A DNA stretch of 64,000 nt from Ginglymostoma cirratum. Its lineage: Eukaryota. The stretch is taken from NCBI GenBank assembly GCA_024137785.1, contig JAHRHZ010000016.1:36043543-36107542 (forward strand), in the 5' to 3' direction. The position numbers were made by a program, and so were the translations under genes. The notes below the pieces were generated by a model, which saw nothing but the letters and a program-made list of their open reading frames with translations, was not told the DNA's origin and did no database searches. This document shows, one piece after another, positions 1 through 64,000 of the stretch; positions within the stretch are counted from its first letter, which is position 1; every line of letters starts with the position of its first letter.

Positions 1-1594
1 AAATATCAACGATTACAGGGAACATGTATTAGAGCTAAACCATTTTAAGTTGTATTATGTTGAGAACCCATCATATCCCAGCTGTCTTATCTATCAGTGC
101 AACATCATATACATGAAGTGCACGGTAATAATAGACACAGAAATCTGTTGTAAGACAGTACTTAAACCAGATCCCAATTAAGCCAATGCAGGCTTCTTTC
201 TCTATTATACAAAGTCCATTATTTTAAAAAAAACTCATCTGAATTCAAAATTGGATTGTTCTTTGTTTTCCTTGGTTAGAATAAAGTTTGAATAATTACA
301 TTCTCAAGTCAGTTATTACGTGAATGAACTTCAGTTTCTCCAAAATTTCTGTCCACTGGCTGCATTAAAATCTAAATAAAGTACAAAATTCGTGCTTAGA
401 CATAACCCAGATTATTTCAGGAATACAAGAAAATATTGTAAATGTTTCTATTGTAGTGAAGTGTAATCTCTCCAATATTTCATTTTAGATCAGCATATTA
501 GTAAACTAAATGATTTAAGTGCTACATTACCACCTTCAAGCAAAACACTGCTGGATTACTTTCATTCAAATAAAGTGACTTTATAGTACAAATAGGTTTC
601 GTGCAAAGATAAGTCTGGCATATCACAAAACAGTTCCCACAATTTAAATTTTAAAACTCATTTACTATTTTCTGCACTCATCTGCAAGTTTCATATTTGT
701 TTCAAGTTCTTGACTTGCCATGCATTTTTTCTGCAATGTTCCTTGGTGATTATTTTTCCTAAAGATGGGAGCACAACATAACTGAACCCATTTTTGAAAA
801 ACTCAGTGTCGACATGAAAACTATCAATATTGTTAAGATTTTTATACAATAAATATAAATATTCAGTATTTGAACACCTTAAATCGTTTGATGAAAATCA
901 AATGCACCAGAGGAATACTGATCAACTGAAAAATTCTTTAATGAATTTCCAGAAATTTGCACTTAGGCTGACCATGCTAATTTATTAGTAATATCTATGT
1001 TATTAGTTGGTTCAATTTTCTCCAACTTTATTAAGCCAATCAGACTGCTAATAATGTGTTTCTGTCTAATGAAAGCACCCTTTTATTGAACCAGTAAAGC
1101 ATTTTCATTTCTCTCATTCTCTGTCCTTGGGCCTTTTTTGATTGAAATGCCAAGTTGATTTACTTTTTTCACCCTTGAAAATACGATGAAACTACCCAAA
1201 CATATTTCATATTGAATTAATCAACGCTTTGATAAATTATATCATTGTCTCATTTGCCTATGCTGAATTTTGTCTTTTGTTCCCAGTGTGACAGGACTAT
1301 ACGCCAACATATTTCAGCTTGCTACCAATATTGCATTCTTATGGATGAAAATCCACTAGATAGGCAAATTAAAGTGATATTTAAGTTTAACCACTATTAA
1401 TTTTTTCATATTAATATGTAAATTATTTGCTCCATGATAGCATGGAATGATATTCTTGATTAGAGTGCTGGTAGAATTTTATATAGAACTATGACAGCAA
1501 TAGGTTTAAAATGATCTCACTTCTTACCTGCACATTTTGTCAAAGGAAAATATTATTGATTTTATATGAATATCAAAATTGTACACCTTAGAAG

Positions 1595-1613
1595 GAACTT
1601 TTTCCTTTTCTAG
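1595..1613 (+). promoter_or_regulatory. Probable splice acceptor of the coding exon
   Basis: Polypyrimidine tract aactttttccttttctag upstream of the C11orf87-like ORF. Confidence 0.5.
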
Positions 1614-1975
1614 GCTTTCTCCTCAAGCAGCAGATTTGGAATTCAGCATTTTTCCAAACAAAAACCTCAAAAACTATGTGTGGATCGGACTGCAGGACTA
1701 CCTAAGACCGGCTCAAAATAACTGAAGAAACCTCTACTGCTGACAAAGCTGGCTTGTAACAGTGGAAGGCCTCTCATGTTGACTATATCATCCATCACAA
1801 ACTCTTCCTAATCTCCAATTTATCTATCTTAGTTCATTAATATTAACAATAGCTTGACACTTCATTGATGGAGATAAATTGTTGAACCAATTCATTTGCA
1901 GAGGTTAATCCTAAACTCACATTCATGCTTTATGAAGAATCCATGCATGAGGGAATTTGAGCCTTTGTATTCAAA

Positions 1976-2266
1976 ATGAATTCCAAATTTCATAAAATTT
2001 CAATGCCTATGCTGTTGCCAAGCAACCAAAATGAAAACATATCAAAATTTAACTCAACTAGTGATGGGGACCCAAAGCGTCTGGAGGAAAGTATCTCTTC
2101 TTTTGTGGCACTGGTTATCCTGCTGGCTTTAATATTCACCTTGCTATCTATGTCTCTTGCAACCTTTCATTTCCATAAATGGAAACTGAAAAGCAAAAAA
2201 GTACTGAGAGCCGAGGAAGAATACGAAAGGGACCAAGGGAATTCCAAACTTCGTGACTCAACTTGA
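1976..2266 (+). CDS. C11orf87-like small single-pass membrane protein (96 aa)
   Basis: LEESISSFVALVILLALIFTLLSMSLATFHFHKWKLKSKKVLRAEEEYERD matches, from memory, the conserved core of vertebrate C11orf87 (…[46 protein letters not shown]). N-terminal NIS/NST sequons, one TM helix, basic cytosolic patch. Orthology versus paralogy not resolved. Confidence 0.85.
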   Translation: MNSKFHKISMPMLLPSNQNENISKFNSTSDGDPKRLEESISSFVALVILLALIFTLLSMSLATFHFHKWKLKSKKVLRAEEEYERDQGNSKLRDST

Positions 2267-3210
2267 ATAGCCCTAAAGTTCTGTGATTGGAAATCCTGGA
2301 AGCATCTTTCAGCACCAGGGATATCTGAAAACAGACTTGTCTGTTTACATGAACATATTTCTGATTCTAAACTCTTTTGAAAGCAAACCATTTAGTCTTA
2401 AGCTTGCCTGCATAGACATAGTATGAGTAACATATTTTTACAAAAGGAGGAAAGAAAACTGCAATTATCATATACATAAGTACTGACAGCTGGTAAGATG
2501 ATAAAATATTTATTGCATTTACATTGTTTTGTTGTGCTTAAGCTGTAACGTATGCATGAATGTAAATTTATATTCATTATTTGCTTGATTCTATACTGGA
2601 CTGGAGACTTGTAATGTTCATAGAGTAGATTAAGTTATGCCAGAATTATTATCAGACTAACGTAGGTAATTTCTATTTTCATGATTCAAATATTTTCAAG
2701 CACATTTGAGAAAGGATTACTTAGTACCTATGACATCTTCACAAAGATCCTTATTTTGTTTGCTAGGCAATTTGCAGTCAATCCTTCTTATGCTTTATCA
2801 AAAATTATTTTCAATGAGAAAAGCTACAATATAAAAGTACTCCATAAATTTGTTTTGCTCTGTTGCATTATTTTTCTTATGACCGCATGGGAGATGAAGG
2901 AATATAAAATGAACATGTATAAGAAGATATGTATACATATATACAACAGTACTTTTGCACACAATATTGTTTATAATGAAATATTACTGAATTGCTGTTT
3001 CCTCAATTATCTTAATAGTACTCAATATTATAATTTTAAAGAATATATGCTTCTTGCCAATGCAAAATATTAGATGATATCTAATTTGATGCAAGGCATA
3101 ATGTTCTTGTGTGAATACTTTATTGAAAGCTTAAGCAATAAGGTTAAATGATAATTTAAATGGTGAAGTACAATGGTTTCTAATGCCCAGGTTTCATTGG
3201 AATCTTATAT

Positions 3211-3216
3211 AATAAA
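3211..3216 (+). terminator. Candidate polyadenylation signal of the C11orf87-like gene
   Basis: AATAAA about 950 bp after the stop in an AT-rich putative 3' UTR, with a U/GU-rich tract downstream. Confidence 0.3.
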
Positions 3217-3879
3217 AATATGAAATGGAAAATATGATTGTACTTAACCTGAAAAAAAATTAAATTGATCTTAATTTGTTCTCTGTGATTTCTTGTCAGG
3301 TGATGGTAAGTGTTTTAATTCCAGTATTTTTAAAACATTATGTTCAATATATATCTTTCTGGAACAACTACATAGAAAATAGCGCACAGATGTGGTATAC
3401 TATTTAACCTAAGTGTATTATATTTAAAATAAAATTATTGCAGTTTTTAACTTTTAGTTTCTGCTTTTGCTATTTGTACGTTATACTTCTTGTGGTACAA
3501 AAAGCTAGAAAATGGTATTGCATTGCATTTTTCCCAAATTGAAAACAAAACCAGAAAATCAGAGGAATACACAGAACCTTTACAAAAAAGGACACCTTGG
3601 AGTCACAGTCATGTGCAGTACGAATAGCCAAGACTGCAGGAATCCTTAAAAGGACTGCGGAAAACCCTACTAAGAGCATGAGTTTAAGAGTGCTGACCTA
3701 AATGTGGAAATGCACAAGACTATAAACAGCTCCTGCTGTGTCCACTGTAGACTGGATGCCTCTTGCTTCCCATCCCTTGTACAATCACTTTCCCATTCCA
3801 CCAATTCCTCCCTCAATCACTGGCATTCTCCCAGAATCCACCTATCACCGTTGCCAGCAATTGAATAACTTGGTGTTTA

Positions 3880-3992
3880 GAGCTTATTTGGTTCAGTGAT
3901 AGTGTCCCTACCTCGCAACTAAGAGGACCAGGTTCCCACTTGCTCTGCAGGTGTTTCATAACATCTCTGAACAGATTGATCAGAAATATCTA
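3880..3992 (+). mobile_element. Short tRNA-derived SINE
   Basis: A-box-like tggttcagtgatag, B-box-like ggttccc; related to the reverse-strand copy at 21650-21750. Confidence 0.55.
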
Positions 3993-4734
3993 TAAGTTAG
4001 GGTTTCCCAAATTTTTTCCCACTTCCATCCCAATTTCAGGTGCAATAATTGTCATGATGTCTCAGTGAATACTGAGAGGTGGTGGGTGTTGCTGTGAAAG
4101 CAGGGGCCTGCAGAATGGGAGCACAGCTGTTATAATTCGCTGGGGCTGCACAGTGGCCGCTAATACCTCAGAGCTTGCAATAACAAACTTTCAGCTTGTG
4201 ACCACACTGCACTCGATTCCCAATTGGGATGTTCTGATTTAAGTATAATGAAATTATATTCACCCATTATTTTAATGTGGCAATTATATTTTTATTTTAG
4301 CTCTTTCCGCATGAGAAAGCCCGTTGCTTATTGGAACCCTTGAGCTTGTACATTAGTTGTAGTTCTAACATTCTAATATGAAACAATGTAAATTTCCACT
4401 TTCATGTGCATAAAGTAATTTGTTCTTTTTGCAACCAATAGAGAGTATAATCCTCTTTTATTTGGTCAGACTTGTTTTAACATATCCGAGAAAACTGCTA
4501 AATCTCTTCTGCATTGTTTTAATACAATATCTACTGACTTTAAACAGAAGAACTGCTGCAATGTTCTATATATAGAATGATAGAACTTACAGCACAGGAG
4601 GAGGCCAATGGCCCACAATACGTGCGTAGTTGTTAGCTATTTCACTGAAAAAAACTAATTCAATTTTCCTGTTCTTTTATTATATCCTCGTGTGCAATAA
4701 GATACAAGATACATATGTAATATAAGATATATAT

Positions 4735-6175
4735 AGCCCTGGGGAGTTGGGATTTCTACAGGCTGGAAGGTCGACAACTAAACTGAGCCTGAAGGGCTGA
4801 TTTACTTGTGAAGTTATTTTCAAATGCTGTTGTGTAAGGTGTAATTAATTATATAGGGTGTGGAAAGATGGCAATATCTGAAAATACCAAAGTGCATACA
4901 AAGAGTAAGTTATTAGGTAGGTTCAGAATAAGGGAGAAAGAAATAAAGTCTTAGTTAGAGTTATAGCACATGTACGAATGTAAATACACAAAGTATGAGG
5001 AATAAGTTTGGTGAGGTATGGGCACTGATTGCCATGTGGAATTATGGTGTTGTGGCTCTAACAGATTCTGCTCAAAGAAGGGCAGGACTCAATCCCAAAT
5101 ATTCCTCGATGTAGGATAGTCAAGAAAGGCAGGAATGGAAGAAAAGCAGGAAGGGTGGCTGTATTTATTAAGGAGGGCAAAGTACTGGAAAGTGCTCTAT
5201 CCCAGAGGGGTCAAAGCCAAATTCAATTTAGCTAAAATTAAAAGAGTTAAGACACAATTACATCACTCAATGTAGTTTGTAGGTCACTAATACAGGAAAG
5301 ATGTAGAGAAACAAATTTGAAGGAAATTGCAGAAAGTTGAGAGATTTATGTGTATTTATAATGAAGGCCTTCATTATCCAGTTATGGATTGGGCTGGTAG
5401 CATTAGTGTGAAAGGAAGAGGGCAAGCATTCTTAGAGCAGGTACACGAAAAATTATACAGCAGAATATATCCAGTCTAATGAGAAAGGAGGCATTGCTGG
5501 ATCTGGTTTTTTGGATGGCCAAAAGTTGGCCCAAGTCAATGAAGGTTAGAGGAGGAGAAAGCTTACTTTAGCTATGGAAAAAGATAAGGAACAATTTGCA
5601 TTAAAAGATAATTAACTGAAGAAAAGACAACTTCAATAGGGTAAGAATGGATCTAAACCCGATAAATTGGAATTAAAGATTGGAAGGCAAAATGGTAACT
5701 AAACAATAGGCTGCCTTTAAAGAAGAAATAATTCAGGTATAGTTAAGGCATATTTCCATTGAGGTGGACCAAAAAATTGCAGAACTCCCTGGATGATGAA
5801 AGAGATAAAGAGTAAGACAAAGAATAAAGGTGTTAATATCACAGACGACAGGTAGATAATACAATACAATACAAGAACCATGTGAATACAGAAGGTTCAG
5901 ACAGATGTAGAAAAGCAAATAAAAGAAGCAAAAAGGAGTATGAAAATAGACGGTCAGCTAAATTAAAAGGGAAACAAAGTTTTCAATAGGCGATAAAAGG
6001 TAAAAGAATGGTGAACGGAGGGGTGGGCCAATTTAGGAACAGAAAGGGAATTTAAATATGAGGCAAGGGACAGAGCTGAGCATCAGATCAATAGCTTGAA
6101 TCTGGCTTTACCAAGGAAGCAGATGCTGTCCAGGACATGGTAAAAGAGGTAATCCAGACACTTGAAATGGAAAAA
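4735..6175 (+). mobile_element. Degraded CR1 LINE fragment (ORF1 end + APE endonuclease)
   Basis: Decayed N..SMRNK, gggtggctgtatttattaag, ctggatctggttttt (LDLV) motifs; many stops. Confidence 0.7.
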
Positions 6176-6196
6176 TATATAATATTTCTTAAATAA

Positions 6197-6416
6197 ATGA
6201 AGGCTAGTATCCTGTCACCAAGTCACCCTTTGTTTACATGTGCATAGTACCTGACACTGATCCAGTTAGCTCAGACTGGATCCTAGACTAAACAGAACCC
6301 CTGAGACTCCTGTTTATATCTGTTAGCCAGGTCTCCTTGATTGGGGCTGTTAATCTGGGCCAATCAGGGAACATACACCTATGATGTCTACCTGGCTGAC
6401 CTTGTTCTAATCACTA
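6197..6416 (-). mobile_element. Solo LTR
   Basis: Homologous to 45412-45618; LTR-like size and termini. Confidence 0.55.
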
Positions 6417-7731
6417 TGACTTCCTAACAGATTCAAGGTCAGAAAAGGACCATACAGAGCACAAGATTGGACTTCACAGATGTGACAGTTTTGAGACACT
6501 GTATTGCCTCAAAAGTAAACACTAAGACAGAAGCTGTGAAAGTGAATACACTCGTTTATTCATTGGATGCAAATTCAGAGGAAGTTATTAACAGACATAG
6601 TATCAAAAAGACTACACACACTTCTGAAGATGTCTTAAAAGCTTTTGATAATTATTTGAATTTAAGAACAAATAAAAGCCTTGACTGAGCAAGATTTAAC
6701 AGAATAGTTCGGCTTCCAGGGGAATCAGTAGACAATTTAATTAATGACCTCAACAGATTAGTGGAAAACTGTGAATATGGAGCTTTGAAATGAGAAATCA
6801 TAGGAGACAGAATTGTTGTTGAAATCCTTGATCAAAATTTGACATATATCTTCCAGTCCAAGGAGGATTTAATTTTTGAGAAAGCAATTCATTTCATGCT
6901 AGAAGCAGAAACCACAAGGACTCATTGATGGATCCTGAAAGGAGAAAACCAACACTACCTCAAGAGAGCAACAGACTCTATTAACTTTATATGTTTTGGG
7001 CACTATAAAGGGGCACGTGACAAGCCTACACAGGGAATGAAATATATGCTCCAAGAAAACAACAATGTCATTGTTACAACAAGGGCTCACAGGCACAGAC
7101 AATGTCCAGCCATCCCGAAAAGATGCTACATGTACACAACTCCAGGCCACTTACAGAAGATGCGGAGAGACCATAGTTTCAGATTGATGGAGGTATTGCT
7201 GGCCACATACACAAAGATGTCTAGAGAGTAGGACACCCAGCACCATTAGAAAAGGTACCTGCATTTGATGATGTGCCTCCAGAAGCCCAAAGAGACACCC
7301 TGCTGTTTTGTGCTTGTTACAGGATTGTGTGCAACTATCCTATCAGATCAGTTTCTATGACTGAAGAAGCAGAAGTTACAGCCTATAGAAATAAGATTGT
7401 ATGCTACAAGTGTAAAAATAATCCGAAGCATTGGAATGCTGTAAGTTACTCTGCAGTGCAATACAGCTGAAAATGTAGACTCGTTCTCAATCAAGTAATT
7501 TCACCTCTGAACTTGCATGCATGTCTACACCTCAATTTCATCAGAAGAGTTGGAGGAGATGGACAACATCCCAGAGAACAATTGATGCAGAACCAAACAG
7601 CTGTTCAAATTCTCGTCTACGAACAAACCATTTTTGACAAACAAGTAAAGGAGAATGCAGGAGAAGATTCAACTGAGATTCCAGGACCCTTGGTGGAACC
7701 CAAATAGAAGAAATATCATGGGAGATCATTA

Positions 7732-7900
7732 TTTTTTAATTCATTCAGGGATGTGGGCACTGCCAGCTAGGCCAATGTTTTTTGACCATTGCTAATTGCT
7801 CTGGACAAGAAGGTGGGGAACTGTTGCAGTTCTTGGGGTGTAGAGACACCCATAGAGCTACTAGGAAGGCGAATTTGACCTAGCATCATCAAAGGAACAC
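7732..7900 (-). mobile_element. L2-type LINE 3' end
   Basis: ttcattcagggatgtgggc…ctaattgc tail shared with other L2/SINE tails in the window. Confidence 0.6.
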
Positions 7901-7904
7901 AGGA

Positions 7905-8545
7905 ACATAATAAATATGAACAAGAGTAGGCCATTTGGCCCCTTTGACCATTGGCAGACCTGGCCCAAGACTCAATTCCTCTTTCATGCCAGATCTCCAC
8001 GGCTCTCCTATCCCTGATAGTTCAAAAATCTACCTTGTTTTTAAATACTTTCAGTGTTCTAGCCTCCATAATTCTCTGGGTAGAGAATTATAGACAACAA
8101 TTTTAGAGAAGAAATTCCACTGCATCTCATTTCAAAATACTTTGAGCATCCTCTGCTATGGAAACATCTACCCCATTCAGACCCCTCCAACATCATGCAT
8201 GTTTCATCCCTCATTGTTCTAAACGCTAATGAATAAAATCCCTAACCAGTTTAGCTGTTTGGGATAAGTCAATCCCTTCGACTCAGGAATCAGCTTACTT
8301 AATCTGTTTTGAACTGCCTTCATTGCCAGTGTATACTTTATTAAACATGGGGACCAAAACTGTACACAGTACTCAAGGTGCAGCCTCTAATGCAGCCTTA
8401 TTTTTAAACTTCAACCACTTAATGATAGAGGCCAACATTCTATTTGCTTTACATAATTACTTGCTGCATCTGTGTGCTAACTTATAGTGTTTCATGTACA
8501 AGAACATGCTGATCTCTCTATGCTGCACTTTCTGGGGGCTCTCTT
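7905..8545 (-). mobile_element. CR1 LINE 3' fragment
   Basis: gagtaggccatttggccc tail; gaccaaaactgtacacagtactc (EYCVQFW on the minus strand). Confidence 0.75.
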
Positions 8546-9829
8546 AAAAGAAAAATACAGTTCCAAGTCAGGATGACATGTGACTTGCAGGAAACTTTCA
8601 GGCGAAGGTGTTCCCATGCATCGGCTACCCCCAACCTTTTAGGGGTAGAGCTCATTGGTTTGGCATAAAAGAGTTGTTTATTACTGGCAACATACAGACG
8701 TTACAGGACATGTGGAAATGTTCAATCCACTGTCTCCTTAAATGGAACTGTCAATACCAGTGAGAGGGATTATGCTGAGGGAATAACAATTTTTCAGTAA
8801 CATAAGTGAGAGTCTGAAAAAGTCTAACTCACCAAATACCTACAATAAGCAGCAGAATACTCATATCCTGCCTGAGGAACAACTCATGGGAGATAAGTTG
8901 CATTTGGCTTCAAGCAAGCCAGACTAATGTTCATGGATCCTATACGTGGCCAAGGAGAAGAAACTGCATGGTCTTAGTATCCAGGAGACTGCCTCTTAAA
9001 ATTAGAAAGTGATCGCCTGATCCAGAAATCCAGAAAATTACAAGGAAGAAAATACTTGTTTCAAGGAAGAAAATACTTATTTCAACAGAGCAGCTGTCTT
9101 CCAGGGAGAAAATTCAGTAAATCAAGGGTGCCCCTGATAGGAGAATGGGTCAGCAATAATGTCTATTAGGAGTGACATTCTCTAGCTGAAAGATAAAAGA
9201 TCCACCAGCAGATAAATGATCCACAGTTCAGAACCAAGGTCAACAGTCCTCAAGTGAAAAACCTACCAGGTTTGGATGTTTGAAGAGAGTACATTCTGAA
9301 AGAATTGTCTGGAAAATCCAGATCTCCTGCAGTTGCGAGGTCAGAGATTTTGGAAGAGATGTAACAGCACTAAATTCAATATTTTTATGTGCATGTCTGT
9401 ATAATGGGTTAATATTATGGGGAAGAGTCTTGGTGGAGGTGTTGTATCAGAAATGCTTCTGAAGGGTTTCATCTTCATATTATATTGGCCCATCCAAACT
9501 TCTGATGTCAGACAGGGTTTACGAAGAGAGAGAAGGAATTCTACTTTAGCTTTCAGAGGGGGGCTAATGTACCTTTCCTAGCTCCCTAAAATCCTAATAA
9601 TTATGCCTGACCAACGTGGTTGTACTTACTGCTATCATGCAATAAATCTTGTTGCTGTCGAACAATAGTGCCTCTTCAGTATATGCTCCACCACTGATCA
9701 CTAGATATCTCCAAGACAAAGCAAGGACAAAAGAGATTTGGTGGCAGTGAACCATCACATCTTGATAGTGGTGTCAAATACTGCAAGATACCAGAACTGG
9801 TCAAGTAGGAAAGTACAACAAAGAGAAGA

Positions 9830-10205
9830 TTGAAGGGAAGTTTTCTAGGGCTATTCAAAATCATGAAGGATCTGGACAGTGTAAACAAGAACAAAGTGTT
9901 TCATTAATGGGCAGATCAAGAACAAGAAAATATTGGCCTAAGGTGATTAACTAAAGAAGGAATGGCAACATGGGGAGAAATGTTTTCACATAGCCAGTGG
10001 TCAGAATCTGGAATACACTGCATAAAAGCAGATTCAATTGAGGTGTTCAAGAGGGAACTTAATCATTGCCTGAAATGAAGAATCTGTAGGGTTACAGGGT
10101 GAAGGCAGGGGATTTGCACCAGGTGGATTGTACATTTAGTGAGTTAATGCTAAAACAATGGGCAGAATGGCCTTATCTGTGCTGTAACATTTCTGTAGTT
10201 ATGTG
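9830..10205 (+). mobile_element. CR1 LINE 3' fragment
   Basis: C-terminal RT remnants plus atgggcagaatggcct…gtgctgtaa tail. Confidence 0.7.
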
Positions 10206-10495
10206 ATTAATAAAATAGAAAGCTGGCATCCTCTGTTTACCTGTTAAATGAGGAAATAATTTTAGAAAGTACAAACTGTGGCAATCCTCACTGTTTTGTC
10301 AATTTTCTCCTTCTTGCTTCCTCTTTGAAGAGGACCTTCTAGGTTTGGTTTCAGAACGCTAAGTGATTTGCCCAAGTGGACATTATTCATCTGAGTCCAG
10401 ACAGAGCATGAGTCAACTATGTCTTGAGGATACATTGTAGATTAACTTCTTATCATACATCTTCATTAAGTCATGCACATTGAACAAGAATAGTA

Positions 10496-11780
10496 ACAAA
10501 AACAGAAATTGCTAGAAAATCTCAGCAGGTCTGGCAGCATCTGTGGAGAGAAATCAGAGTTAACATTTTGGTTCCAGTGACCCTTCTTCAGAACTGATGG
10601 CAGCTAAGAAAAAGTTGTTTTTTACTCTACAGAAGACAGGGTGGGGGAAGGAGGGAAGAAGTAAACGATAGGTGGCGATAGAGCCCAGAGAGAGAGAAGA
10701 ACAGTTGGAGAGAAAAAGGAGTGGATAACGGTTAGTCCAGGAGAATGAACGGCTACTAATAGGGCTATTAGTGGCTAACAATGGGTTGCGTGTAATAGAC
10801 CATGTGATAACAAGACCTGATGTGTGGGGGTTGGGGTAAGGACATAGGAGGAGATGCTTCAGGCCTTAAAATTGTTGAACTTGATACTGAGTCTAGAAGG
10901 CTGTAGAGTTCCCAAGCAGGAAATGAGGTGTCGTTCTTCCACCCTGCGCTGAGCTTCACTGGAGCTCTGTAGGAAGTCTGAGACAGAGATGTTGGCCAGG
11001 GAACAAGGTGGCATGTCGAAGTGACAGGCAACTGGAAACTCAGGGTCTTTTTTGCCAACAGAAAACAGATGTTCTGCGAAGTGGTCATCCTGTCTACACT
11101 TCATTCCCCCAATGTAGAGGTGACCACATTGTAAATCGCGAATGCAGTAGACTACATTGTGTGAAGTGCAAGTAAAGTGCTGCTTCACCTGGAAGGTATG
11201 TTTGGGCCCTGGATACTGAGGAGGGAGGAAGTGAATGGGCAGGTGTGACACCTTCTTTTTCAGGGGAAGGATCTCTGGGGCTGTGGCAGTTGTTGGGAGG
11301 GAAGGAGGAATGGACCAGGGTGTCCTGGAGGAAACAGTCCTTGCGGAAGGCTGACAAGGGAGGGGAGGGATTATGTGCCTGGTGATGGCATCCTGTTGGA
11401 CGTGGCAGAAATAGCAGCTAATGATTCTCTGGATGTGGATCCTGGTGGGATGGCTGATAAGGACAAGGGGGATACCACCGCTATTGTTGGAGGGAAGAGA
11501 GATAGTGAGGGCTGAAGTGCAGGAGATGGTCCAACTCGCCTGAGGGCCCTATCAACTACAATGCTGGGAAATCCTCGGTTGAGGAAGCAGGTAGACATTT
11601 AAGAGGCCCAGAAGCTGGCATCATCAGAACAGATGCGATGGAAACAGATGAACTGGGAGAATAGAATAGAGTCTTTACAGGAAGTAGGGCATTAGCGTGT
11701 ATACTCAAAGTAACTGTGGGAGTCAGTTTTGGCTTGTAGTAGATATTGGTGGTCAGCCTATTCCCAGAAACGGAAACATG
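10496..11780 (-). mobile_element. 5'-truncated Penelope-like retroelement (RT thumb + GIY-YIG endonuclease + hammerhead-bearing 3' end)
   Basis: ORF 10859-11251 NVVYCIR…CGHLYIG…HFAEHL…PVACHF (GIY-YIG); FLNRGFP and NIYYKP.TDSHSY motifs; TSD ttgaacaagaatagta (10480-10495) / ttgaaggagaatagta (11781-11796). Confidence 0.9.
10552..10598 (-). ncRNA. Decayed minimal hammerhead ribozyme at the Penelope 3' end
   Basis: Minus strand: aucaguu-CUGAAGA-A-GGGUC-ACUG-GAACC-AAAAU-GUU-aacucugau; GAAAC has become AAAAU, consistent with CpG decay. Confidence 0.65.
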
Positions 11781-11849
11781 TTGAAGGAGAATAGTATCCT
11801 GGATAACTTCCCTCCCTAACCTTGGGTGCTGAGACCAAGTGAGATACCC

Positions 11850-14620
11850 AGTTCATCTTTGTATGGTTAATAGTATCTGAGAGTGTCTGGTCCTTCTTGC
11901 ATCACGTCAAGCAATTCTTCTATGATAATTCTGTAAAACTCCTTCAGATGTAGACCATTAGCTGTTTCTTGCTGAAGTTGTTTGCATTTGAACTGATCAA
12001 AATTTATCAAATTAACCTTAAGCACATCTCCCACTTTGATGTCCATACTGTCTATTCATAAATCTCATGGAATTTCTGCATTCTTTTTTGGGTTCAATAA
12101 TCTCACTGAGTATGAGGCAACCACTTTGCTACCAGATTTACAGCAGATATTAGAGTTTGCTCACTTGTTGGTGTAGTCTAAGTAACAGGCTTCTCAGTGG
12201 TTTATGCTAAATCATTTCAAATGGTTTGTGATCAGTTTCTGCAGGGAACCGCTAACTGAATAGGTTTAGGATTTTTTGATAGTAATACCAGAGACAAATG
12301 TTTCATGATCTAAGTTAGAATTGTTGGATTGCATTTGCAGCAGGCTTTTGGATCCAAACGCAATTGGCTTCTCATTTTGCTTAGTGCATGCTTCGAGCCC
12401 TTTCTAAGATGCAAAAAATCCAGGATGGTCTTCTTCCATGGGATACAAGCTTCTGCTGATAATCTGTTTGAGTGATTCATAGGTGTGTCAATGGTTTTCC
12501 TGTCACACTTATGCTATGTCTTTCCACACAAGCCCTCTTAACAAAGATGTTTTGTGGAAAAGTTTTGTGTGTATGGTGCTAGGAAGTTAAAAAATCCAAG
12601 AAGTCTTTGCTGGTCTTCTTTGTCTTAGGAGGTATGTGTTACACATTTTTGACTTTGCCTGAGTCAGGTTTAATCCCATAACCGAGTACATGGTGTGTAA
12701 TATACAGATAAATCAAACGTCAGTCTCTAGAAACAGTGGTGTTCTGAAATAAGTGATTTCTTGAGATTCCTCTGGCAAGCAAACTGACTAATATCCATGT
12801 TTATCGTTTGTCTTGGAAAATAAATTAGCTCTTGTGAATTTGGATTCAGTGTTTCTGGTGTTTGAATTACGTGTGGGCATCTTTTAAAGAAAAGGTTAGA
12901 AGCCTTTGGTTCAAACAAACCCTGATCATGCCATCTTTCTTTAACATGCTTAGAATATAACTGCTCGAGTCTGTGTGCTGACAAACATGATTGATAATAC
13001 CATCACGTTGCTTTTTTTCCCAGCTTACTCTTAAGATTCTCTTGCGCATACTGTGAGTGATTTTCTCTGAGCTAAAAAGCAGCATTGCCTTTAAAGTTTC
13101 CTATGGCACTGAACCTGTCTCAGTACAATTGCTGCAAGCCATGGACTGAGTCATTATGAGTATTCTTGGCTTCTTCCACTACAATTGGTATTTTAATCAT
13201 TTCATGAATGGTTACAATGTTGTGTTCTGTACACATCAGTAGTCTTCTATGCTGGTTCATTTGTGCCCACTAAATTGAACACTCATAGTTTTATTGCGAA
13301 CATACCAATATAAGGGAAGGTTGTCCCGTTATATATTGTATGTAGACATTTTGCTGTGGTCAGTTTTTTTGTACCATTGACTTCCAGGGATCAGGTACAC
13401 ATCCTTCAGAATCTTGACTAATAGGATGTTTGCACTGGTTCCTGTGTCAACTGTTGGTCTTGAGTATGTGTTCACTAATGTTTTGAGTACATGATGTAAA
13501 TAGTGGTGAAAGCGTTTAACTGTTTGACTTTGCCCACACAATGTGCCACATTCACAATGTGAAAAGTCTGTTTGCCTGCTGGTTGAATACTATTGCACTC
13601 TGGTCACCCTGTTCACACCTGGTCTAATTTGCTGCTAACCTCATGTATGTGGCTGGTTCATATAGATCTTTGGAGCACTCCTTATTGTTGCTGCCAAGTC
13701 ACTAGTTGTACCAGTTTTCGTGCATAGGTGATTCCAGTGTCCAGTTTTACCATATGATTTCTTTTATTCATTCATGGGATATGGGCGCATCTGGCTAGGC
13801 AGCATTTATTACCCGTCCCTAATTGCCCAGAGGACAGTTAAGAGTCAGCCACATTGTTGTGGTTGTGACTGGAGTCACATATAGGCAACATCAGGTAAGG
13901 ACAACAGATTTTCTTCCCCAAAGGACAATGGTGAATCAAATGGGTTTTTGTGACCATTAACAATAATTGCACAGTTGCCATTATGCTATCTTTTCATTCC
14001 GGATTTTTATTGAGTTCAAATTTCACTAACTGCCATGGTCGTATTTGAACAAATGAGCCCTGGGGTTATGGATTACTAATCCAGTGATTACCACTACCAC
14101 ACTACACAACTAACTCCCCCACTCGGGATCTTGGAATGTAGGACAGCCTCACAATGGTTGCAACAGACTGCAGTTTCCACATAGCTTCTGTACCAACACT
14201 GATAATTGCATCAAATTCTTACAGATATTGTTGTCTGGCTACAATGGCTTCATATTTTCTGGTATCTTTTAGCAGTCTGTGGCTGTCATGAACTTCCTTA
14301 CTCTCCAGAAGTCTTTTTGGAATGCTTTGAAGAATGTAGAAGTTACAGCCAGGCTAACTATCTGCTCAGATGGCTCAGCCTCTGAAAAATCACAGTCCTC
14401 TCCCTTGTCACAGCATCTACTAATGAACTAATCAATTAATTCTTGTGGCTGTTATCTATAAAATATCAACTCTAGCTGGTGAATTCTAACATTAATTTTT
14501 ACACAAAGATGATTCTTCAGCATCTCCCACAGCTTAGTGTGATCTCTTTGGTCCTCTTTTGTAATGGTTATTTTTATACTAATTGCTATTTAATTTGGTT
14601 CTGCAATGGCTAAATCTAAA
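11850..14620 (-). mobile_element. Degraded Ty3/Gypsy internal region (gag, protease, RT, RNase H)
   Basis: VDTGTSANIL protease (ORF 13329-13541); GIINHVCQHTDSSS…KKDGMIRVCL RT (ORF 12867-13085); KPIAFGSKSL RNase H at about 12345-12375. Confidence 0.8.
13762..14118 (-). mobile_element. SacSINE1-like Deu-domain SINE inserted in the Gypsy relic
   Basis: L2-like tail, Deu-core-like ggtaaggacaacagattttcttccccaaaggac, tRNA-like head at the right end. Confidence 0.7.
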
Positions 14621-16164
14621 TGTGCACTTGAGGATCCGAGGGAGAAAAGGCAGCTTGAAGGCAAGGTGGCACTTAGCAAAGGCAAAACTTTTTAAAAGCT
14701 GTCAAGATGTCATGTTGGAGGCTGAGAACTTTAAACAGTAAAGTTTAAACAGATCAATGGAAGTTCAGTGATCATCTTGTAAAAAGTTAACTCACATTTT
14801 GCATAGAACTGAGGGTCAAATGTCAACCATCAATTACAATTTATCTTTATATTATTTGACCAAACAAAATTAATCCTCAGGTTCATTCACTCCACATTGT
14901 TCTGGGGATTGACATTGAAGGTTACCAATATTTTCTTATAGAATGCAAATTCCCCTTGCACCCACCTACTTTTCTCCATTCCTTTCTGAAAAGGCTGACC
15001 TTTGGTAGAGTGCTTCTGTTTTGGTGCTGAGCACCTTTCGCTGCTTTTCCCACTAGGTTTCATGTGCCAGCCTAAACTATTGATGAAAGTGTGCAATTCA
15101 AACTTGGAGAGAATCACATCACATTAATACTCACTCATGCAGTTTCCAGCACAAACCATTGAACAGTCGTGAAAGGTGGGAATTTTGGCTCACTTCTTTC
15201 CTCTGACTCAAAAGGGCAGCGTCCAATTGTAGCTTTCCAACTCCTAATTCAATTCAAACCAAAGAAGTTTAGGATCCTTTTGTCTCTACAGTTTACTGAT
15301 ATGCAGGCTGGGTCTAAACAGACTACATGCTGATCCAGAATTAAACTTTATACCACTTCAGCTGAACAGCCTTTGCCAACCTTGCCCATGCATGGAAATT
15401 ACGTTATGATACAGAGTAGCCAATTCGTACCTACCTATTTCACAGAATCACATAAAGTTACAGCATAGAAGGAGATTGTCCCTGCACTGGCTCTTCAAAC
15501 AAGGATCATTACCGAATGCTAATCTCCTGCTTTTCTCCCATACCCTAGCATACTGTAGCTATCCAAGAAATCATCCAATGCCCTGTTGAGTACCTCAACT
15601 GAACTTTACCGATTGAGATGGTCTTTATTTGCACGCATCAATTAGTAATCATGATTGGAAAATGTTTACAATGGCAAAAATTTCCACATTTTCTATGGAA
15701 AACAGACAACACTGGATATGGTGGCAAGTATCCTAAAATTGATATCCATGGCAAATATGGATGGATTTGCACTCAGTTAAACACTTAGCATGTCAATAAC
15801 TGTTATCCAGGAAGCCCCTGTAATATGTGGCAACATTTTTTTAAAGAAAGATTGAAAATAAAGTTCTCAGAAGCATAAAGTGATCTTTTTCAAACAAAGC
15901 TACAGACCCTGATGAGAATTAACGCCTCAGGGTGAAGCTACAGGATGGTTACATGCTGTTCTTTGGTGACCATCTGCAAGAACGGTACTCAAAAGATGAC
16001 TGGCAATGATTGTGTCCGGTGCTATACATGATTGTCTTGGTTCCCACTTTAGATTTGTACCATGTTTGAAGATACTAAAGAAAATCAAACAAGACCCTTG
16101 AGGAATATAAAAAAAGTAAAAGAGATCTTTAACAAGAAATTACTAGGGCTAGAAGGGGCCACAA

Positions 16165-16615
16165 AATGTCTTTGGCAAGTACAATGAAGGAGAATCCCAA
16201 GGCATTTTAGGCATATACAGTATTAGGAGCAGGACTGTAGCTAGGGAAAGGGTAGGTCCACTCAAGAACAAAGGAGGGAATTAATGCCAGAGGAAGGGGG
16301 TGGGGTCCTTAATGAGTACACTACATTGGTATTCACCAAGGAGAAGGACATGGATGACGGTAAGATTAAGCAGAGGGAGTTCATTTTCTGGAGCATATCA
16401 ATATTAAGAAGAAAGAGGTTTTGAAAAATATTAAGGTAGGTAAGTCCCCAGGCCCTGATGGGATATATCCCAGGATACTGACGAGGCAAGGAAGGACATT
16501 GCTAGGGCCTTGACAGCAAGGTCCCAGAAGAATAGCAAATGTTTTTCGTTTGCTTGTGATGGACAACAGCGATAATCCAGAAAATTATAGTCCAGTGAGC
16601 ATACATTAGTGGTGT
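16165..16615 (+). mobile_element. CR1 ORF2 fragment
   Basis: KENPKAF and KSPGPDGIYPRIL motifs. Confidence 0.8.
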
Positions 16616-18944
16616 CTTCAGCATCAAAACGAGCAATTCTGTCTCCGTCTTTACACTACACTGTTGTGAAAAATTAGCTGAAACTTCAGCCACTTTTAGG
16701 AGATACTCAATTTCACACTTCTCAGCCAAATCTTTTCCAGGCCAAGCTCTTTAGTTAAGCATTTCATTTACATGAGAGGTTGCTCACAAAATATTGCACA
16801 GCATAGACCTCTGCACAATTATGTCAGTTTCATGGATCAAGTCAATATAATTCACATGGACATTGCCGAGCAAAAATGGAAGACCAGGGATTTTCAATTG
16901 CACAATTGTGTCTTTTCTCATTATTATCTTTACTGGCTTTGCGTCAGGCAGTGAGGACTCCTGAGCAGGCTACAAGAGCAGCTAGGTCTGACATTCAACA
17001 CTAGCGCAGAAGTCTGATTTAGGGGAAGTCTGATTTCCAACTTCAGCAGTGATCCTGGGGAAGGATTCTGATCTCCAACCCCATTTAAGATCCAGTCCCT
17101 AACACTAGGAGCCTTTGAATGCAGGAAGAGGCAGGTAGGGATTGAAGGAAGGTGGTGTTACTGATAGTTCTGATGACACTTGGATCTTAGAAGCAGAAGG
17201 AAGGAGTCTGGCATATCTCCCAAAAGTTCTCCTTGTGTCCCTTTAGCTGCTAAATTTTCTAAGGTCAGGGAAATCCACCTGCAAAGTGGAATTAAATCGA
17301 AATCCACCAGCCTCCAGAAACATTTAAATTGCCAAACTGCTTGGGAGCAGGTTTGTTGCTCTCCTCAACTTTATTAATCTTGAAATTGGATGCATTGGAT
17401 TCAAGCTTGAGATTTTCCAAGTTTTGTGATCTAACCCCAGTTACAATTCAGTCATTCTCACAAAGTCAAGTCTGCATTTTTGGTAAAGCATTTATTGATT
17501 ACAATTTAGAACTTGCAGCATGATTGAATTTGACTGGGTCATCCTTCAGCAGACAGTTAAACTGATGTTTTCAATTCATTGACATGACAGATTTGCTGCA
17601 ATGTCAAAACCTGTGAACCAGCAGCTGTACAGCTCAAGTATTGTTCTGATGCATTGAATGCAATTTTCTGCAGGGCAGTATGCCAGCAATGAAGCGACTG
17701 GAATCCAAGATATTGTCTCATAGATAGTTCACTTGGACTTTTGCATTGCTGAAGGATCTGTTTCTAAAACTGGCTAAATTGATGTAACAATTCTCAGCCA
17801 ATTTGTAGTTTTTTTGTCCAATGGTTTAACTGTAATGTGGGGCATTAATGCTTTCATAGTAGTGGAACGCATCTCACAGCCAATGAAGAAGTGCTGGCTT
17901 GCTTTAAATGTTTCGTATCTCTTTCATTTGATCAATTAAAATCTTCTGGAAATGCCTTCTCCAATAGTATGCAGGGTATATTCTGCATGCTTGTGCTTTC
18001 TGAAGGCTTCCTCTACCAGGTCATTAAGCAGCTGACGTTATGAAAAATCATTTGCAGCACTGAGGCTGATAATGAGAGGTTTACACAGGAATGTAGAAGT
18101 ATATAGTACTTGAAATGACAATTGTGACTAATATGTAGTCAAGGAGGAACTTAGTGAACAAACTTGGATTCGACTGCAATCTGAAAACATCCTTAAAAAC
18201 ATACGAAGAAGACATGTGATCTGGTCATAATAAACACAAAAAGAAATGTCTAATTTTATTGAATGATGGAACATGATAAAGGGGCTGATGGCCTGCATTC
18301 TTATATTCCTATCTAGCCTGCCTAAAGTGAAAAAAATGCCATATGCTACACTAAGTCTTATATTCCTCAGACAAATTATTTTCCAGCCATTCCTGAATTT
18401 ACCAAAATGATCTGTTTCTATCGTCTCCCTGAGCAGTCTGTTCCATATATTCACCAGCCTCTCTCTAAGAATGATAAAGCTAAACCGTCTCTTCGCCTTC
18501 TCTTCTGCTAACTACAAACCTGTCCAATAATGTTGTTGCTCTGTATCGAGCTTCTTTTTCTCCGTACAGCTGACACCAAACCAAATGTGGAGTAATTTGT
18601 CAAGATATTCATTAAAATTTTTAATGTATTTTCACCAGCAGAAAAGCTCACTTGGGCTTGGATTTGGTCAAAAGTGACAACTCTACTCTCATATCTAATA
18701 TCAGCCCATAACTTTGATGACAGCTGAGTAATGTGGTGAGATAGGCAGAGATTTGCTGCAACATTTAGGTAACTAGCTACTGAAAGCTTGGAAACTGTTG
18801 AAATTTTAAAAATCATTTCTGAGATAATTTTCCCAATGTAAAAATGTTTTCAATATTAAAACAAAGCCTTCTACAAATGCAATTACCACTCTCAATATAA
18901 AATCATGAACCTCAGTCTTTTATTGGCCATTGGACTTAATTTCT

Positions 18945-20720
18945 ACTCATTCACAGGATATAGACTTTGCTGGCTGGCCAACATTTATTTCCCATCCCTA
19001 ACTGTCCTTCAGAAGTTGTTGGTAAGCTGTCTTATTGAACTGCTACAATCATTTGGTTTAGGTACAGGTGCAATGTTGTTGAGTAATTTCCAAATTTTGA
19101 CCCAATGACTGAAGGAACAGCAATATATTTCTGTGTCAGGATGGGGAGTGGTTTAGAGTAGAAATTGCTGGTGGTAGTGTTCCCATGTATCTGCTGCCAT
19201 TATTCTTCTAGATGGGAGTGGTCATGTGTTTGGAAGGTGCTGTGTAAGGATCCTTGGTGAATATTAAATGTCGTGTAGAATGATACACTGTGTTGCTTTT
19301 GCGATAAAGGGGATGAAATTTTGTGGATATGGTGCCAATCGAGTTGGCAACTTTGTCCTGGATGGTCTCAAGCTTCTTGAGTGTTGTTTGAGCTTCACTC
19401 ATCCAGGCATATGAGGAGTATTCTACTGCACTCCAGACCTGTGTCTTGTGGATGGTGGAGAAGCTTCAGGGAGTCAGAAGGTGAGTTACTTGTTGCAGGA
19501 TTCCTAGCCTATGACCTGCATTTGTACCCACAGTATGTATAATGCGAATCCAGTTCAGTTTCTGGCCAATGGCAACCCCAGCATGTTGTTGGGGGTGGAG
19601 GGTGGGCAGCACCAATAATGCTTTTGGATGTCAAGGGATGCTAGGCAGATTCTCTGGTTGGACATGATTATTACTTGGTGTGGTATGATGTGAATATTAG
19701 TTACCACTTGTCAATTCAAGTCCAGATATCAGTAGGTCTTGCTGCATTTACACATGAACTGCATCAGTATCTGAGGAGTTGCAAATGGTGGTAAACACCG
19801 TCCAGTCATCAGCGTACAGCCATACATCTGACCTTATGATGGGGCGAAGGTCATTGCTGAAGCAGTTGAAGATGATAGGGCCTAAGACAATGCCCTAAGG
19901 AACTGCTGCAGCTGTGTTCTGGAGCTGATGTGACTGATCTCCAACAACCACGACCATATTCCTTTGTGCTAAGTGTGACTCCAGCCACCTGATTTTTTTT
20001 TCCCTTGATTCCTATTGATTCTAATTTTGCTTGGGCTCTCTGATGCTACACTCATTCAGATGTGGCCTTGATATCAGGGGCAGTCACATTCAACTCACCA
20101 CTGGAGTTTAACATTTTTCCCTGTTTGAACTAAGTCTATAACGAGGTCAGGAGATGGGTGGACCTGGTGGAAGCCAGACTCAGTGTTATTTGATAACATT
20201 ATTGAAGGCCTCTTCTATCTCTTTACTGATGATCAAGAGTAGGCTGATGGGCCATAGTTGTTGAATTTGTTCTGCTTTTTGTGTGCATGACATTCCTGGG
20301 CAATTTTTCACATTGCCAGGCAGATGCCAGTGTTGTTGCTGTACTGGAACACTTTGGTTAGAGTTATGGCAAGTTCTGGAGCACAAATCTTCAGTGCTAT
20401 TGCTGGCACATTGTTAGGCCCCATAACCTTTGTAGGATCCAGTGACTCCAACCACTTTGATATCATGTGAAGTAAATCAAATTATTTGAAGTTTGCATTT
20501 GTGCTGATGAGATCCTCCAATGGAAGCTGAGATAAATCATTTACTGACCACTTCTGGCTGAAGATCATTGCAAATACTTCAGCTTTAACTTTTGCATTCG
20601 TGCTAGGCACCCCCATCAATGAGGATGAGGATATTTGTGGAGCCTCCTTCTCCATTGTGTTTAATTGTCTGTAACTATTCACAACTGCATGTTACAAGAC
20701 TGTACAACTTACACAATGAT
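18945..20720 (-). mobile_element. L2 LINE 3' portion
   Basis: L2 tail at about 18945-19060; TTLKKLETIQDK; PISLLLIISK RT motifs. Confidence 0.75.
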
Positions 20721-21649
20721 CATTAAGTCTTGGCTTGGTCTGTACTTAGATAAGATTCTTATCAGGTTTGTCCACTCTGGTCAGGCAGACTAGGTCCAGA
20801 ATCAGCACGTAGCTTATAACATATATTTGTAGTTAAGTACCCTTCACAATTAGCCCATGGTTGGCATGTGGTTGCATTTGTTGCTCAAAAAATAAATTTG
20901 ACTGGGTGGAATTAAAATGTCTTTCTGACATGGGTTTAAATGCTTGAATGCCTGCCAGTTCCATTAGTTGAATACAGTTTCTTAATTATAATAAGTCCTC
21001 CTTGGTCTGTCGTCCAAAATGCATTATAAAGAAGACATTGTATAAGATTGACCATTAATTAAAGAATTACAAATAGTTATGTATTTTGTCAGGTCATGGA
21101 AAATCAGAGTGCACTGTTGATGTTTTTTTCTGTTATGACTGATGTTATCTTCAACTTTCATCAGCCTACATTCCTATCTCCACAGCTCATTATCTTTTCT
21201 TCGGGTCATCTGCTAACTCTATTTCTTCATCCAAATCTTCAATAAATATGGTGAAAGATCCAAGCCCTTGAATGATCTCTGAGAGTGCCATTTGTTACAT
21301 CTGGTCAATCAGAGCACATATTCATTTTTCCCAATGTCTCCTATCTCCCAAACAATATTCAACAAATGAAAAAGTTACCTCAAATTTCATGCATTCTCAT
21401 GTTTGCTACTATTCTGCATGGAATGTTATACAATGCCTTCTGTAGGCCACATTCATACCTGGAAAGCCTGAATGAAAAAGATGTCCACTTCACACATTTC
21501 TTTGATGGGAAGAGCCATCGTGGTTCTCATTAGCATATAAGAGGGCAAGCACCTATCTCCAGCAACCATACTGGATGGCTGAAAACTGCCAAGCATTTTA
21601 CAGGAAACCTTAGCTTACTTGGTCTTGAAATTGGACTTCAGGTCCATTT

Positions 21650-21750
21650 GAGATATTTGCAGGGATGTTACTACACACATCTGGAGCAGGTGGGACTTGA
21701 AGCTGGGCCTCACAGCTCAGAGGTAGGAAAATTACCACTACACCAAAGAG
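21650..21750 (-). mobile_element. Short tRNA-derived SINE
   Basis: Minus strand tggtgtagtggtaa (A box) … gcttcaagtccc (B box); same family as 3880-3992. Confidence 0.6.
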
Positions 21751-21779
21751 AACTTGATGCAGGAGGGATTATCTATGTA

Positions 21780-21963
21780 TACATGACTACAGCTCCAAAG
21801 ACAGTGCATGGAGGGCATTCAGTGTATCTAGCATTCTCAAGAGAGTGGAAACATATTTGCATGATAAATTATAGCTGTTTAGTTGTTACACCTTAGAATT
21901 TTTTGGTCTATATTTTTCCCTCGCATGGTCTTTAATTCCAAGGTAGCAGCACCTGCACCTGCA
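21780..21963 (+). repeat. Copy 1 of a diverged ~185 bp local direct duplication
   Basis: Collinear with 22617-22806 (tacatgactacagctccaaaga … ggtctttaattc … cagcacctgca). Confidence 0.85.
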
Positions 21964-22191
21964 TTCAGTCACAATGTTTCTCCAAATGCTATGACCAAAA
22001 CAATCCTTTCGTAATGCCTTCACTAAGCCAGTGGGAAAGCTCCAACAGACTTTCAACAGGTAAATTTCTGATCAGTGCTTTTCTCAAATTTTCATCAAAT
22101 TCTACTATCAACAGTTTGCCTTTTGATTTTCCTACGTTGGGTTACACATAATTAATTATTGCAATTTTGTTAAAAATATTTTCACAAGTAA

Positions 22192-22423
22192 TGAAAATAG
22201 AAGTTGCTGGAAAAGTTCGGCAGGTTTGGCAGTATCTGTGAAGAGAAATCAGAGTTAATGTTTAGGGTCCAGTGACCCTTCCACAGAACTGTTCTGTGAA
22301 GGGTCACTGAACCTGAAACGTTAACTCTGATTTCTCTACACAGATGCTGCGAGACATGCTAAGCTTTTCCAGCAACTTCTGTTTTTGTTTCTGATTTACA
22401 GCATTTGCAGTTCTTTTGGTTTT
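22192..22423 (+). mobile_element. Penelope-derived fold-back element, family A
   Basis: About 95 bp inverted arms centred near 22290; TSD tattttcacaagtaa (22177-22191) / tattttcccaagtaa (22424-22438); arms match 10496-10595. Confidence 0.9.
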
Positions 22424-22616
22424 TATTTTCCCAAGTAAATTGGTTACATATTTTCTCTTGGCATTATATATTTATTATTAGTCTTTATGTATAATTGGTA
22501 TTTAATTCTAGAGTCTGAATATAAAAACTTACTGTGTTCATAGTGTTCATATAATTTTTCAAGGTAAAACAAAGAAACTCTGCAAAGCGAATAATATAGC
22601 AAGGATTCTCCACACT

Positions 22617-22806
22617 TACATGACTACAGCTCCAAAGAGAGTGCGTGGGGACATTCAGTGTTATAAATATCTTACACTCCCACAAGAGTTGAAACATATT
22701 ATCATGGTAAATTGTAGGCGTTTAGCTGTTACATCTTAGCTTCCTTTTGGTCAATTTTGTTCCATCACTTGGTCTTTAATTCGAGGCTAACAGCACCTGC
22801 ATTGCA
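22617..22806 (+). repeat. Copy 2 of the diverged local duplication
   Basis: Collinear with 21780-21963. Confidence 0.85.
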
Positions 22807-23394
22807 CCTTGACAATCTAACTATTTTCATATGTACAATTTAGGAGAGGGGAATAGACTGGTCCTCAACTATAGCCAGTCTCAACACAGCCCCATTGTGA
22901 AGCCCACATGTATACACTTGTTCTTGGAGAGTGCATGCAGTTACTATGTTAAAGGAGGCGGATATGATTGAAGGAGCAGTGTTAGAAGCAAAAAGTAACT
23001 GACAACCGAAAGCACTTGTTATATTACCCAAATTTTAATTTTAATTTTCACCTTACAAGCATATACACTGTCATTTTAAAAATTCAAATTTCTTTTTGAC
23101 AGAGATTTTAGTACTCTTTTCAAGTCATTCATTCATTTTCTTTCTCTGTTTTCTCAGTTCCTCACTGAACATATCCATTTTCTCATTCATTTATTGAATA
23201 TCAGTGTCGGTAACTATCCCTGAATTTATTGCCCATCCTGAACTGCCCTTAAGAAGTAATGGTGAGCTTCTTTCTTGAACCACTGCAGTCTGTGGGGTGT
23301 AGGGATACAGACAGTGCTGTTACAATGGGAGTTCCAGGATTATGACGTTGTGATTGTGAAGGAGCAGTAACACGCAATTTCCTCCCTAATAGGG

Positions 23395-23527
23395 TCAACC
23401 CACAGCAGGAGGATTGTAGTGGTTCAAAAAGGCAGCTCACCACCACCTTCTCAAGGGCAACTAGGGATGGGCAAGAAATGCTGGCCAGCCAGCAACACCC
23501 ACATCCCACAAACGAATGAAAAAAAAT
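23395..23527 (+). mobile_element. L2 3' tail in opposite orientation inside the L2 above
   Basis: ggcagctcaccaccaccttctcaagggcaactagggatgggcaagaaatgctgg…gaatgaaaaaaaa. Confidence 0.75.
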
Positions 23528-24778
23528 AAGGCAACATAGTGTTTGTCACAGAGGGGAACTTGTAGGTTCAGGTGTTTCCATGGATCTGGTTAGAGATGAT
23601 TGGATTTTCACTTGTTGGGGATGGCCATTGCCCGACATTTTTGTAGTATGAATGTTACTTACCACTTGTCAACCTAAGTATAGATGTTGCCCAAGTTTGG
23701 TGCATTTGGACATGGATTGCTTCAATACCTAAGGAGTCCCGAATATGCAGTCATCAACAAACATCCCCTGTTCAGGACTTATGATGGAGGGAAGGTCATT
23801 GACGAAGCAGCTGAAGATGGTTGGGCTTAGGACACTACCCTGAGGTACTCCCACAACAAGGTCCTGGAGCTGAAATGACCGATCTCGAGCAACCACACCT
23901 ATCAGGCTTGATTCCAACCAGTGCTGAGTTTTCCCATGATTCCCACTAGCTTTAGTTTTGTTCGGTCTCCATGATACCATACTTGTCAAATGCTGTCTTG
24001 ATGTGAAAGGCAATCACTTTCACCGCACCTCTAGAATCAGCTTTTTTGTCTGCATGTGGGGCAAAGAATTAGATTAGGAGCACAGTAGTGGAATCCAAAC
24101 TGAGCACCAGTGAGCAGGTTATTGCTGAGCAAATGCTGCTTGGTAACATGGTGGAAAACATCTTCTGTCACTCTTCTGTTGATCAAGAATAAATTGACAG
24201 GATGGTAATTGGCTGACCTAGATTTGTGCTACATTTTATGCACATGGGATACCTGGACAATTTCCTACATCGTCACATAGAGGCCAGTGTTGTAGTTGTA
24301 CTGGAACAGCCTATCTCAGGGTACAGTTAGTTCTACAGCACAAGCCTTCAGTACTATTGCCAAAATGTTGTTGGTCCTATTGTCTCTGCAATATCCAGTG
24401 TCTGCAGGAGAGTCTCCACAATATGTGGAGCGTATTGAACTGTTGTGACTGGCTGGGAATTTCAGCAGGAAGTGCAGATACATCATCTATTAGTACATCT
24501 GACTGAAGATCATTGCAAATGCTTCAGCTTCTTTTTTTGCCATGTGATATAGTTCCCATTGTTGAAAATTGGGATATTTGTAGAACCTCCTCTTCCTGTT
24601 AGGTTGTTTCATTTTCCACCATCATTTCTGATTGAAAATGGCGGCACTCCAGAGCTTAGACCTGATCCGTTTGTTTTAAGATTGAATAGCCCTGCCCATC
24701 ACATGCTATTTCTGCTGTTTGGCATGTATATAGTCCCATACTGTAGATTTACCAGATTGACACCTCATTTTTAGGCAT

Positions 24779-25023
24779 AAATAAAAACCGAAAAAACTGC
24801 TGATGCTGTAAATCAGGAACAAAAACAAAGTAGCTGGAAAGCCTCAGCAGGTCTGGCAGCATCTGTGCAGAAAAAATCAGAGTTAACATTTCGGGTCCAG
24901 CGACCCTTCCTAAGAACTCTGTTCTGTTCTGAGGAAAGGTCAGTGGACCCAAAACATTAACTCTGATTTTTCTTCACAGGTGCTGCCGGACCTGCTGAGC
25001 TTTTCCATCAACGTTGTTTTTTT
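24779..25023 (-). mobile_element. Penelope-derived fold-back element, family A
   Basis: Inverted arms around 24915; TSD tcatttttaggcat (24765-24778) / tcacgtttaggcat (25024-25037); decayed hammerhead cores. Confidence 0.9.
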
Positions 25024-25120
25024 TCACGTTTAGGCATGCCTAGTACTGTTCCTAGCATGCCCTCCTGCGCTCTTCATTGAACCACAGTTGATCTGCTGGG
25101 TTGATGGAAATCATGGAGCG

Positions 25121-25425
25121 AATCATAGAATCCATACAGTGTGAAAAGAGGCCATTCTGCCCATTGAGTCTGCATTGACCCATTGAAGAGCATCCACCTC
25201 ACACCCAGGACCCCAACCTATCTCTGTAACCTGGTATTTACCATGGCTAATTTACCTAACTTGCACATCTTTGGACTGTGGGATGAAACTAGCACACCAG
25301 AAGGAAACATACAGACGTGGGAAGAATGTGCAAACTCCACAAAGACAGTCACCCAAGGCTGGAACTGAACACAGCTCCCTGGAGCTGTGAGGCAGCTGTG
25401 CTAACCACTGAGCCACACTGCTCCC
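25121..25425 (-). mobile_element. HE1-like V-SINE
   Basis: tRNA head (gtggctcagtggttagc), V-domain (gtggagtttgcacattct…ccaaagatgtgca), CR1-type tail. Confidence 0.85.
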
Positions 25426-26974
25426 ATTAATGGGGTGGGGCAGGGGGGGGAGGTTACAGATTGTGGTTGAATCCAATTCTGGGCTGCTAAAGGCTCACAG
25501 TGCCTCATAGATGTCCAGTTTTGAGTTGTTAACCTATTTGAAATGTATTTTGTTTAGCACAGTCATATTGCCACACCACATAAAGAGGTGTCCTCAATGT
25601 GAAAATGGATCTTCATATCCCCAGTAGTTGTGTGGTGGCTACTCTTATCAATATTCTAATGAATGTAGCTGTGACAGTTTAGTGGGGGCAATGTCACATA
25701 TAATTAATCTATTAACGGTTCTCTCACTACCTGCGCAGGCCCATTTAGGCAGCTATTTATGTTAAGATTCAGCCTGCTCATCCAGTAGTGGCAGTACTGA
25801 GTACCTCCTTGTGATCAACATTGAAGACACTGACCAAGAGTAAATTCTGTACATTTACCACCCTCAGTGCTTCTTCCATTTGTTGTTTGTCATGCAGTGT
25901 TACCAATTCATCAGCTGGAGTTAGTGGTAGTTAGTTAATCAGCAAGAAATTTCTTTACCCAGGCTTGGTGCTATAAGGCCTCATGGGTTTCAAAGTCAAT
26001 GTTGAGATCTTCCTGGGAAACTCCCTCCCAACTGGATAATGGGGTCCATTCCACTGGTGAGTCAGAATATACCCAGGGTTGGTGATGCTGATGTTCACAG
26101 ACCTGTCTGTGAATATGACAATGTTGGTATGCTGCTTGACTGGTCTGTGAGTCCACTCTCCCAGTTTGGCACAGGTCCCCAGACATCAGTAAGGAGAATT
26201 TTTCAGGGTCACCCAATATTATTTATGGTGTCCAGGTTATCGCAGGGTGGTTCGTCAAGCAGAGAAAGTTAAGGGTTAATTTAGTAAAGGTGTTCACACT
26301 CATGATGTGTATTGATTTAGTAAATAAACAAAAAATTGTTTCAGTGGTAGATAGCTCAGTAACCAGGCAAGGGACAGATTTAAATCAACAAAGAGACCAG
26401 AAAGTAACAGATTTGTAGGCACAGAAAGCACTTGATCTATGACTCTGTTGTTGGACAAAGGATTGAAACACCAAAGCATAAATTCTGCTCCCCACGGTGA
26501 GTCCCAAGATATGTAGGGCTAAAAATCTCCACTAGCAATCTCGCTTTAATATTTTGGGATGGGCATCTCAGTGATTTGTACATTTTATGAATTAGACTTG
26601 AAAACACATGTTCGGTTAAGGTTTAGATTTTTAGATGGATGATGAGTATAATAGAAAGTGAACAGTGTGTCGTTTTAGGCTGGGGTTTAGAGCATTGAGA
26701 AAACTGAAAATTACGAACAGGCGCTGAACAGATTACAAATAGACTTTGGGGCACCTCTTTTAAGATGTCTTGAGTGGTTATTAAATCTCAGCTCCATGAA
26801 TGAGAGGTAGAGAGGGGATGCAGATCACTGCACTCCTCACAAGGTATGATAACTGCCTCACCAAAGCATTTTGGTCTGACTAGACCTTCTTTGTTTTCTC
26901 TTCATTGCTGTTTTGCTCAATGATTCTTGCAGCAATACATTGTACGTCACAGTAAAGCAACAATTACATTGGTA

Positions 26975-27075
26975 AGACAAAAGCAAAATATTAAGGATGC
27001 TGGAAATCTGAACCGAAAACAGGAAACTCTGGAAGTGCTCCAAAGGTTAGGCAGCATCTGTGGACAGAGAAAAAG
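26975..27075 (-). mobile_element. Diverged single arm of a family A-like Penelope 3' end
   Basis: ggatgctggaaatctgaa…ggcagcatctgtggacagag. Confidence 0.55.
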
Positions 27076-28194
27076 AATGACACTTTGATGTTCTTGTAAG
27101 GAGGCATGACCAATTACTCCAATTAATTACATTAATTCAGGACGGCATCAAAAAGAGGGTCCATTTGAAGTTGTTATTGTTCGTAATTCATTGTTATGAT
27201 AATATGGCTGAAAGGTTTCCCCACCCCTGAATTAGATTAGATAATATTTGATGTTTGATAACAGACCGAGGAACTCATTATTACATATTCAATTCTCATA
27301 CATTGCAGAAAAATAACTAAAAAGATAGGACACAGAATTAGATTATTTTTTAACCTCCTCCCAAAGCTGTCTGTTGCGTTTGTCCTTGACCCATGCACAG
27401 AGTCTGATTTAAATGCTGAGGAACACCTCAACTTTCAACGAATGTAACTGCTATTTCAGAGATCTGTGACAGAAGTGCAGTACTGACATCCTGACAAATT
27501 GTCCTTCCCACTGTATTAAACATAAGATTCACAAGTTTTGAAGTGCATTCCTCTACAGGCTCAGCACAAAATGGTTAAGCTATCCACATGAAGATCCATT
27601 GTCGACACAGCACAAATTGATCCGGGATCAACAAGAGGGCTAGAACGGCATTTGTGTCCCTGAGTGACCGAAATGGGAACTATATTAGCCAGAGTTCTCA
27701 CTGTAAATTATTATCCAGCAATTGAAGCTGGGTGTCAAATGAAGACAGAATTGATTCAGCCTGACTGTGATATTTCTTTACAGTTGAATAAGCTAATTGA
27801 CACATGAATAAGTACCACTTCAGAATGATACCAGAAGGTGCCCAGGAGATTCAATGGGCAAAAGCTGGTTTTCAGGCACTGAAGCTTCGATGAGCATCCA
27901 ATCAAAGAGATGCACTCTGCACATTGGAATCACAGAATGCAGACCAGTGGCAACCGCACTGCTGGTGGGCTGAAAGCTCGAAAGCTAGCATGTGTGGGCT
28001 GTGGTACAAGTTACAGCTGGCCTGCACTTCATAAAGGGGAAGTGCTTTCTGGTTGTAGAAGGTGGTGAAACAATCCCCAAAAAATGCTTCTGAGGAGAAA
28101 TAAAGATTTCAGAGGAGTAGCAGATCAGACAGACGGTTCATATTTTCTCCAATGGAGTGTTTGAAGTCTTAGTCCAGGAAGCAAACGTGAAGAC

Positions 28195-28255
28195 GGTTCT
28201 GAGAAAAGGTCACTCAACCCAAAACATTAACTCTGATTTCTATCCACAGATACTG
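28195..28255 (+). mobile_element. Family A single-arm fragment with decayed hammerhead
   Basis: gttctgagaaaaggtcactcaacccaaaacattaactctgatttc. Confidence 0.65.
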
Positions 28256-28897
28256 TTTTTGTGAGGCAGGTTGGTTTTCCGCAGGGGTAGAGGAGGTCAT
28301 CAAGCCAAACATCATATAAAGGGAATAGAAGCAAAAGCAACAGAGGTTCAGTTCAAGGAGTTTGACCACAAGAATCTGGTTACAGCGCCACAAAAACTTC
28401 AATGATCTCACAACCCTATCTCACAGCTTCTGCATATTTTCAATAATAAGGTTGTGTCAGGCACATTATGTACATCTTGCAACATACTCATTGATCATTG
28501 CCTCTTTCTTACAAGGAAAACATAGCAAATAATAAGGTGGAGACTGGTATGCCTGCTTCTGAATCCCTTGAGGGAGGCAGTGCTGTGAATTTTGGGATTG
28601 CAGTGTTTGAGGCTGATGCAAGTGGCATCACTGAGACTATCCACGGTGACTATGGTGCTGCCTATTCACCTTCTCAAATTCAACTAAATCCCCATCCTGC
28701 TAACTGGGATGAATTGCAAACCATGTGACCATGGACTTGTGCTTTCAAATTATTAAGATTGTTCAACAATATGCTGATTCATTTCAATTCTGGACATGTT
28801 ATAACCCCGAGTGAGGAGGGACAATTGGTTCACATTTTTAATTCAGCCGTTTCTCATTCGGTCTCAACAAGGTTGATTTCAAGAGGATTCTTTCCCA

Positions 28898-28987
28898 ATT
28901 CTGGGGAAGGGTCACTTGAACCAAAACAGTAACTCTGATTTCTCTCCACAGATGGTGCCAGACCTGCTGAGCCTTTCCACTAATTTG
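28898..28987 (+). mobile_element. Family A single arm with decayed hammerhead
   Basis: ttctggggaagggtcacttgaaccaaaacagtaactctgatttctctccacagatg…gacctgctgagc. Confidence 0.7.
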
Positions 28988-29643
28988 TTGCTGCTCATTT
29001 CCTCCATGTCTACCTTTCCTTAATCTAAATGTATTTATGTTTTAAAAGGAGCCAAATTAACCAGGTTTCCTCCAATTTAATTAAAGTAAGTAGGTAAATG
29101 AGAGAAGGTAATAAAATGTGACACACAGATTAGAAATATGAATTGAGTAAAAATCACAGTTGGTTAATAGGCTGTTGTCATGTTTCCTTCTTGATGGTGA
29201 CATAACTGGCTTGTCTGGCTTCCAGGCCTCAGACTAAGAATCTTCCTAGGGCGTCTAATAGCTGTCCCCAAGCTATGACCTTCATATAGCACTAGCAAGC
29301 ACTTCAGCCATTCATACCTTCAGGCCATGGGTAGAAGTTGCTTTTAACTCTGGTCTTTTTGTACATTACTGGTTGGGGCATAATCCGTAGGAAGTAATTT
29401 TCTGCTAAGTGTAGTCAACCCCTCATTAAATCTGTCTCCACAGCAGATCACAGACCAGTTTGTTTTAGCTTATCTGTTTTAAGTCCTTTTAACACCCTCA
29501 GATGTGACATTCCATTATTCCTCTGCAGACTTTGTTCCTCTTAAATAAAAACCAAAAAAACTGTGGATGCTGTAAATCAGGAACAAAAACAAAGTTACTG
29601 GAAAAGCTCAGCAGGCCTGGCAGCATCTGTGGAGTAGAAAACA

Positions 29644-29683
29644 GAGTTAACGTTTCGGGTCCGGTGACCCTTCCTCAGAACTC
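29644..29683 (-). ncRNA. Minimal type I hammerhead ribozyme, intact core
   Basis: Minus strand gaguu-CUGAGGA-A-GGGUC-ACCG-GACCC-GAAAC-GUU-aacuc: 5 bp stem I, 5 bp stem II, palindromic ACGU in place of stem III. Confidence 0.8.
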
Positions 29684-29688
29684 AGGAA

Positions 29689-29728
29689 GGGTTCTGAGGA
29701 AGGGTCACTGGACCTGAAACGTTAACTC
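29689..29728 (+). ncRNA. Minimal type I hammerhead ribozyme, intact core
   Basis: ggguu-CUGAGGA-A-GGGUC-ACUG-GACCU-GAAAC-GUU-aacuc; predicted cleavage after 29723. Confidence 0.75.
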
Positions 29729-30207
29729 TGTTTTCTCCTCCACAGATGCTGCCAGCCTGCTGAGCTTTTCCAGCAACTTTGTTTTAGTTCCTCTTAGACA
29801 GTCACTGAATTTACATCCTTTTAAAGTCTGCTCACTGTTCTGCACTTAAGTTGGACTTCAAGTTTGCAAGTATTTCTACATTAGTTAGCTCACCAATGGC
29901 TTTACTTCATCAGGTTGACGTGACACAGCCTTTGCTTTGGACTGTGGTCTTGGGTCTCGGTTAGATAGTTTACTCCCTGAAATCCTTTGTTGCTCTGTGC
30001 AGGCCACTAAACCAGGCTTTTAAATGTTTGACTGGTATTGGTAGGTGAATTAACCCATGGTCTCTTGGCTGAGAGGTTTCAATCATGACACGTTCACCTG
30101 ATTTTTCATAGCTGCCTTGGAAATTTTCAAGTGCTCTCAAGCTATTTCACAGACTCTCATGAATTGCTCCCAGGATGCTTGTTAGTCTAACATAGAGACT
30201 TTGTAGA

Positions 30208-30294
30208 CAACAGTGTGGAGCTGGAAGAACACAGCAGGCCAGGCTGCATCAGAAGAGAAGGAAAGTTGATGTTTCAGGTCGGGACCCTTCTTCA
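30208..30294 (-). mobile_element. Family C single arm
   Basis: cagtgtggagctggaagaacacagcaggcc…gatgtttcaggtcgggacccttcttca; matches 35975-36062. Confidence 0.75.
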
Positions 30295-31667
30295 ATGGGC
30301 TCTTGAGCTAAGTCCCTGGTGGTAAGAAGAAGAAAATCTAGTTCTTTATCCCAGTCATACTTGGCAGTATGCCCTGATCATTATTGTTAGGGTCTAGTGG
30401 TACCATTAGAATGCACCCTGTGACTGCAGATGATACAAGGAAGACTTCAGTTGGGTCACACCCAGATTATCCTTGACATCATGGACTATTGTGGAGATGA
30501 AATCTGAGCTCTGATCCAACTGGATCTTGATGATCAGATCATACCTGGTGAAGAATTGAGTCAATCCTCTCACCACTGTTTTGGCAGATATGGTTCTCAG
30601 GGAAACAGATTCTGGGAAATGGTTAGCCATGTCAACAATGACAAAGATATACTGGTAGCCCCCTTTTGTTTTGGGCAGGTGTCCCACACAGTTCACTGTT
30701 ATCTTGCTAAACAGTCCCCAAAAGCTGGCGTGGGAAATACAGATTCAGGTCTTATTGCAGGTTGATATTTCTCACAACCAGGTCGGTGTGGCAGCTTCTA
30801 TAAGAACCTCCTACATTCTTGTGGAGCTGTGGCCAATAAAGATGCTGACTGATCCAAGCTTGAGTTTTGCACAAACTGACATACCCAACCATTGGGACTT
30901 TTGGGCTAGTCCAAATAATTCTCTTTTTTAGTTTCAAAAACATACATTATTCATAAAAATCTAAACAGATATTCTCACCACGGGTACCTGGTGGATCACT
31001 GTACTCTCCTTGTTTGCAGGTCTCTGAGATGGTCACCTCATCTACACCTCATTTTTAATGGGATAGCAATCAGCGACTGCTTTCAGTCTGAGCATCTTCT
31101 GAGCCAGTGGTTTTTAATGGTGGGTCAACTTGTCAGGCTGGAAGGTGTATATATTACCTCCTTAGGAGTCTTCTAAGTTCCTGAGAAAGGTTTCAGATAC
31201 CCAGATACCAATGGTCTTCTGATTCCAATTTCCAATGATGGAGCTTGACTGGTTGTAGATTATATAACCACGTGGTTAGGGAAAATATACTTTCCCCTGG
31301 AGCTGTTCACTCTCCCCAACCAAAGTGGATCGCTCACAGACCATGGGGGATGCTACATTGCCAAAGAACAGGTTGATCCTGTCTGCAGGCGAGCTGTGGG
31401 TGACTCCCATGGTCACTGGTTCTGACAGAAGGTCACTTTTCAGATGTACCCAGTGAAGGGGAATGGACCTTTATTTCCTTTTACCAGCAGCTTGGCACCT
31501 TCTGCACTCTCTACTGGATAGGTAATGCCTTTTCCAGGAAAGATTGGCTGGGTCTGGTATCCCTCAGTATCACGGGAGGTTTGCTGACCTCATTCTGGGT
31601 AAATGTGGCCCCTCTTCTGTCAGACACAAATTCCTGTTTCTCTCAGGGATTTGTTTGATCTAATACG

Positions 31668-33180
31668 ACCATAAGACTTCAAGACATAGGAGCAGAAATT
31701 AGGCCATTCAGCTAATTGAGTCTGCTCTGCCATTCAATCATGGCTGATAAGTTTCTCAACCCCATTCTCCCGCTTTATCCCTATAACTCTTGATCCCCTT
31801 GACAATCAAGAACCTATCTAGCTCCGTCTTAAATATACTCAATGACATGGCCTCCACAGCCTTCTGTGGCAGTGAGATTCACCACTGTCTGGCTGAAGAA
31901 GTGTCTTCTTATCTCTGTTCTAAAAGGTCTTCCCTTTACTCTAAGGCTGTGCCCTCGGCTCCTAGTGTCTCCTACCAATACAAACATCTTCCGAACATCT
32001 ACTCTCTTCAGGTCATTCAGTATTCTGTAAGTTTCAATTAGATCCCCACTCATCCTTCAAAACTCCATCGAGTATAGACCCAGAGTCCTTAAACATTCCT
32101 CATATGTTCCTTATGTGTCCTTAAACGTTCCTCATAAGCTTTTCATTCCTGGGACCATTTTTGTGAATCTCTTCCTAACCCGCTCCAGGGCCAGTACATC
32201 TTTCCTGAGATATGGGGCACAAAACTGCACACAATATTCCAAATGTGGCCTGATCAGAGCCTTATAGAGCAATGGAAGTACATCCCTGCTTTTATATTCA
32301 AGTCCTCTCAAAATGCCAAAATTGCATTTGCCTCCCTAACTACCTACTCAACCTGCAAGTTTACCTTGAGAGAATCCTGAACTAGAACTCCCAAGTCTCT
32401 TTGCACTTCAGACTTCTGAATTTTCTCCCCATTTAGAAAATAGTCCATGCTTTTATTCTTCTTACCAAAGTGCATGACCTCATACTTTCCCACGTTGTAC
32501 TCCATCTGCCACTTCTTTGCTCACTTTCCTAACCTGTCCAAATCCTTCTGCAGCCTCCCTGTCTCCTCAATACTACCTGCCCCTCTACCTATCTTTGCAT
32601 TGTCTGCAAACTTAGCCAGAATGCCCACAGTTCCTTCATCTAGATCATTAATGTACAAAGTGAAAAGTTCTTGTCCCAACACTGACCCTTGTGGGACACC
32701 ACTTGTCACCGGCTGCCATCCTGAGAAAGACCCTTTTATCCATACTCTCTGCTTTCTGCCAGACAGCCAATCTTCTATCCATATTAGTACCTTGCCTCTA
32801 ACATCATGGGTCCTTTATTTTATTCAGCAGCCTCTTGTGTGGCACCTTGTCAAAGGCCCTTTTGAAGTCCAGGTAGATAATATCCATTGGCTCTCCTTGG
32901 TCTAACCTGCTCATTATTTCCTCAAAGAATTCTAATAGATTTGTCAGGCATGACCTCCCCTTGATGAAGCCATGCTGAATTTGCCCTATTTTAACATGCA
33001 CTTCCAAGTATTCAGAAATCTCATCCTTCACAATGGACTCTGAAATCTTACCCATGAGCAAGGTTAGGCTAATTGGCCTGTAATTTTCAGTCTTTTGCCT
33101 ACTCCCTTTTTAAACAGTGGTGTCACATTCGCAATATTCCAGTCCTCTGGGGCCCTCCCTGACTTGAGCGATTCTTGAAA
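31668..33180 (-). mobile_element. 5'-truncated CR1 LINE
   Basis: QHGFIKGRSCLTNLLEFFEE, YLDFKRAFDKVPH, GVPQGSVLG, KFADNAK; ccataagac tail; closely related to 37906-39400. Confidence 0.92.
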
Positions 33181-34090
33181 GTAATACACAATCTCAGGAG
33201 TGCCTTTACGGGATTTGCAGCTGTAGTCAGAGCCATAGCCTGGCTTGCTATATTGTCTGAATTACCCTCATTTTCAACATGGAGTGTATGGGCTGCAATA
33301 AATCTCACTGGTTTTCACAGTAGTTTCATCTCACTGGGTTTTACAGTAGTTTCCAGTTGGCACAGACACATTCCACCATTTGGCAGCTACATCAGACACG
33401 CTTCTTGATCTCACTTTTCATCTCAGCACCACTCTTTCTATCCTAATGAGGGCTCCCAGAATTTCCTTCTCTCATGGGTGTTAGTTTTTATGTTTGCCTC
33501 TCTAGCTGAATCTTTTCCAATGTGAGAGCCTGCCTTGCCCCTGTCACTCTGTATTCCTCCAGATGTGTTCTTATGGTGAAGGGGATGGAGTTTTTGAACT
33601 CCTTCAGAATATTACTTCACAAAGTTCTGCCGGTTGGCTTCTGTTTTAAATGCCAGTACCCATTTGTCAAAAGCAGGCTATTCAAGCCTGTTGAGTTCCA
33701 GACATCTCTGCTCAGGCCATTTCCTGGGGGCATGTGTCTCACGCTAACTGGTATGTGCTTAATATAGTTATTTTTGCAGCCTCGTAGTAAACAGCACTGT
33801 CCTCTGGCAAGATATAACAAACTTTGTGAGCTTTCCCTGAAAATTTACTCTGAAGTGGTAAGGCCCAATGCTGGACTGGAACCTAACTCTCATAGATACT
33901 AGGAGCAGAGGAAGGCCATTTGACTCTTCAAACTTGCTCCTCTGTTCAATATGATCGTGGCTGATCATTCATCACAACACCATATTCTTGGTGAGAGATA
34001 AAAGGTACTGCAGATGCTGGAGAATCCGAGATAACAAGCATGGGGCTGGATGAACACAGCAGGTCAAGCAGCATCATAGGAGCAGGAAAA

Positions 34091-34124
34091 CTTGACGTTT
34101 CGGTCCTAAACCCTTCATCAGAAA
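34091..34124 (-). ncRNA. Minimal hammerhead ribozyme (one stem II mismatch)
   Basis: uuu-CUGAUGA-A-GGGUUUAGGACC-GAAAC-GUC-aag. Confidence 0.7.
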
Positions 34125-34138
34125 ATGAATCACAAAAT

Positions 34139-34172
34139 TTTCTGATGAAGGGTTTAGGCCCGAAACGTCAAG
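34139..34172 (+). ncRNA. Minimal type I hammerhead ribozyme, intact core
   Basis: uuu-CUGAUGA-A-GGGU-UUAG-GCCC-GAAAC-GUC-aag; predicted cleavage after C34169. Confidence 0.82.
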
Positions 34173-35216
34173 TTTTCCTGCTCCTATGATGCTGCTTGAC
34201 CTGCTGTGTTCATCCAGCCCCATGCTTGTTATCACCATATTCTTGGTTTCTCTCCATATCCCTCGATGCCATTAAAACCTAAAAATGTATCTCTTTCTTG
34301 AATATATTCAGTGACTTGGCCTTCTATGGTAGCAAACTCAACAGGTTCAGCACCTCTAAGTGAAGAAATTTTTCTTCACTTCAGTCCTAAATGGTCTATC
34401 CCATATCCTGAGACTGTGACCCTGGTTCTAGACTTGCCCAACGGGGCAACATCCTTCCTGCATCTAGTCTGTTTAGCCCTGTTAGAATGTTACATGTTTC
34501 AATCGATCCCCTCTCATTCTTCTAAATTCAAATGAAATCAGGCTCAGCTGAACCAATCCCTCCACATAAACGGTCCTGCCATTCCCACTGTTAGTCGAGT
34601 GAACCTCTGCTGCATTCCCTCTCCAATAAGCATATCCTCTTTCAGGTAGAGGGATCAAAATTACACACATTATTCCAGGTACAGTCTCACTGAGTCTCTG
34701 TATAACTGCTGTAAGACATCCCCACTTCTAAACTCTAAATCCTCTTGCAATAGAGTATAACATATCAGTTGTTTTCCTAATTGATTGATACGCCTGCCTG
34801 TTTACTTTCATCGACTAGTGTACATGGAAACCCAGATCCCTTTTTACATCACATTTCCCAACATATCACCATTTAAATAAAACTCTGCATTTTGATTTTT
34901 CACACCGAAGTGTACAACTTCATGTTAACTACGTTATACAGCATCTGCCATGTATTGGCCACACACTCACCATGCACTTTTTTTTGCTTGCTCATGGTTG
35001 CGTGCCCTCTATTTGCCATTTCTGTGCATTTTTGGCAGTGCTGTCTCCATTGTAGCTAATAGAAAAACTTTGCACAGAATGTGCGTTGTATGCACAAATA
35101 AGAACATGACAATAGGAATGGAGTAGACCAAAACTGTCTTCCAAGCCTCCTCCATCATTCAATTTGGCCACAGTTAATCATCAGCCTTAATTCCACTTAC
35201 CCATTCATTTCCCTTA

Positions 35217-37905
35217 TTCATAGAGTAATACAGCAAGGAAACAGGCCCTTCAGCCCAAACTGGTCCATGCTGACCTTGTGCCCACTCAGCTAGTTCCAAT
35301 TGCCTGCATTTGGTCCATATCCTCCTAAACACTTCCCATCCGTATCCCTATCCAAACGTTTTTAAAATGTTGCTATTGTACCTGCCTCAACCGCTTTCTC
35401 CGGCAGCCCATTCCATATACGCACCAATCTCTGTGTGAAGAAGTTGCCCCTCAGGTCCTTCTTAAAACTTTCCCCTCTCACCTTAAACCTATGCCCTCTT
35501 GTTTTCAATTCCCCATCCCTGGGAAATATGCATTCATCCTATCTATGCCCCTCATGAATTTATACATGCTACTAAAGTCACCCATCATTCTCCTAAGTTC
35601 CAAGCAATAAAGTCCTATCCTGGCCAACTTCTCCCTATAACTCAGGCCTACTAGTCCTGGCAACATCCTCATAAATCTTCTTCACACTTTCCAGTTTAAC
35701 TATGTCTTTCCTATAACAGGGTGACCAAAACTGTACACAATACTCCAAGTACGGTCTCATCAACAACGTATACAACTGGAACATAATGTCCCAACTTCTG
35801 TACTGAATGCCTCGACAAATGAAGGCCAGTATGCTAAATGCCTTCTTCACCAACCTGCCCACCTGTGATGCTACTCTCAACGAACTATGTACTTGTACTC
35901 CTAGGTCCCTCTGTTCCACAATGCTCTTCAGGACCTTCTCAGAGATAGTAAGAACTGTAGACGCTGGAGTCAGAGATAACACAGTGTGGAGCTGGAGGAA
36001 TACAGCAGGTCAGACAGCATCAGAGCAGCAGGAAAGCTGACGTTTCGAGTTGGGACCCTTCTGAAGACCCGAAATGTCAGCTTTCCTGTTCCTCAGATGC
36101 TGCCTGACCTGCTGTGTTCCTCCAGCTCCACACTGTGTTAACTCTTCAGGACGTTACCATTCACAGTGTAAGTCCTACCTTGGTTTGACTTTCCAAAGTG
36201 CAACACCTCACACTTATCTGTATTGAAATGCATTTGCCAATTCTCAGCCCACTTCCCCATCTAATTAAGAGCTCTCTGTAATTTTTGATAACATTCCTCG
36301 CTATCAATGACATCTCTTAATTTTGTATCATCTGCAAATTTACTAATCATGCCTTGTACATTCACATCCAGATCATTTATGTAAATAACAAGTAATAAAG
36401 GTCCTAGCACTGACCCCTGTGGTACATCACTGGTCACAGGCCTCCAGTGTGAGAAACAATCATCAACCATCACCCTCTGTTTCCTACCATCGAGGTAATT
36501 TTGAATATAATTAGCTAGCTCTCCCTTGATCCTATGCAACCTCACCTTCAAGACTAGCCTGCAATGCGGGACCTTGTCAAAGGCCTTACTAAAGTCCATA
36601 TTGATAACATCCACTGCCCTACCCTCATCTATCCCTTTAGTTACCTCTTCAAAAAACTCCAAAAGTTTTGTCAGACATGTTCCCGCACACAAATCCGTGC
36701 TGACTATCTCTAATCAGACCTTGACTATCCAAATGTTGGTTGATCCTGTCCCTCAGTATTCTCTCCAATATCTTGCCTTTCACTGATGTCAGGCTCACTG
36801 GCCTGTAGCTTCCTGGCTTGTCTTTGCTACCTTTCATAAACAACGGAACAACATTAGCCACCCTCCAGTCTTCTGGAACTTCACCAGTGGCATAAAATGA
36901 AGCAAAAATCTCTGCAAGGCCCTCTGAAATTTCTTCCCTAGCCTCCCAAAATGTCTGAGGATGGTCTTGATCAGGCCCAGGGGATTTATCCACCTTAATG
37001 CACTTTAAGGCTACAAACACCTCCTCTCTGACAATATGTATGCGGTTCAAAACATTCCCACTTGTTTCCCTTATTTCCTTAGCATCCATTATTCTCTCCT
37101 CCAGTAAACACTGAGGAGAAATATTCATTAAAAATCTCCCCCATCTCCTATGGCTCCACAAATAGATGGCCACGCTGACCTTTAAGGGGACCTATTCTCT
37201 CCCTAGCCACCCTCTCACTCTTAATATAGCTATAGAACCTTTTGGAATTATCTTTAATCTTATCTGCCAAATCCATCTCATTTCGTCCTTTTGGCTTCTC
37301 ATTTCCCTCCTAAGAGTGCGCCTGTACTTTTATTAGTCATCCAGGGACTCACTTAAACCCAATAGCTTAAACGCAATGTATGCCTTCTTGTTTTTCCTGA
37401 CCAGAGCCTCAAAATCTGTCGTCAGCCAAGGATCCCTAAACGTGCCAGCTTTACCCTTCACCCTAACAGGGACATACTTTCCTTGGACTCTTGATAACAC
37501 ACTTTTAAAAGCCTCCCATTTGCCAGTCATTCCTTTTCCTTCAAATGCACTCACGCAATCGACCGCTGCTAGATCCTGTCTAATGGTCCCAAATTAGCCT
37601 TGCTCCTGTTCAGGACCTTAACATGTGGACGTGTTCTATCTTTTTCCCTAACTATGTTAAAACTAAGAAAGCTGTGGTCATTGGACCCAAAATGCTCTCT
37701 GACTGATACTTCAGTCACTTGTCCAACCTCATTTCCTAAGAGGAGGTCCAGTGTTGCACCCTCCCAAGTACAGCCCTCTACATACTGATTTAGGAAACTT
37801 GTTTGAACACATGTGAGAAATTCCACCCCGTCCAAGCCTTTTACACGCTGGGTGGCCCAGTCAATACACAGGAAATTAAAATCTCCAACAAATATTACTC
37901 TGTTA
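35217..37905 (-). mobile_element. CR1 LINE 1, 3' part (ORF2)
   Basis: VDKSPGPD, YRPVSLTS, DFSKAFDKVPH, VPQGSVLGP, KFADDTKL, LEYCVQFWSP. Confidence 0.92.
35938..36141 (-). mobile_element. Fold-back element, family C, centre partly deleted
   Basis: Inverted arms around 36060; TSD ctcttcaggacctt (35924-35937) / ctcttcaggacgtt (36142-36155); interrupts CR1 ORF2. Confidence 0.9.
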
Positions 37906-40900
37906 TAAGACCATAAGACATAGGAGCAGAAATTAGGCCATTCGGCCTATCGAGTCTGCTCCGTCATTTGATCATGGCTGATAAGTTCCTCAACCCTATT
38001 CTCCCACTTTCTCCCCGTAACCCTTGATCCCCTTGATAATCACGAACCTATCTATCTCCGACTTAAATATACTCAATGACCTGGCCTCCACAGCCTTCTG
38101 TGGCAGTGAATTCCATAGATTCACCACTCTCTGGCTGAAGACGTTTCTCCTTATCTCCATTCTAAAAGGTTTTCTCTTTACTCGAAGGCTGTGCCCTCGG
38201 GTCCTAGTCTCTCCTACCAATGGAAGCATCTTCCCAAAATCCACTCTGTCCAGGCCATTCAGTATTCTGTAAGTTTCAATTAGATCCCCTCCCCCATCCT
38301 TCTAGACTCCAATGAGTATAGTCCCAGAGACCTCAAACGTTCCTCATATGTTAAGCTTCTCATTCCTGGGACCACGTTCGTGAATCTCCTCTGAACCCGC
38401 TCCAGGGCGAGTACATCCTTCCTGAGATATGGGACACAAAACTGCACACAATACTCCACATGTGACCTGACCAGAGCCTTATAAAGCCTCAGTAGTACAT
38501 CGCTGTTTTATATTCAAGACCTCTCAAAATAAATGCCAATATTGCATTTGCCTTCCTGACTATTGACTCAACCTGCAAGTTTACCTTGGGAGAATCCTGG
38601 ACTAGAACTCCCAAGTCTCTTTGCACTTCAGACTTCTGAATTTTCTCCCCATTTAGAAAATAGTCCATGCTTTTATTCTTCTTACCAAAGTGCATGACCT
38701 CACACTTTCCCACGTTGTACTCCATCTGCCACTTCTTTGCTCACTATAACCTGTTCAAATCCTTCTGCAGCTTCCCCGTCTCCTCAATACTACCTGTCCC
38801 TCCACCTATCTTTGTATTGTCTGCAAACTTAGCCAGAATGCCCACAGTTCCTTCATCTAGATCATTAATGTATAAAATGAAAAGTTGTGGTCCCAACACT
38901 GACCCTTGTGGAATGCCAATTGTCACCGGCTTCCATCCTGAGAAATACCCTTTTATCCCCACTCTCTGCTTTCTGCCAGACAGCCAGTCTTCTATCCATG
39001 CTAGCACCTTGTCTCCAACACCATAGGCCCTTATCTTACTCAGCAGCCTCCTGTGTGGCACCTTATCAAAGGCGTTCTTGAAGTCCAGGTAGATAACATG
39101 CATTGGATCTCCTTGGTCTACCCTGCTCGTTAATTCCTTGAAGAATCTGAGCAGATTTATCGGACTGACCTCCCCTTGATGAAACCATGCTGACTTTGCT
39201 TATTTTACTGCACACTGCCAAATATTCAGAAATCTCATCCTTCACAATGGACTCCAAAATCTTACCCACTATCGAGTTTAGGCTAATTGGCTTGTAATTT
39301 TCCATCTTTTGCCTTACTCCCTTTTTAAACAGGGGTGTCACGTTAGTGATTTTCCAGCCCTTTGGGACCCTCCCTGACTCTAGTGATTCCTGAAAGATCA
39401 CCACTAACACCTCCACTGTCTCTTCAGCTATTTCCTTTAGAACTCTGGGGTGTAGTCCATCTGGTTCAGGTTATTTATCCACCTTCAGGCCAATCAGTTT
39501 AACTAGCACCTTTTCCTTGGTGATGGCCACCACACTCAGCCCTGCCTCCGACTCTCTTGAATTTTTGGGATATTACTCATGTCTTCCACCGAGAAGACTG
39601 ACACGAAGCAATTATTCAGTTCCTCAGCCATTTCCTTGTTCCCCGTGACTATCTCTCCACCGTAATTTTCCAGTCGTCCAATGTCCACTTTTGTCTCTCT
39701 TTTGCCCTTTATATATCTAAAGACATTCTTACAGTCTTCATTTATATTACTGGCTAGCTTACCCTCATATTTAATCTTCTCCCTCCTTATTTCTTTTTTT
39801 GTTGCCCTCTGATGGTCTTTGTAAGCTTCCCAATCCTCTGGTTTCTCACTGCCCTTCGCCACATTATATGCTTTCTCTTTTGCTTTTATGCTATCCCTGA
39901 CTTCCTTAGTCAGCCATGGTTGCCTCATCCTCCCTGTACCATGCTTATTTTTCCTAGGAATGAATTTTTGCTGTGTCTCCCGAATTACTCCCAGAAACTC
40001 CTGCCATGGCTGTTCAACTGTCTTTCCTGCTAGACTCCTCTTCCTGTCAATTCTGCTCAGCTCCTCCTTCATACCTCAATAGTTGCCTTTATTCAGCTGT
40101 AATACCGTTACCTCTGATTCTATCTTCTCCCTCTCAAATTGCAGAGTAAATTCTATCATATTATGATCACTGCCCCCTAAGGGTTCCTTCACCTTAAGCT
40201 CCCTTATCAAGTCTGCCTCATTGCACAACACTAAATCCAGTATTGCCTGTCCCCTTGTGGGCTCCACCATGAACTGCTCCAAAAAGCCTCCTCATAGACC
40301 TTCCACAAACTCCTTTTCTTGCAATCCACTACCAACATGATTTTCCCAGTCCACCTGCATTTTGAAATCCCCCATGATCATTGTGACTTTGCCTTTCTGA
40401 CACACCTTTTCTATCTCCCGGTGTATCTTACGCCCCAGCTCCTGACTTCTGTTTGGAGGCCTGTACACAACTCCAACTATTGTTTTTTGACCTTTGCGGT
40501 TCCTCAACTCTCTCCACACAGATTCTACACCATCTGACCCTACTTCATTTCTTCCTATTGATTTAATTTCATTTCTTACTAATAAGGCAACCCCAACCTG
40601 CCTACCTTTTCGATCGGATGAATATCCTTGAATATTCAGTTCCCAATCCTGATCCCCTTGCAGCTACGTCTCCGTGATGCCCACCATGTCATGCCTGCCA
40701 ATTTCGATCTGTGCTACAAGCTTACTTACCTTATTCTTTATACTGTGTGCATTCAGATATAACACCTTCAGTCCTGTATTAACCGTCCCTCTTCTCATTG
40801 TCATTCATTTATCCAGTGTGCTTGAAATTTGATTGCTAGCCCTTTCCAAACACTCTGTCCTATTTGTGTCTGTGCTGGAGACTTTAATAACCTCTCCTGA

Positions 40901-42530
40901 GTTCTCCTTCCCCGTTATTTCTTTCATATTTTTCCACGTAGTTGAATCCATCACTGCATATGTTAACCTGCTGCTTTGTTTCCCACTGGGGCAAGTATCA
41001 CCATTCCCTTCCCCATCACTTTCTAGTTTAAAGTCCTGTCAACCAGCCTATTTATCCTTTTCATTAGAACATTGGTCCCAGCTCGAATCAGGTGGGGACC
41101 ATCCCGACGGTACAGATCCTTCCTGTTCCAATACTGATGCCAGTGCCCCATGAAAATGAACCCCTCTTTCCAGCACCACTCTTTTCGCCACGTGTTTACT
41201 TCCCTTATTCTCATGCCTCTATGCCAATTAGCATGTGGCTTGGGTAGTAATCTGGAGATTATAACCCTTGAGGACCTGTTTTTTAATTTGGTTCCTAGCT
41301 CATGATAATCTCTGAACAGGTCCTCTTTCCTAGTATTGCCTATGTTTTTTGTTCTGGCGTGGACCACAACTATTGGATCCTCCCCCTCCCGCTCCAATAT
41401 CCTTTCAAGCTGGTCAGAGATATCCCTTACCCCGACACCGGGCAGGCAACACACCATGTGCGACTCTCAATCCTGTTTACAAAGGATACTATCTATCCCC
41501 CAAAATATAGGATCCCCTACAACTACCACCTATCTTTTTGCTCCCCCCTCTTGAATGGCCTCCCGTACCACGGTGCAGTGGTCAGTTGGCTCATCATCCC
41601 TCCAGCCCTTTTCCTCATCCACACAGGGAGCAAGTACCTCGTACCTGTTGGACAAGGTCAAGAGCTGAGGCTTCTCTGTTCCTGACTGCAGAATCCCTCT
41701 ACCTGCCTCACTTGCAGTCACCCCCTGCTGTCCCTGGCCACTGACCAAATTTGAAGCACTTAATCTACCAGATGTGACTGCTTCCTGAAACACAGCATCC
41801 AGGTACTTCTCCCCCTCCCAGATGTGCCGCAGTGTTTGAAGCTCCGGTTCCAGCTCATCAATTCTGAGCCGAAGTTCCTCGATTCTGAGCCGAAGTTCCT
41901 CGAATAACCAACACTTGCTGCAGATGTGGTCGCTGCAGTTCGCAATGGGATCAGCTAGCTCCCGCATCATCCAGCTACAACACATCACCTGGCCAGCCAT
42001 TTCTACTTAGCTAATTACTTCATTAATTTATATAATTTATTACAATGAATTAATTAAATTTGCTGATACTTCTTGGTATTTTTCAAATTTAGTGCAGATT
42101 TCCTACCAGCCAATCAGGTCACAGACTCCCTGTGACATCACCCCAGTTTTTTTGGCAGCTAGTGCCCCGAGCTCTGGCCCAGTTGTAGTCACCTCTGCTC
42201 TGCTGCTCCTCCCTCCGACAGCTTCCCGCCAAACAAAAGCAGAGTAAAAGAAAGGAAAAAAAAACTCGCCTTATTGATCCTCCACATAGAGTTTTTTTTT
42301 GGTTAGAGGAGGAGGATGGGTGGGAGACACTACATGTGTATTGTTTCAGGTTTAGCCACTGCCAGAATATATGGTTTTACTTACCCAGCAGTCCCCTCGT
42401 GCTCTCCTGGCTCCCGCCGCTCAACAAGGAAGGCTGCAGTCTCACGAGGTAAGTCTTTTATACAGAAGGCTTACCTTCCCGGTTGCCCTCGTGCTTTCTC
42501 CCAGCTCCCGCCGCAAAACAATGAAGTCTA
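37906..42530 (-). mobile_element. Full-length CR1 LINE 2 (5' UTR, zinc-finger/coiled-coil + esterase ORF1, APE-RT ORF2), frameshifted, nested in CR1 LINE 1
   Basis: ORF1 pieces 41530-42000 (C..C…CSKC, leucine zipper) and 41023-41457 (SGNH-like CLPG…DGPHL); ORF2 GVVYRPP, MGDF, LDLVL, GSDH, DFKNAFDKVPH, FADN; ataagaccataagac tail. Confidence 0.93.
41861..41902. repeat. 21 bp tandem duplication (x2) in CR1 ORF1
   Basis: attctgagccgaagttcctcg twice; encodes EELRLRI EELRLRI. Confidence 0.95.
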
Positions 42531-44110
42531 AGGTATATTCCTTCAGAATATTCCTAAGGTATCTGCAATCTCTCTACACATCTGCTTCTCTAGTAGTTGC
42601 TGGCTATTTGGGTGTCTACAATATAATCCCAATAGAGTTACTATCCCCTTCTTGTTTCTGAGTTCTAACCATATGGCCTCATTGGATGACCCCCAAAGAA
42701 TACCCTCTCTAAGCACTGTTACTATGCCCTCCCTTATCAAAAGGGCAACTCTCCTTCATCGCTTACGTGTACTTCTGTCACATCTGTAGTTTCTGTATCC
42801 TGGAAAATTGAGCTGACAGTCCTGGCCTTCTCTCAGCCAAGTTTCTGTTATGGCTGTAATATCCCAGTCCCCAGAGTCAGTCCATGCTCTGAACTCATCT
42901 GTCTTACCAGTCAGGCCTCATGCATTAAGATAAATCCACTTTAAACCAGAAGTCTTTTCCCTTCTTTTCCTGTAACCCTGGCTATCCTGAATAGTAAACT
43001 TGCTCTCGATGGCTAATGATTTTACCCTGACTTCTCGATGGCACCCCTCTTATTCAGAGCCCCACCGCAGCACTCCCTGCCCCCCCCCGCCAAACTCGTT
43101 TAAACCGCCCCAGGTAACACTAGCAAATCTCCCCGCAAGGGTATTGGACCCCTCCGGTTCAAATGTATCTCATCCCACTTTTGCAGGTCACCTCTACCCC
43201 AGAAGAGATCCCAATGATCCAAGAACTCAAAAGCCTGCCGTCTACACCAGCACCTCAGCCACACATTAATCTGGCCCATTTTTCTATTTCCATCCTCATT
43301 GGCACATGGCACTGGGAGTAATCCTGAGATCACTACCCTTGAGGCCTGCTTTTTAACTTCTTACCTAACTCCCTATACTCATTTCTCAGGACCCCATCTC
43401 TTTGTCTACTTATGACATTTGTACTGATGTGCACAATCACCTCTGGCTGTTCACCCTCTCCCTTCAGAATGTTCTGCAACCGCGCTGAGACACCCTTGAC
43501 CTTGGCACATAGAGGCAACATGCCATCTTGGTGTCTCTTCTGTGACCACAGAATCTACTGTCTATTCTCCCTCATGGTATTGCTCTGTCTGACTGCACTC
43601 TTTCTCTCAGCACTGGTCACAGCGCCACTGACCTGACCGCTGCTGCACTTCCCTGATAGGTCATCTACCCAACAGTGTCTGAAGCATCCTATTGAGGCGA
43701 ATGGCCACAGAGGAACCCTGCACTATCTGCCTTCCCCTTTTACCTCTTCTGGTGGTCACCCAGCTACCTGCAGCCTGCACCTTAGGAGCAACCACTTAAC
43801 TATAGCTCTTAACAATGATATTCTCTGCACCCTGGATGTTCCTGAGTGCATCCAGCTCCAGCTCCAGTTCCCTAACGTGGTCTGTCAGGAGCTGCAACTG
43901 GGTACACTTCTCACAGGTGTAGCCACCAGGGACACTGGAAGTCTCCCTGATCTCCCACATCCTGCAAGAGGAGCATGCCACTGCCCTAACTGCCATCCCT
44001 ACCGCCTTCAGTCCAGACAGAAAGAAAGTAGAGTTAAAGAACCCTTATCTGCTCTTACCTGTACCCCTGCTCAGCCTCCTCATGCCAAAACCTCTCGCGC
44101 AAACACAATA
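42531..44110 (-). mobile_element. CR1 LINE 1, 5' part (EN N-terminus, ORF1 esterase and zinc finger)
   Basis: EAIWLELRNKKG…GLYCRHP continues into NRVIFVGDFNF at 37905; ORF1 CSSCRMWE…CEKC; VIVHISTN, DEIHLNRRG. Confidence 0.9.
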
Positions 44111-44164
44111 TTCCTTTACCCTGAAAGGTCAAAAGTCTATTTCCGTCTTTAGCATATTGTACAT

Positions 44165-44800
44165 TAGAGTGTCCACAACTCTCTGCAAGAAAGAATTCCA
44201 AATAGTCACAATCTTACACTTAAAGGAATTTCTCTTTATTTCAGTCCTAAATAATTAACTTGTCCCTTTATCCTTGTCCTTTTCGTTCTAGGAACAACCT
44301 CTCAGCATCTTCTCTGTCTAGCCCTTTTGGTGTCTTGTATGGTTTAATGAAATCACCTCCACTTCTTCTAAATTCTACAGAACATAAGCCACAGCCTCTC
44401 ATCATTGGACAACGCACTCAATCCAGGGACCAATTTGGTAAATTTTCATGTTCCTCTCCAATACACATATATCCCTCTTTAAATATGGACACCAAAATTG
44501 CACACTAAATGTATTCCAAATCATTGAAAAACCTTCCAATCTTTGTACTCCAATCCCCTGGCAATTGAGGCCAACTTGCCTTTTGCCTTGTTAACTGAAA
44601 GCTAAATTTCCATCTTCCTTGTACAAGTATACCCAAGTCTCTCTGAACAATGTTACAAGTTTCACACCTTTTAAAGATATTCTGCTTTTCTAATCTTACT
44701 AGAAAAATGAAAAAACTCACACTTCCGCACATTATATTCCATCTGCCACCTTGTTGCCCACTCACCTGTCTATGCCTTTCTGCAACCTCGTTGTTCCCTT
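44165..44800 (-). mobile_element. Old CR1 3' fragment
   Basis: VQRDLGILVQ; caccaaaattgcacac. Confidence 0.7.
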
Positions 44801-45411
44801 GTACATTGTAAAACATTAGTACCTGAAAGGACAGATGGAGGAAAATAACTAGGTGGGAGTAAAAATTGGCAACAGGAATCTAAAACACTGACAGCATATG
44901 CAATAATTAGTCCTCTTGTCTTCCATGTCGTGAGCTGCTCTTCAGCATAAATAGCGTGAACTAGAGACACTGGCCAAGCTTCGGGATGAATCATGGCTCA
45001 CGGTCCCAATGAACCATAGTCTGGATTTGGGAACCTTTAAAAGGTCTTAATCATGCACCTCATGGCCTCCTCTTCAGTTCCATGTTCCCTCCAACGGTCC
45101 CCATGTCATTCATGACCCTTCCGTGCTCACTCACCCATTTTGTATAACGTAGAGAACTATTGAACTATGTAATAACATTTGCAAGACCTGAAATCCTGAG
45201 GGGAAAAAAAGGCACCTACTCGGAAATCTACTTTGAAAAAAATGCTGTTATTGCTATCCCTTAAATTTTCAATCAGAAAGAGCCATTCATAGTATCAATA
45301 ACAGAAACATTCCCTCACTTCAAACTGCTTAACCTATCTAAATAATTAAACAAACACTGATAAAACAGAATAAAATAAACATATTATAACTGAAATAACT
45401 CCACAGTAGCC

Positions 45412-45618
45412 GGTATCCCGTCACTAAGTCACCCTTTGTTTACATGTGGAATGATCTTGACACTGATCAAGCTTCCTCAGAGCCAGCTCTCAGAGTGAAG
45501 AGGATGTCTGACACTCCTGTCCTTACCTGTCAGCCAGGGCTCCCTAATAGGACCAGATTAACAGCCTCAATCAGGGAACTCATATGCTATGAAGTCCACC
45601 AGCCTGACCTCATTACAA
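45412..45618 (-). mobile_element. Solo LTR
   Basis: Minus strand begins TGTAATGAGG; homologous to 6197-6416. Confidence 0.6.
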
Positions 45619-45677
45619 ACACCAAAATAACCTGATAAAAATGTCAATAAATCAAAAGACACACCCGATTTCCATCA

Positions 45678-45800
45678 GAGATAAAAGGTACTGCAGATGC
45701 TGGAGAATCCGAGATAACAAGCATGGGGCTGGATGAACACAGCAGGTCAAGCAACATCATAGGAGCAGGAAAACTTGATGTTTCAGGCCTAAACCCTTCT
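45678..45800 (-). mobile_element. Family B single arm, truncated inside the hammerhead
   Basis: Near-identical to 33995-34116. Confidence 0.9.
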
Positions 45801-47067
45801 GTCTACTGAGGTGATCAGTTATTAGCCTTGAAGCTCAGTCATACTTTCATAATGCAGTCATCTGGAAATCGGAATAACAGAGATAGCTGTCCCAGCCTCT
45901 GTGTCTCCAAATGGGTCCATGACTTTCCAAATAGCCTGCCTCTGCACTTGTTCTCTCCTCTGGACACCTTCAATCAATTTCCAGGGTTGGTGGGTCTGAT
46001 TTGATCCCACCCTCACCTGCCTCGAGTGAATATTCTGTACAATGCAATCCTTCTTATTGAGATGAATCTGCAGAGTCAGGAAATTTCCCCATATGAACTA
46101 CCAGCCTACGAAATACCAAACATCCAGCTGATTATCCTTCATTGCAACATCATAACCAATGAAGAATCTCAAATTCAACTCCTGCATTTGGGTACAAATT
46201 AGATTATTGTGTCTTTTTTTTGTTTCTAGTGATCCATAATCAAAAGGATGTCACATCATATCCTTCGATATCATTCACAAACACTTTTCCCCTGATTGGT
46301 AGCAATCATGCACAGAATGCTGGTTAATCCTTTCCTCTCTCTGGCCAGAACTATTGAGGACAATTATATCACCAAAACTGCTGTATCAACTAAGATCAAC
46401 TAAACCACTCATCACAGACAGACGGTTGAAACTAAGGCCTCCAGTTTGTGATACCTTGGCTGACATTAAAGAATACATTTTGAGGAATCCGTGTTAGTGT
46501 CTGGGTAAAGTAATAGCAAACAGCCTTTTGTTTAATTAAATATTTTGAAAAAGATAACTTTGGGGATGTAATAAAAAAAGCCGTTCTTAGCCACAGAAAA
46601 TAAGCATTTCAGCAAGTACCATAATTATCAAACTGAGCATTTATATTTTCTTATGACTCAATATCCAAAACCATATCTGCTGTAAAAGGCGCAAACATTA
46701 TAAAATTAAGTTTGGGTTTTTCTATCAAATAATCTCTTCCACACCAAAGTAGTGGCATCGGAGTACTTTGGGAGGCTTCTGTGTATTTTTCCAATCTGTG
46801 TAAGTGTGTCCTACAATGAAAAAGAATAAAATTAAGGAAAGATTAGAAATGATGACTATCTAAAATAAAAACATCTTAGAAATATAATCCAGGCCAGTCA
46901 ACAGATTTAGACAGTAAACATTCTCCCATTCTAAACTCCGCCATTCCCTGAGTCTATTACATATCAGGCCAGAATTTGAGCCATTCAATCTTTGCTCTTC
47001 CTAGTGTTGGCAATTAGCTTCTAGGGTTGCGACTGGTATTGGCCCTAAACAAGTATGGTCAGTGTTG

Positions 47068-47133
47068 GAGCAGGTCTGGTAGCATCTGTACATAGATAAC
47101 CAGAGTTAACATTTTGAGTCCAATGATCCTTCA
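47068..47133 (-). mobile_element. Family A single-arm fragment
   Basis: gagcaggtctggtagcatctgt…cagagttaacattttgagtcc. Confidence 0.65.
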
Positions 47134-48319
47134 CCAGTGAGGTTGGTAGACCAATTCTGTGTGATCCTGTTACTGCCTGCATTAGGTGAGCATATTCTGC
47201 TGGTTTTGCATTCAATTTGGATGCAACCTAATTCCCAGGCTTTTCTATTTACATGTCTGAATTTACCTGCTTTGTCAGCAATTTCAATTTAGGTACAGAA
47301 AATAATTGAGGAACAAGTCTTCCTTTCAAATTCTACTGAAGCAGTAATTTACAAATATATTAACTTTCACACTTTTAAATCAAAAGTAACAACTTTCCTG
47401 ATGGCAATACTGAAATAATAGTGAAGTTCTGCTGACCAAACAATATCCCTTGAACAATATACAGCTTATAAGTTCTGACTGAAGTCCAAATCTAAATTAG
47501 CCATGGGGGTATCATTTACAATCAGTTGGACCGTTCCAAATCCTGCTTTTCTTTAACTCAGCAGTCCTGTTGCATGGTGCTGATGGTTTACAACAGGCTT
47601 GTCCAATAGATGGCCTACAGGCCAGAACATAGCCCTCCAGGGGTCCTATTTGGAATAGGAATTGGGTTCCAAATATAGGCAAGTGCCGTACCTATGCAAC
47701 ATCTGATAGAGAATGCTCCTCCAATCAGAAGCCATTTCTTTTCTGGATTTGCTGCTGTTTTGGGGTTGGGGAGGCATGTGGAAGAGAAAGTACCACGTTC
47801 AATATCATGATAACTGGTGGTAAAGTAACAGGCAACAGTCAATGTTTTAAAAGATTCCTTTCAGTCGACTGAGGAATAACAATTCTAAAGATTATCAAAC
47901 TAAGTTGATATTTTCATCTCATGATGGAACATCTTATGCGTAGGGGATTTCATTTTCTCTCGATATGTGGTCCTGGCAAGTGCTGGGATTGTTGAAAAGG
48001 AAACTATTTCTCTTGAAATTCACTTCTGACTTCACAGCAGTGCCAGTAACCCATTCTGACTTTAGGGAGATAAGAGACAATGGAGGTGCCACTGCATAAC
48101 TAGATATAACACATAGGCTACCAACTAGTGGGAAAGATACAGAGGAACAAATTTGCCAGAGATTATGGAGAGGTGGAAAACTGTGGAGTCAATGCAATGG
48201 GAACTTTAATTATTCTAACAATAATAGCATAAAGGACAAAAGTGGAGAAGAATTTATGAAGCATGTTCAGGAGAATTTTCTTAATCAGGACATTTCTAGC
48301 CAAATGAGAAAGAAGACCC

Positions 48320-48527
48320 TCTGGGTGCTCCGGTTTCCTCCCACAATCCAAAGATGTGCAGGTTTGGTGGACTGGCCATGCTAAATTGCCCATAATGTTC
48401 AGGGATGTGTAGAGTAGGTGGGTTTATTGGGGGATGGGTCTGGATGGGATGCTCCGAGGGTCGGTGTGGACATGTTGGGCCAAAGGGCCTGTTTCCACAC
48501 CATACAGATTCTATGATATGATATGAT
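48320..48527 (+). mobile_element. 5'-truncated HE1-like V-SINE
   Basis: gggtgctccggtttcctcccacaatccaaagatgtgcagg V-domain; gggccaaagggcctgtttcc tail and (tatga)n. Confidence 0.85.
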
Positions 48528-48807
48528 AAATAAGAGCAGAGGCATTGACCGTGATCTTCAAACAACCCTGAAACACAAGGATAGTACTAGATGATGACAG
48601 AATTGCCAATGTTACATCTAACGTCAAGAAGAGTGTAAAGATAAACCTAGCAACTACACCAATCAGTTTCACCTTGCTGCAGTGGGAGTGCTCAGAAACA
48701 ATTATCTTGAATAAAATTAACAATCACTTGGATTATTAAGAAAAAATCAGCATAAGGTTTTGTAAAATAATTGTTAGATTGAGCAAAAATCTCCATCATC
48801 TAAAATA

Positions 48808-48905
48808 GAGATAACACAGTGTGGAACTGGAGGAACACAGCAGGCCAGGCAGCATCAGAGGAACAGGAAGGTTGCCGTTTCGGGTTGGGACCTTTCTTCA
48901 GAAAA
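48808..48905 (-). mobile_element. Family C single arm with near-intact hammerhead
   Basis: Minus strand CUGAAGA-A-AGGUCCCAACCC-GAAAC-GGC (cleavage triplet mutated). Confidence 0.8.
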
Positions 48906-48914
48906 ATAAATCCA

Positions 48915-49790
48915 TTCACAGAGATAGCGGATATTCAACTTCAATCAAAATACATTCACACATACTCTTAACAATAAGGAAGCCAACTGGCCATAAAGCG
49001 AACACCAGAAATGCAATGGCAACACAGATTTGAAAGGAGATAACGGGGCACATTATCTGTGTAACTGCTAGCCCTGATCTGACCTGAAGAGAGAGCCTTT
49101 TCAACAACAAGCTTCTGCACAAACATGTTCCCCACAGGCTTCCAGCCCCAAAAAGCAGCTTCAGAACCAAGAACCACAGAGGCTGAACAGAGAAGCTGAA
49201 TCGGTAAGCAAACCAAGGGCACCATCGGAACAAAGGACATCCGAGAGGGGGGAAGCCGACCAAGCGCCATCTGAACAACAGCTTCCAGACATGGGCCCGT
49301 TCTGAACCAAGAGAACCAACGACAAGAAACTCAGCAACTGGGTGCACTTAAAAATCACATTTTCCTCAGTGATGAACTTAAACTCCTGAGATCCCAAAGT
49401 TTCCTACCTACCTAGCAGGGAAGGGAAGGCAGATGGTAACCGAGCATGACACCCCAAGGGAAGAAAGCCTGATTAAAGTTTCTGTGATTAAAACTGCTGT
49501 TTAGATTCTAATAGAAGTTAATCTGTGTTTAATTTAATAGTGAATTTAATCACTGTCCTCGATAATAGATAGTGGTCACTTCACTGTTTAGTGCTTTTAC
49601 CTGTATTTCTTGTATTATACTTAGCTTTTGTTCTTAAATAAACACAGAGATTCTTTTGCCCTGAAACACCTGTCTACTGCTTTCTTCATTTCACATTCCC
49701 TAAATAAGTCTAGTGTCAGAACCAGGGATCTGGGGGTGTTTCGAACCACCTAAAATCCACAAATTACTGAGTGCAAACCAGAAACCTACA
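48915..49790 (+). mobile_element. Putative solo LTR
   Basis: Non-coding insert splitting a CR1 RT; AATAAA at about 49637; ends in …TACA. Confidence 0.4.
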
Positions 49791-51317
49791 AACAAAGTGC
49801 TGATGCGCTGTACATAGACTTCCAAAAGATGTTTGATAAAGTCTCACATAATACATTCCTGAGCAAAGCTGAAGCTATGGAGTTAAAGGGGCAGAGGCAG
49901 CATGGATTCAGATGAGCTGAAAAACAGGAACAGAAAGTAGTTACTTGTAGACTGGAAGGAGACTGGGATGCAACAGAGTTCACCAAGGGTTGTGCTAGGA
50001 CCACTGATTTTTGTGATATACATTAATGACTCGTTCTTGAGTGAACAGGACATTTACTTCAAAATTTGAACATGACAAAACTAAGAAATGTAGTGAATAG
50101 TAGTAGCATTGTGATAGACTTTAAGAGATCATAATCAGGCTGGTGAAATGAGCAGACACATGACTGCTTAAATTAAACACAGAGAAGTATGGTGTGATGC
50201 ATTTTGATAGGAAGATTGAGAGAGGGCAATATAAGCTAAAAGGTACAATTCTAAAGAAGGTGCAAGAGCAGAGAAACCCAGGAAATATGCGTACAAATCA
50301 TTGAATTTGGCAGGGAAGGTTGAGAAAGAAGTTAAAATAGCATATGAGATCCTGGACTTTACAAATAGAGACACAGGGCAAAAAAGGATGTTATAATAAT
50401 CCTTTATAAACCAGAAATATTTACAATCATGGCTCCTTCTTATGGACTGAGGTAAGGGTAAGGTTGAAAGGAGTTTTATTAGAGTTGTTCAAAATTATGA
50501 AGATCTTGACAGTGTAGAGAGAAACTGTTCCCCTGGGGAAGATAGAACCAAAGGACCAAGGGTTTTAGGTGACTGGCAAAAGAACCAAAGCTACCAAGAG
50601 GAAGATACAGTTTACATAGCAAGTAATTATGATTTGAAATGTACTGCTTGATGAAGTGCTGGAGGAGATTCAATTGTGGCTCTCATAAGGGAATTAGATG
50701 TTTATTTGAGAGTGTAAATAAATGGCTGGGTTATAGGGAAACAGCAGAAGAATAGGATTAGTTGGATTACTCTTGCAGACACCAACTGAGTCTCAATAGA
50801 CAAAATAGCCCTCTGCTTTGCTGTAACCTGTGAACATTTGACACCCAGTTTATGGGATGGGGTACGTAGGTGCTAATGAGGCAAACTGAATGAAAATGTG
50901 ACACAAAATCTCATATTACCAGTTTGTTTCTGCAGAATCTCCTAAACACACAGGCTCCTGCTACAAACCAAAGTCAATGTCATATGGTCACATTTAGAGT
51001 GAAAATCAACCTAGCAGGACTGTGGAAACACAGGAGGCACTTCAGAAATGACAGAATGAGTTGAATGGATTATAGAAATGGGCATTTGAAATTTAGTAGG
51101 CACATAGGCTGAAACAGTAAATGAGAAAGCATTCTCCATGATAGCGTTTAAAACAGTTCTAGATGAATCTGAAGGGATCTAGGAGACTTAATGTGAAGTA
51201 TGTTTAGTCCATTCAGATTAACACAACACACTCTTGAACTACACTGTCAAAACTGTGAAATGTGTGTAAGAGAAAGTTGTGGTTAGCCTGAACCTTGACA
51301 ACTGCCTCCAGTTCTCT

Positions 51318-51525
51318 AATGGGAGTGCCGGCGTTGGAATGGAGTTGGCAAAGTCAGAAGTCACATGACACCAGGTTATAGTCCAATAGGTTTATTTGAA
51401 ATCACAAGCTTTCAGAGCACTGCTGCTTCGTTAGGTGACCTGACAAAGGGGCTATGCTCCAAAAGCTTGTGATTTCAAATAAATCTGCTGGGCTACACGC
51501 TGGTGTCATGTGACTTCTGACTTTA
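51318..51525 (-). mobile_element. Fold-back element, family E (AGCU-type hammerhead)
   Basis: Arms 51350-51436 / 51438-51524; TSD tccagttctct (51307-51317) / tccagttccct (51526-51536); arm consensus cac-CUGACGA-A-GGAGC-AGU-GCUCC-GAAAG-CUU-gug. Confidence 0.85.
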
Positions 51526-51899
51526 TCCAGTTCCCTGAGACAGAAAGGTTAACATTCAAGCAACTAGAAGCAATGTAACAAAGAGCAATGAAACTATTCT
51601 CTGGAGTTTGAGGGGAGGCTGTGGAGGCTTTGGCTTTTCAGTATGGAAAGCTGGGGTAAGATATTGCATTTAGGGTCAGACATCAGAACTGTTTACAAGT
51701 CTTAAGCCACTCTAGGGAGGGAATGAGTCACAGCCCATAATTTCTTCTTCAGCTTTAGTTGTGTCCGCACCACAGGCTAATATTGTACTCTGTCAACATT
51801 TGTGTGGGTAGTGCTAGCTAAACAAGCCATAGACAGCTGAGATGGTCATTCTGACATTGAAAACTTTTAAATAGAAATAATCCCCAGCTGGGTTTTGAA

Positions 51900-54800
51900 G
51901 GTTTCAAGTGATGGGATCCGTGACTATTTCCTTTGATAGATTATTCCATTGTGGGTTTGTTCTTGGCAAGTTGGATTGTTGATATTCTTTCATGGAAACT
52001 AATGGCCTTTGTAGTTAGTGTAGCTGGCAACCTCATGTTTTTGTAATTGCCAGAGGGCACCAGGTTTTTGTTTCTGTCAATTCCCACCAGTCTATTCCAT
52101 ACTTTATAGGACACGATCAGTCCATATTTTTTTCTCTCCTTTGCTGTGGTAATCGTCCTGCCAAATCTTTGCTCAAGGATGTGACACTGCTGTAGTTCCC
52201 AGCCAGACAGATTTGTGCACAATTGTGCGCCATTTCTTTGGATTGACTCAATTATATTGTTATCTCTCACTATATAATGATCCAACACACGGCTTGCATA
52301 CTCCAAGACTAGATGAACAAATATTTGGTAAGCTACAACTCTGATATTTTTTGTTGCAAAACCAGAACCTTGTCTGCTTTGGATTGGGAACATATTTTTT
52401 GAAGTATGCTTTTTAAGGTGAATCCTCAAGTATGATTGTGAATACTCCTGCTGAAGATTTTGATTACAGAGCATAAAACTATCTGATGGTGGATCCTCTT
52501 TGTTGGTGATGCACATGGCCTAGATTTTGTTTTTCATTGAATGCCTTCTCTCATTGGCCTGCTGTTTTAGTAACTCCAGAAGATCAGCATGGATTGGTAT
52601 GAATTAGTATGATCTTGAGATGTTTTTGACACTTAAACCACATAGTCAGCTTCAAAAAGTTTCACTCTGCCTTTCAATTTGTTGGGACAGTTATTTATGT
52701 ATATCAAGAAGAGTAAAGGCCTGACACAGCACCCTGGCTAACATCAGGAACATCCCTCAGAGAGGATGATATCTCATCACACATCATTCTGTCTTCTGCT
52801 GGTATGGAAGTACTGGAGCCTTTTAAATAATTGCCATTAATCTTATAGAAGTGATGTTTGATTAAGATCTTTTCATTAGGAACTTTAGTAAAGGCTTTTG
52901 AGAAATCTGGTTTTGCCAGGCGCATAATTTTATCTCTTTCCAGACTAAAGCTATAATCGACAGTCTGTAGAACCTGTGTTCTGGCACATCTTTATCCCAA
53001 TAACTGTGCTGACTACCTACCAGTATTTTGCAAGTGTCCAGATGCTTCATGAGATGACAATGAATAATTGAAGAAACTTGCAAATGACAAATACATCACA
53101 GATATTAGCTTGTCTACATTTGTCTGGTAAGTAGTTGGTATTCACTGACTCTTGAAAGAGATTTGTTAATATTGGACCCAATTCATCAGCTGTTAACTAC
53201 AAAATTCAAAGGAGGGATTTCATCTGGAGAAGCTTTAATTGAATTTATTTCTTGCAATACTTTCAAAACACTCTCCCTGCTTATAACGAGGTTTCATATG
53301 TCTGCTAAGTGGTTAGCATCTAAGCTGAGTGTGCATCCTAAATCATTTCTGGTAATCAGAATGGAAAATTCATCACTTGTGCTTCTGCTTTACCCTTAGA
53401 TTCATGCAGAATTCTATTTGCAATTTTGGTAATTGAAATGTTTACTTTATCTTTTTTGATTTCTGTAACGAATAAACCAGAAGCAGGATGGAAGGCAGGT
53501 TTGGCAGGCAATCAGCAGTGGGGTAGAATTGAAATGGGACTCTACAGAGCAATTTAATTGAACTTGCCTGAGTGGGCATGATGACAGGGGAGTTGGGAGA
53601 ATCGGGATACCATCATGCCAATACATGGACAGTTTTGCTGTCTGAATATCAGTTAATGACTTCTGAATGAGCTCAAAAGGAGTGTGCTGCACATCTTTGT
53701 TTTCAACATTTGCTTCTTTCTTGTCAGTCTTTTGTTCTCACTGAATTTGGTTGAGCATCTTTTGTTATACTGGCCACTGTTTACACTCAGTCATAAGAAA
53801 GACTTTTTTTATGACAATGAATGTAATCTGACCAGATTCTTACTTCTTATTGGGTTCCATCAAAGTGAGTCTGGGAAACCCAGACAGATCTTCTGTTAGT
53901 TGCCTCTTGACTTTTGGTTGACAACAGTTTGTTTCTGGACCTGTTGTTCTTCTCAAATGAAGGGGTCCCTTTCTGCCCTCTTAAGGAAGTTGAGGTCAAG
54001 ACATGCATTCAGGTTGATAAGTGAGAAGTGATGATTGTGAGTTGCATACACGTCTTTCAACACATACACTTCTAGCGTTCTAGTGTAACTTGTAGCATAC
54101 TTAGACTCTCAACAGTTATTCCACCACCACATTATATAATTTCTGTGAGATAGAATTTCTAATTCCTCAGCTGTGGTATTTTTTCTAATTAGGCAGTGAC
54201 GTGGTCACTTGTTCAATGCTTAAGATTAACATGATGGTGACATAAACAAGTTCTGTGAAAGCTGGGTCATTAGCATCACAAATCTCCCTATGTATGCCTC
54301 TAAAGGGGAATTCTTGACGATAATAATTTCTTTTTTATTGAGCTGTCTCCTTTTTTGCAGCTCTGGAATGGGGTCCTACTTCTGGACATCTTCTGGAAAT
54401 GATTTACAGTCTTACAGATGTATCATTCTTTTATCATGACTGGCAATCGCATGTGACTGTGAGGCATTGCTGTTCCACAGTAATGACATTGCATCAGTTC
54501 TGCTTTCCTTTCTACTTAATGCAGTTATTAATTCTTATCACTGTAAAATTGTTTCTAACCTGCATAATTTCAATACTGCTTATAATTTGCTGTTCTTTAT
54601 GCTAGTATTGTTGTATTCATCAATGTTATTTTGAATTTAATTTTGGTAAAACTTGCTAGACTCAGTCCAGTATTTTCTTTGTTAGCCAGCCCTTTTGAAC
54701 TCTGTATTGCTGCATTAAATTCTTCAATAAAGCTTTAAGTCTTATTACTGGCTGTTCCCTAGTAATTTATTGCTTGCAAGCTCTCAAAATTCTGTTTCTT

Positions 54801-55050
54801 TGTTGTGCTGAGTTCCTATATTTCTTGTGAGATTTTCCCATCTTTTTTGTGGTTTTCACACCTTATTTAGTTATTAAACTAATGCCTTCAAGCCTTTTTC
54901 AGGGTTCAGCTAAGATCGAGTTTTCCTGCATCTTCCCAGGCAAAATGGATGTTTCCATCTTTCATAGTATAAAACATCATGCAACTCCTTCTACACAAAT
55001 TTTTTAGATAAAGTGCTCAGGTTGCAGTCTTTATAAATTGTCCCACCGAA
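51900..55050 (-). mobile_element. Highly degraded divergent CR1-group LINE
   Basis: HLMKHLDTCKILVGSQHS, DFSKAFTKVP, VSQGAVSG, AYQIFVHLVLEYASRVLD…IESIQRNGA; possible PHD remnant at about 54940-55000; 5' boundary uncertain. Confidence 0.65.
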
Positions 55051-56104
55051 ATTGCAGTTTGGTTACTGAGCCCCGGTCCTTTTAAATCTTTAATTTCTCT
55101 TGACTTTTCTTCTTCTGCTCGACTATTTCACCAGATTTCTCTAAATCTGTTCCTTCCCAACTTCAGCAAATTTTTAGGCCCTCCCAATTCTGAAGCACAG
55201 TAGAAACTAATTCACTGGCTTTTTTAACTGTCCTTTACCATTGTGCCTCCTGGTGCCTATTTTTGATGACACTCATTTTGAGAGATGAGAATTCTCCTTT
55301 ACACTCTAATCTTTGCATCACTGTCATAAAGTTATCCCCTTTACCCAAGGGATATCTAACAGCACTCCTCGAACCTTCTCTTGCTCTTTCCAGAACTTCC
55401 TTTGTTCCTCTATTTTCCCAGCCTGCACTCTTCCCTGTGCCTCACACTTGGTGAAGGATTTAATTTTGGAGTGCTGAACTTGCCCTGTTGCTGCTTCCAT
55501 GCCTGCTGCATTCTCAACCTGTCAGTAATCACATTTCAGCTGTTGATTGACTGTTTGTTCTTAAAACAGTAATGTTCTTAAAGTGGGAAATTCATTTCGC
55601 TTCAAAACATCCTCTCTTTTTGAAATTCCTCATGGAATGGCAAGGATTTCTGCATGAAATTTAAATCCACACCATTGCTTCCATGTTATATTTCCTCTAA
55701 TTGACACTGCAAGCTCCATGTGTTATCTGCCACCTCTCCCAGCACATGGTAAAGAATTATTTGAGGTAGTTCACTAGCACCAATCCCCTTTTGTTTTTAT
55801 AGTGTCTTGGGTCTGTCTCATGATCAATGGTAAACGTTAGGCCACTGATGAGCCTAAACAAAAGAGGGACTTGTCTTAGTTAATAAGATTTATTGTATGA
55901 TAAGAATCAGCCTATTACATTGTGAGACAGGCATAATTACTGTGAATTCTAGAGAGCTATACAGAATACATTTGTTCCCTATGAAGGCTACTATAGAACT
56001 TCCCGAGTCCTCCCAGAGACAATGTGACATCACCAAATTGGGTGGAACTTATGCAACTTGATAATTATCTCATTCAGAATACTTTTTTATACAACACTGC
56101 CAGC

Positions 56105-56456
56105 AAAATGATGAGGGGCATGGATTGAGTGAATAGCCAAAGTCTTTTTCCCAGGGTAAGGGAGTCTCAAACTAGAGGGCATAGGTTTAAGGGGAAAGAT
56201 TTAAAAGGGACTTAAGGGGCAACTTTTTCACACAAAGGGCAACACGTGTATGGAATGAGTTGCCAGAGGAAGCGGTGGAGGCTGGTACAATTACAACATT
56301 CAAAAGGCATCTGGATGGGCCTTTGAATAGGAAGGGTTTAGAGGGATATGGGCCAAATGCTGACAAATAGGACTAGATTTATTTAGGATATCTGGTCAGC
56401 ATGGATGAGTTGGACTAAAGGATCTGTTTCCATACTGTGCAACTCTATGACTCCAT
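56105..56456 (+). mobile_element. CR1 3' end
   Basis: actagagggcataggtttaag; tggaatgagttgcca; ctctatgactc tail. Confidence 0.85.
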
Positions 56457-56599
56457 ATCAAGACTTAAGAACTCAATGGTGTTAATGACTAGGTAACACT
56501 GTTGGATGCAGCTTCTTAATTAAATGAGCTGCTAAATCCCAGCCTTAAAGTTACTCTAGTACTTGTAATTAACGTTAGGACAGCTATAAACTTTAGTTA

Positions 56600-57165
56600 C
56601 CATTGGACAGGATGTTGGTAAGACCACATCATGTGTATTGTGTACAGTTTTGGTCTCCTTATTTAAAAAAGGACATAATTGTATTTGGAGCATTTCAGAG
56701 AAAGTTCAGTGGACTGATTGCTGGAATGAAGGAACAATGGTTGGACAGATTCGGCTTGTATCCATTGAAATATAAAAGAATGAAAGGTAATGTCACTGAA
56801 ATACGTAAGACCCCAATGAAACTTGACAAGGTTGATGCTGTGTGAATGCATCCCCAAATTAAACAGACTACAACTACAGCACATAATTTAAAAATAAGGA
56901 TCTTCCCTTTTAAAATGGAGATTAGGGGAATGTTTTTCTGTCAGTGTTGTTTGTCTGTAGAATTCTCTTCCATATTAAGCAGTGGAGGCGGGTACACTGG
57001 ATATTTTTAATGCTAAGTTAACTAGATTCTCGATAAACAAGGGAGTCATAATGTATGGAACGTAGACCGGGAAGTAAAATTAAGACCACAGTCAGATTAA
57101 CCACGATCTTATTAAATAGCAGAATAGGTTCAACAGGCCAAAGGCCTACTCCTGCTTCTAATTTG
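56600..57165 (+). mobile_element. CR1 3' fragment
   Basis: LVRPHHVYCVQFWSPYLKKD; ggcctactcctgcttcta tail. Confidence 0.8.
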
Positions 57166-57386
57166 TACATTTTAATGACAGAACTAGTTAGAGAAGCCAA
57201 CACTGCCTTATCCTTTCACCTATTTGTCCTTGTGTGAAAAGGGGGCACGCAATCTGAGCGGGGGAGTCTACACAGGGCTACCAGTTTTCCATTCTCAAAG
57301 CCATGGGGGAGGTTATCACCAGGTTGGCTCTGCATGACTAAGCCAATATGGAGAGTTGGGAAAACCTGGAGGAAATGATACTGAAT

Positions 57387-57556
57387 AAAAACTGAAAGAA
57401 CTGCGGATGCTGTAAATCAGGAACAAAAACAAAGTTGCTGGAAAAGCTCAGCAGGTTTGGCAGCATCTGTGAAGGAAGAAACAGAGCTAACGTTTCAGGT
57501 CCAGTGACCCTCAGCAAGACCTGCTGAGCTTTTCCAGCAACTTTGTTTTTGTTCCT
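57387..57556 (-). mobile_element. Fold-back element, family A, centre deleted
   Basis: Perfect 15 bp TSD gaaatgatactgaat (57372-57386 / 57557-57571); long arm joins a short inverted arm at about 57515. Confidence 0.9.
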
Positions 57557-57944
57557 GAAATGATACTGAATTCTGTAAGGCGGGTGAATGGAATGTCTTC
57601 TATGCAATGTGACAGAATTTCAAACCTCTTGAAAATAAAGCAACATACCTTGGTATAAATATGCTCCTCTATTTTATCCTGGATTAACATTTCTTCCAAT
57701 TGTATGCTCTTGACACGGAGGAAGTTGTGTTCTGCCAGCTCACTGAGCTTTTTGACACAGGCAGTACATATGGAAGGTTGATGCATGCTGGTTTCCATGA
57801 CCTAAAAAAGGGCAGCAGTGAGCACAAAGCAAAACTTTTTTTTTCCCCATCACCTTCTCAATATGCTGATTCTTTCTGGGTCACGGCTCCTCAAGCACTA
57901 ACAGCCTTCCAGTACCTCACACAAATTATTTTTATCCAGTGTAT

Positions 57945-59040
57945 GAAGACTACTGTTTAACAATTTAACCACAGATAGCATTAGGTGAATTGAGATTGAC
58001 TGTCCTTGACATCAAGACAACATTTGACCAACTATGGTATCAAACAGCTGTAGCTAAACTAGAACCAATGGGAACCAGGAAAGAGTGAGGACGCTGCTGG
58101 TTGCAGTTATATCCAGAATGAAGAAATGTGGTTGGAGTTCAATCATCTCAACCCCAGGATACTATTGCAGGAGTTCCTTAGGGCAGTGTCCTAAGCCCAA
58201 CTAACTTCAGTTGCTTTACAAATGACCTTCTGTCCATCACAAGGTTAGAAGTATATGTTTTGTTCCTCAGAAACTGAACCAGTCCATGTCCACTTGCAAC
58301 AAGGCCAGATAACAACTAGGCTTGGGCTGATAAGTGGCAAGTAACATTTGTGCCACGCAAGTGCCAGGCAATGACTATCCAAAGCAACAGAGAATCTAAC
58401 AATCTCTCATTGATAATCGATGGCATTACTATTGCCAAAACCCCATTGTTACCATTCTTGGCTTACCATTGACCAGAAACTGAACTGCAGCAACCATATA
58501 AGTACGGCAACTACAAGAACGGGTCAGAAACTTGGAATACTGCGGTGAATAACTCATTTCCTGCTTCCCCAAAGCCTGTCCATCATTCCCAAGACAAAAC
58601 TAAAAGTGTGATGGAATACATTCCACTTCCTGGATGACTGCAGCTCCAACTACTCTCATGAAGCTCTAGGTCAAAGTACTACTTGTTTGGTACTCTATCC
58701 AACACCTTCATCACCAAGTGGTAACTTATCAAGTCTTTATTGACAGCATTTTCCAAACACATGACCTCTACCACCTAGAAGGCCAAGAGCAGCAGACACA
58801 TAGGAATACCACCAGGTGCAAGTTCTCATCCAAGTCACACATCAGCCTGACTTGAAACTACTGCTGCTCCTTCACTATTGTTGGCTCAAAAAGTCTTCAT
58901 ACTCTCTTTCTAACAGCACTATCGGTGTCCCTATAACCAAGGACTGCAGTGTTCAAGAAGTCAATTCACTAACACCCTCTCCAGGGCAATTACAAATGGA
59001 AAATAAATGCTGCCACATCCCATGAACAACTAAAAATGAA
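57945..59040 (+). mobile_element. L2 LINE 3' portion
   Basis: LDIKTTFD, GVP*GSVLSP, WADKWQVTF motifs; L2 tail at about 58940-59035. Confidence 0.8.
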
Positions 59041-59055
59041 ATAATCCAATCCTAT

Positions 59056-59160
59056 AAAGGAGCGAGACTCCGAAAGCTAGTGTTTTCAAATATACCTGTT
59101 GGACTATAACCTGCTGTCGTGTGATTTTTGACCTAGTGCCAGCCCAGGCACCTCCACATC
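59056..59160 (+). mobile_element. Family E single arm
   Basis: aaaggagcgagactccgaaagctagtg…cctgttggactataacctg; begins within hammerhead stem II. Confidence 0.75.
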
Positions 59161-61672
59161 AATCCACATCCAACAACAGATACTTTCCAGCAATTTTCAA
59201 TGGAAAGCAACCAGAATCGTGCAGCTTGGCCGAAAAACATTTATTTGTATGCTATTCATTCACACGTTGTTCTTTTCTATTATGATATAATTTATTTCAT
59301 GGTTGGGATAAAAAGTAAGAGGTTGTTTCGCTTTCAAGACCAGAATGTAGTGCAGACTAAATCCAACAGCGTGTTTGTGGTAGTTCATGAAGCTATGCCT
59401 CCTTACTTTCCTCAATGTTTATGGAGTAGTCACCCACAATTCATATATAATCAATTGTCTCTCTCTAATGGAGAAAGATGCTTTAGGTCTTTTGTAGCCT
59501 GAAGCTCCATACGAGAAGTAGATGGTGTGTAGGTAGAAGTTGAGAACCTAAGTACGTATCCATCAAATATTGTAACCTAGATACTATGCTGAGTGATATT
59601 AGTGACATCAACTTATTTGTCTGCTATTTTAGGGATGGGGCAACTGACTTGCTTGAGATGGGTTTTAATTTCAGCCAACATTTAAAACAAGGTAATATCA
59701 TTGCAAATATTTAATAATTCAAATTATTGAATATTTTCCACACCTGTATTATAAATGGTGGGTTACACATTTGGAATTGATCTCCCATTAAAAGGATAAA
59801 AATTAAGTGATGAAGTGGAGCATATTGCTGTAGAAATTAAAACACAGGCCAGCTACCATCTTTCGCCATAATTGGAAAGATCAGCAGTGGAACTTTGAAA
59901 ATTTTAAGAGTTATTTAAGAGTACTTAATTTTGTTTTTTTACATGCACACATCCTTTACAATATAAATTTTGATTTTGCACTTATTTAACAGAAAAACCA
60001 TTGGCAACGGAATAAATTGAGTTGCACTACCATAACAGAAATTGAATTATCTTCCTTGGTTGTGAAACTGAAGACAATTGATGTTGCAGGGGACTGAATT
60101 TTATCCCAGGCTTTGAGACCTTAACGTTGAAACAAAATGGGCTTCTGAGCCCACACTTGCTGGCATTAATCCAGTACAGTACCCTTTTGGCAGGTATTCT
60201 CCTAATTAGCCTTATCCACACAAACTAACTATTAACAGCTCTGTAGCTTTTGCAACCCCATTAGGACAGATGATTATGTCACATCTTGAAGAATCTCAGA
60301 AACCGCAAGGGTACCTCATCTTGGAGGCACACTTATGAGGCATGGATCTAAGTTGAAAATGATTAGATTGAAGCCAATAGGTCATTTGGATTGGAGGGGA
60401 AGCCTTTCTTGGTGAGGGGTGAGTGCACTGGGAACGTTCTGCCAGTGGCAAAATCATGGCACATTCATAAAATGATCCTTAACTGGGACAACAAGCATCT
60501 CATTTTATACTCAGATATTTGAGAAAACAAGTTGAGACTCAAGACTCATCGCTCACAACTAGCATCCGAAATGGATTCAAACTCTGACCACAAAGTTGAC
60601 AATTCATTTTGATAATCCCCTGTGTTCTCTCACTGTCTTTCACAAGTGTTCACTGAAAGTCTTTTCCTTTTGAATGTATTTCATCTACTACTCATATTTC
60701 ATCTTCCTTCCTTACTTTTCCATCTCTACCCCCAAGCCTCTTTCAATGAGTTTTCCCAATTTCACTGTAAACTGTAAAACCACTTCATAAGACTACAATA
60801 TGAGTTTAGCTGTGTTTCATGTGAGAAACTGACCCCAAAACACAAACACCTCACATTTTCCTGCTCATGTTTTCTGATGCGGGAGAGATTTGACGAAGAA
60901 CTTTTTATGCAGAGTGGTAATGACCTAAACCTATTGCTCAAAAGGATTTTAAAGCAGAGACAATCTATGGTTTCAATGGAAATGAATGGGCTTCTGAAGG
61001 AAATAAACTTGCAGGGCTCCAGGGATAACAATGGGCACTGCAACTGACCAGTTTGCTCTAGAGCTTGCTTAGAACTTATAGGCTTGAATGGTCTGCTTCT
61101 GGGTCAGATGTGACTGTAAATTTCAATATGGAAATGATACTTCCTTTGTTCTGTGTTATGAAATACTGAACTGACATAGGATGTGTTTTAAGAACAGGTG
61201 GAGAGTGCAGGAGATGGGTGGTCACAAAAAACAAGAGCAAAAAAATGAGCCAATTTAAAGCAGGTGATGGTAATGCCAATTATAGAATACTTTGTGCAGG
61301 TTTGCGATCCTACAATAGTAGGAATGAAAAGTTATAGTGTACAGTATAAATTCATCAGAATTATATTGGAGATGAGAAACTATAGATATAAGGAGAAGTT
61401 AGAGCGCACTTTCAATGGAACGGAGAAAGATAAAAGGAAAACTAATGGAACATTTTAAAATTATGAAACCTTTGATGTAATGATCAGGAGAAACAGGCTG
61501 CAGTTTACTGAAGCCAATGAACAAATGATGTCTATTGTCTGCATGGCTTACATTTGTCCATTTAACTTCCATGAGGTTCTGCAGTACAGCTTGCTGTTAG
61601 TTGGAAATGTTAATAGCACATGCCCTCTACAGGTCATCTGGGACCTGTATGAACAGAACAAGGTACTACCTC

Positions 61673-61760
61673 AGATAACAAGGTGTAGAGCTGGATGAAC
61701 ACAGCAGGCCAAGCAGCATTCGAGGAGCAGGAAAGCTGATGCTTCGGGTCTAGACCTTTC
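61673..61760 (-). mobile_element. Family D single arm (related to B/C)
   Basis: gataacaaggtgtagagctggatgaacacagcaggccaagcagcat…gatgcttcgggtctagacc. Confidence 0.8.
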
Positions 61761-62610
61761 CCCAGAAGGTACTATGTAATTTTTTTTACTCAATCGTTGT
61801 CTTCAGTTGTACTTCCTGTGTCCTGACTTAGCGTGATTTGTTCAGTCAGTCAGCTATGTTATGCCCAGTAACATCTTTAAGCACAGAATCCATGCAATGT
61901 GTGCATGTGTTGGAGGATTGTGAAGAGCAGACTGACACGTGGAGTTGAGGTGAAGATGAGATCAGCCCTAATCATGTCAAATAACAGTGCAAGCTCGAGT
62001 GGCTAGATTGCCTACTCCTGCTCCTATTTCTTATGTCTAATATTATAACCATATAAATAGAGTCATAAATAAACTTCAAGATATCTGTCTTCGTAAGAAC
62101 ACACGTCTCTTTGGTATGTGTTACAGAAACCAAAATACATTTAAAAATACAGCAAATGACATCAATCCCAATCACTTTTTCCCCCAATTCCCACTTACTT
62201 CAATTTTGCTAAGGAATTCAATTGCTGTTTTGATGTCATGGGCAACCAGTCAGCTCACCTCTGGAGCTCAAATTTTTGTCCATTTTCAGGCCAAACATAA
62301 ACTGACCATCAATTAACAGACTATTGACGAGCAAATGTCATTTATTAGCACTGTCAACAACATAGTGACAGAATGTTATCAAGTGAAAATTGTCTCTAAA
62401 GCAATCAGATATCAGAAAATTTTTCTCTATGCATTTAGAGTATGGAGTTCTATGTCACAGAAAGTATTTGAGGCAGTAACACATTGAAATCTTTAAAAGA
62501 AACATGGATAAGTATACAAATGAGGGAAAAAGCTATGGTTAGAGAAAAAGATAGCTGGTTCAGCTTTGGATTATTTTGGCAAAATGCTGGCAAAAACATG
62601 AAGGGTTCCA

Positions 62611-62708
62611 TTTTCTGAAGAAGGGTCTAGGCCCGAAACATCAGCCTTCCTGCTCCTCTGATGCTGCTTGGCCTGCTGTGTTCATCAAGCTCTACACCTT
62701 GTTATCTC
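62611..62708 (+). mobile_element. Family D single arm with near-intact hammerhead
   Basis: uuu-CUGAAGA-A-GGGUCUAGGCCC-GAAAC-AUC (ACGU changed to ACAU, consistent with CpG decay). Confidence 0.82.
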
Positions 62709-62757
62709 AAGGGTTGCAGATCCTCACTTTGTGCTACAAAATCTTAATTTGTTGCCT

Positions 62758-63280
62758 AGATAACAAGCATGGGGCTGGATGAACACAGCAGGTCAAGCAG
62801 CATCATAGGAGCANNNNNNNNNNNNNNNNNNNNNNNNNNNNNNNNNNNNNNNNNNNNNNNNNNNNNNNNNNNNNNNNNNNNNNNNNNNNNNNNNNNNNNN
62901 NNNNNNNNNNNNNNNNNNNNNNNNNNNNNNNNNNNNNNNNNNNNNNNNNNNNNNNNNNNNNNNNNNNNNNNNNNNNNNNNNNNNNNNNNNNNNNNNNNNN
63001 NNNNNNNNNNNNNNNNNNNNNNNNNNNNNNNNNNNNNNNNNNNNNNNNNNNNNNNNNNNNNNNNNNNNNNNNNNNNNNNNNNNNNNNNNNNNNNNNNNNN
63101 NNNNNNNNNNNNNNNNNNNNNNNNNNNNNNNNNNNNNNNNNNNNNNNNNNNNNNNNNNNNNNNNNNNNNNNNNNNNNNNNNNNNNNNNNNNNNNNNNNNN
63201 NNNNNNNNNNNNNCCTGCTGTGTTCATCCAGCCCCATGCTTGTTATCTCGGATTCTCCAGCATCTGCAGTACCTTTTATC
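62758..63280 (+). mobile_element. Fold-back element, family B, spanning the assembly gap
   Basis: Both flanks match the 33993 copy in inverted orientation; TSD tcttaatttgttgcct (62742-62757 / 63281-63296). Confidence 0.9.
62814..63213. other. Assembly gap (400 N)
   Basis: Run of N. Confidence 1.
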
Positions 63281-63764
63281 TCTTAATTTGTTGCCTTATG
63301 ATTTTTAATCTTGTAAAATGCTTTATCCCACGAAAAGGACAATGGATAACTGGAATGCAGATCATTGAGGTTCTGAGTGTAATGTTCTTTTTTCACTTCA
63401 TCCAGTTTTTTTCCAACATTTTGTGATTTAAACTGAACATTGAGTTGTTCCTCTAGCCACATTAAAAAACCGATTTACTGCTTGAATGTCATCGTACGGC
63501 CTCATATCACTTTCAAACTCTATTACACTTTAATTAAATTAAATATTGCTTATTTTTCAGAATGAATGTCATTCCCACCAATAAGGAAAACTTTACCTTG
63601 GCTTTACGTGTCCAGCTTCAAATAATCAAAAGTATAATTCACAGAATCTCTTGTTCTATGTGATGATTTAGCAGAGTTAAATCTAAATCTAGGGCATTAA
63701 AATTTAATATTAGCCCCACACCTCTACTCCAAGGGTTGAGAGGGAGAAACAAAATTAAAATTTC

Positions 63765-64000
63765 CAATCACTGATGTCCTTCAGGGAAGGAAATCTGCCT
63801 TCCTCACCTGGTCTGGCCTGCATGTGACTCAAGACCCACAGCAATATGGTTGAATCTCAACAGCCCTTTGGAATGGCCTAGCAAGCCATTCAGTTGTACC
63901 AATCACAACAAAGTCTCAAAGAAATGAAACCAGACAGATCGACTGGCATCGAACTAGGCACTGGAAAAGACAGTGGCAGAAACAGCCCTGCCGACCCTGC
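63765..64000 (+). mobile_element. Deu-domain repeat (SacSINE1/L2-associated)
   Basis: gtccttcagggaaggaaatctgcc…ctggtctggcctgcatgtgactc…cagcaatatggttga. Confidence 0.7.

Follow-up and report, generated by a model that had tools for sequence, protein, structure and literature searches.

The window, a 64,000-nucleotide stretch of the Ginglymostoma cirratum genome (contig JAHRHZ010000016.1, forward-strand positions 36,043,543 to 36,107,542), contains eight fold-back insertions, a set of single arms and one longer copy in which an element frame is retained. As proposed in the initial annotation, inverted arms were present at 8/8 fold-back sites, and an extra tail of 30–40 nt was found on one arm of each. 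TSDs flanked all eight insertions, with measured lengths of 8–16 bp rather than the 10–16 bp first claimed, and the several sequence families suggested earlier resolved into three, namely A, B (with subfamilies) and C. Family A includes a head-to-head pair at 22192..22423 (tail on the right arm; TSD 22177–22191/22424–22438, 15 bp with one mismatch; arm starts at −1 and +2; hammerhead ribozyme [HHR] cores mutated) and pairs with the tail on the left arm at 24779..25028 (TSD 24770–24778/25029–25037, 9 bp; central filler, short and templated; cores mutated), 29544..29783 (13-bp TSD with one mismatch; arm-derived filler; HHR cores at 29678 [−] and 29694 [+] both intact) and 57387..57556 (15-bp TSD; right arm truncated below the HHR). 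A young family B pair lies at 33993..34231 (tail left; 15-bp TSD; arms 99% complementary), with a core motif on each strand (34121 [−] and 34142 [+]) and a stem II mismatch in the left arm, and a pair of an older B subfamily at 35938..36141 (tail left; 14-bp TSD with one mismatch; right core partly deleted). The family C pair at 51318..51525 has a left tail, an exact 8-bp TSD and mutated cores, and another young family B pair (62758..63280; tail right; 16-bp TSD) spans an assembly gap (N at 62814–63213), its centre falling within the 400 N.

About nine single arms had been reported; nine were located, together with a short piece at 28193. They comprise a family A arm at 28896..28989 (+; start −1) and an A fragment at 47069..47132 (−), a family C arm at 59072..59147 (+), and family B arms at 30216..30294 (−), 45677..45799 (−; young, with tail, truncated within the HHR), 48808..48904 (−; start +2, core motif present), 61673..61767 (−; own short TSD, read by eye) and 62612..62708 (+; start +2, core motif present). 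The remaining one, listed at 10492, is not a free arm: the family A pLTR end at 10480..10595 (−), with an Inr-like +1 (A at 10595), minimal HHR and body, is the 3' end of a 5'-truncated Penelope-like element (PLE). It is preceded by a PLE 3' UTR (10596..10858, −), carrying a degenerate TATA-like stretch ~29 nt before +1, and by a frameshifted open frame of this truncated copy (10859..11548, −), the C-terminal part of which corresponds to a PLE GIY-YIG endonuclease. This frame gave no Pfam match; its intact relatives L105 and L128 match GIY-YIG below the cutoff. Elsewhere, TATAAA was found at −28/−29 in 16/22 endonuclease-linked family A copies.

The Penelope derivation proposed initially was borne out, in that each arm is the pLTR end of a PLE and the longer copies extend to RT and GIY-YIG frames, which were found upstream of both family A and family B arms. 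A PLE-type RT followed by GIY-YIG in one frame was identified in broken copies of these two families (L128/L129, a near-full-length 3.4-kb copy, and L101, L097, L105, L008 and L018), with Pfam scores under the curated cutoffs throughout (RVT_1, E 1e-5 and 4e-5; GIY-YIG, E 4e-4 and 1e-2). RVT_1 was annotated in 21 of the 22 protein relatives listed, the best-named of which came from Chiloscyllium (58–62%). A C-x4-C-x2-C motif precedes GIY-YIG in families A and B, and family C arms continue into a frame with a similar Cys linker, although no RT was recovered for this family. The Neptune clade bears an extra Zn-finger-like Cys motif in the RT–EN linker (PMC8557442); on this linker motif, which also marks Nematis, the elements are assigned as Neptune-type. 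To treat the insertions as a system in their own right, non-autonomous and copied from separate masters, would be an overstatement: they are the short extreme of a continuous series of autonomous Neptune-type PLE insertions truncated at the 5' end. Partial tandem pLTRs also occur (L308, L309 and L314).

The pLTRs carry a minimal type I HHR, predicted from its motif. A minimal-HHR descriptor gave 35 matches in a background of 749,936 non-N bases, compared with 0 in each of five shuffles; this background was what was kept of 1.2 Mb after ~450 kb of N was dropped, and it includes the window, which is denser than average. Moreover, in-register changes separate the families in stems I and II and at 15.2/16.2: stem I reads AGTT/AACT, ATTT/AAGT, TCAC/GTGA or AGTC/GACT, stem II GGGTC/GACCC versus GGAGC/GCTCY, and 15.2/16.2 C-G versus G-C. 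A search of Rfam at E ≤ 5 matched no HHR model; all hits were to hairpin-driven miRNA models that scored under the gathering threshold. The claim that a CUGANGA–GAAA–NUH motif is present on each strand was overstated, the motif being intact on both strands in only 2/8 (29544 and 33993); it was fully paired on both strands only at 29544 among the eight fold-backs, and one core was lost at 35938 and 57387. In 750 kb, the strict motif occurred on both strands in 5/36 tight head-to-head pairs. The back-to-back ribozymes of the initial annotation are a by-product of inversion. An RNA transcribed in either direction begins with the antisense arm, and in its predicted fold every base of the catalytic core is paired (probability of being unpaired, 0.0), so that both ribozymes would be locked by the hairpin. 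Arm ends showed no peak at the predicted HHR cut site (2/80 A and 2/122 B arms within 1 nt). A family A end peak at +25 to +28 is probably due to stem II having diverged between subfamilies. Long and short arms also seemed to differ systematically (A/C) in this stem, but the difference was rejected as an ascertainment artefact, because the query bore a rare variant (1/26 unselected cores).

About half of all arms share a sharp 5' stop site, which the initial annotation did not note, and this site sets palindrome size. Among 99 consecutive young family B arms from two contigs, 48 ended no more than 8 nt from the anchor, 2 at a distance of 12–100 nt and 39 past 100 nt, the other 10 being censored by N. 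In family A, 42/80 arms from the unselected 750 kb started within 5 nt of +1 and none at −20 to −6. The stop lies 4–7 nt before the HHR core, on an Inr-like A: in families A and B, +1 is the first base of HHR stem I, whereas in family C the Inr A at which arms begin lies 3 nt ahead of this stem. TATA-like boxes were present at −29 (A), −31 (B) and −30 (C), with TCAGTT, CCATTT and TCACTT behind them, respectively, and the TATA/Inr spacing is preserved across three unrelated upstream sequences. None of the 42 family A arms starting at +1 had upstream sequence in common with other copies or with 28 linked UTRs. Of 12 non-promoter loci fetched from among the units that extend into ORF 5' sequence, 9 also started at +1. 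A splice acceptor at +1, as in D. virilis, was rejected, families B and C having no AG there, as was an upstream exon common to the arms, found in none of 42 A arms or 48 non-inverted B arms. Judged from its sequence context in DNA, the stop site likely marks the start of the element RNA, and it may reveal the PLE copying mode.

Untemplated 5' G is linked to the cap. L1 insertions are reported to carry such a G (PMC4729875). Here, the base before A+1 was G in 35/57 stopped arms versus ~25% by composition, an excess that did not reach significance when matched controls were used for comparison (35/57 vs. 21/51, p = 0.053; 25/46 vs. 5/17, p = 0.07). In jumps from +1 to internal RNA positions, G was present in 5/7, of which two possibly reflect microhomology; three further G-ending joints were seen. 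In many cases (contexts TG-A and CAG-A), the element itself could have supplied the G as template. In addition, 18/48 parsed arms had at least four T's rather than three at the stop.

We consider it probable that each palindrome consists of head-to-head 3'-terminal PLE pieces of 95–135 bp that were twin-primed, each likely a run-off at the RNA 5' end. The element enzyme would work on two nicked target strands, with two separate priming events rather than the fold-back of one cDNA, and the stop site would correspond to the capped RNA 5' end. If cDNA initiation takes place ~100–135 nt downstream of that end, the enzyme would soon run off, giving a short cDNA comparable to retroviral strong-stop DNA. 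Host end-joining would then fuse both cDNAs, leaving a short locally templated filler and a TSD of 13–16 bp. A promoterless product with hairpin-locked ribozymes and copy-specific junctions would therefore be a dead-end insertion.

Several results weigh against the run-off part of this reading. A poly(A) RNA-seq run, unstranded and dominated by passive read-through, showed no pile of molecule starts, and the other RNA sources (one run with 11 reads and two contig sets) yielded no starts or ends. The simple run-off model predicted that nearly all products of 5' copying would stop, and this prediction failed: the upstream promoter was present in 196/465 (42%) units in which the tail is followed by ORF 5' sequence and in 13,761/29,842 (46%) arms in general. 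An earlier version of the test (397/846, 47%) was diluted, because the sequence went <20 nt beyond the tail in 8/20 loci fetched; the repeat used a distal anchor and was still without clear difference. The equal pass-through fraction therefore calls for an added step (a jump, a circle or tandem read-through), and it is compatible with transfer to the 3' repeat as well as with circular or tandem templates. The G excess, as noted, fell short of significance. Furthermore, Penelope of D. virilis offers a contrast, having a TATA-less internal promoter and an intron end, not a start site, at helix I (PMC2377424, PMC4209133).

The same observations lend themselves to an internal RT pause at the 5' edge of the HHR fold, with PLE origin and twin priming unchanged; the pause could be caused by the stem I terminus, by protein binding or by the C-rich tract lying behind the fold. 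Such a pause would account for pass-through that is alike with or without ORF sequence, for the fact that stem I opens at +1 in families A and B, and for RNA-seq without a start pile. Polymerases, however, usually stall on the 3' side of a structure and not after copying it. The TATA/Inr spacing kept in three unrelated upstream sequences also speaks against a pause, as do the family C stop 3 nt before stem I and the extra T's and G excess, which resemble end-of-template additions. On balance, we regard a pause as unlikely.

Further evidence on priming came from the arms themselves. Their 3' ends fall at two main sites ~35 nt apart, with nearly always one of each in a pair, and exactly one tail was found in 46/51 family B pairs. 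The TSD was 13–15 bp in 12/17 called, from 28 pairs. Snap-back of a single cDNA or antisense template that copies itself, a mechanism put forward for PLE junctions of the head-to-head type (PMC3846280), agrees with arm-derived junction fillers, with rare variants common to both arms in L012 and L017, and with identity of paired arms at diagnostic sites in 27/51 (random mean, 14); this above-random matching also fits one shared template. The tailless arm nevertheless extended >10 nt further 5' than the tailed arm in 9/24 junction-resolved one-tail pairs, and thus has 5' sequence absent from the tailed arm. In addition, tailless arms were inserted alone with their own TSDs (L224, L267 and L294), and the arms of some pairs differ at subfamily sites (L222, L254 and L313), combining different subfamilies. 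Fold-back self-priming is therefore contradicted as the sole mechanism and improbable as a general explanation, and a subset of insertions may arise in this way.

A self-propagating non-autonomous family, retrozyme- or SINE-like, with its own masters and ribozyme-processed RNA, would explain the high copy number and the simplest overlap junctions, which recurred 4, 3, 2 and 2 times among 44 insertions. Hand counting nevertheless gave 37 different junctions in these 44, and arm lengths form a continuum. The unit has no internal promoter, its core is predicted to be hairpin-locked, both motifs are rare in tight pairs and a cut-site end peak is absent; we hold this explanation to be highly improbable. 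Non-LTR retrozymes, for which one chondrichthyan host is known, are likewise PLE-related and carry a type I HHR (bioRxiv 10.64898/2026.07.22.740005), but they are head-to-tail tandem units with their own replication, whereas the shark pairs are head-to-head and each made anew; a non-LTR retrozyme was rejected on this arrangement. Direct duplications (L219–L221, L317, L321 and L322) are irregular template jumps. DNA-transposon MITEs, which the overall palindromic look recalls and which would have fixed short TSDs and symmetric termini, have a negligible probability and were ruled out by the asymmetric termini, the variable 8–18 bp TSD and the continuity with RT/GIY-YIG frames.

The twin-primed run-off reading can be extended, more tentatively, to a strong-stop step in the PLE cycle. 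Retroviral minus-strand strong-stop DNA is a short cDNA running to the RNA 5' end. Possibly, the PLE RT always starts near the RNA 5' end, runs off at the cap after ~130 nt and transfers about half the time. Only near the 5' end would the site to which the RT binds, located behind the tail, be complete; the requirement covers the first 172 nt of the ORF (PMC11167929). After transfer to the 3' repeat, or on HHR-circularised RNA, promoter and ORF would be copied. If so, tail, pLTR and promoter regeneration would be explained, and ~10^6 stubs and ~2 × 10^5 palindromes would be trapped intermediates.

Part of this architecture is already published, namely the inversion of pLTRs, the tail at one end only and paired HHRs on opposite strands (PMC3846280, PMC8557442, PMC4209133). 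EN+ PLEs of the Neptune clade likewise have an RT with C-terminal GIY-YIG and a Cys linker, a minimal-HHR pLTR, an inverted 5'-truncated copy, a 30–40 bp tail at one end and a TSD, and TATA/Inr-like motifs were noted in a rotifer pLTR (PMC3846280, PMC8557442). By comparison, the shark arms are often cut to the last 95–135 bp with one sharp stop, and the available portions of these two papers describe no 5'-end hotspot. In the open literature (Repbase/Dfam outside scope), no prior description of the stop site or of shark palindromes was found. For PAc (Poseidon, Anolis carolinensis), two adjacent internal RT starts define the tail in vitro, both target strands are cut and extended, a dimer is predicted and uncleaved RNA is the main template; its ORF starts in stem II, whereas the long frame of shark family B begins ~38 nt behind the tail, and the accessible text does not treat cDNA ends or palindrome origin (PMC11167929). 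Metazoan PLE minimal HHRs also share the extra base between 9 and 10.1, G10.1-C11.1, the palindromic 15.2/16.2 and a short helix I; Schistosoma has dual opposite-strand motifs 100–700 bp apart, whereas shark cores are often <30 bp apart, and cartilaginous fish are not named in the available part of that source (PMC4209133). L1 twin-priming 5' inversions also involve two primings and an inverted junction (PMC4729875). In contrast to L1 and retroviruses, shark priming occurs at two fixed internal RNA sites, not at poly(A) or a tRNA, and transfer would be an additional, conjectural likeness.

The arms are very abundant genome-wide, as anticipated, at ~280 per Mb; one 35-mer of the young family has 29,842 exact copies, and tight palindromes are estimated at ~2 × 10^5 genome-wide. 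The literature has yet to explain how PLEs restore their pseudo-LTR and promoter (PMC2377424, PMC8557442); an in vitro system for PLEs first became available in 2024. A young abundant family is a record of tens of thousands of independent reactions, and a direct test is feasible because the stop is sharp and falls at a TATA/Inr site. The ~2 × 10^5 near-perfect hairpins are a likely dsRNA source; lizard Penelope shows heavy A-to-I editing (PMC5625713). Moreover, the stubs resemble MITEs or pre-miRNAs, and misannotation is expected. Stubs were also located at many assembly gaps.

All eight fold-back insertions listed in the initial annotation were present in the window, each with one arm longer by 30–40 nt, together with the nine further single arms, whereas the target site duplications (TSDs), put at 10–16 bp, ranged from 8 to 16 bp. 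The several sequence families resolved into families A, B and C, of which B includes young and older subfamilies. What was listed as a single arm at 10480 proved to be the 3′ terminus of a truncated element; the frame of this element, at 10859–11548 (minus strand), ends in a GIY-YIG-like domain. A protein search gave 108,732 first-look candidates, 150 of which were scored, and a family A arm lay behind the frame in 19/19 other loci fetched from the search. Family B arms run on into frames for RT and endonuclease; the copy at loci L128/L129, 3.4 kb long, is close to full length (Pfam RVT_1 and GIY-YIG matches below cutoff). Family C runs on into a frame with a Cys linker of the same kind as A and B. 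This linker motif points, at the sequence level, to the Neptune clade as defined in the available text of PMC8557442; Chiloscyllium proteins were the closest named relatives in protein comparison, in line with a shark host. We are nearly certain that the palindromes are truncated, inverted insertions of EN+ Penelope-like elements (PLEs). In addition, a 39-bp near-perfect palindrome was observed within the ORF of family B, upstream of its RT part (L128, contig block C111, 179273–179311), and a Neptune-like RT/GIY-YIG protein of Biomphalaria (P0007) bears the NCBI name "E3 ubiquitin-protein ligase XIAP", likely a misannotation.

Most of the proposed system of back-to-back ribozymes corresponds to architecture already described: pLTR inversions bearing a tail on one side and a TSD are reported in the accessible parts of PMC3846280 and PMC8557442, and opposite-strand minimal hammerhead ribozyme (HHR) pairs in those of PMC4209133. 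Further sources drawn on, likewise in part, were PMC2377424, bioRxiv 10.64898/2026.07.22.740005, PMC5625713, PMC6155905, PMC8969392 and PMC4729875. No earlier description of the shared 5′ stop site of the arms (+1) was found in searches of the main text of open-access papers.

In the young-B sample (99 of the first 100 exact 35-mer matches in genome order), 5′ ends upstream of the anchor lay within 8 nt in 48 arms, at 12–100 nt in 2 and beyond 100 nt in 39, with 10 censored by N. In unselected DNA, starts within ±5 of +1 were seen for 42 of 80 arms in family A, 38 of 100 (non-N) in family B and 4 of 10 in family C, whereas no arm started at −20 to −6. The stop position carried an A in TCAGTT (A), CCATTT (B) and TCACTT (C), preceded by TATAAA at −29 in family A (−28/−29 in 16/22 linked copies), TATTTA at −31 in family B and TATAAA at −30 in family C (−33 in a second copy); judged against consensus motifs, we take these to be Inr- and TATA-like. 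The sequences upstream of +1 were otherwise unlike among the families, and arm ends showed no excess at the HHR cleavage site. In the D. virilis element, the mapped start site is separated from helix I, which lies downstream, by 46 nt plus an intron of 75 nt. Extra T's were frequent at the 5′ end of stopped arms, and a G preceded +1 in 35/57 of them (25/46 in non-inverted arms). Because G at other truncation points, used as controls, occurred in 21/51 (p = 0.053) and 5/17 (p = 0.07), this result is no more than suggestive of a cap signature. Direct tandems were observed at loci L219–L221, L002, L005, L006, L226, L317, L319, L321, L322 and L327; in these, the unit that starts at +1 follows a stretch of 5′ ORF sequence. 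Where a tandem jump led from +1 to an internal position of the 5′ ORF, a G was present in 5/7 cases. We read the tandems as jumps between templates that follow run-off, in many cases with a G added. Moreover, units with the ORF 5′ end started at +1 in 9/12 non-promoter loci fetched, and in a single-copy transcript the ORF 5′ end lies at the 5′ end only. With fair confidence, we favor twin priming with run-off at the RNA start.

A simple model, in which the 5′ copy gives rise to stopped arms and the 3′ copy to extended ones, predicts a near-total stop of units with ORF 5′ sequence. This was not seen, as the upstream 11-mer was present in 196/465 (42%) of such units, compared with 46% for upstream sequence in arms generally, the search patterns being not identical. 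Either the stop reflects an internal pause of reverse transcriptase, or run-off is accompanied by an added step past +1; RNA reads did not tell the two apart. With run-off, nearly all cDNAs would start at a junction with ORF sequence behind, and about half would continue beyond +1, through transfer to the repeat at the 3′ end or on a circular or tandem read-through RNA. Circular RNA has been proposed for PLEs (PMC4209133, available sections), as has tandem read-through RNA (PMC11167929, available sections). According to the same portion of PMC11167929, the initial 172 nt of the ORF are required in vitro by the Poseidon PLE of Anolis carolinensis (PAc), although RT starts at 111–118, so a 3′ pLTR with the tail as its end would have an incomplete binding site; by analogy with PAc, which belongs to another clade, this would favor 5′ initiation. 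Strong-stop transfer as the way in which the pLTR is rebuilt seems rather unlikely.

Inversion points were spread continuously between 0 and >800 nt, and 37/44 tight junctions differed by hand count, with fillers copied from the arms. Every pair arose afresh, and two primings are the probable route. Exactly one tail was present in 46/51 family B pairs (two tails in 3, none in 2), in agreement with the pair of RT start sites and the extension on both strands shown for PAc in the available text of PMC11167929. Among 24 resolved one-tail pairs, the tailed arm reached further 5′ in 6, the arms were equal in 9, and the tailless arm reached further in 9, an arrangement that a single fold-back would not yield. 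However, arms were identical at four diagnostic sites in 27/51 pairs (random mean 14, maximum 21), which speaks against two primings, although the sample combines subfamilies that are not of equal age. A third, minor 3′ end ~13–20 nt beyond the tail was observed at loci L310–L313, L315, L318 and L323, suggesting a further RT start site.

The HHR motif had been assigned to each strand wherever the center is not deleted, and the core motif was intact on both strands in 2/8 insertions but not in the remainder. A minimal-HHR descriptor gave 35 sites in the 749,936 non-N bases of unselected sequence, compared with none in any of five shuffles; from one family to another, stem I, stem II and the 15.2/16.2 pair vary in register. 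Because of these two results, the ribozyme fold is, judged from sequence, genuine in the source elements. In the palindrome transcript, folding predicted the catalytic core to be wholly paired in both directions. The 750-kb set also contained minimal-HHR types beyond families A–C (stem II GTTA..TAAC and ATTA..TGAT; stem I AGTC/GACT), which probably represent more PLE families.

The young family B 35-mer had 29,842 exact copies in the 4.36-Gb genome, and the same variant occurred back-to-back within 30 nt at 1,194 sites; among 50 listed, 6 were duplicates across gaps. The 750-kb set held 212 arms, with 36 tight pairs in head-to-head orientation, and extrapolation from these four regions gave ~1.2 × 10^6 arms and ~2 × 10^5 palindromes, in agreement with the high abundance anticipated initially. 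Copy counts are uncertain because many young pairs border assembly gaps; 400-N gaps lie at the center of young palindromes (window 62814–63213 and many loci), and in many cases a copy of the junction flanks the gap on each side. CR1/L2-type LINE fragments occupy 31671–43000, with RVT_1 frames at 36261–36713 and 38744–39199 and an esterase-like frame at 41023–41466, and the palindromes at 33993 and 35938 sit inside or between these fragments. Independent PLE stubs lie tail-to-tail, ~50 bp or less apart, at 62612–62813 in the window and at 156824–157027 and 173659–173886 in block W16, possibly reflecting a local target preference.

Follow-up and report, generated by a model that had tools for sequence, protein, structure and literature searches.

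A dead Penelope-like element copy in Ginglymostoma cirratum is a sibling of head-to-head pseudo-LTR palindromes in its neighbourhood

Inverted pseudo-LTRs and a tail of 30-40 bp on one side are published anatomy of Penelope-like elements (PLEs). Within the group, a CX(2-5)CxxC zinc finger in the linker marks Neptune and Nematis and is absent from Penelope/Poseidon, according to the accessible portion of bioRxiv 10.1101/2021.04.23.441226. For PAc, the Poseidon element of Anolis, the available part of PMC11167929 reports that the reverse transcriptase (RT) starts internally at two tail-delimiting sites and that cleavage and extension take place on both strands of the target; hammerhead cleavage is described there as dispensable in vitro and a dimer is predicted, and palindromic products are not mentioned in that part. 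Minimal hammerheads occur in fish PLEs (PMC4209133), and retrozymes have been reported in one cartilaginous fish (bioRxiv 10.64898/2026.07.22.740005, available excerpt). Literature searches returned no report of bare head-to-head pseudo-LTR palindromes in sharks, and the accessible portions of PMC8969392, PMC4350176, PMC12910113 and PMC5753468 contain nothing on palindromes; such families may be catalogued in Repbase or Dfam.

The window analysed here is a stretch of 64,000 nucleotides of G. cirratum (GCA_024137785.1, contig JAHRHZ010000016.1, positions 36,043,543 to 36,107,542). Positions 10496-11780 on its minus strand are a real, 5'-truncated PLE copy lying inside a 16-bp target-site duplication. 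The two copies of the duplication (10480-10495 and 11781-11796) match at 14 of 16 positions, a score that random pairs of positions attained in 0 of 150 cases at one search width and in 1 of 200 at the other. An earlier note on this DNA had pointed to the repeat and to its palindrome-like length, and both observations held, the duplications of the family A palindromes described below measuring 13-15 bp.

Read in the sense of its ORF, the copy begins at a truncation point within the RT thumb, the remnant of which (11531-11780) was recognised by tblastn and by frameshift-aware alignment to full-length homologues. It continues through the RT-endonuclease linker, with the remnant of a CX(2-5)CxxC zinc finger (11210-11530) whose first cysteine position has become a stop near 11260, and through a GIY-YIG endonuclease remnant (10859-11209), whose homologues match Pfam GIY-YIG, to the stop codon at 10861-10859. 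From thumb to stop the copy is collinear with full-length homologues carrying RVT_1 and GIY-YIG. The 3' UTR that follows, from stop codon to hammerhead (10595-10858), is repeated in public contigs and leads to a pseudo-LTR arm (10496-10594), which stops at the same point as the short arms of the palindromes; both the tail and an inverted arm are missing from the copy. The arm carries a minimal type I hammerhead motif (10559-10594), which is decayed: aligned to the intact motifs at 29678 (minus strand) and 29694 (plus strand), it has a mismatch in stem II and an altered second core box, and it fails the hammerhead descriptor. The core is sense to the ORF, its first C at 10591 lying 268 nt past the stop, in keeping with the distance of about 270 bp given previously; from core to end the copy measures 96 nt, against 90-95 nt in short arms. 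At the point where most arms begin lies a heptamer (10591-10597, minus strand) that we take to be a perfect match to the Initiator consensus. An Initiator function may be presumed for it, and it can alternatively be read as a splice-acceptor AG.

The copy had been described as coding. What stands is a PLE ORF remnant that starts in the RT thumb; compared with each of three references, the frame contains five frameshifts and two stops, with three distinct stop positions overall. The RT catalytic core is absent. In the endonuclease remnant the conserved Cys, Arg and Asn positions are gone, and three of the four residues are left of a CCHH motif that is conserved in the homologues. The copy therefore lacks what an active autonomous element should have, namely an intact ORF, an RT core and catalytic endonuclease residues. 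Because of the five frameshifts, the stops, the missing RT core and the lost endonuclease residues, it is dead, its ribozyme core being decayed as well.

A phmmer search with the C-terminal 146 residues as query gave 836 proteins at E<=0.001, the best being P0001 (E 4.6e-28). When 16 homologues were scanned against Pfam at E<=0.01, GIY-YIG was matched by 14 and RVT_1 by 9, many of the matches falling below curated cut-offs; the decayed frames of 10496-11780 themselves had no Pfam match. A word-indexed protein search with the copy gave no match either, and the same kind of search with P0001 retrieved one full-length homologue. PDB searches with the homologues found nothing, nor were relatives found among viral contigs. 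The closest named homologues are from a ray, a skate and two sharks, and of 20 homologues looked up, 9 bore an organism label, in every case a cartilaginous fish, which suggests this group as the host. Pieces of the endonuclease lie inside annotated cartilaginous-fish gene models (P0001, P0002, P0009 and P0025), which are probably annotation chimeras.

A tree of 64 C-terminal sequences, spanning thumb to endonuclease, excluding loci that cover fewer than 240 residues and including no named Neptune or Poseidon reference, placed the copy beside a ray protein. The clade has a support of 0.955, and the linker finger is found in all seven of its other members; in the alignment of homologues (A2), conservation of the cysteines of this finger is 90% or higher. 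Since the linker zinc finger is present, the element can be classed as Neptune-type and not as Penelope/Poseidon; the clade assignment rests on this motif, with which Nematis is also compatible. Naiad and Chlamys, which have an N-terminal endonuclease and no hammerhead, do not fit an element with a C-terminal endonuclease and a hammerhead. Among 98 related loci from other animals, 18 have a sense minimal hammerhead 109-1038 nt past the end of the ORF, and because of this recurrence the ORF-then-hammerhead layout is ordinary for the group. Eighteen loci with PLE-like RT matches (L081-L098) lie in prokaryote genome records, mostly metagenome-assembled, where they probably represent eukaryote host DNA in those bins.

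The terminal 100 bp or so had been said to be nearly the same as four palindrome arms. The match is real: 10492-10597 aligns with seven arms (22187-22291, 22291-22392, 24815-24918, 24923-25024, 29579-29682, 29691-29795 and 57419-57511) at E values from 1e-21 to 1e-29. The likeness is more modest than stated, the terminal 100 bp being 80-89% identical to these seven family A arms. Arms of different palindromes are mutually 73-89% identical; the two ranges overlap, so that the arm of the copy resembles the palindromes no less than these resemble one another. Regarding the arms cited at 22192, 24779, 29544 and 57387, the first is tail-less and the other three begin with a tail of ~35-40 bp that is absent from the copy.

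To which element the arm belongs could be judged from the public contigs of four relatives (4 of the 24 runs listed), compared at 80% likeness. Summed contig depth, which is no copy number, was about 0-70 in the flanks, thousands to hundreds of thousands in the body and millions in the arm (about 100 times the 3' UTR), and it rose and fell at both copies of the target-site duplication. Among 32 listed pieces, of more than 375,000, at least five span the junction between arm and 3' UTR with at least 31 nt per side; four of these five have 300-880 nt of different left flank and are thus paralogues. The outer junctions were bridged as well: the relative termed organism B has contigs across both, and organism A across the right-hand junction, which indicates that the insertion predates the splits from these two organisms. 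A duplication of the arm by itself was searched for and none was found (best score 6, a value that 43 of 200 null pairs also attained). Thus, the arm belongs to this PLE family as an integral end. With no duplication around the arm alone, and with the arm continuing into the 3' UTR in at least four paralogous contigs, the palindromes can be recognised as head-to-head pseudo-LTR insertions of the family; the outcome that the earlier note had held against itself, an independent insertion abutting the element, did not materialise.

Four family A palindromes lie in the window. The one at 22192-22423 has a short arm on the left, a tailed arm on the right and a 15-bp duplication with one mismatch; the next two have a tailed left and a short right arm, with a 14-bp duplication containing two mismatches at 24779-25023 and a 13-bp duplication containing one at 29544-29783, where both hammerheads are intact. 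The fourth (57387-57556) has a tailed left arm, a short right arm of ~45 bp and an exact 15-bp duplication. No two centres are alike: in the same order, the first is 1 nt long, the second reiterates the start of the arm over 8 nt, the third is a 9-nt sequence nearly identical to the core, and the fourth has been deleted. Each palindrome has one tailed arm, the tail (~35-40 bp) being the difference between the two arm ends; in the three palindromes that were measured, tailed arms end 127-136 nt and short arms 90-95 nt past the core. Throughout families A, B and C the arms end at one of two distances past the core, either 90-97 nt or 127-136 nt. Arm starts cluster likewise. Of the 12 other arms in family A, 8 start no more than ~3 nt from a single position immediately ahead of the core; in public contigs the strand switches at 12 of the 15 joints listed, 11 of these lying at 10593-10596, and loose ends pile up at 10594 in two of the four listed runs.

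The hammerhead descriptor matched at four places in the window, each of them within an arm, where 0.08 matches would be expected according to 60 simulated sequences; Rfam detected no hammerhead in the window. Matches of the hairpin repeats to Rfam microRNA models were sub-threshold only, and a microRNA reading was rejected. Contigs from viruses, metagenomes and prokaryotes yielded no match to a 23-nt arm pattern. In three of the four tailed arms, an ATG within the arm begins a reading frame that crosses the tail; the fourth contains a shift of one base and a stop, and an ORF start in the arm was therefore not accepted. Altogether, the window holds 27 arms and one body, the arms being solo or head to head and not in the head-to-tail tandem units of retrozymes. 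The tail-less solo arm at 61669-61765 has a 9-bp duplication of its own (score 9, reached by 2 of 200 null pairs); the other eight of nine solo arms tested had no convincing duplication and stayed below that score.

The copy at 10496-11780 had been put forward as the likely parent of the family A palindromes. Besides being dead, it differs from all seven palindrome arms at three columns, and it has a one-base length variant in common with the 22192 palindrome only, a combination that points to sister subfamilies. The copy is thus a sibling of the palindromes and not their source, and the source elements are elsewhere or extinct. No intact source copy was recovered from the sequences analysed; loose ends in the public contigs (listed runs) reveal two tail variants in the wider genome. 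The companion claim, that the same RT and endonuclease made both, is supported at the level of the family, given that the arm is integral and equally similar and that the duplications agree in length, and not at that of this particular copy; any single palindrome may stem from the enzyme of family A or from that of the homologous families B and C.

Over 99 columns the arm of the copy is identical to family A at 85, to family B at 65, to family C at 62 and to family D at 50. Arms of A, B and C are 70-85% alike in local alignments and have a common end spacing; families B and C share ancestry with A, which is not clear for D. A search for coding parents of the other families had been suggested, and the 64-kb window contains no coding partner for B-D. 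The two family B palindromes (33993-34232 and 62758-63280, the latter spanning an assembly gap of N) are young, with arms 97-100% alike and exact duplications of 15 and 16 bp. Family C comprises one palindrome and four solo arms (35938-36141, 30201-30294, 48807-48905, 61669-61765 and 62609-62708), the palindrome having lost its centre and lying in a 14-bp duplication. The arms at 61669 and 62609, opposed at a distance of 845 bp, are separate insertions; a single spaced palindrome made of 61669 and 62613 was rejected for want of a shared duplication. Family D (51350-51524 and 59068-59132) is a hammerhead-like palindrome centred just before the core, in which no duplication was found, and possibly represents another PLE clade.

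The window also contains an inverted pair at 23178-23524 (with a further piece at 18956-19050), 73% alike, with no duplication and no hammerhead that passes the descriptor; these pieces may resemble the 3' part of a shark SINE. Decayed minus-strand LINE copies with RVT_1 and endonuclease matches (31671-33114, 35635-37946 and 37905-42006), which we assume to be CR1-like, are preceded upstream by a weak GDSL-like match. An integrase core fragment (rve, E 2e-7) occupies 30406-30744 on the minus strand. A 101-residue frame at 1961-2266 has a hydrophobic stretch, a basic tail and no Pfam match; it may resemble a small vertebrate membrane protein of the C11orf87 type.

The following account would explain the arms, the palindromes and the lone copy together. 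The element RNA would start a few bases before the hammerhead, and the RT would initiate at one of two internal positions, ~95 or ~135 nt farther along, a behaviour demonstrated in vitro for the Poseidon element PAc. Initiation within the first pseudo-LTR would give a short run-off cDNA. One such cDNA would leave a solo arm; one cDNA per nicked target strand, with the run-off ends joined, would leave a palindrome with a variable centre, a one-sided tail and one duplication. The RT would reach the 3' UTR and the ORF only when primed in the downstream pseudo-LTR of a read-through transcript, and 10496-11780 would be such a read-through product, stopped after 1.28 kb. That the palindromes are pairs of run-off cDNAs primed from both target strands is our leading candidate, to which we would give slightly less than an even chance. 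We favour it because the non-inverted copy ends at the tail-less site and because most arms have an Initiator-like start in common. The short end would be a primary start, since it terminates lone insertions that have their own duplication (10496-11780 and 61669-61765).

The Initiator-like point is a candidate transcript start, suggested by sequence. No RNA data set appeared among the listed carriers of the element, which says nothing about its expression. In relatives, two observations weigh against the account. The Initiator signal was weak, with YYANWYY in 6 of 28 cases against a background of 11%, and TCA[GT]T in 9 of 28 against 4%, the latter pattern having been chosen post hoc and related copies counted. 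In three relatives, moreover, the 5' edge of the pseudo-LTR was placed at about -9, +1 and -46 relative to the core, so that a sharp edge is not a general feature. The eight of nine solo arms that had no convincing duplication are a further point against it. The start of the arm may also be read as a splice acceptor, for which the available part of PMC4209133 offers a precedent in D. virilis.

In a related formulation, which we hold with less conviction than the account above, the palindromes would document target priming from both ends by a PLE enzyme acting as a dimer: a transcript beginning at the 5' edge of the hammerhead would give two run-off cDNAs, one per RT start site, primed on opposite target strands and joined centrally. 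Centres would then sometimes come from short reiterative copying of the first bases of the template, in a telomerase-like manner. If this is true, tail-less lone copies would make both RT start sites primary in the Neptune clade, and the huge copy number would make the PLE integration pathway readable by statistics.

The rival that fares best against twin run-off priming, although we judge it unlikely, is fold-back. Here a tail-primed cDNA reaches the 5' end of the RNA and snaps back to copy itself, or an antisense RNA primes itself, and microhomology joins the product to the second target end. Several features agree with it: microhomology of 1-9 nt exists between the target and the ends of the short arms, centres contain short pieces templated from the first bases of the arm, and both arms of each palindrome carry the same subfamily length variant. 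Self-priming on an antisense template is moreover the explanation preferred for head-to-head repeats in the accessible part of PMC3846280. However, the short end also closes the two lone, non-inverted insertions named above, each with its own duplication, and in three families short ends lie at 90-97 nt, matching the second start site described in the available text of PMC11167929.

That a related subfamily (B, C or a different one within A) supplied the enzyme which mobilised the palindromes in trans strikes us as improbable. The 70-85% likeness and the same end spacing of A, B and C arms would allow it, as would the three columns that set the copy apart from all seven palindrome arms and the two tail variants among loose ends. 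Against it, the arm is nearer to A (85 of 99) than to B (65) or C (62) and as close to the palindromes as they are mutually, and co-adapted enzymes and cis sequences were described, for the two PLE types treated there, in the accessible portion of PMC3846280.

It is still more doubtful that the palindromes form a self-propagating non-autonomous family, MITE- or retrozyme-like, derived once and copied as units. The ratio of 27 arms to one body and the ~100-fold higher contig depth on the arm than on the 3' UTR are what such amplification would produce, and PLE-derived non-autonomous retrozymes do exist (bioRxiv 10.64898/2026.07.22.740005, available excerpt). Unit copying is nevertheless hard to reconcile with four different centres in four family A palindromes, with a tailed side that varies and with common solo arms, and the published animal retrozymes are, in that same excerpt, defined from head-to-tail tandems. 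Finally, chance abutment of an independent arm on a coding fragment, conceivable in view of the abundance of arms, can be dismissed as having next to no likelihood, because one duplication encloses arm and body and none the arm alone, because four paralogues with other flanks show the same junction, and because a sense hammerhead 109-1038 nt past the ORF end recurs in related loci.

Taken as a whole, the account given here is very probably the best explanation of the locus: the identity of the element is shown, and its mechanism, ranked among mechanisms, stays at a little under an even chance. Abundant hairpin repeats of cartilaginous fishes are now assigned to PLEs, and with one sharp start and two sharp ends the choice between twin priming and fold-back becomes testable on any shark assembly.

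The comparison with known systems can be drawn from the available parts of the respective sources. Animal non-LTR retrozymes (bioRxiv 10.64898/2026.07.22.740005) are, like the arms, non-coding, hammerhead-bearing and derived from pseudo-LTRs; they form head-to-tail tandems, whereas the units here are head-to-head pairs with duplications. Penelope of Adineta vaga (PMC3846280) has inverted pseudo-LTRs, an optional 31-bp tail, an Initiator-like motif and palindromes at the inverted junction; in contrast to the shark families, it is low-copy, holds ORF or captured DNA inside and makes duplications of 8-10 bp instead of 13-16 bp. The minimal type I hammerheads of metazoan PLEs (PMC4209133) resemble those of the window in the unpaired base before stem II, the G-C first pair, the palindromic remnant of stem III and the short stem I, although the motif of the 10496-11780 copy is decayed; the dual opposite-strand motifs of Schistosoma are ~100-700 bp apart, as against ~10-20 bp between the cores at the palindrome centre here. 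With PAc (PMC11167929) the elements have in common a hammerhead in the pseudo-LTR, AT-rich junctions and two defined 3' ends ~100-140 nt past the hammerhead that delimit the tail; Poseidon differs in being without the linker finger, and the ORF of PAc starts inside the hammerhead, whereas an ORF start in the arm is unproven here. The Neptune clade (bioRxiv 10.1101/2021.04.23.441226) agrees in having RT followed by a C-terminal GIY-YIG, with the CX(2-5)CxxC finger and the CCHH motif in the homologues, and in its 5' truncation, pseudo-LTR, inverted copy, 30-40 bp tail at one end and variable target-site duplication. From the Neptune elements described there, the 10496-11780 copy differs by having neither tail nor inverted arm, and the family A palindromes differ by consisting of two bare pseudo-LTR arms without coding DNA, which far outnumber the coding copies.

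Follow-up and report, generated by a model that had tools for sequence, protein, structure and literature searches.

Head-to-head palindromes of a hammerhead-bearing Penelope-like element in Ginglymostoma cirratum and their probable origin by priming from both target ends

Introduction

Endonuclease-bearing Penelope-like elements (PLEs) have been described as carrying a head-to-head, inverted and 5'-truncated copy with a palindrome at the joint, a one-ended tail of 30–40 bp, a target duplication, and a putative TATA/initiator in the pseudo-LTR (PMC3846280; PMC8557442). The Neptune/Nematis clade is defined by a CX2-5CxxC linker preceding the endonuclease, and the PLE cycle, including the origin of the inverted repeats and one-sided tails, is called undefined in the same source (PMC8557442). 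Metazoan PLEs contain minimal hammerheads with a CUGANGA core, an extra base before helix II, and a palindromic helix III (ACGU/AGCU), for which dual motifs on opposite strands have been noted (PMC4209133). In vitro, the green anole PLE Poseidon nicks and extends both strands, and two internal start sites define its tail; the enzyme is a predicted dimer, and ribozyme cleavage is dispensable (PMC11167929).

Here we analyze palindromes in a 64,000-nucleotide stretch of Ginglymostoma cirratum (contig JAHRHZ010000016.1, positions 36,043,543 to 36,107,542; hereafter, the window) and related copies elsewhere. They share with endonuclease-bearing PLEs the inverted truncated copy, joint palindrome, tail, duplication, and putative promoter described above, and with the metazoan hammerheads the core, extra base, and palindromic helix III, whereas their boundary lies upstream of the core and not at the cut. 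The likeness to Poseidon consists of two tail-defining start sites, apparent nicking and extension of both strands, dispensable cleavage, and a hammerhead at the unit start; unlike Poseidon, family A (the first of three families, A to C) has a Neptune/Nematis-like linker, U-rich start sites, and short microhomology. Inverted copies and the coupling of the two sites, with which we are concerned here, fall outside the scope of the Poseidon study as set out in its main account (PMC11167929). The inverted architecture of PLEs is thus already known; the twin-priming mechanism is the new suggestion. No paper in the literature searched proposes twin priming for PLEs; Arkhipova 2006, Evgen'ev and Arkhipova 2005, and Repbase reports may hold the idea.

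Identity of the Elements

Each palindrome consists of two copies of the hammerhead-bearing PLE end joined head to head. As in endonuclease-bearing PLEs, the parent frames run from a reverse transcriptase (RT) into a C-terminal GIY-YIG endonuclease region: the RVT_1 match of L087 stays under the cut-off (E 4.5e-4), and P0010, a close homologue, has both RVT_1 and GIY-YIG above it. Likewise, VYCIRCSQCGLLYIG is present in most of the 30 loci listed (histidines aligned informally), and in L161 a pseudo-LTR repeat stands ahead of the ORF, giving, with the inverted pairs and the tail, the PLE architecture. In the window, a 5'-truncated parent-type copy on the minus strand (10492..11548) comprises a decayed GIY-YIG endonuclease frame (10859-11548), a 3' UTR, and a hammerhead from 10592, and ends at +99 (the C of CUGA being position 0 throughout); a Pfam search of this decayed frame alone gave no match. 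The family A reference has a C-x4-C-x2-C linker before the endonuclease and is, by this linker sequence, Neptune/Nematis-like; for this family, the Penelope/Poseidon clade was rejected because it lacks the linker zinc finger.

All three families carry the core boxes, helix II, palindromic helix III, and short helix I of a minimal hammerhead, with helices I and II folding in the 144-nt arm and not in shorter pieces. Folding of single arms gave z-scores of -0.34 to +1.01, nothing beyond shuffled sequences, and an Rfam search returned no hammerhead match, only weak microRNA-hairpin matches. One family A motif has at least 15,029 exact matches; since random 10-kb pieces (414 of 800 kb usable) held too few copies, motif-anchored loci were used.

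Palindromes of the Window

All five palindromes of the initial annotation, with an axis at most 15 nt upstream of CUGA, were recovered. In the copy at 22290, a family A short arm (22192..22291, minus strand, -5 to about +92) and a long arm with tail (22291..22427, plus strand, -3 to +133) overlap by 1 nt, both carry CUGUG as had been noted, and a 15-bp target-site duplication with one mismatch encloses them (22177..22191 and 22424-22438). The 24915 copy joins a long arm with tail (24780..24918, minus, -4 to +133) to a short arm (24923..25025, plus, -6 to +97) through a 4-nt insert that repeats neighbouring sequence, within a 9-bp duplication (24770..24778 and 25029-25037). Its counterpart at 29686 likewise has a long arm with tail (29542..29685, minus, -4 to +133) and a short arm (29691..29792, plus, -3 to +99), an 8-nt insert similar to the element's own 5' end, and a 10-bp duplication (29534..29543 and 29787-29796). 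The first six bases of the right duplicate are also the element end, and the microhomology reported for this short arm (GTTCCT at 29787, common to element end and target) stands.

The family B palindrome around 34131 (33994..34233) has a minus-strand long arm (-3 to +128), a plus-strand short arm (-3 to +92), a 14-nt insert at its centre, and a 17-bp duplication (33976-33992 and 34231-34247). In family C, the copy around 51437 (51325..51529) has a blunt joint without insert, arms from -3 to +109 and -2 to +89, and a weak duplication (11 bp, one mismatch). The window also holds an asymmetric family A pair (57384..57558; arms +7 to +133 and +57 to +101) within a perfect 15-bp duplication (57372-57386 and 57557-57571), and two plus-strand single family A copies starting at -3 (28196..28255) and -5 (28896..28989).

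Outer Ends of the Arms

The 3' ends of the elements fall at two fixed positions separated by about 35 nt, an outer one at +133 and an inner one at +98. One long and one short end are combined in 111 of 121 pairs (62/68 in family A, 33/35 in B, and 16/18 in C; for family A, p 8e-13 against 50%). Single copies, on the other hand, divide into long and short ends at 31:34 (A), 28:32 (B), and 7:16 (C), and although half of them end at the inner site, short-short pairs number only 9 of 121. The outer end of the short arm had been described as variable; it varies little and is not random, with a cluster at +91..+101 common to pairs and single copies (KS p 0.82; 87 vs 11 ends) and a mean microhomology of 1.75 nt in pairs and 2.0 nt in single copies (shuffled, 0.45 and 0.59). 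We read the short-arm end, from sequence, as a second start site that single copies use as well. Target duplications flank 81 of 105 pairs, compared with 3 of 400 controls, and the outer ends coincide with the presumed primed ends inside one such duplication, as in L1-type twin priming.

Cross-family head-to-head joints occurred in 3 of 206 pairs, had no common duplication, and were read as nested insertions.

The 5' Boundary

The 5' boundary is sharp, namely -3 to -5 from CUGA. Far beyond chance, 80 of the 201 family A arms begin at -7..-3, whereas the 5-nt bins between +3 and +67 contain 2 to 13 arms each; of 65 single copies, 33 start at -7..-1. Among the 68 family A pairs, which were selected independently of their joint, both arms start at -7..-1 in 16, one arm in 37, and neither in 15. 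The proposal of a pinned inversion point therefore holds for one arm and not for the axis; limiting the view to "undeleted" copies picks the symmetric minority, as the asymmetric pair with its perfect duplication illustrates. A defined boundary at which reverse transcription stops is nonetheless supported.

This boundary falls on the ribozyme's 5' edge and not on its cut (+30): arms beginning at +28..+32 number only 3 of 201, and the cleaved RNA is therefore not the usual template. It is likely a transcription start, since a unique TATA-like box stands about 30 nt upstream of it in three families; the sole TATA-like hexamer of the upstream reference is at -33, -35, and -38 (references of 2134, 450, and 213 nt; families A, B, and C, respectively). 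Families A and B have an initiator consensus with A at -4, and family C has no perfect initiator and two boundary peaks, at -9..-7 and -3. Public runs, consisting of contigs of mostly presumed RNA status, showed no start sites. The base before the arm is a G in 16 of the 29 arms that end at -4 and in 16 of the 33 that end at -3, and three single copies have one extra G; these counts are suggestive of a cap-derived base but confounded by the partner arm, and are not relied on.

Proposed Mechanism

In L1 twin priming, the second target strand primes internally, and the products are joined head to head by microhomology within one target duplication; this internal site is opportunistic, and the arms have hardly any overlap. 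In the shark copies, by contrast, the second site is fixed and used in about half of the insertions, and the arms often copy the same stretch. We consider it probable that both target ends prime reverse transcription (a programmed twin priming) and that the cDNAs are end-joined. Each palindrome is a single insertion of a PLE end-piece. The two nicked strands of the target likely each serve as a primer, with the outer start site (+133) used by one and the inner site (+98) by the other; the resulting cDNAs would then be linked in head-to-head orientation at their points of termination, mostly at the probable capped 5' end of the RNA (about -4). The RT-endonuclease enzyme would act as a dimer, and single copies would be events with one cDNA retained. 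A full-length RNA primed at its 3' repeat may give rise to long copies, and use of the same sites close to the 5' end of an RNA to short ones; fully overlapping arms would need strand displacement on one RNA or a second RNA of the same family. With less assurance, we lean towards a fuller version in which a PLE dimer cuts about 14 bp apart, assigns one end to each start site, and uses capped RNA beginning at helix I as its normal route.

Some observations sit uneasily with twin priming. One-sided deletion after insertion can account for single asymmetric copies, and recombination between the arms could invert the centre and scramble the polarity of the loop. The excess of tail arms that stop at the inner start site is modest (9 at +80..+99 vs 8 at +50..+79). 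Of the 26 short arms in fold-back-type joints, 14 fall short of +90 and miss the standard site, which the mechanism leaves unaccounted for. The lack of a perfect initiator and the two boundary peaks of family C also count against it. Furthermore, the Poseidon work, in its description of priming, reports no strand difference in start site and no primer homology (PMC11167929), whereas the shark copies have short microhomology.

Twin priming would account for the long-puzzling back-to-back PLE copies, and if the fuller version is true, the tail, the inverted pseudo-LTR, and the mini-palindromes are one phenomenon. Counts of shark-type copies discriminate between models and predict a strand-coupled use of both start sites in the in vitro system, where the second arm should be lost on removing one nick or one site. 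The ribozyme would moreover sit at the transcript's very start, where cutting would uncap the RNA.

Alternative Explanations

The second arm had originally been ascribed to snap-back: the cDNA reaches the RNA end, folds, and copies itself. On this reading, asymmetry would come from later one-sided deletion, tail trimming at integration, or centre inversion. A fold-back-type centre (CAG-AA-CTG) in 78 of 1398 exact symmetric copies and numerous joint inserts that copy the neighbouring 5' end speak for it, and published suggestions of self-priming for PLE junction palindromes (PMC3846280) and of endonuclease resolution for the tail (PMC8557442) run parallel, whereas our roughly 120 pairs favour two primed ends. 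We regard snap-back as unlikely because a self-copied arm cannot extend 3' beyond its template, and the polarity is often wrong: in 48 of 81 asymmetric pairs, 5' truncation has gone further in the tail arm (A 23, B 15, C 10; in the short arm, 18, 11, and 4), and of 26 intact fold-back-type joints, 17 have the loop on the shorter arm, 11 of these 17 with a duplication scoring at least 10. Arms overlap widely in most pairs and barely in a minority; L009 (-3..93 and 97..128) has non-overlapping arms inside one 14-bp duplication, L073, L194, and L207 have little or zero overlap inside one duplication, and L216 joins -811..94 to 82..131. The scarcity of short-short pairs given the single copies also argues against snap-back, as does the lack of any rise in asymmetry among more divergent arms (rho -0.32, n=58; CpG-rich sites are a confounder). 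Quite improbable, in our estimate, is two-ended priming with a boundary set by a splice acceptor or by the ribozyme fold, the base of helix I acting as an exonuclease block or as a point of drop-off. In its favour, helix I of families A and B begins at -4 (by sequence; among the pieces folded, the 144-nt arm alone forms it), CAG stands at -5..-3 in family A with a branch-point-like motif upstream, and in D. virilis the intron terminates at the 5' end of helix I (PMC4209133) and the promoter lacks a TATA box (PMC2377424). Ends occur at -4 as well as -3, however, which splicing would exclude, family B has no AG at the site, the -9..-7 peak of family C tracks the TATA-like box and not the helix, and the uniqueness of that box in three families favours a transcription start.

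Arm-to-arm gene conversion after insertion, which the initial annotation had rightly relegated to an alternative, is very improbable as the main cause of arm similarity. The statement that both arms share private mutations describes an exception: in 96 pairs, 13 rare variants are common to both arms and 334 occur on one only, and in all 33 genomic palindromes in which one arm reads CUGUG, a variant located 7 nt from the boundary, the other arm lacks it. The 13 do exceed permutation (mean 3.3, maximum 10 in 500), and the arms are, as had been suggested for checking, slightly closer to each other than to other copies (8.1% vs 8.95%, minimum 8.43%). Nevertheless, fewer than 4% of the rare variants are shared, with no trend in their frequency towards the axis (shared/one-arm counts 2/59, 5/92, 5/98, 1/85), and inheritance from a common source RNA accounts for the excess; a same-source comparison of long pairs placed shared derived sites above the median in 5/6 and at first rank in 1/6, a weak signal. 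A master palindrome, pre-formed and moving as a unit like a MITE, is the least credible of these readings. The uniform duplication length (about 14 bp) and two recurring centres (183 and 78 of 1398) would suit it, yet the first 50 of the 1398 exact symmetric copies have 40 distinct centres, the recurrent centres carry the tail on either side (7 vs 10, and 8 vs 13), and single and long copies have the same ends. The common internal structure and polarity of a MITE are thus absent. Because each palindrome has its own duplication, the centres vary, and tail polarity is mixed, de novo formation, as first proposed, is borne out, and the loops, when compared between copies, mostly differ.

Joints Between the Arms

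The joints are variable, with microhomology or short templated inserts; fold-back or re-priming copies a few bases and is seen only as joint inserts. Short inverted remnants beside single copies were left unused, their family A count being inflated by loci chosen by joint. One locus, L209, resembles a one-sided deletion after insertion.

Elements and samples

Three of the palindromes (22290, 24915 and 29686) each consist of two retroelement 3' ends joined head-to-head and belong to family A, a Penelope-like element (PLE) family, whereas those at 34131 and 51437 represent two further families, B and C. On the minus strand, 10492-11548 is a parent-type family A copy whose GIY-YIG frame has decayed. 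We number positions from the C of CUGA (0), and by standard hammerhead numbering the cut would fall before +30. The family A reference, whose upstream sequence was derived from 30 endonuclease-bearing loci, runs RT, C-x4-C-x2-C linker, endonuclease; judged by sequence, this is the Neptune/Nematis layout as defined in PMC8557442. The element is a PLE of known type, and its architecture is not new: passages of PMC8557442 and PMC3846280 already describe the head-to-head/tail arrangement. Element proteins from this 4.36-Gb genome have cartilaginous-fish records as their best matches. P0002, a ray protein that carries a kinase-domain isoform annotation, shares 58% identity with the RT region of the PLE and is possibly an exonised or mis-annotated element.

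The family A sample comprised 80 fixed-position 10-kb pieces, 90 loci found with an exact downstream 38-mer, 30 found with a downstream 66-mer, and the window, the joint playing no part in their selection. From a first parse of 109 pairs and 121 single copies, we retained 105 pairs (removing three with gaps >60 nt and one duplicate) and 65 single copies (identity at least 85%, away from locus edges and unread bases, and excluding three loci that were mis-paired or duplicate). Arms <28 nt, or ending before +55, escape detection. Sixty-eight of the 105 pairs lie outside the joint-selected set, to which the 29686 copy belongs, and the endonuclease-selected set. Families B and C were each represented by 30 motif-anchored loci and all flanks.

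De novo origin and the 5' boundary

The palindromes are made de novo, as the initial annotation had proposed. Target duplications (median 14 bp) accompany 81 of 105 pairs, versus 3 of 400 mismatched flanks, and the first 50 listed of 1398 exact symmetric copies genome-wide have 40 distinct centres. Two centres recur (183 and 78 of the 1398), both with the tail found on either side. We reject a master palindrome.

Family A arms often start at -7..-3 (80/201), and only rarely near the hammerhead cut at +28..+32 (3/201). The axis, which had been placed just 5' of the hammerhead core, is less constrained: both arms reach the boundary in only 16 of 68 pairs and one arm in 37, single copies start there too (33/65), and long copies are joined head-to-head hundreds of bases upstream. 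What is fixed is hence where the template begins at its 5' side; the axis coincides with it only if both arms get that far. Starts peak at -3 in family B (16/84) and at -9..-7 and -3 in family C (7/38 each). The sole upstream TATA-like hexamer lies at -33 in A (2134 nt scanned), -35 in B (450 nt) and -38 in C (213 nt); an initiator consensus with A(-4) is present in A and B, and a perfect one is absent at the family C boundary. A putative TATA and initiator appear in a passage on the rotifer pseudo-LTR (PMC3846280), and one on the D. virilis Penelope promoter describes it as TATA-less (PMC2377424). The boundary is thus probably a transcription start, but because helix I has its base at -4 too, it may instead be set by the ribozyme fold.

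Outer ends and proposed mechanism

Copies terminate at about +98 or +133, an interval that passages of PMC8557442 and PMC11167929 identify as the PLE tail. Outer ends take these two fixed positions, and the short-arm end, supposedly variable, clusters at the inner one. Single family A copies divide 31:34 between them, and pairs combine one long and one short end in 62 of 68 cases (five short-short, one long-long), as they do in families B (33/35) and C (16/18). Short ends in pairs show the same positions and microhomology as those in single copies, so the GTTCCT match at 29787, singled out earlier, is an ordinary priming signature.

The palindromes combine a target duplication, two fixed ends with one of each per pair, a shared 5' boundary and varied joints. 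We propose that both target ends would prime reverse transcription, a reaction that a passage of PMC11167929 reports for the anole enzyme in vitro, and that the cDNAs would extend to the RNA start and then be end-joined. At one locus (L161) the repeat continues into the ORF, so both start sites would lie close to the 5' end of a full-length RNA and could give rise to the short units with no need for a distinct non-autonomous element. Twin priming of PLEs did not turn up in the literature searched, and palindromes are absent from the examined passages of bioRxiv 10.64898/2026.07.22.740005. The counts render an open PLE mechanism testable.

Snap-back and the joints

Self-priming has already been put forward in a passage of PMC3846280, and the initial annotation likewise had the cDNA snap back to make the second arm. 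The first cDNA should then bear the loop and reach furthest 5', with an arm copied from it reaching no further 3' than this template does. Yet in 26 exact fold-back-like joints (30 rows examined, four removed for unread bases) the loop arm is shorter in 17 and longer in nine, and among asymmetric pairs of the three families the tail arm is more truncated in 48, the short arm in 33. Against this, later deletion could imitate individual asymmetric cases, and inversion of the centre could scramble the loop side. At locus L009, -3..93 is joined to 97..128 within one 14-bp duplication; its arms cover separate stretches, so neither was copied from the other, and L073, L194, L207 and L216 resemble it. 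Snap-back is not supported as the source of the second arm.

In fold-back-type joints (L366-L394) the second arm is unusually short, most often on the side that carries the loop: 14 of 26 end before +90, which counts against two-ended priming, as do 5 of 17 in the minimal-joint class. Many joints, that at 29686 among them, contain a brief repeat of the element's 5' end, showing short-lived re-priming during joining. A recurrent insert (L001-L013), one extra C followed by re-copied +9..0, occurs in both polarities and may reflect a cap-templated C and realignment. Head-to-head joints across different PLE families without a common duplication (L087, L143, L351) are probably insertions into another element's repeat.

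Shared mutations

Arms within a copy are indeed slightly closer than between copies (8.1% difference versus 8.95% with shuffled partners, 96 pairs), and they agree at subfamily site +46 in 77 of 86 C/T pairs. Rare variants in the 96 pairs occur on both arms in 13 cases (shuffled mean 3.3) but on one in 334, with no gradient of shared variants toward the axis. The arms were similar at the outset and diverged afterwards. Private mutations shared by both arms, as claimed earlier, are borne out for CUGUG in the 22192 copy. Of 33 genome palindromes with CUGUG on one arm, none had it on the other; the search pattern required exact flanks and would also miss the 22192 copy. CUGUG is likewise present in L097, a parent-type copy, so the 22192 copy may have inherited it from its source.

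Other repeats in the window

The 22290 palindrome sits between two copies of a ~200-nt repeat that are related to each other (21780-21980 and 22600-22800). A stop-free stretch at 48916-49347 (-) overlaps other repeats; these include hammerhead ends, family B and C-like, at 48802-48905 and 59057-59132. Several decayed LINE frames (RT, AP endonuclease, an esterase-like ORF1 piece) with strong GC skew occupy 32444-42006; from their motifs, we take them to be of CR1/L2 type.

Follow-up and report, generated by a model that had tools for sequence, protein, structure and literature searches.

A hairpin with a hammerhead motif on each strand in Ginglymostoma cirratum is a short inverted insertion of a Penelope-like retrotransposon end

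How does a nearly perfect hairpin that carries a hammerhead motif on each strand arise, and does the pair of motifs matter? Such a hairpin lies in the window analyzed here, a 64,000-nucleotide stretch of the Ginglymostoma cirratum genome (assembly GCA_024137785.1, contig JAHRHZ010000016.1, positions 36,043,543 to 36,107,542 of the forward strand), along which all coordinates below are counted. The initial annotation had reported 97-nt arms with one mismatch and a perfect 15-bp target site duplication (TSD), and the coordinates bear it out. The two TSD copies, read on the plus strand, form an exact direct repeat at 33978-33992 and 34233-34247. The insert proper occupies the 240 bases from 33993 to 34232. 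It starts with a 37-nt unpaired Penelope "tail" on the minus strand (33993-34029), which would lie between two start sites of reverse transcription. The left arm (34030-34126, 97 nt) is an element end with its sense on the minus strand; its truncation point is the 5' edge of hammerhead stem I, and it has an extra-A end. After a 10-nt junction that forms the loop (34127-34136), the right arm (34137-34233, 97 nt) provides a second copy of the element end, with its sense on the plus strand and without a tail; base 34233 is common to this arm and the TSD. The arms are 99% complementary, with a single mismatch at 34104/34159. This junction is peculiar to the copy; its first bases look like a snap-back of the adjoining arm, and it is presumably an end-joining scar. 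The predicted RNA fold of the hairpin reaches -191.8 kcal/mol (z = -28), a stability matched by none of 200 shuffled sequences. The hairpin can thus be explained as the end of an autonomous Penelope-like retrotransposon, inserted as a short inverted copy; what the data demonstrate of this explanation is the parentage, the architecture, the copy number and the TSD.

Longer copies of the family extend upstream into a C-rich untranslated region and then into a reading frame. This frame encodes reverse transcriptase (RT), a C-x4-C-x2-C linker (read by eye) and, at the C-terminal end, a GIY-YIG domain, all within one open reading frame (ORF); Pfam, applied to an 886-residue part, returned RVT_1 (9e-8) and GIY-YIG (6e-5), both above the cut-off. 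At loci L191 and L192, the open frame extends over 1,049 codons and belongs to a 3.5-kb unit that is preceded upstream by a truncated repeat. The family combines an ORF containing RT and GIY-YIG, direct and inverted pseudo-LTRs (pLTRs), partial tandems, a tail and a TSD, and, judged by its sequence, the parent is an autonomous endonuclease-bearing Penelope-like element. The tail occurs on one end only and, at 37 nt, falls within the 30-40 bp Penelope range. An inverted truncated copy with a tail of 30-40 bp is common in Penelope insertions, according to the accessible text of two papers (PMC8557442, PMC3846280). A CX2-5CxxC linker between RT and endonuclease is described for the Neptune (or Nematis) clade in the accessible part of the former (PMC8557442), and the linker found here points to a Neptune or Nematis type. 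A 229-codon frame at 10859-11548 (minus strand) looks, by eye, like the linker plus GIY-YIG end of a different, diverged Penelope family.

The copy has many relatives in the genome. In the 4.36-Gb genome, a 49-nt tail probe has 20,963 exact matches, and there are at least 5,093 hairpin centers of one tight pattern, as opposed to 6 for the control. About 10 other places in the 64-kb window carry related pieces. All 30 loci collected by similarity search (the query locus, one duplicated place and 28 others) had the order tail, arm, junction, arm; their TSDs were mostly 12-17 bp long and the junction was different in nearly every copy. The hairpin had been singled out as the best preserved. This is true among gap-free copies in the window but not beyond it, where the copy is in no way special: in addition to the thousands of hairpin centers, 7 of 34 sampled hairpins were free of mismatches, the sample being those with at least 80 comparable positions, and 28 of the 54 collected pairs having been chosen for likeness to the 33993-34232 copy. 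Runs of N cut 34 of 91 consecutive young copies among the matches listed; they look like assembly gaps at palindromes. One young copy of the same family in the window, with a tail and TSD-like flanks, is likewise broken by an N run (62755-63283). Copies that consist of one arm and stop within or at the hammerhead core lie at 45677-45799, 48808-48905, 61673-61767, 62609-62708 and 30216-30294. An older asymmetric hairpin of a related subfamily, with a tail and TSD-like flanks, occupies 35941-36145, and hairpins of a second, older Penelope family, in which stem I is different and its pairing kept, are found at 29570-29801, 24817-25025 and 57417-57558.

The description of the locus as a double hammerhead stands in part: the core is present on both strands, but the minus-strand mirror is not intact. 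The plus-strand motif (34139-34172; C3 at 34142, C17 at 34169) has the extra A, the palindrome ACGU, a 4-bp stem II and a 3-bp stem I, with cleavage predicted after 34169; an extra base shifts the register of stem I in this copy, giving 3 bp where the parent has 4. In the minus-strand motif (34091-34124; C3 at 34121, C17 at 34094), the mismatch at 34104 places G opposite A and breaks stem II. An imposed hammerhead fold gave -2.6 kcal/mol for the plus arm versus +4.4 for the minus arm. Stems I and II can form in the plus arm, yet the hammerhead is not that arm's lowest-energy fold. A G-to-T change in stem II on the tail arm only was seen in L026, L030 and at window position 34104, two of these three copies having been picked for likeness to the 33993-34232 copy, so that the coincidence may be a selection effect.

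The loose core motif is weak evidence when taken alone, as 7 of 100 shuffles gave two matches, and the two matches here are not independent, being the two arms. Rfam returned no hammerhead family at the gathering score or at E values up to 10; its miRNA matches were sub-threshold and reflect the hairpin shape, and a miRNA identity was rejected. The features of a minimal type I hammerhead are nevertheless present, namely, the conserved core, an extra nucleotide after A9, G10.1-C11.1 and a palindromic 15.2-16.2. Among 261 motif matches in the DNA that was fetched, copies that are not independent of one another, 253 had the extra A and 198 had CG, the sequence of stem I varied between families with its pairing kept, and stem II was at least 4 bp long in 228, versus 5.5% of shuffled sequences. 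According to the initial annotation, the extra A is tolerated in the hammerhead of the CChMVd viroid. The extra A and the palindromic ACGU also prove to be published traits of Penelope minimal hammerheads (PMC4209133, accessible text), and the assignment to this type was strengthened by the discovery of a parent element with RT and GIY-YIG.

We consider it probable that the nuclease of the element cut both target strands 15 bases apart and that each cut end primed reverse transcription on one RNA. The staggered nicks would give two 15-nt 3' ends. One of them would prime at the outer start site and produce the tail-bearing arm, and the other would prime about 36 nt further in and produce the tail-less arm. 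Both cDNAs would traverse the uncut hammerhead and run as far as the first base of stem I, which is most likely where the RNA has its 5' end. The two cDNA ends would then be connected through a few bases, templated or not, and gap filling would follow.

Arm ends were mapped in the first 91 of 100 tail matches listed, in family coordinates where position 1 is the outer end of the tail, C3 is 127 and the cut is 99/100. These 91 copies comprised 34 interrupted by N, 30 single arms, 19 inverted copies, 7 inverted copies with a gap and 1 at the edge of its locus. The end statistics omit the N-cut copies and the locus-edge copy, which are probably enriched in perfect hairpins, and the ends, being taken from BLAST, are uncertain by a few bases. 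Second arms ended at positions 29-40 in 13 of the 19 complete inverted copies in this set. A TSD of 11-17 bp flanked 14 of these 19, and one of 11-19 bp flanked 12 of the 30 single-arm copies; a TSD of at least 11 bp was absent in the other 18 of the 30, which counts against the explanation. Many short insertions (L193-L222) have their start within the ORF, 40-270 nt in, which hints that RT can also begin at additional, more dispersed sites downstream of the tail. Long A runs follow the arms in L073 and L199, possibly as a result of untemplated tailing at the cDNA end.

The arms preferentially stop at the 5' edge of the hammerhead. Twenty-one of 56 gap-free first arms (first 91 copies listed) ended at positions 122-134, where the end rate per base at risk was 0.057, compared with 0.0057 before and 0.0028 after this interval. 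The ribozyme cut was rejected as the source of template ends: only 3 of the 56 first arms ended at 96-100, around 99/100, with no clear excess. A spliced 5' end was rejected as well. In Drosophila virilis, an intron ends at helix I; here, the hot spot lacked an AG, and the sequences beyond it shared no continuation. The stop coincides with CC-A-TTTC, an initiator-like sequence. Because of this match, our preferred reading is that the hot spot, located at stem I's first base, is probably the 5' end of the RNA. Across the whole genome, C3 is reached by 40,502 arms; 20,859 of them continue exactly into the C-rich region, and 7,228 have a fourth A. Extra-A ends with a T after them number 3,503, and 13 of these continue, a rarity that suggests run-off at the RNA 5' end. 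The 33993-34232 copy has the extra-A end on both arms.

It is possible, if somewhat doubtful, that priming on both strands is correct but that the hot spot reflects stalling of RT at a folded or protein-bound ribozyme or at the C-rich tract; this alternative rivals only the step concerning the RNA 5' end. Stalling would fit the fact that about half of the arms read through and that a run of C starts at position 132. The breakpoints of a second family (29617-29755, 24872-24971 in the window) speak for stalling too, as they fall at the equivalent place in that family's stem I. A folded structure, however, would be expected to stop RT at its 3' side rather than at its 5' edge, and extra-A ends are nearly missing from read-through copies and are common to both arms, which argues against a stall.

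For the RNA 5' end, the preferred reading, we also examined copies that were primed from the ORF side. There were 1,126 loci with the ORF-start junction, and 28 of 30 sampled ones contained no more than 274 nt of the ORF side (a gap interrupts one of them), which shows that priming at the 5' junction is able to yield short copies. A strict run-off test, which was not discriminating, came out partly against this reading: of 13 ORF-start copies that reached the motif, 7 stopped at 122-132 and 6 read on, and longer RNAs, template jumps or RT stall would each explain the latter. Tentatively, the hairpins may be fossil "strong-stop" products. The RNA would begin at stem I, RT would start internally, near the 5' end, on both nicked strands, and would have to jump to the 3' repeat; failed jumps would leave thousands of head-to-head hairpins. 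If true, this would give Penelope a strand-transfer step like that of LTR elements and would derive tails, inversions and partial tandems from one mechanism.

The strongest competitor to priming on both strands is fold-back, in which a single cDNA halts at the hammerhead edge, snaps back and copies itself. Such self-priming was proposed for Penelope palindromes in rotifers (PMC3846280, accessible text), and it would account for the variants and end type common to both arms and for the snap-back-like bases in junctions. The agreement between arms is indeed close. They had the same state at 224 of 239 subfamily sites (about 146 expected), or at 89 of 100 once the similarity-selected copies were left out, and the same end type, 3-A or 4-A, in 31 of 33, a count that includes one locus counted on both gap sides and one near-duplicate pair. 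This concordance points to one RNA or one source locus for the two arms. Arm lengths are where fold-back fails. Among 26 inverted copies (first 91 listed), the second arm was longer in 19, the first was longer in 3, and the two were equal in 4 (p = 9e-4). Since only the first arm has the tail and only the second has the extension, most inverted copies cannot be fold-back products. Moreover, the second arm has a fixed end near position 36, a property that asymmetric copies share, and the long copy at L192 ends at position 36 without a tail. Fold-back is ruled out only for asymmetric copies; for symmetric hairpins such as 33993-34232, it gives the same product and the same concordance. As a general explanation, we regard it as unlikely.

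Biochemical data bear on the same point. In vitro, a Penelope element of Anolis cuts both strands and extends them, starting at two sites that flank the tail, with uncut RNA as the template (PMC11167929, accessible text). Together, arm asymmetry, concordance and the Anolis biochemistry favor priming on both strands.

There is little to commend the idea that the hairpin is a mobile nonautonomous unit, similar to a MITE or a SINE and copied whole from hairpin parents. Thousands of copies exist and a few junction sequences recur, as this would predict, but the recurring junctions are simple joins of the two end types, junctions are mostly specific to one copy, and arm lengths are continuous with those of long copies.

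The insertion had also been called very recent. In a relative (organism B), 36 differences were found in 593 nt of the left flank, which corresponds to about 6% divergence. With a query made of the flank only, contigs of the relative cross the TSD and continue for 61 letters (two runs), whereas with a query that includes the insert, the same contigs end at 33977 without reaching into the element (three runs). From this, we infer that the insertion site is empty in the relative and that the TSD sequence is single there. The Penelope family is present in the relative, mostly at 90-95% likeness. The claim thus holds as far as it concerns a lineage-specific insertion; recency itself is read from the single mismatch among 97 nt, and the relative provides no more than a bound. 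The target, 33914-33977 and 34236-34600, is an older high-copy repeat with high read depth in all four runs. Elsewhere in the window, several frames between 36261 and 40075 resemble, by eye, LINE reverse-transcriptase fragments, and other long inverted repeats, 83% complementary and unmatched by the Penelope probe, lie at 22187-22392 and 51350-51524.

What becomes of the copy follows from its geometry. As the motifs lie on opposite strands, a single transcript holds one sense motif and its antisense, and no dimer in cis is possible. The expectation that read-through RNA would sequester the ribozyme agrees with folding predictions, in which the pairing probability of stem II is about 1e-16 with 200-nt flanks. 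The double hammerhead is likely a by-product of the insertion, and read-through is predicted to lock both motifs in a 97-bp duplex. That the two motifs matter as a pair, as had been supposed, is contradicted by their opposite strands and by the damage to one of them. Because the motifs are opposed, one is damaged, and read-through is predicted to trap both in a duplex, this copy most likely does nothing beyond serving as a potential source of double-stranded RNA (dsRNA), which, as the initial annotation proposed, could be a substrate of ADAR or Dicer. The left flank attracted 20 reads, all less than 95% alike, in one of two RNA runs and 0 in the other. The Anolis Penelope ribozyme cleaves only with the protein of the element (PMC11167929, accessible text), and so a failure of naked RNA to cleave would argue little against the ribozyme.

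A selected function at the locus, as a regulatory double ribozyme or a small-RNA precursor, is highly improbable: the predicted hairpin is very stable and the plus-strand core is intact, but the hairpin is one of thousands, appears to be absent in the relative, has a damaged minus motif, and sits in an older high-copy repeat. An assembly or library artifact made of chimeric inverted reads can be dismissed, since, although N runs interrupt many hairpin copies, the exact TSD, the one-sided tail, the arm mismatch and the same geometry at many loci speak against it.

The locus is ordinary; the family, however, is a large natural record of Penelope integration, the steps of which after priming are not yet validated (PMC11167929, accessible text). 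The statistics of its junctions distinguish priming on both strands from the self-priming that has been published, agree with an uncut RNA template, and single out one nucleotide as the probable start of the RNA. We found no earlier description of the family-level pattern in the open-access literature, although an earlier account is possible. The open-access pLTR papers found do not mention twin priming, and we found none on a Penelope strong-stop or template jump. Thousands of near-perfect 100-bp hairpins are, in addition, a likely source of dsRNA and of assembly gaps.

Several known systems resemble parts of this picture. In LINE-1 twin priming, two target ends prime on one RNA, and retroviral strong-stop DNA is a short cDNA that ends near the 5' end of the RNA. 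Both are analogies and not memberships: here, the cDNAs overlap almost fully instead of abutting, and there is neither poly(A) nor a tRNA primer.

The closest structural match is with the inverted-pLTR insertions of Penelope, as described in the accessible text of three papers (PMC8557442, PMC3846280, PMC2377424). Shared with them are the inverted 5'-truncated copy, the 30-40 bp tail at one end, the TSD and, in L191 and L192, partial tandems upstream of the ORF. In contrast to them, the whole insertion here consists of two ends (240 bp), in a form that is very abundant, and the ends pile up at the 5' edge of the hammerhead; TSDs are mostly 13-17 bp, as opposed to 8-10 bp in the rotifer examples.

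Mechanistically, the family resembles Poseidon PAc of Anolis carolinensis (PMC11167929, accessible text), in which two internal RT starts bound the tail, both strands are cut and extended, and the RNA template is uncut; the start sites are about 90-125 nt downstream of the hammerhead core in both. The PAc ORF starts inside the hammerhead, whereas the long frame here starts after the tail and has the C-x4-C-x2-C linker. The accessible PAc account offers no model for inverted products or for a hot spot of ends.

The motifs share with the minimal hammerheads of metazoan Penelope elements (PMC4209133, accessible text) the core, the extra nucleotide after A9, G10.1-C11.1, the palindromic 15.2-16.2 and the short stem I. 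In Schistosoma, pairs of motifs on opposite strands are 100-700 bp apart, compared with 20 nt from core to core here, and stem II has 7-8 bp in the Schistosoma families (PMC4209133) versus 4 bp in the putative ribozymes here. Finally, the hairpins are like the non-LTR retrozymes (bioRxiv 10.64898/2026.07.22.740005, accessible text) in being short noncoding DNA derived from Penelope with a type I hammerhead. We rejected membership in that group: non-LTR retrozymes are head-to-tail tandems with motifs on the same strand, whereas the copies described here are head-to-head, with motifs on opposite strands.
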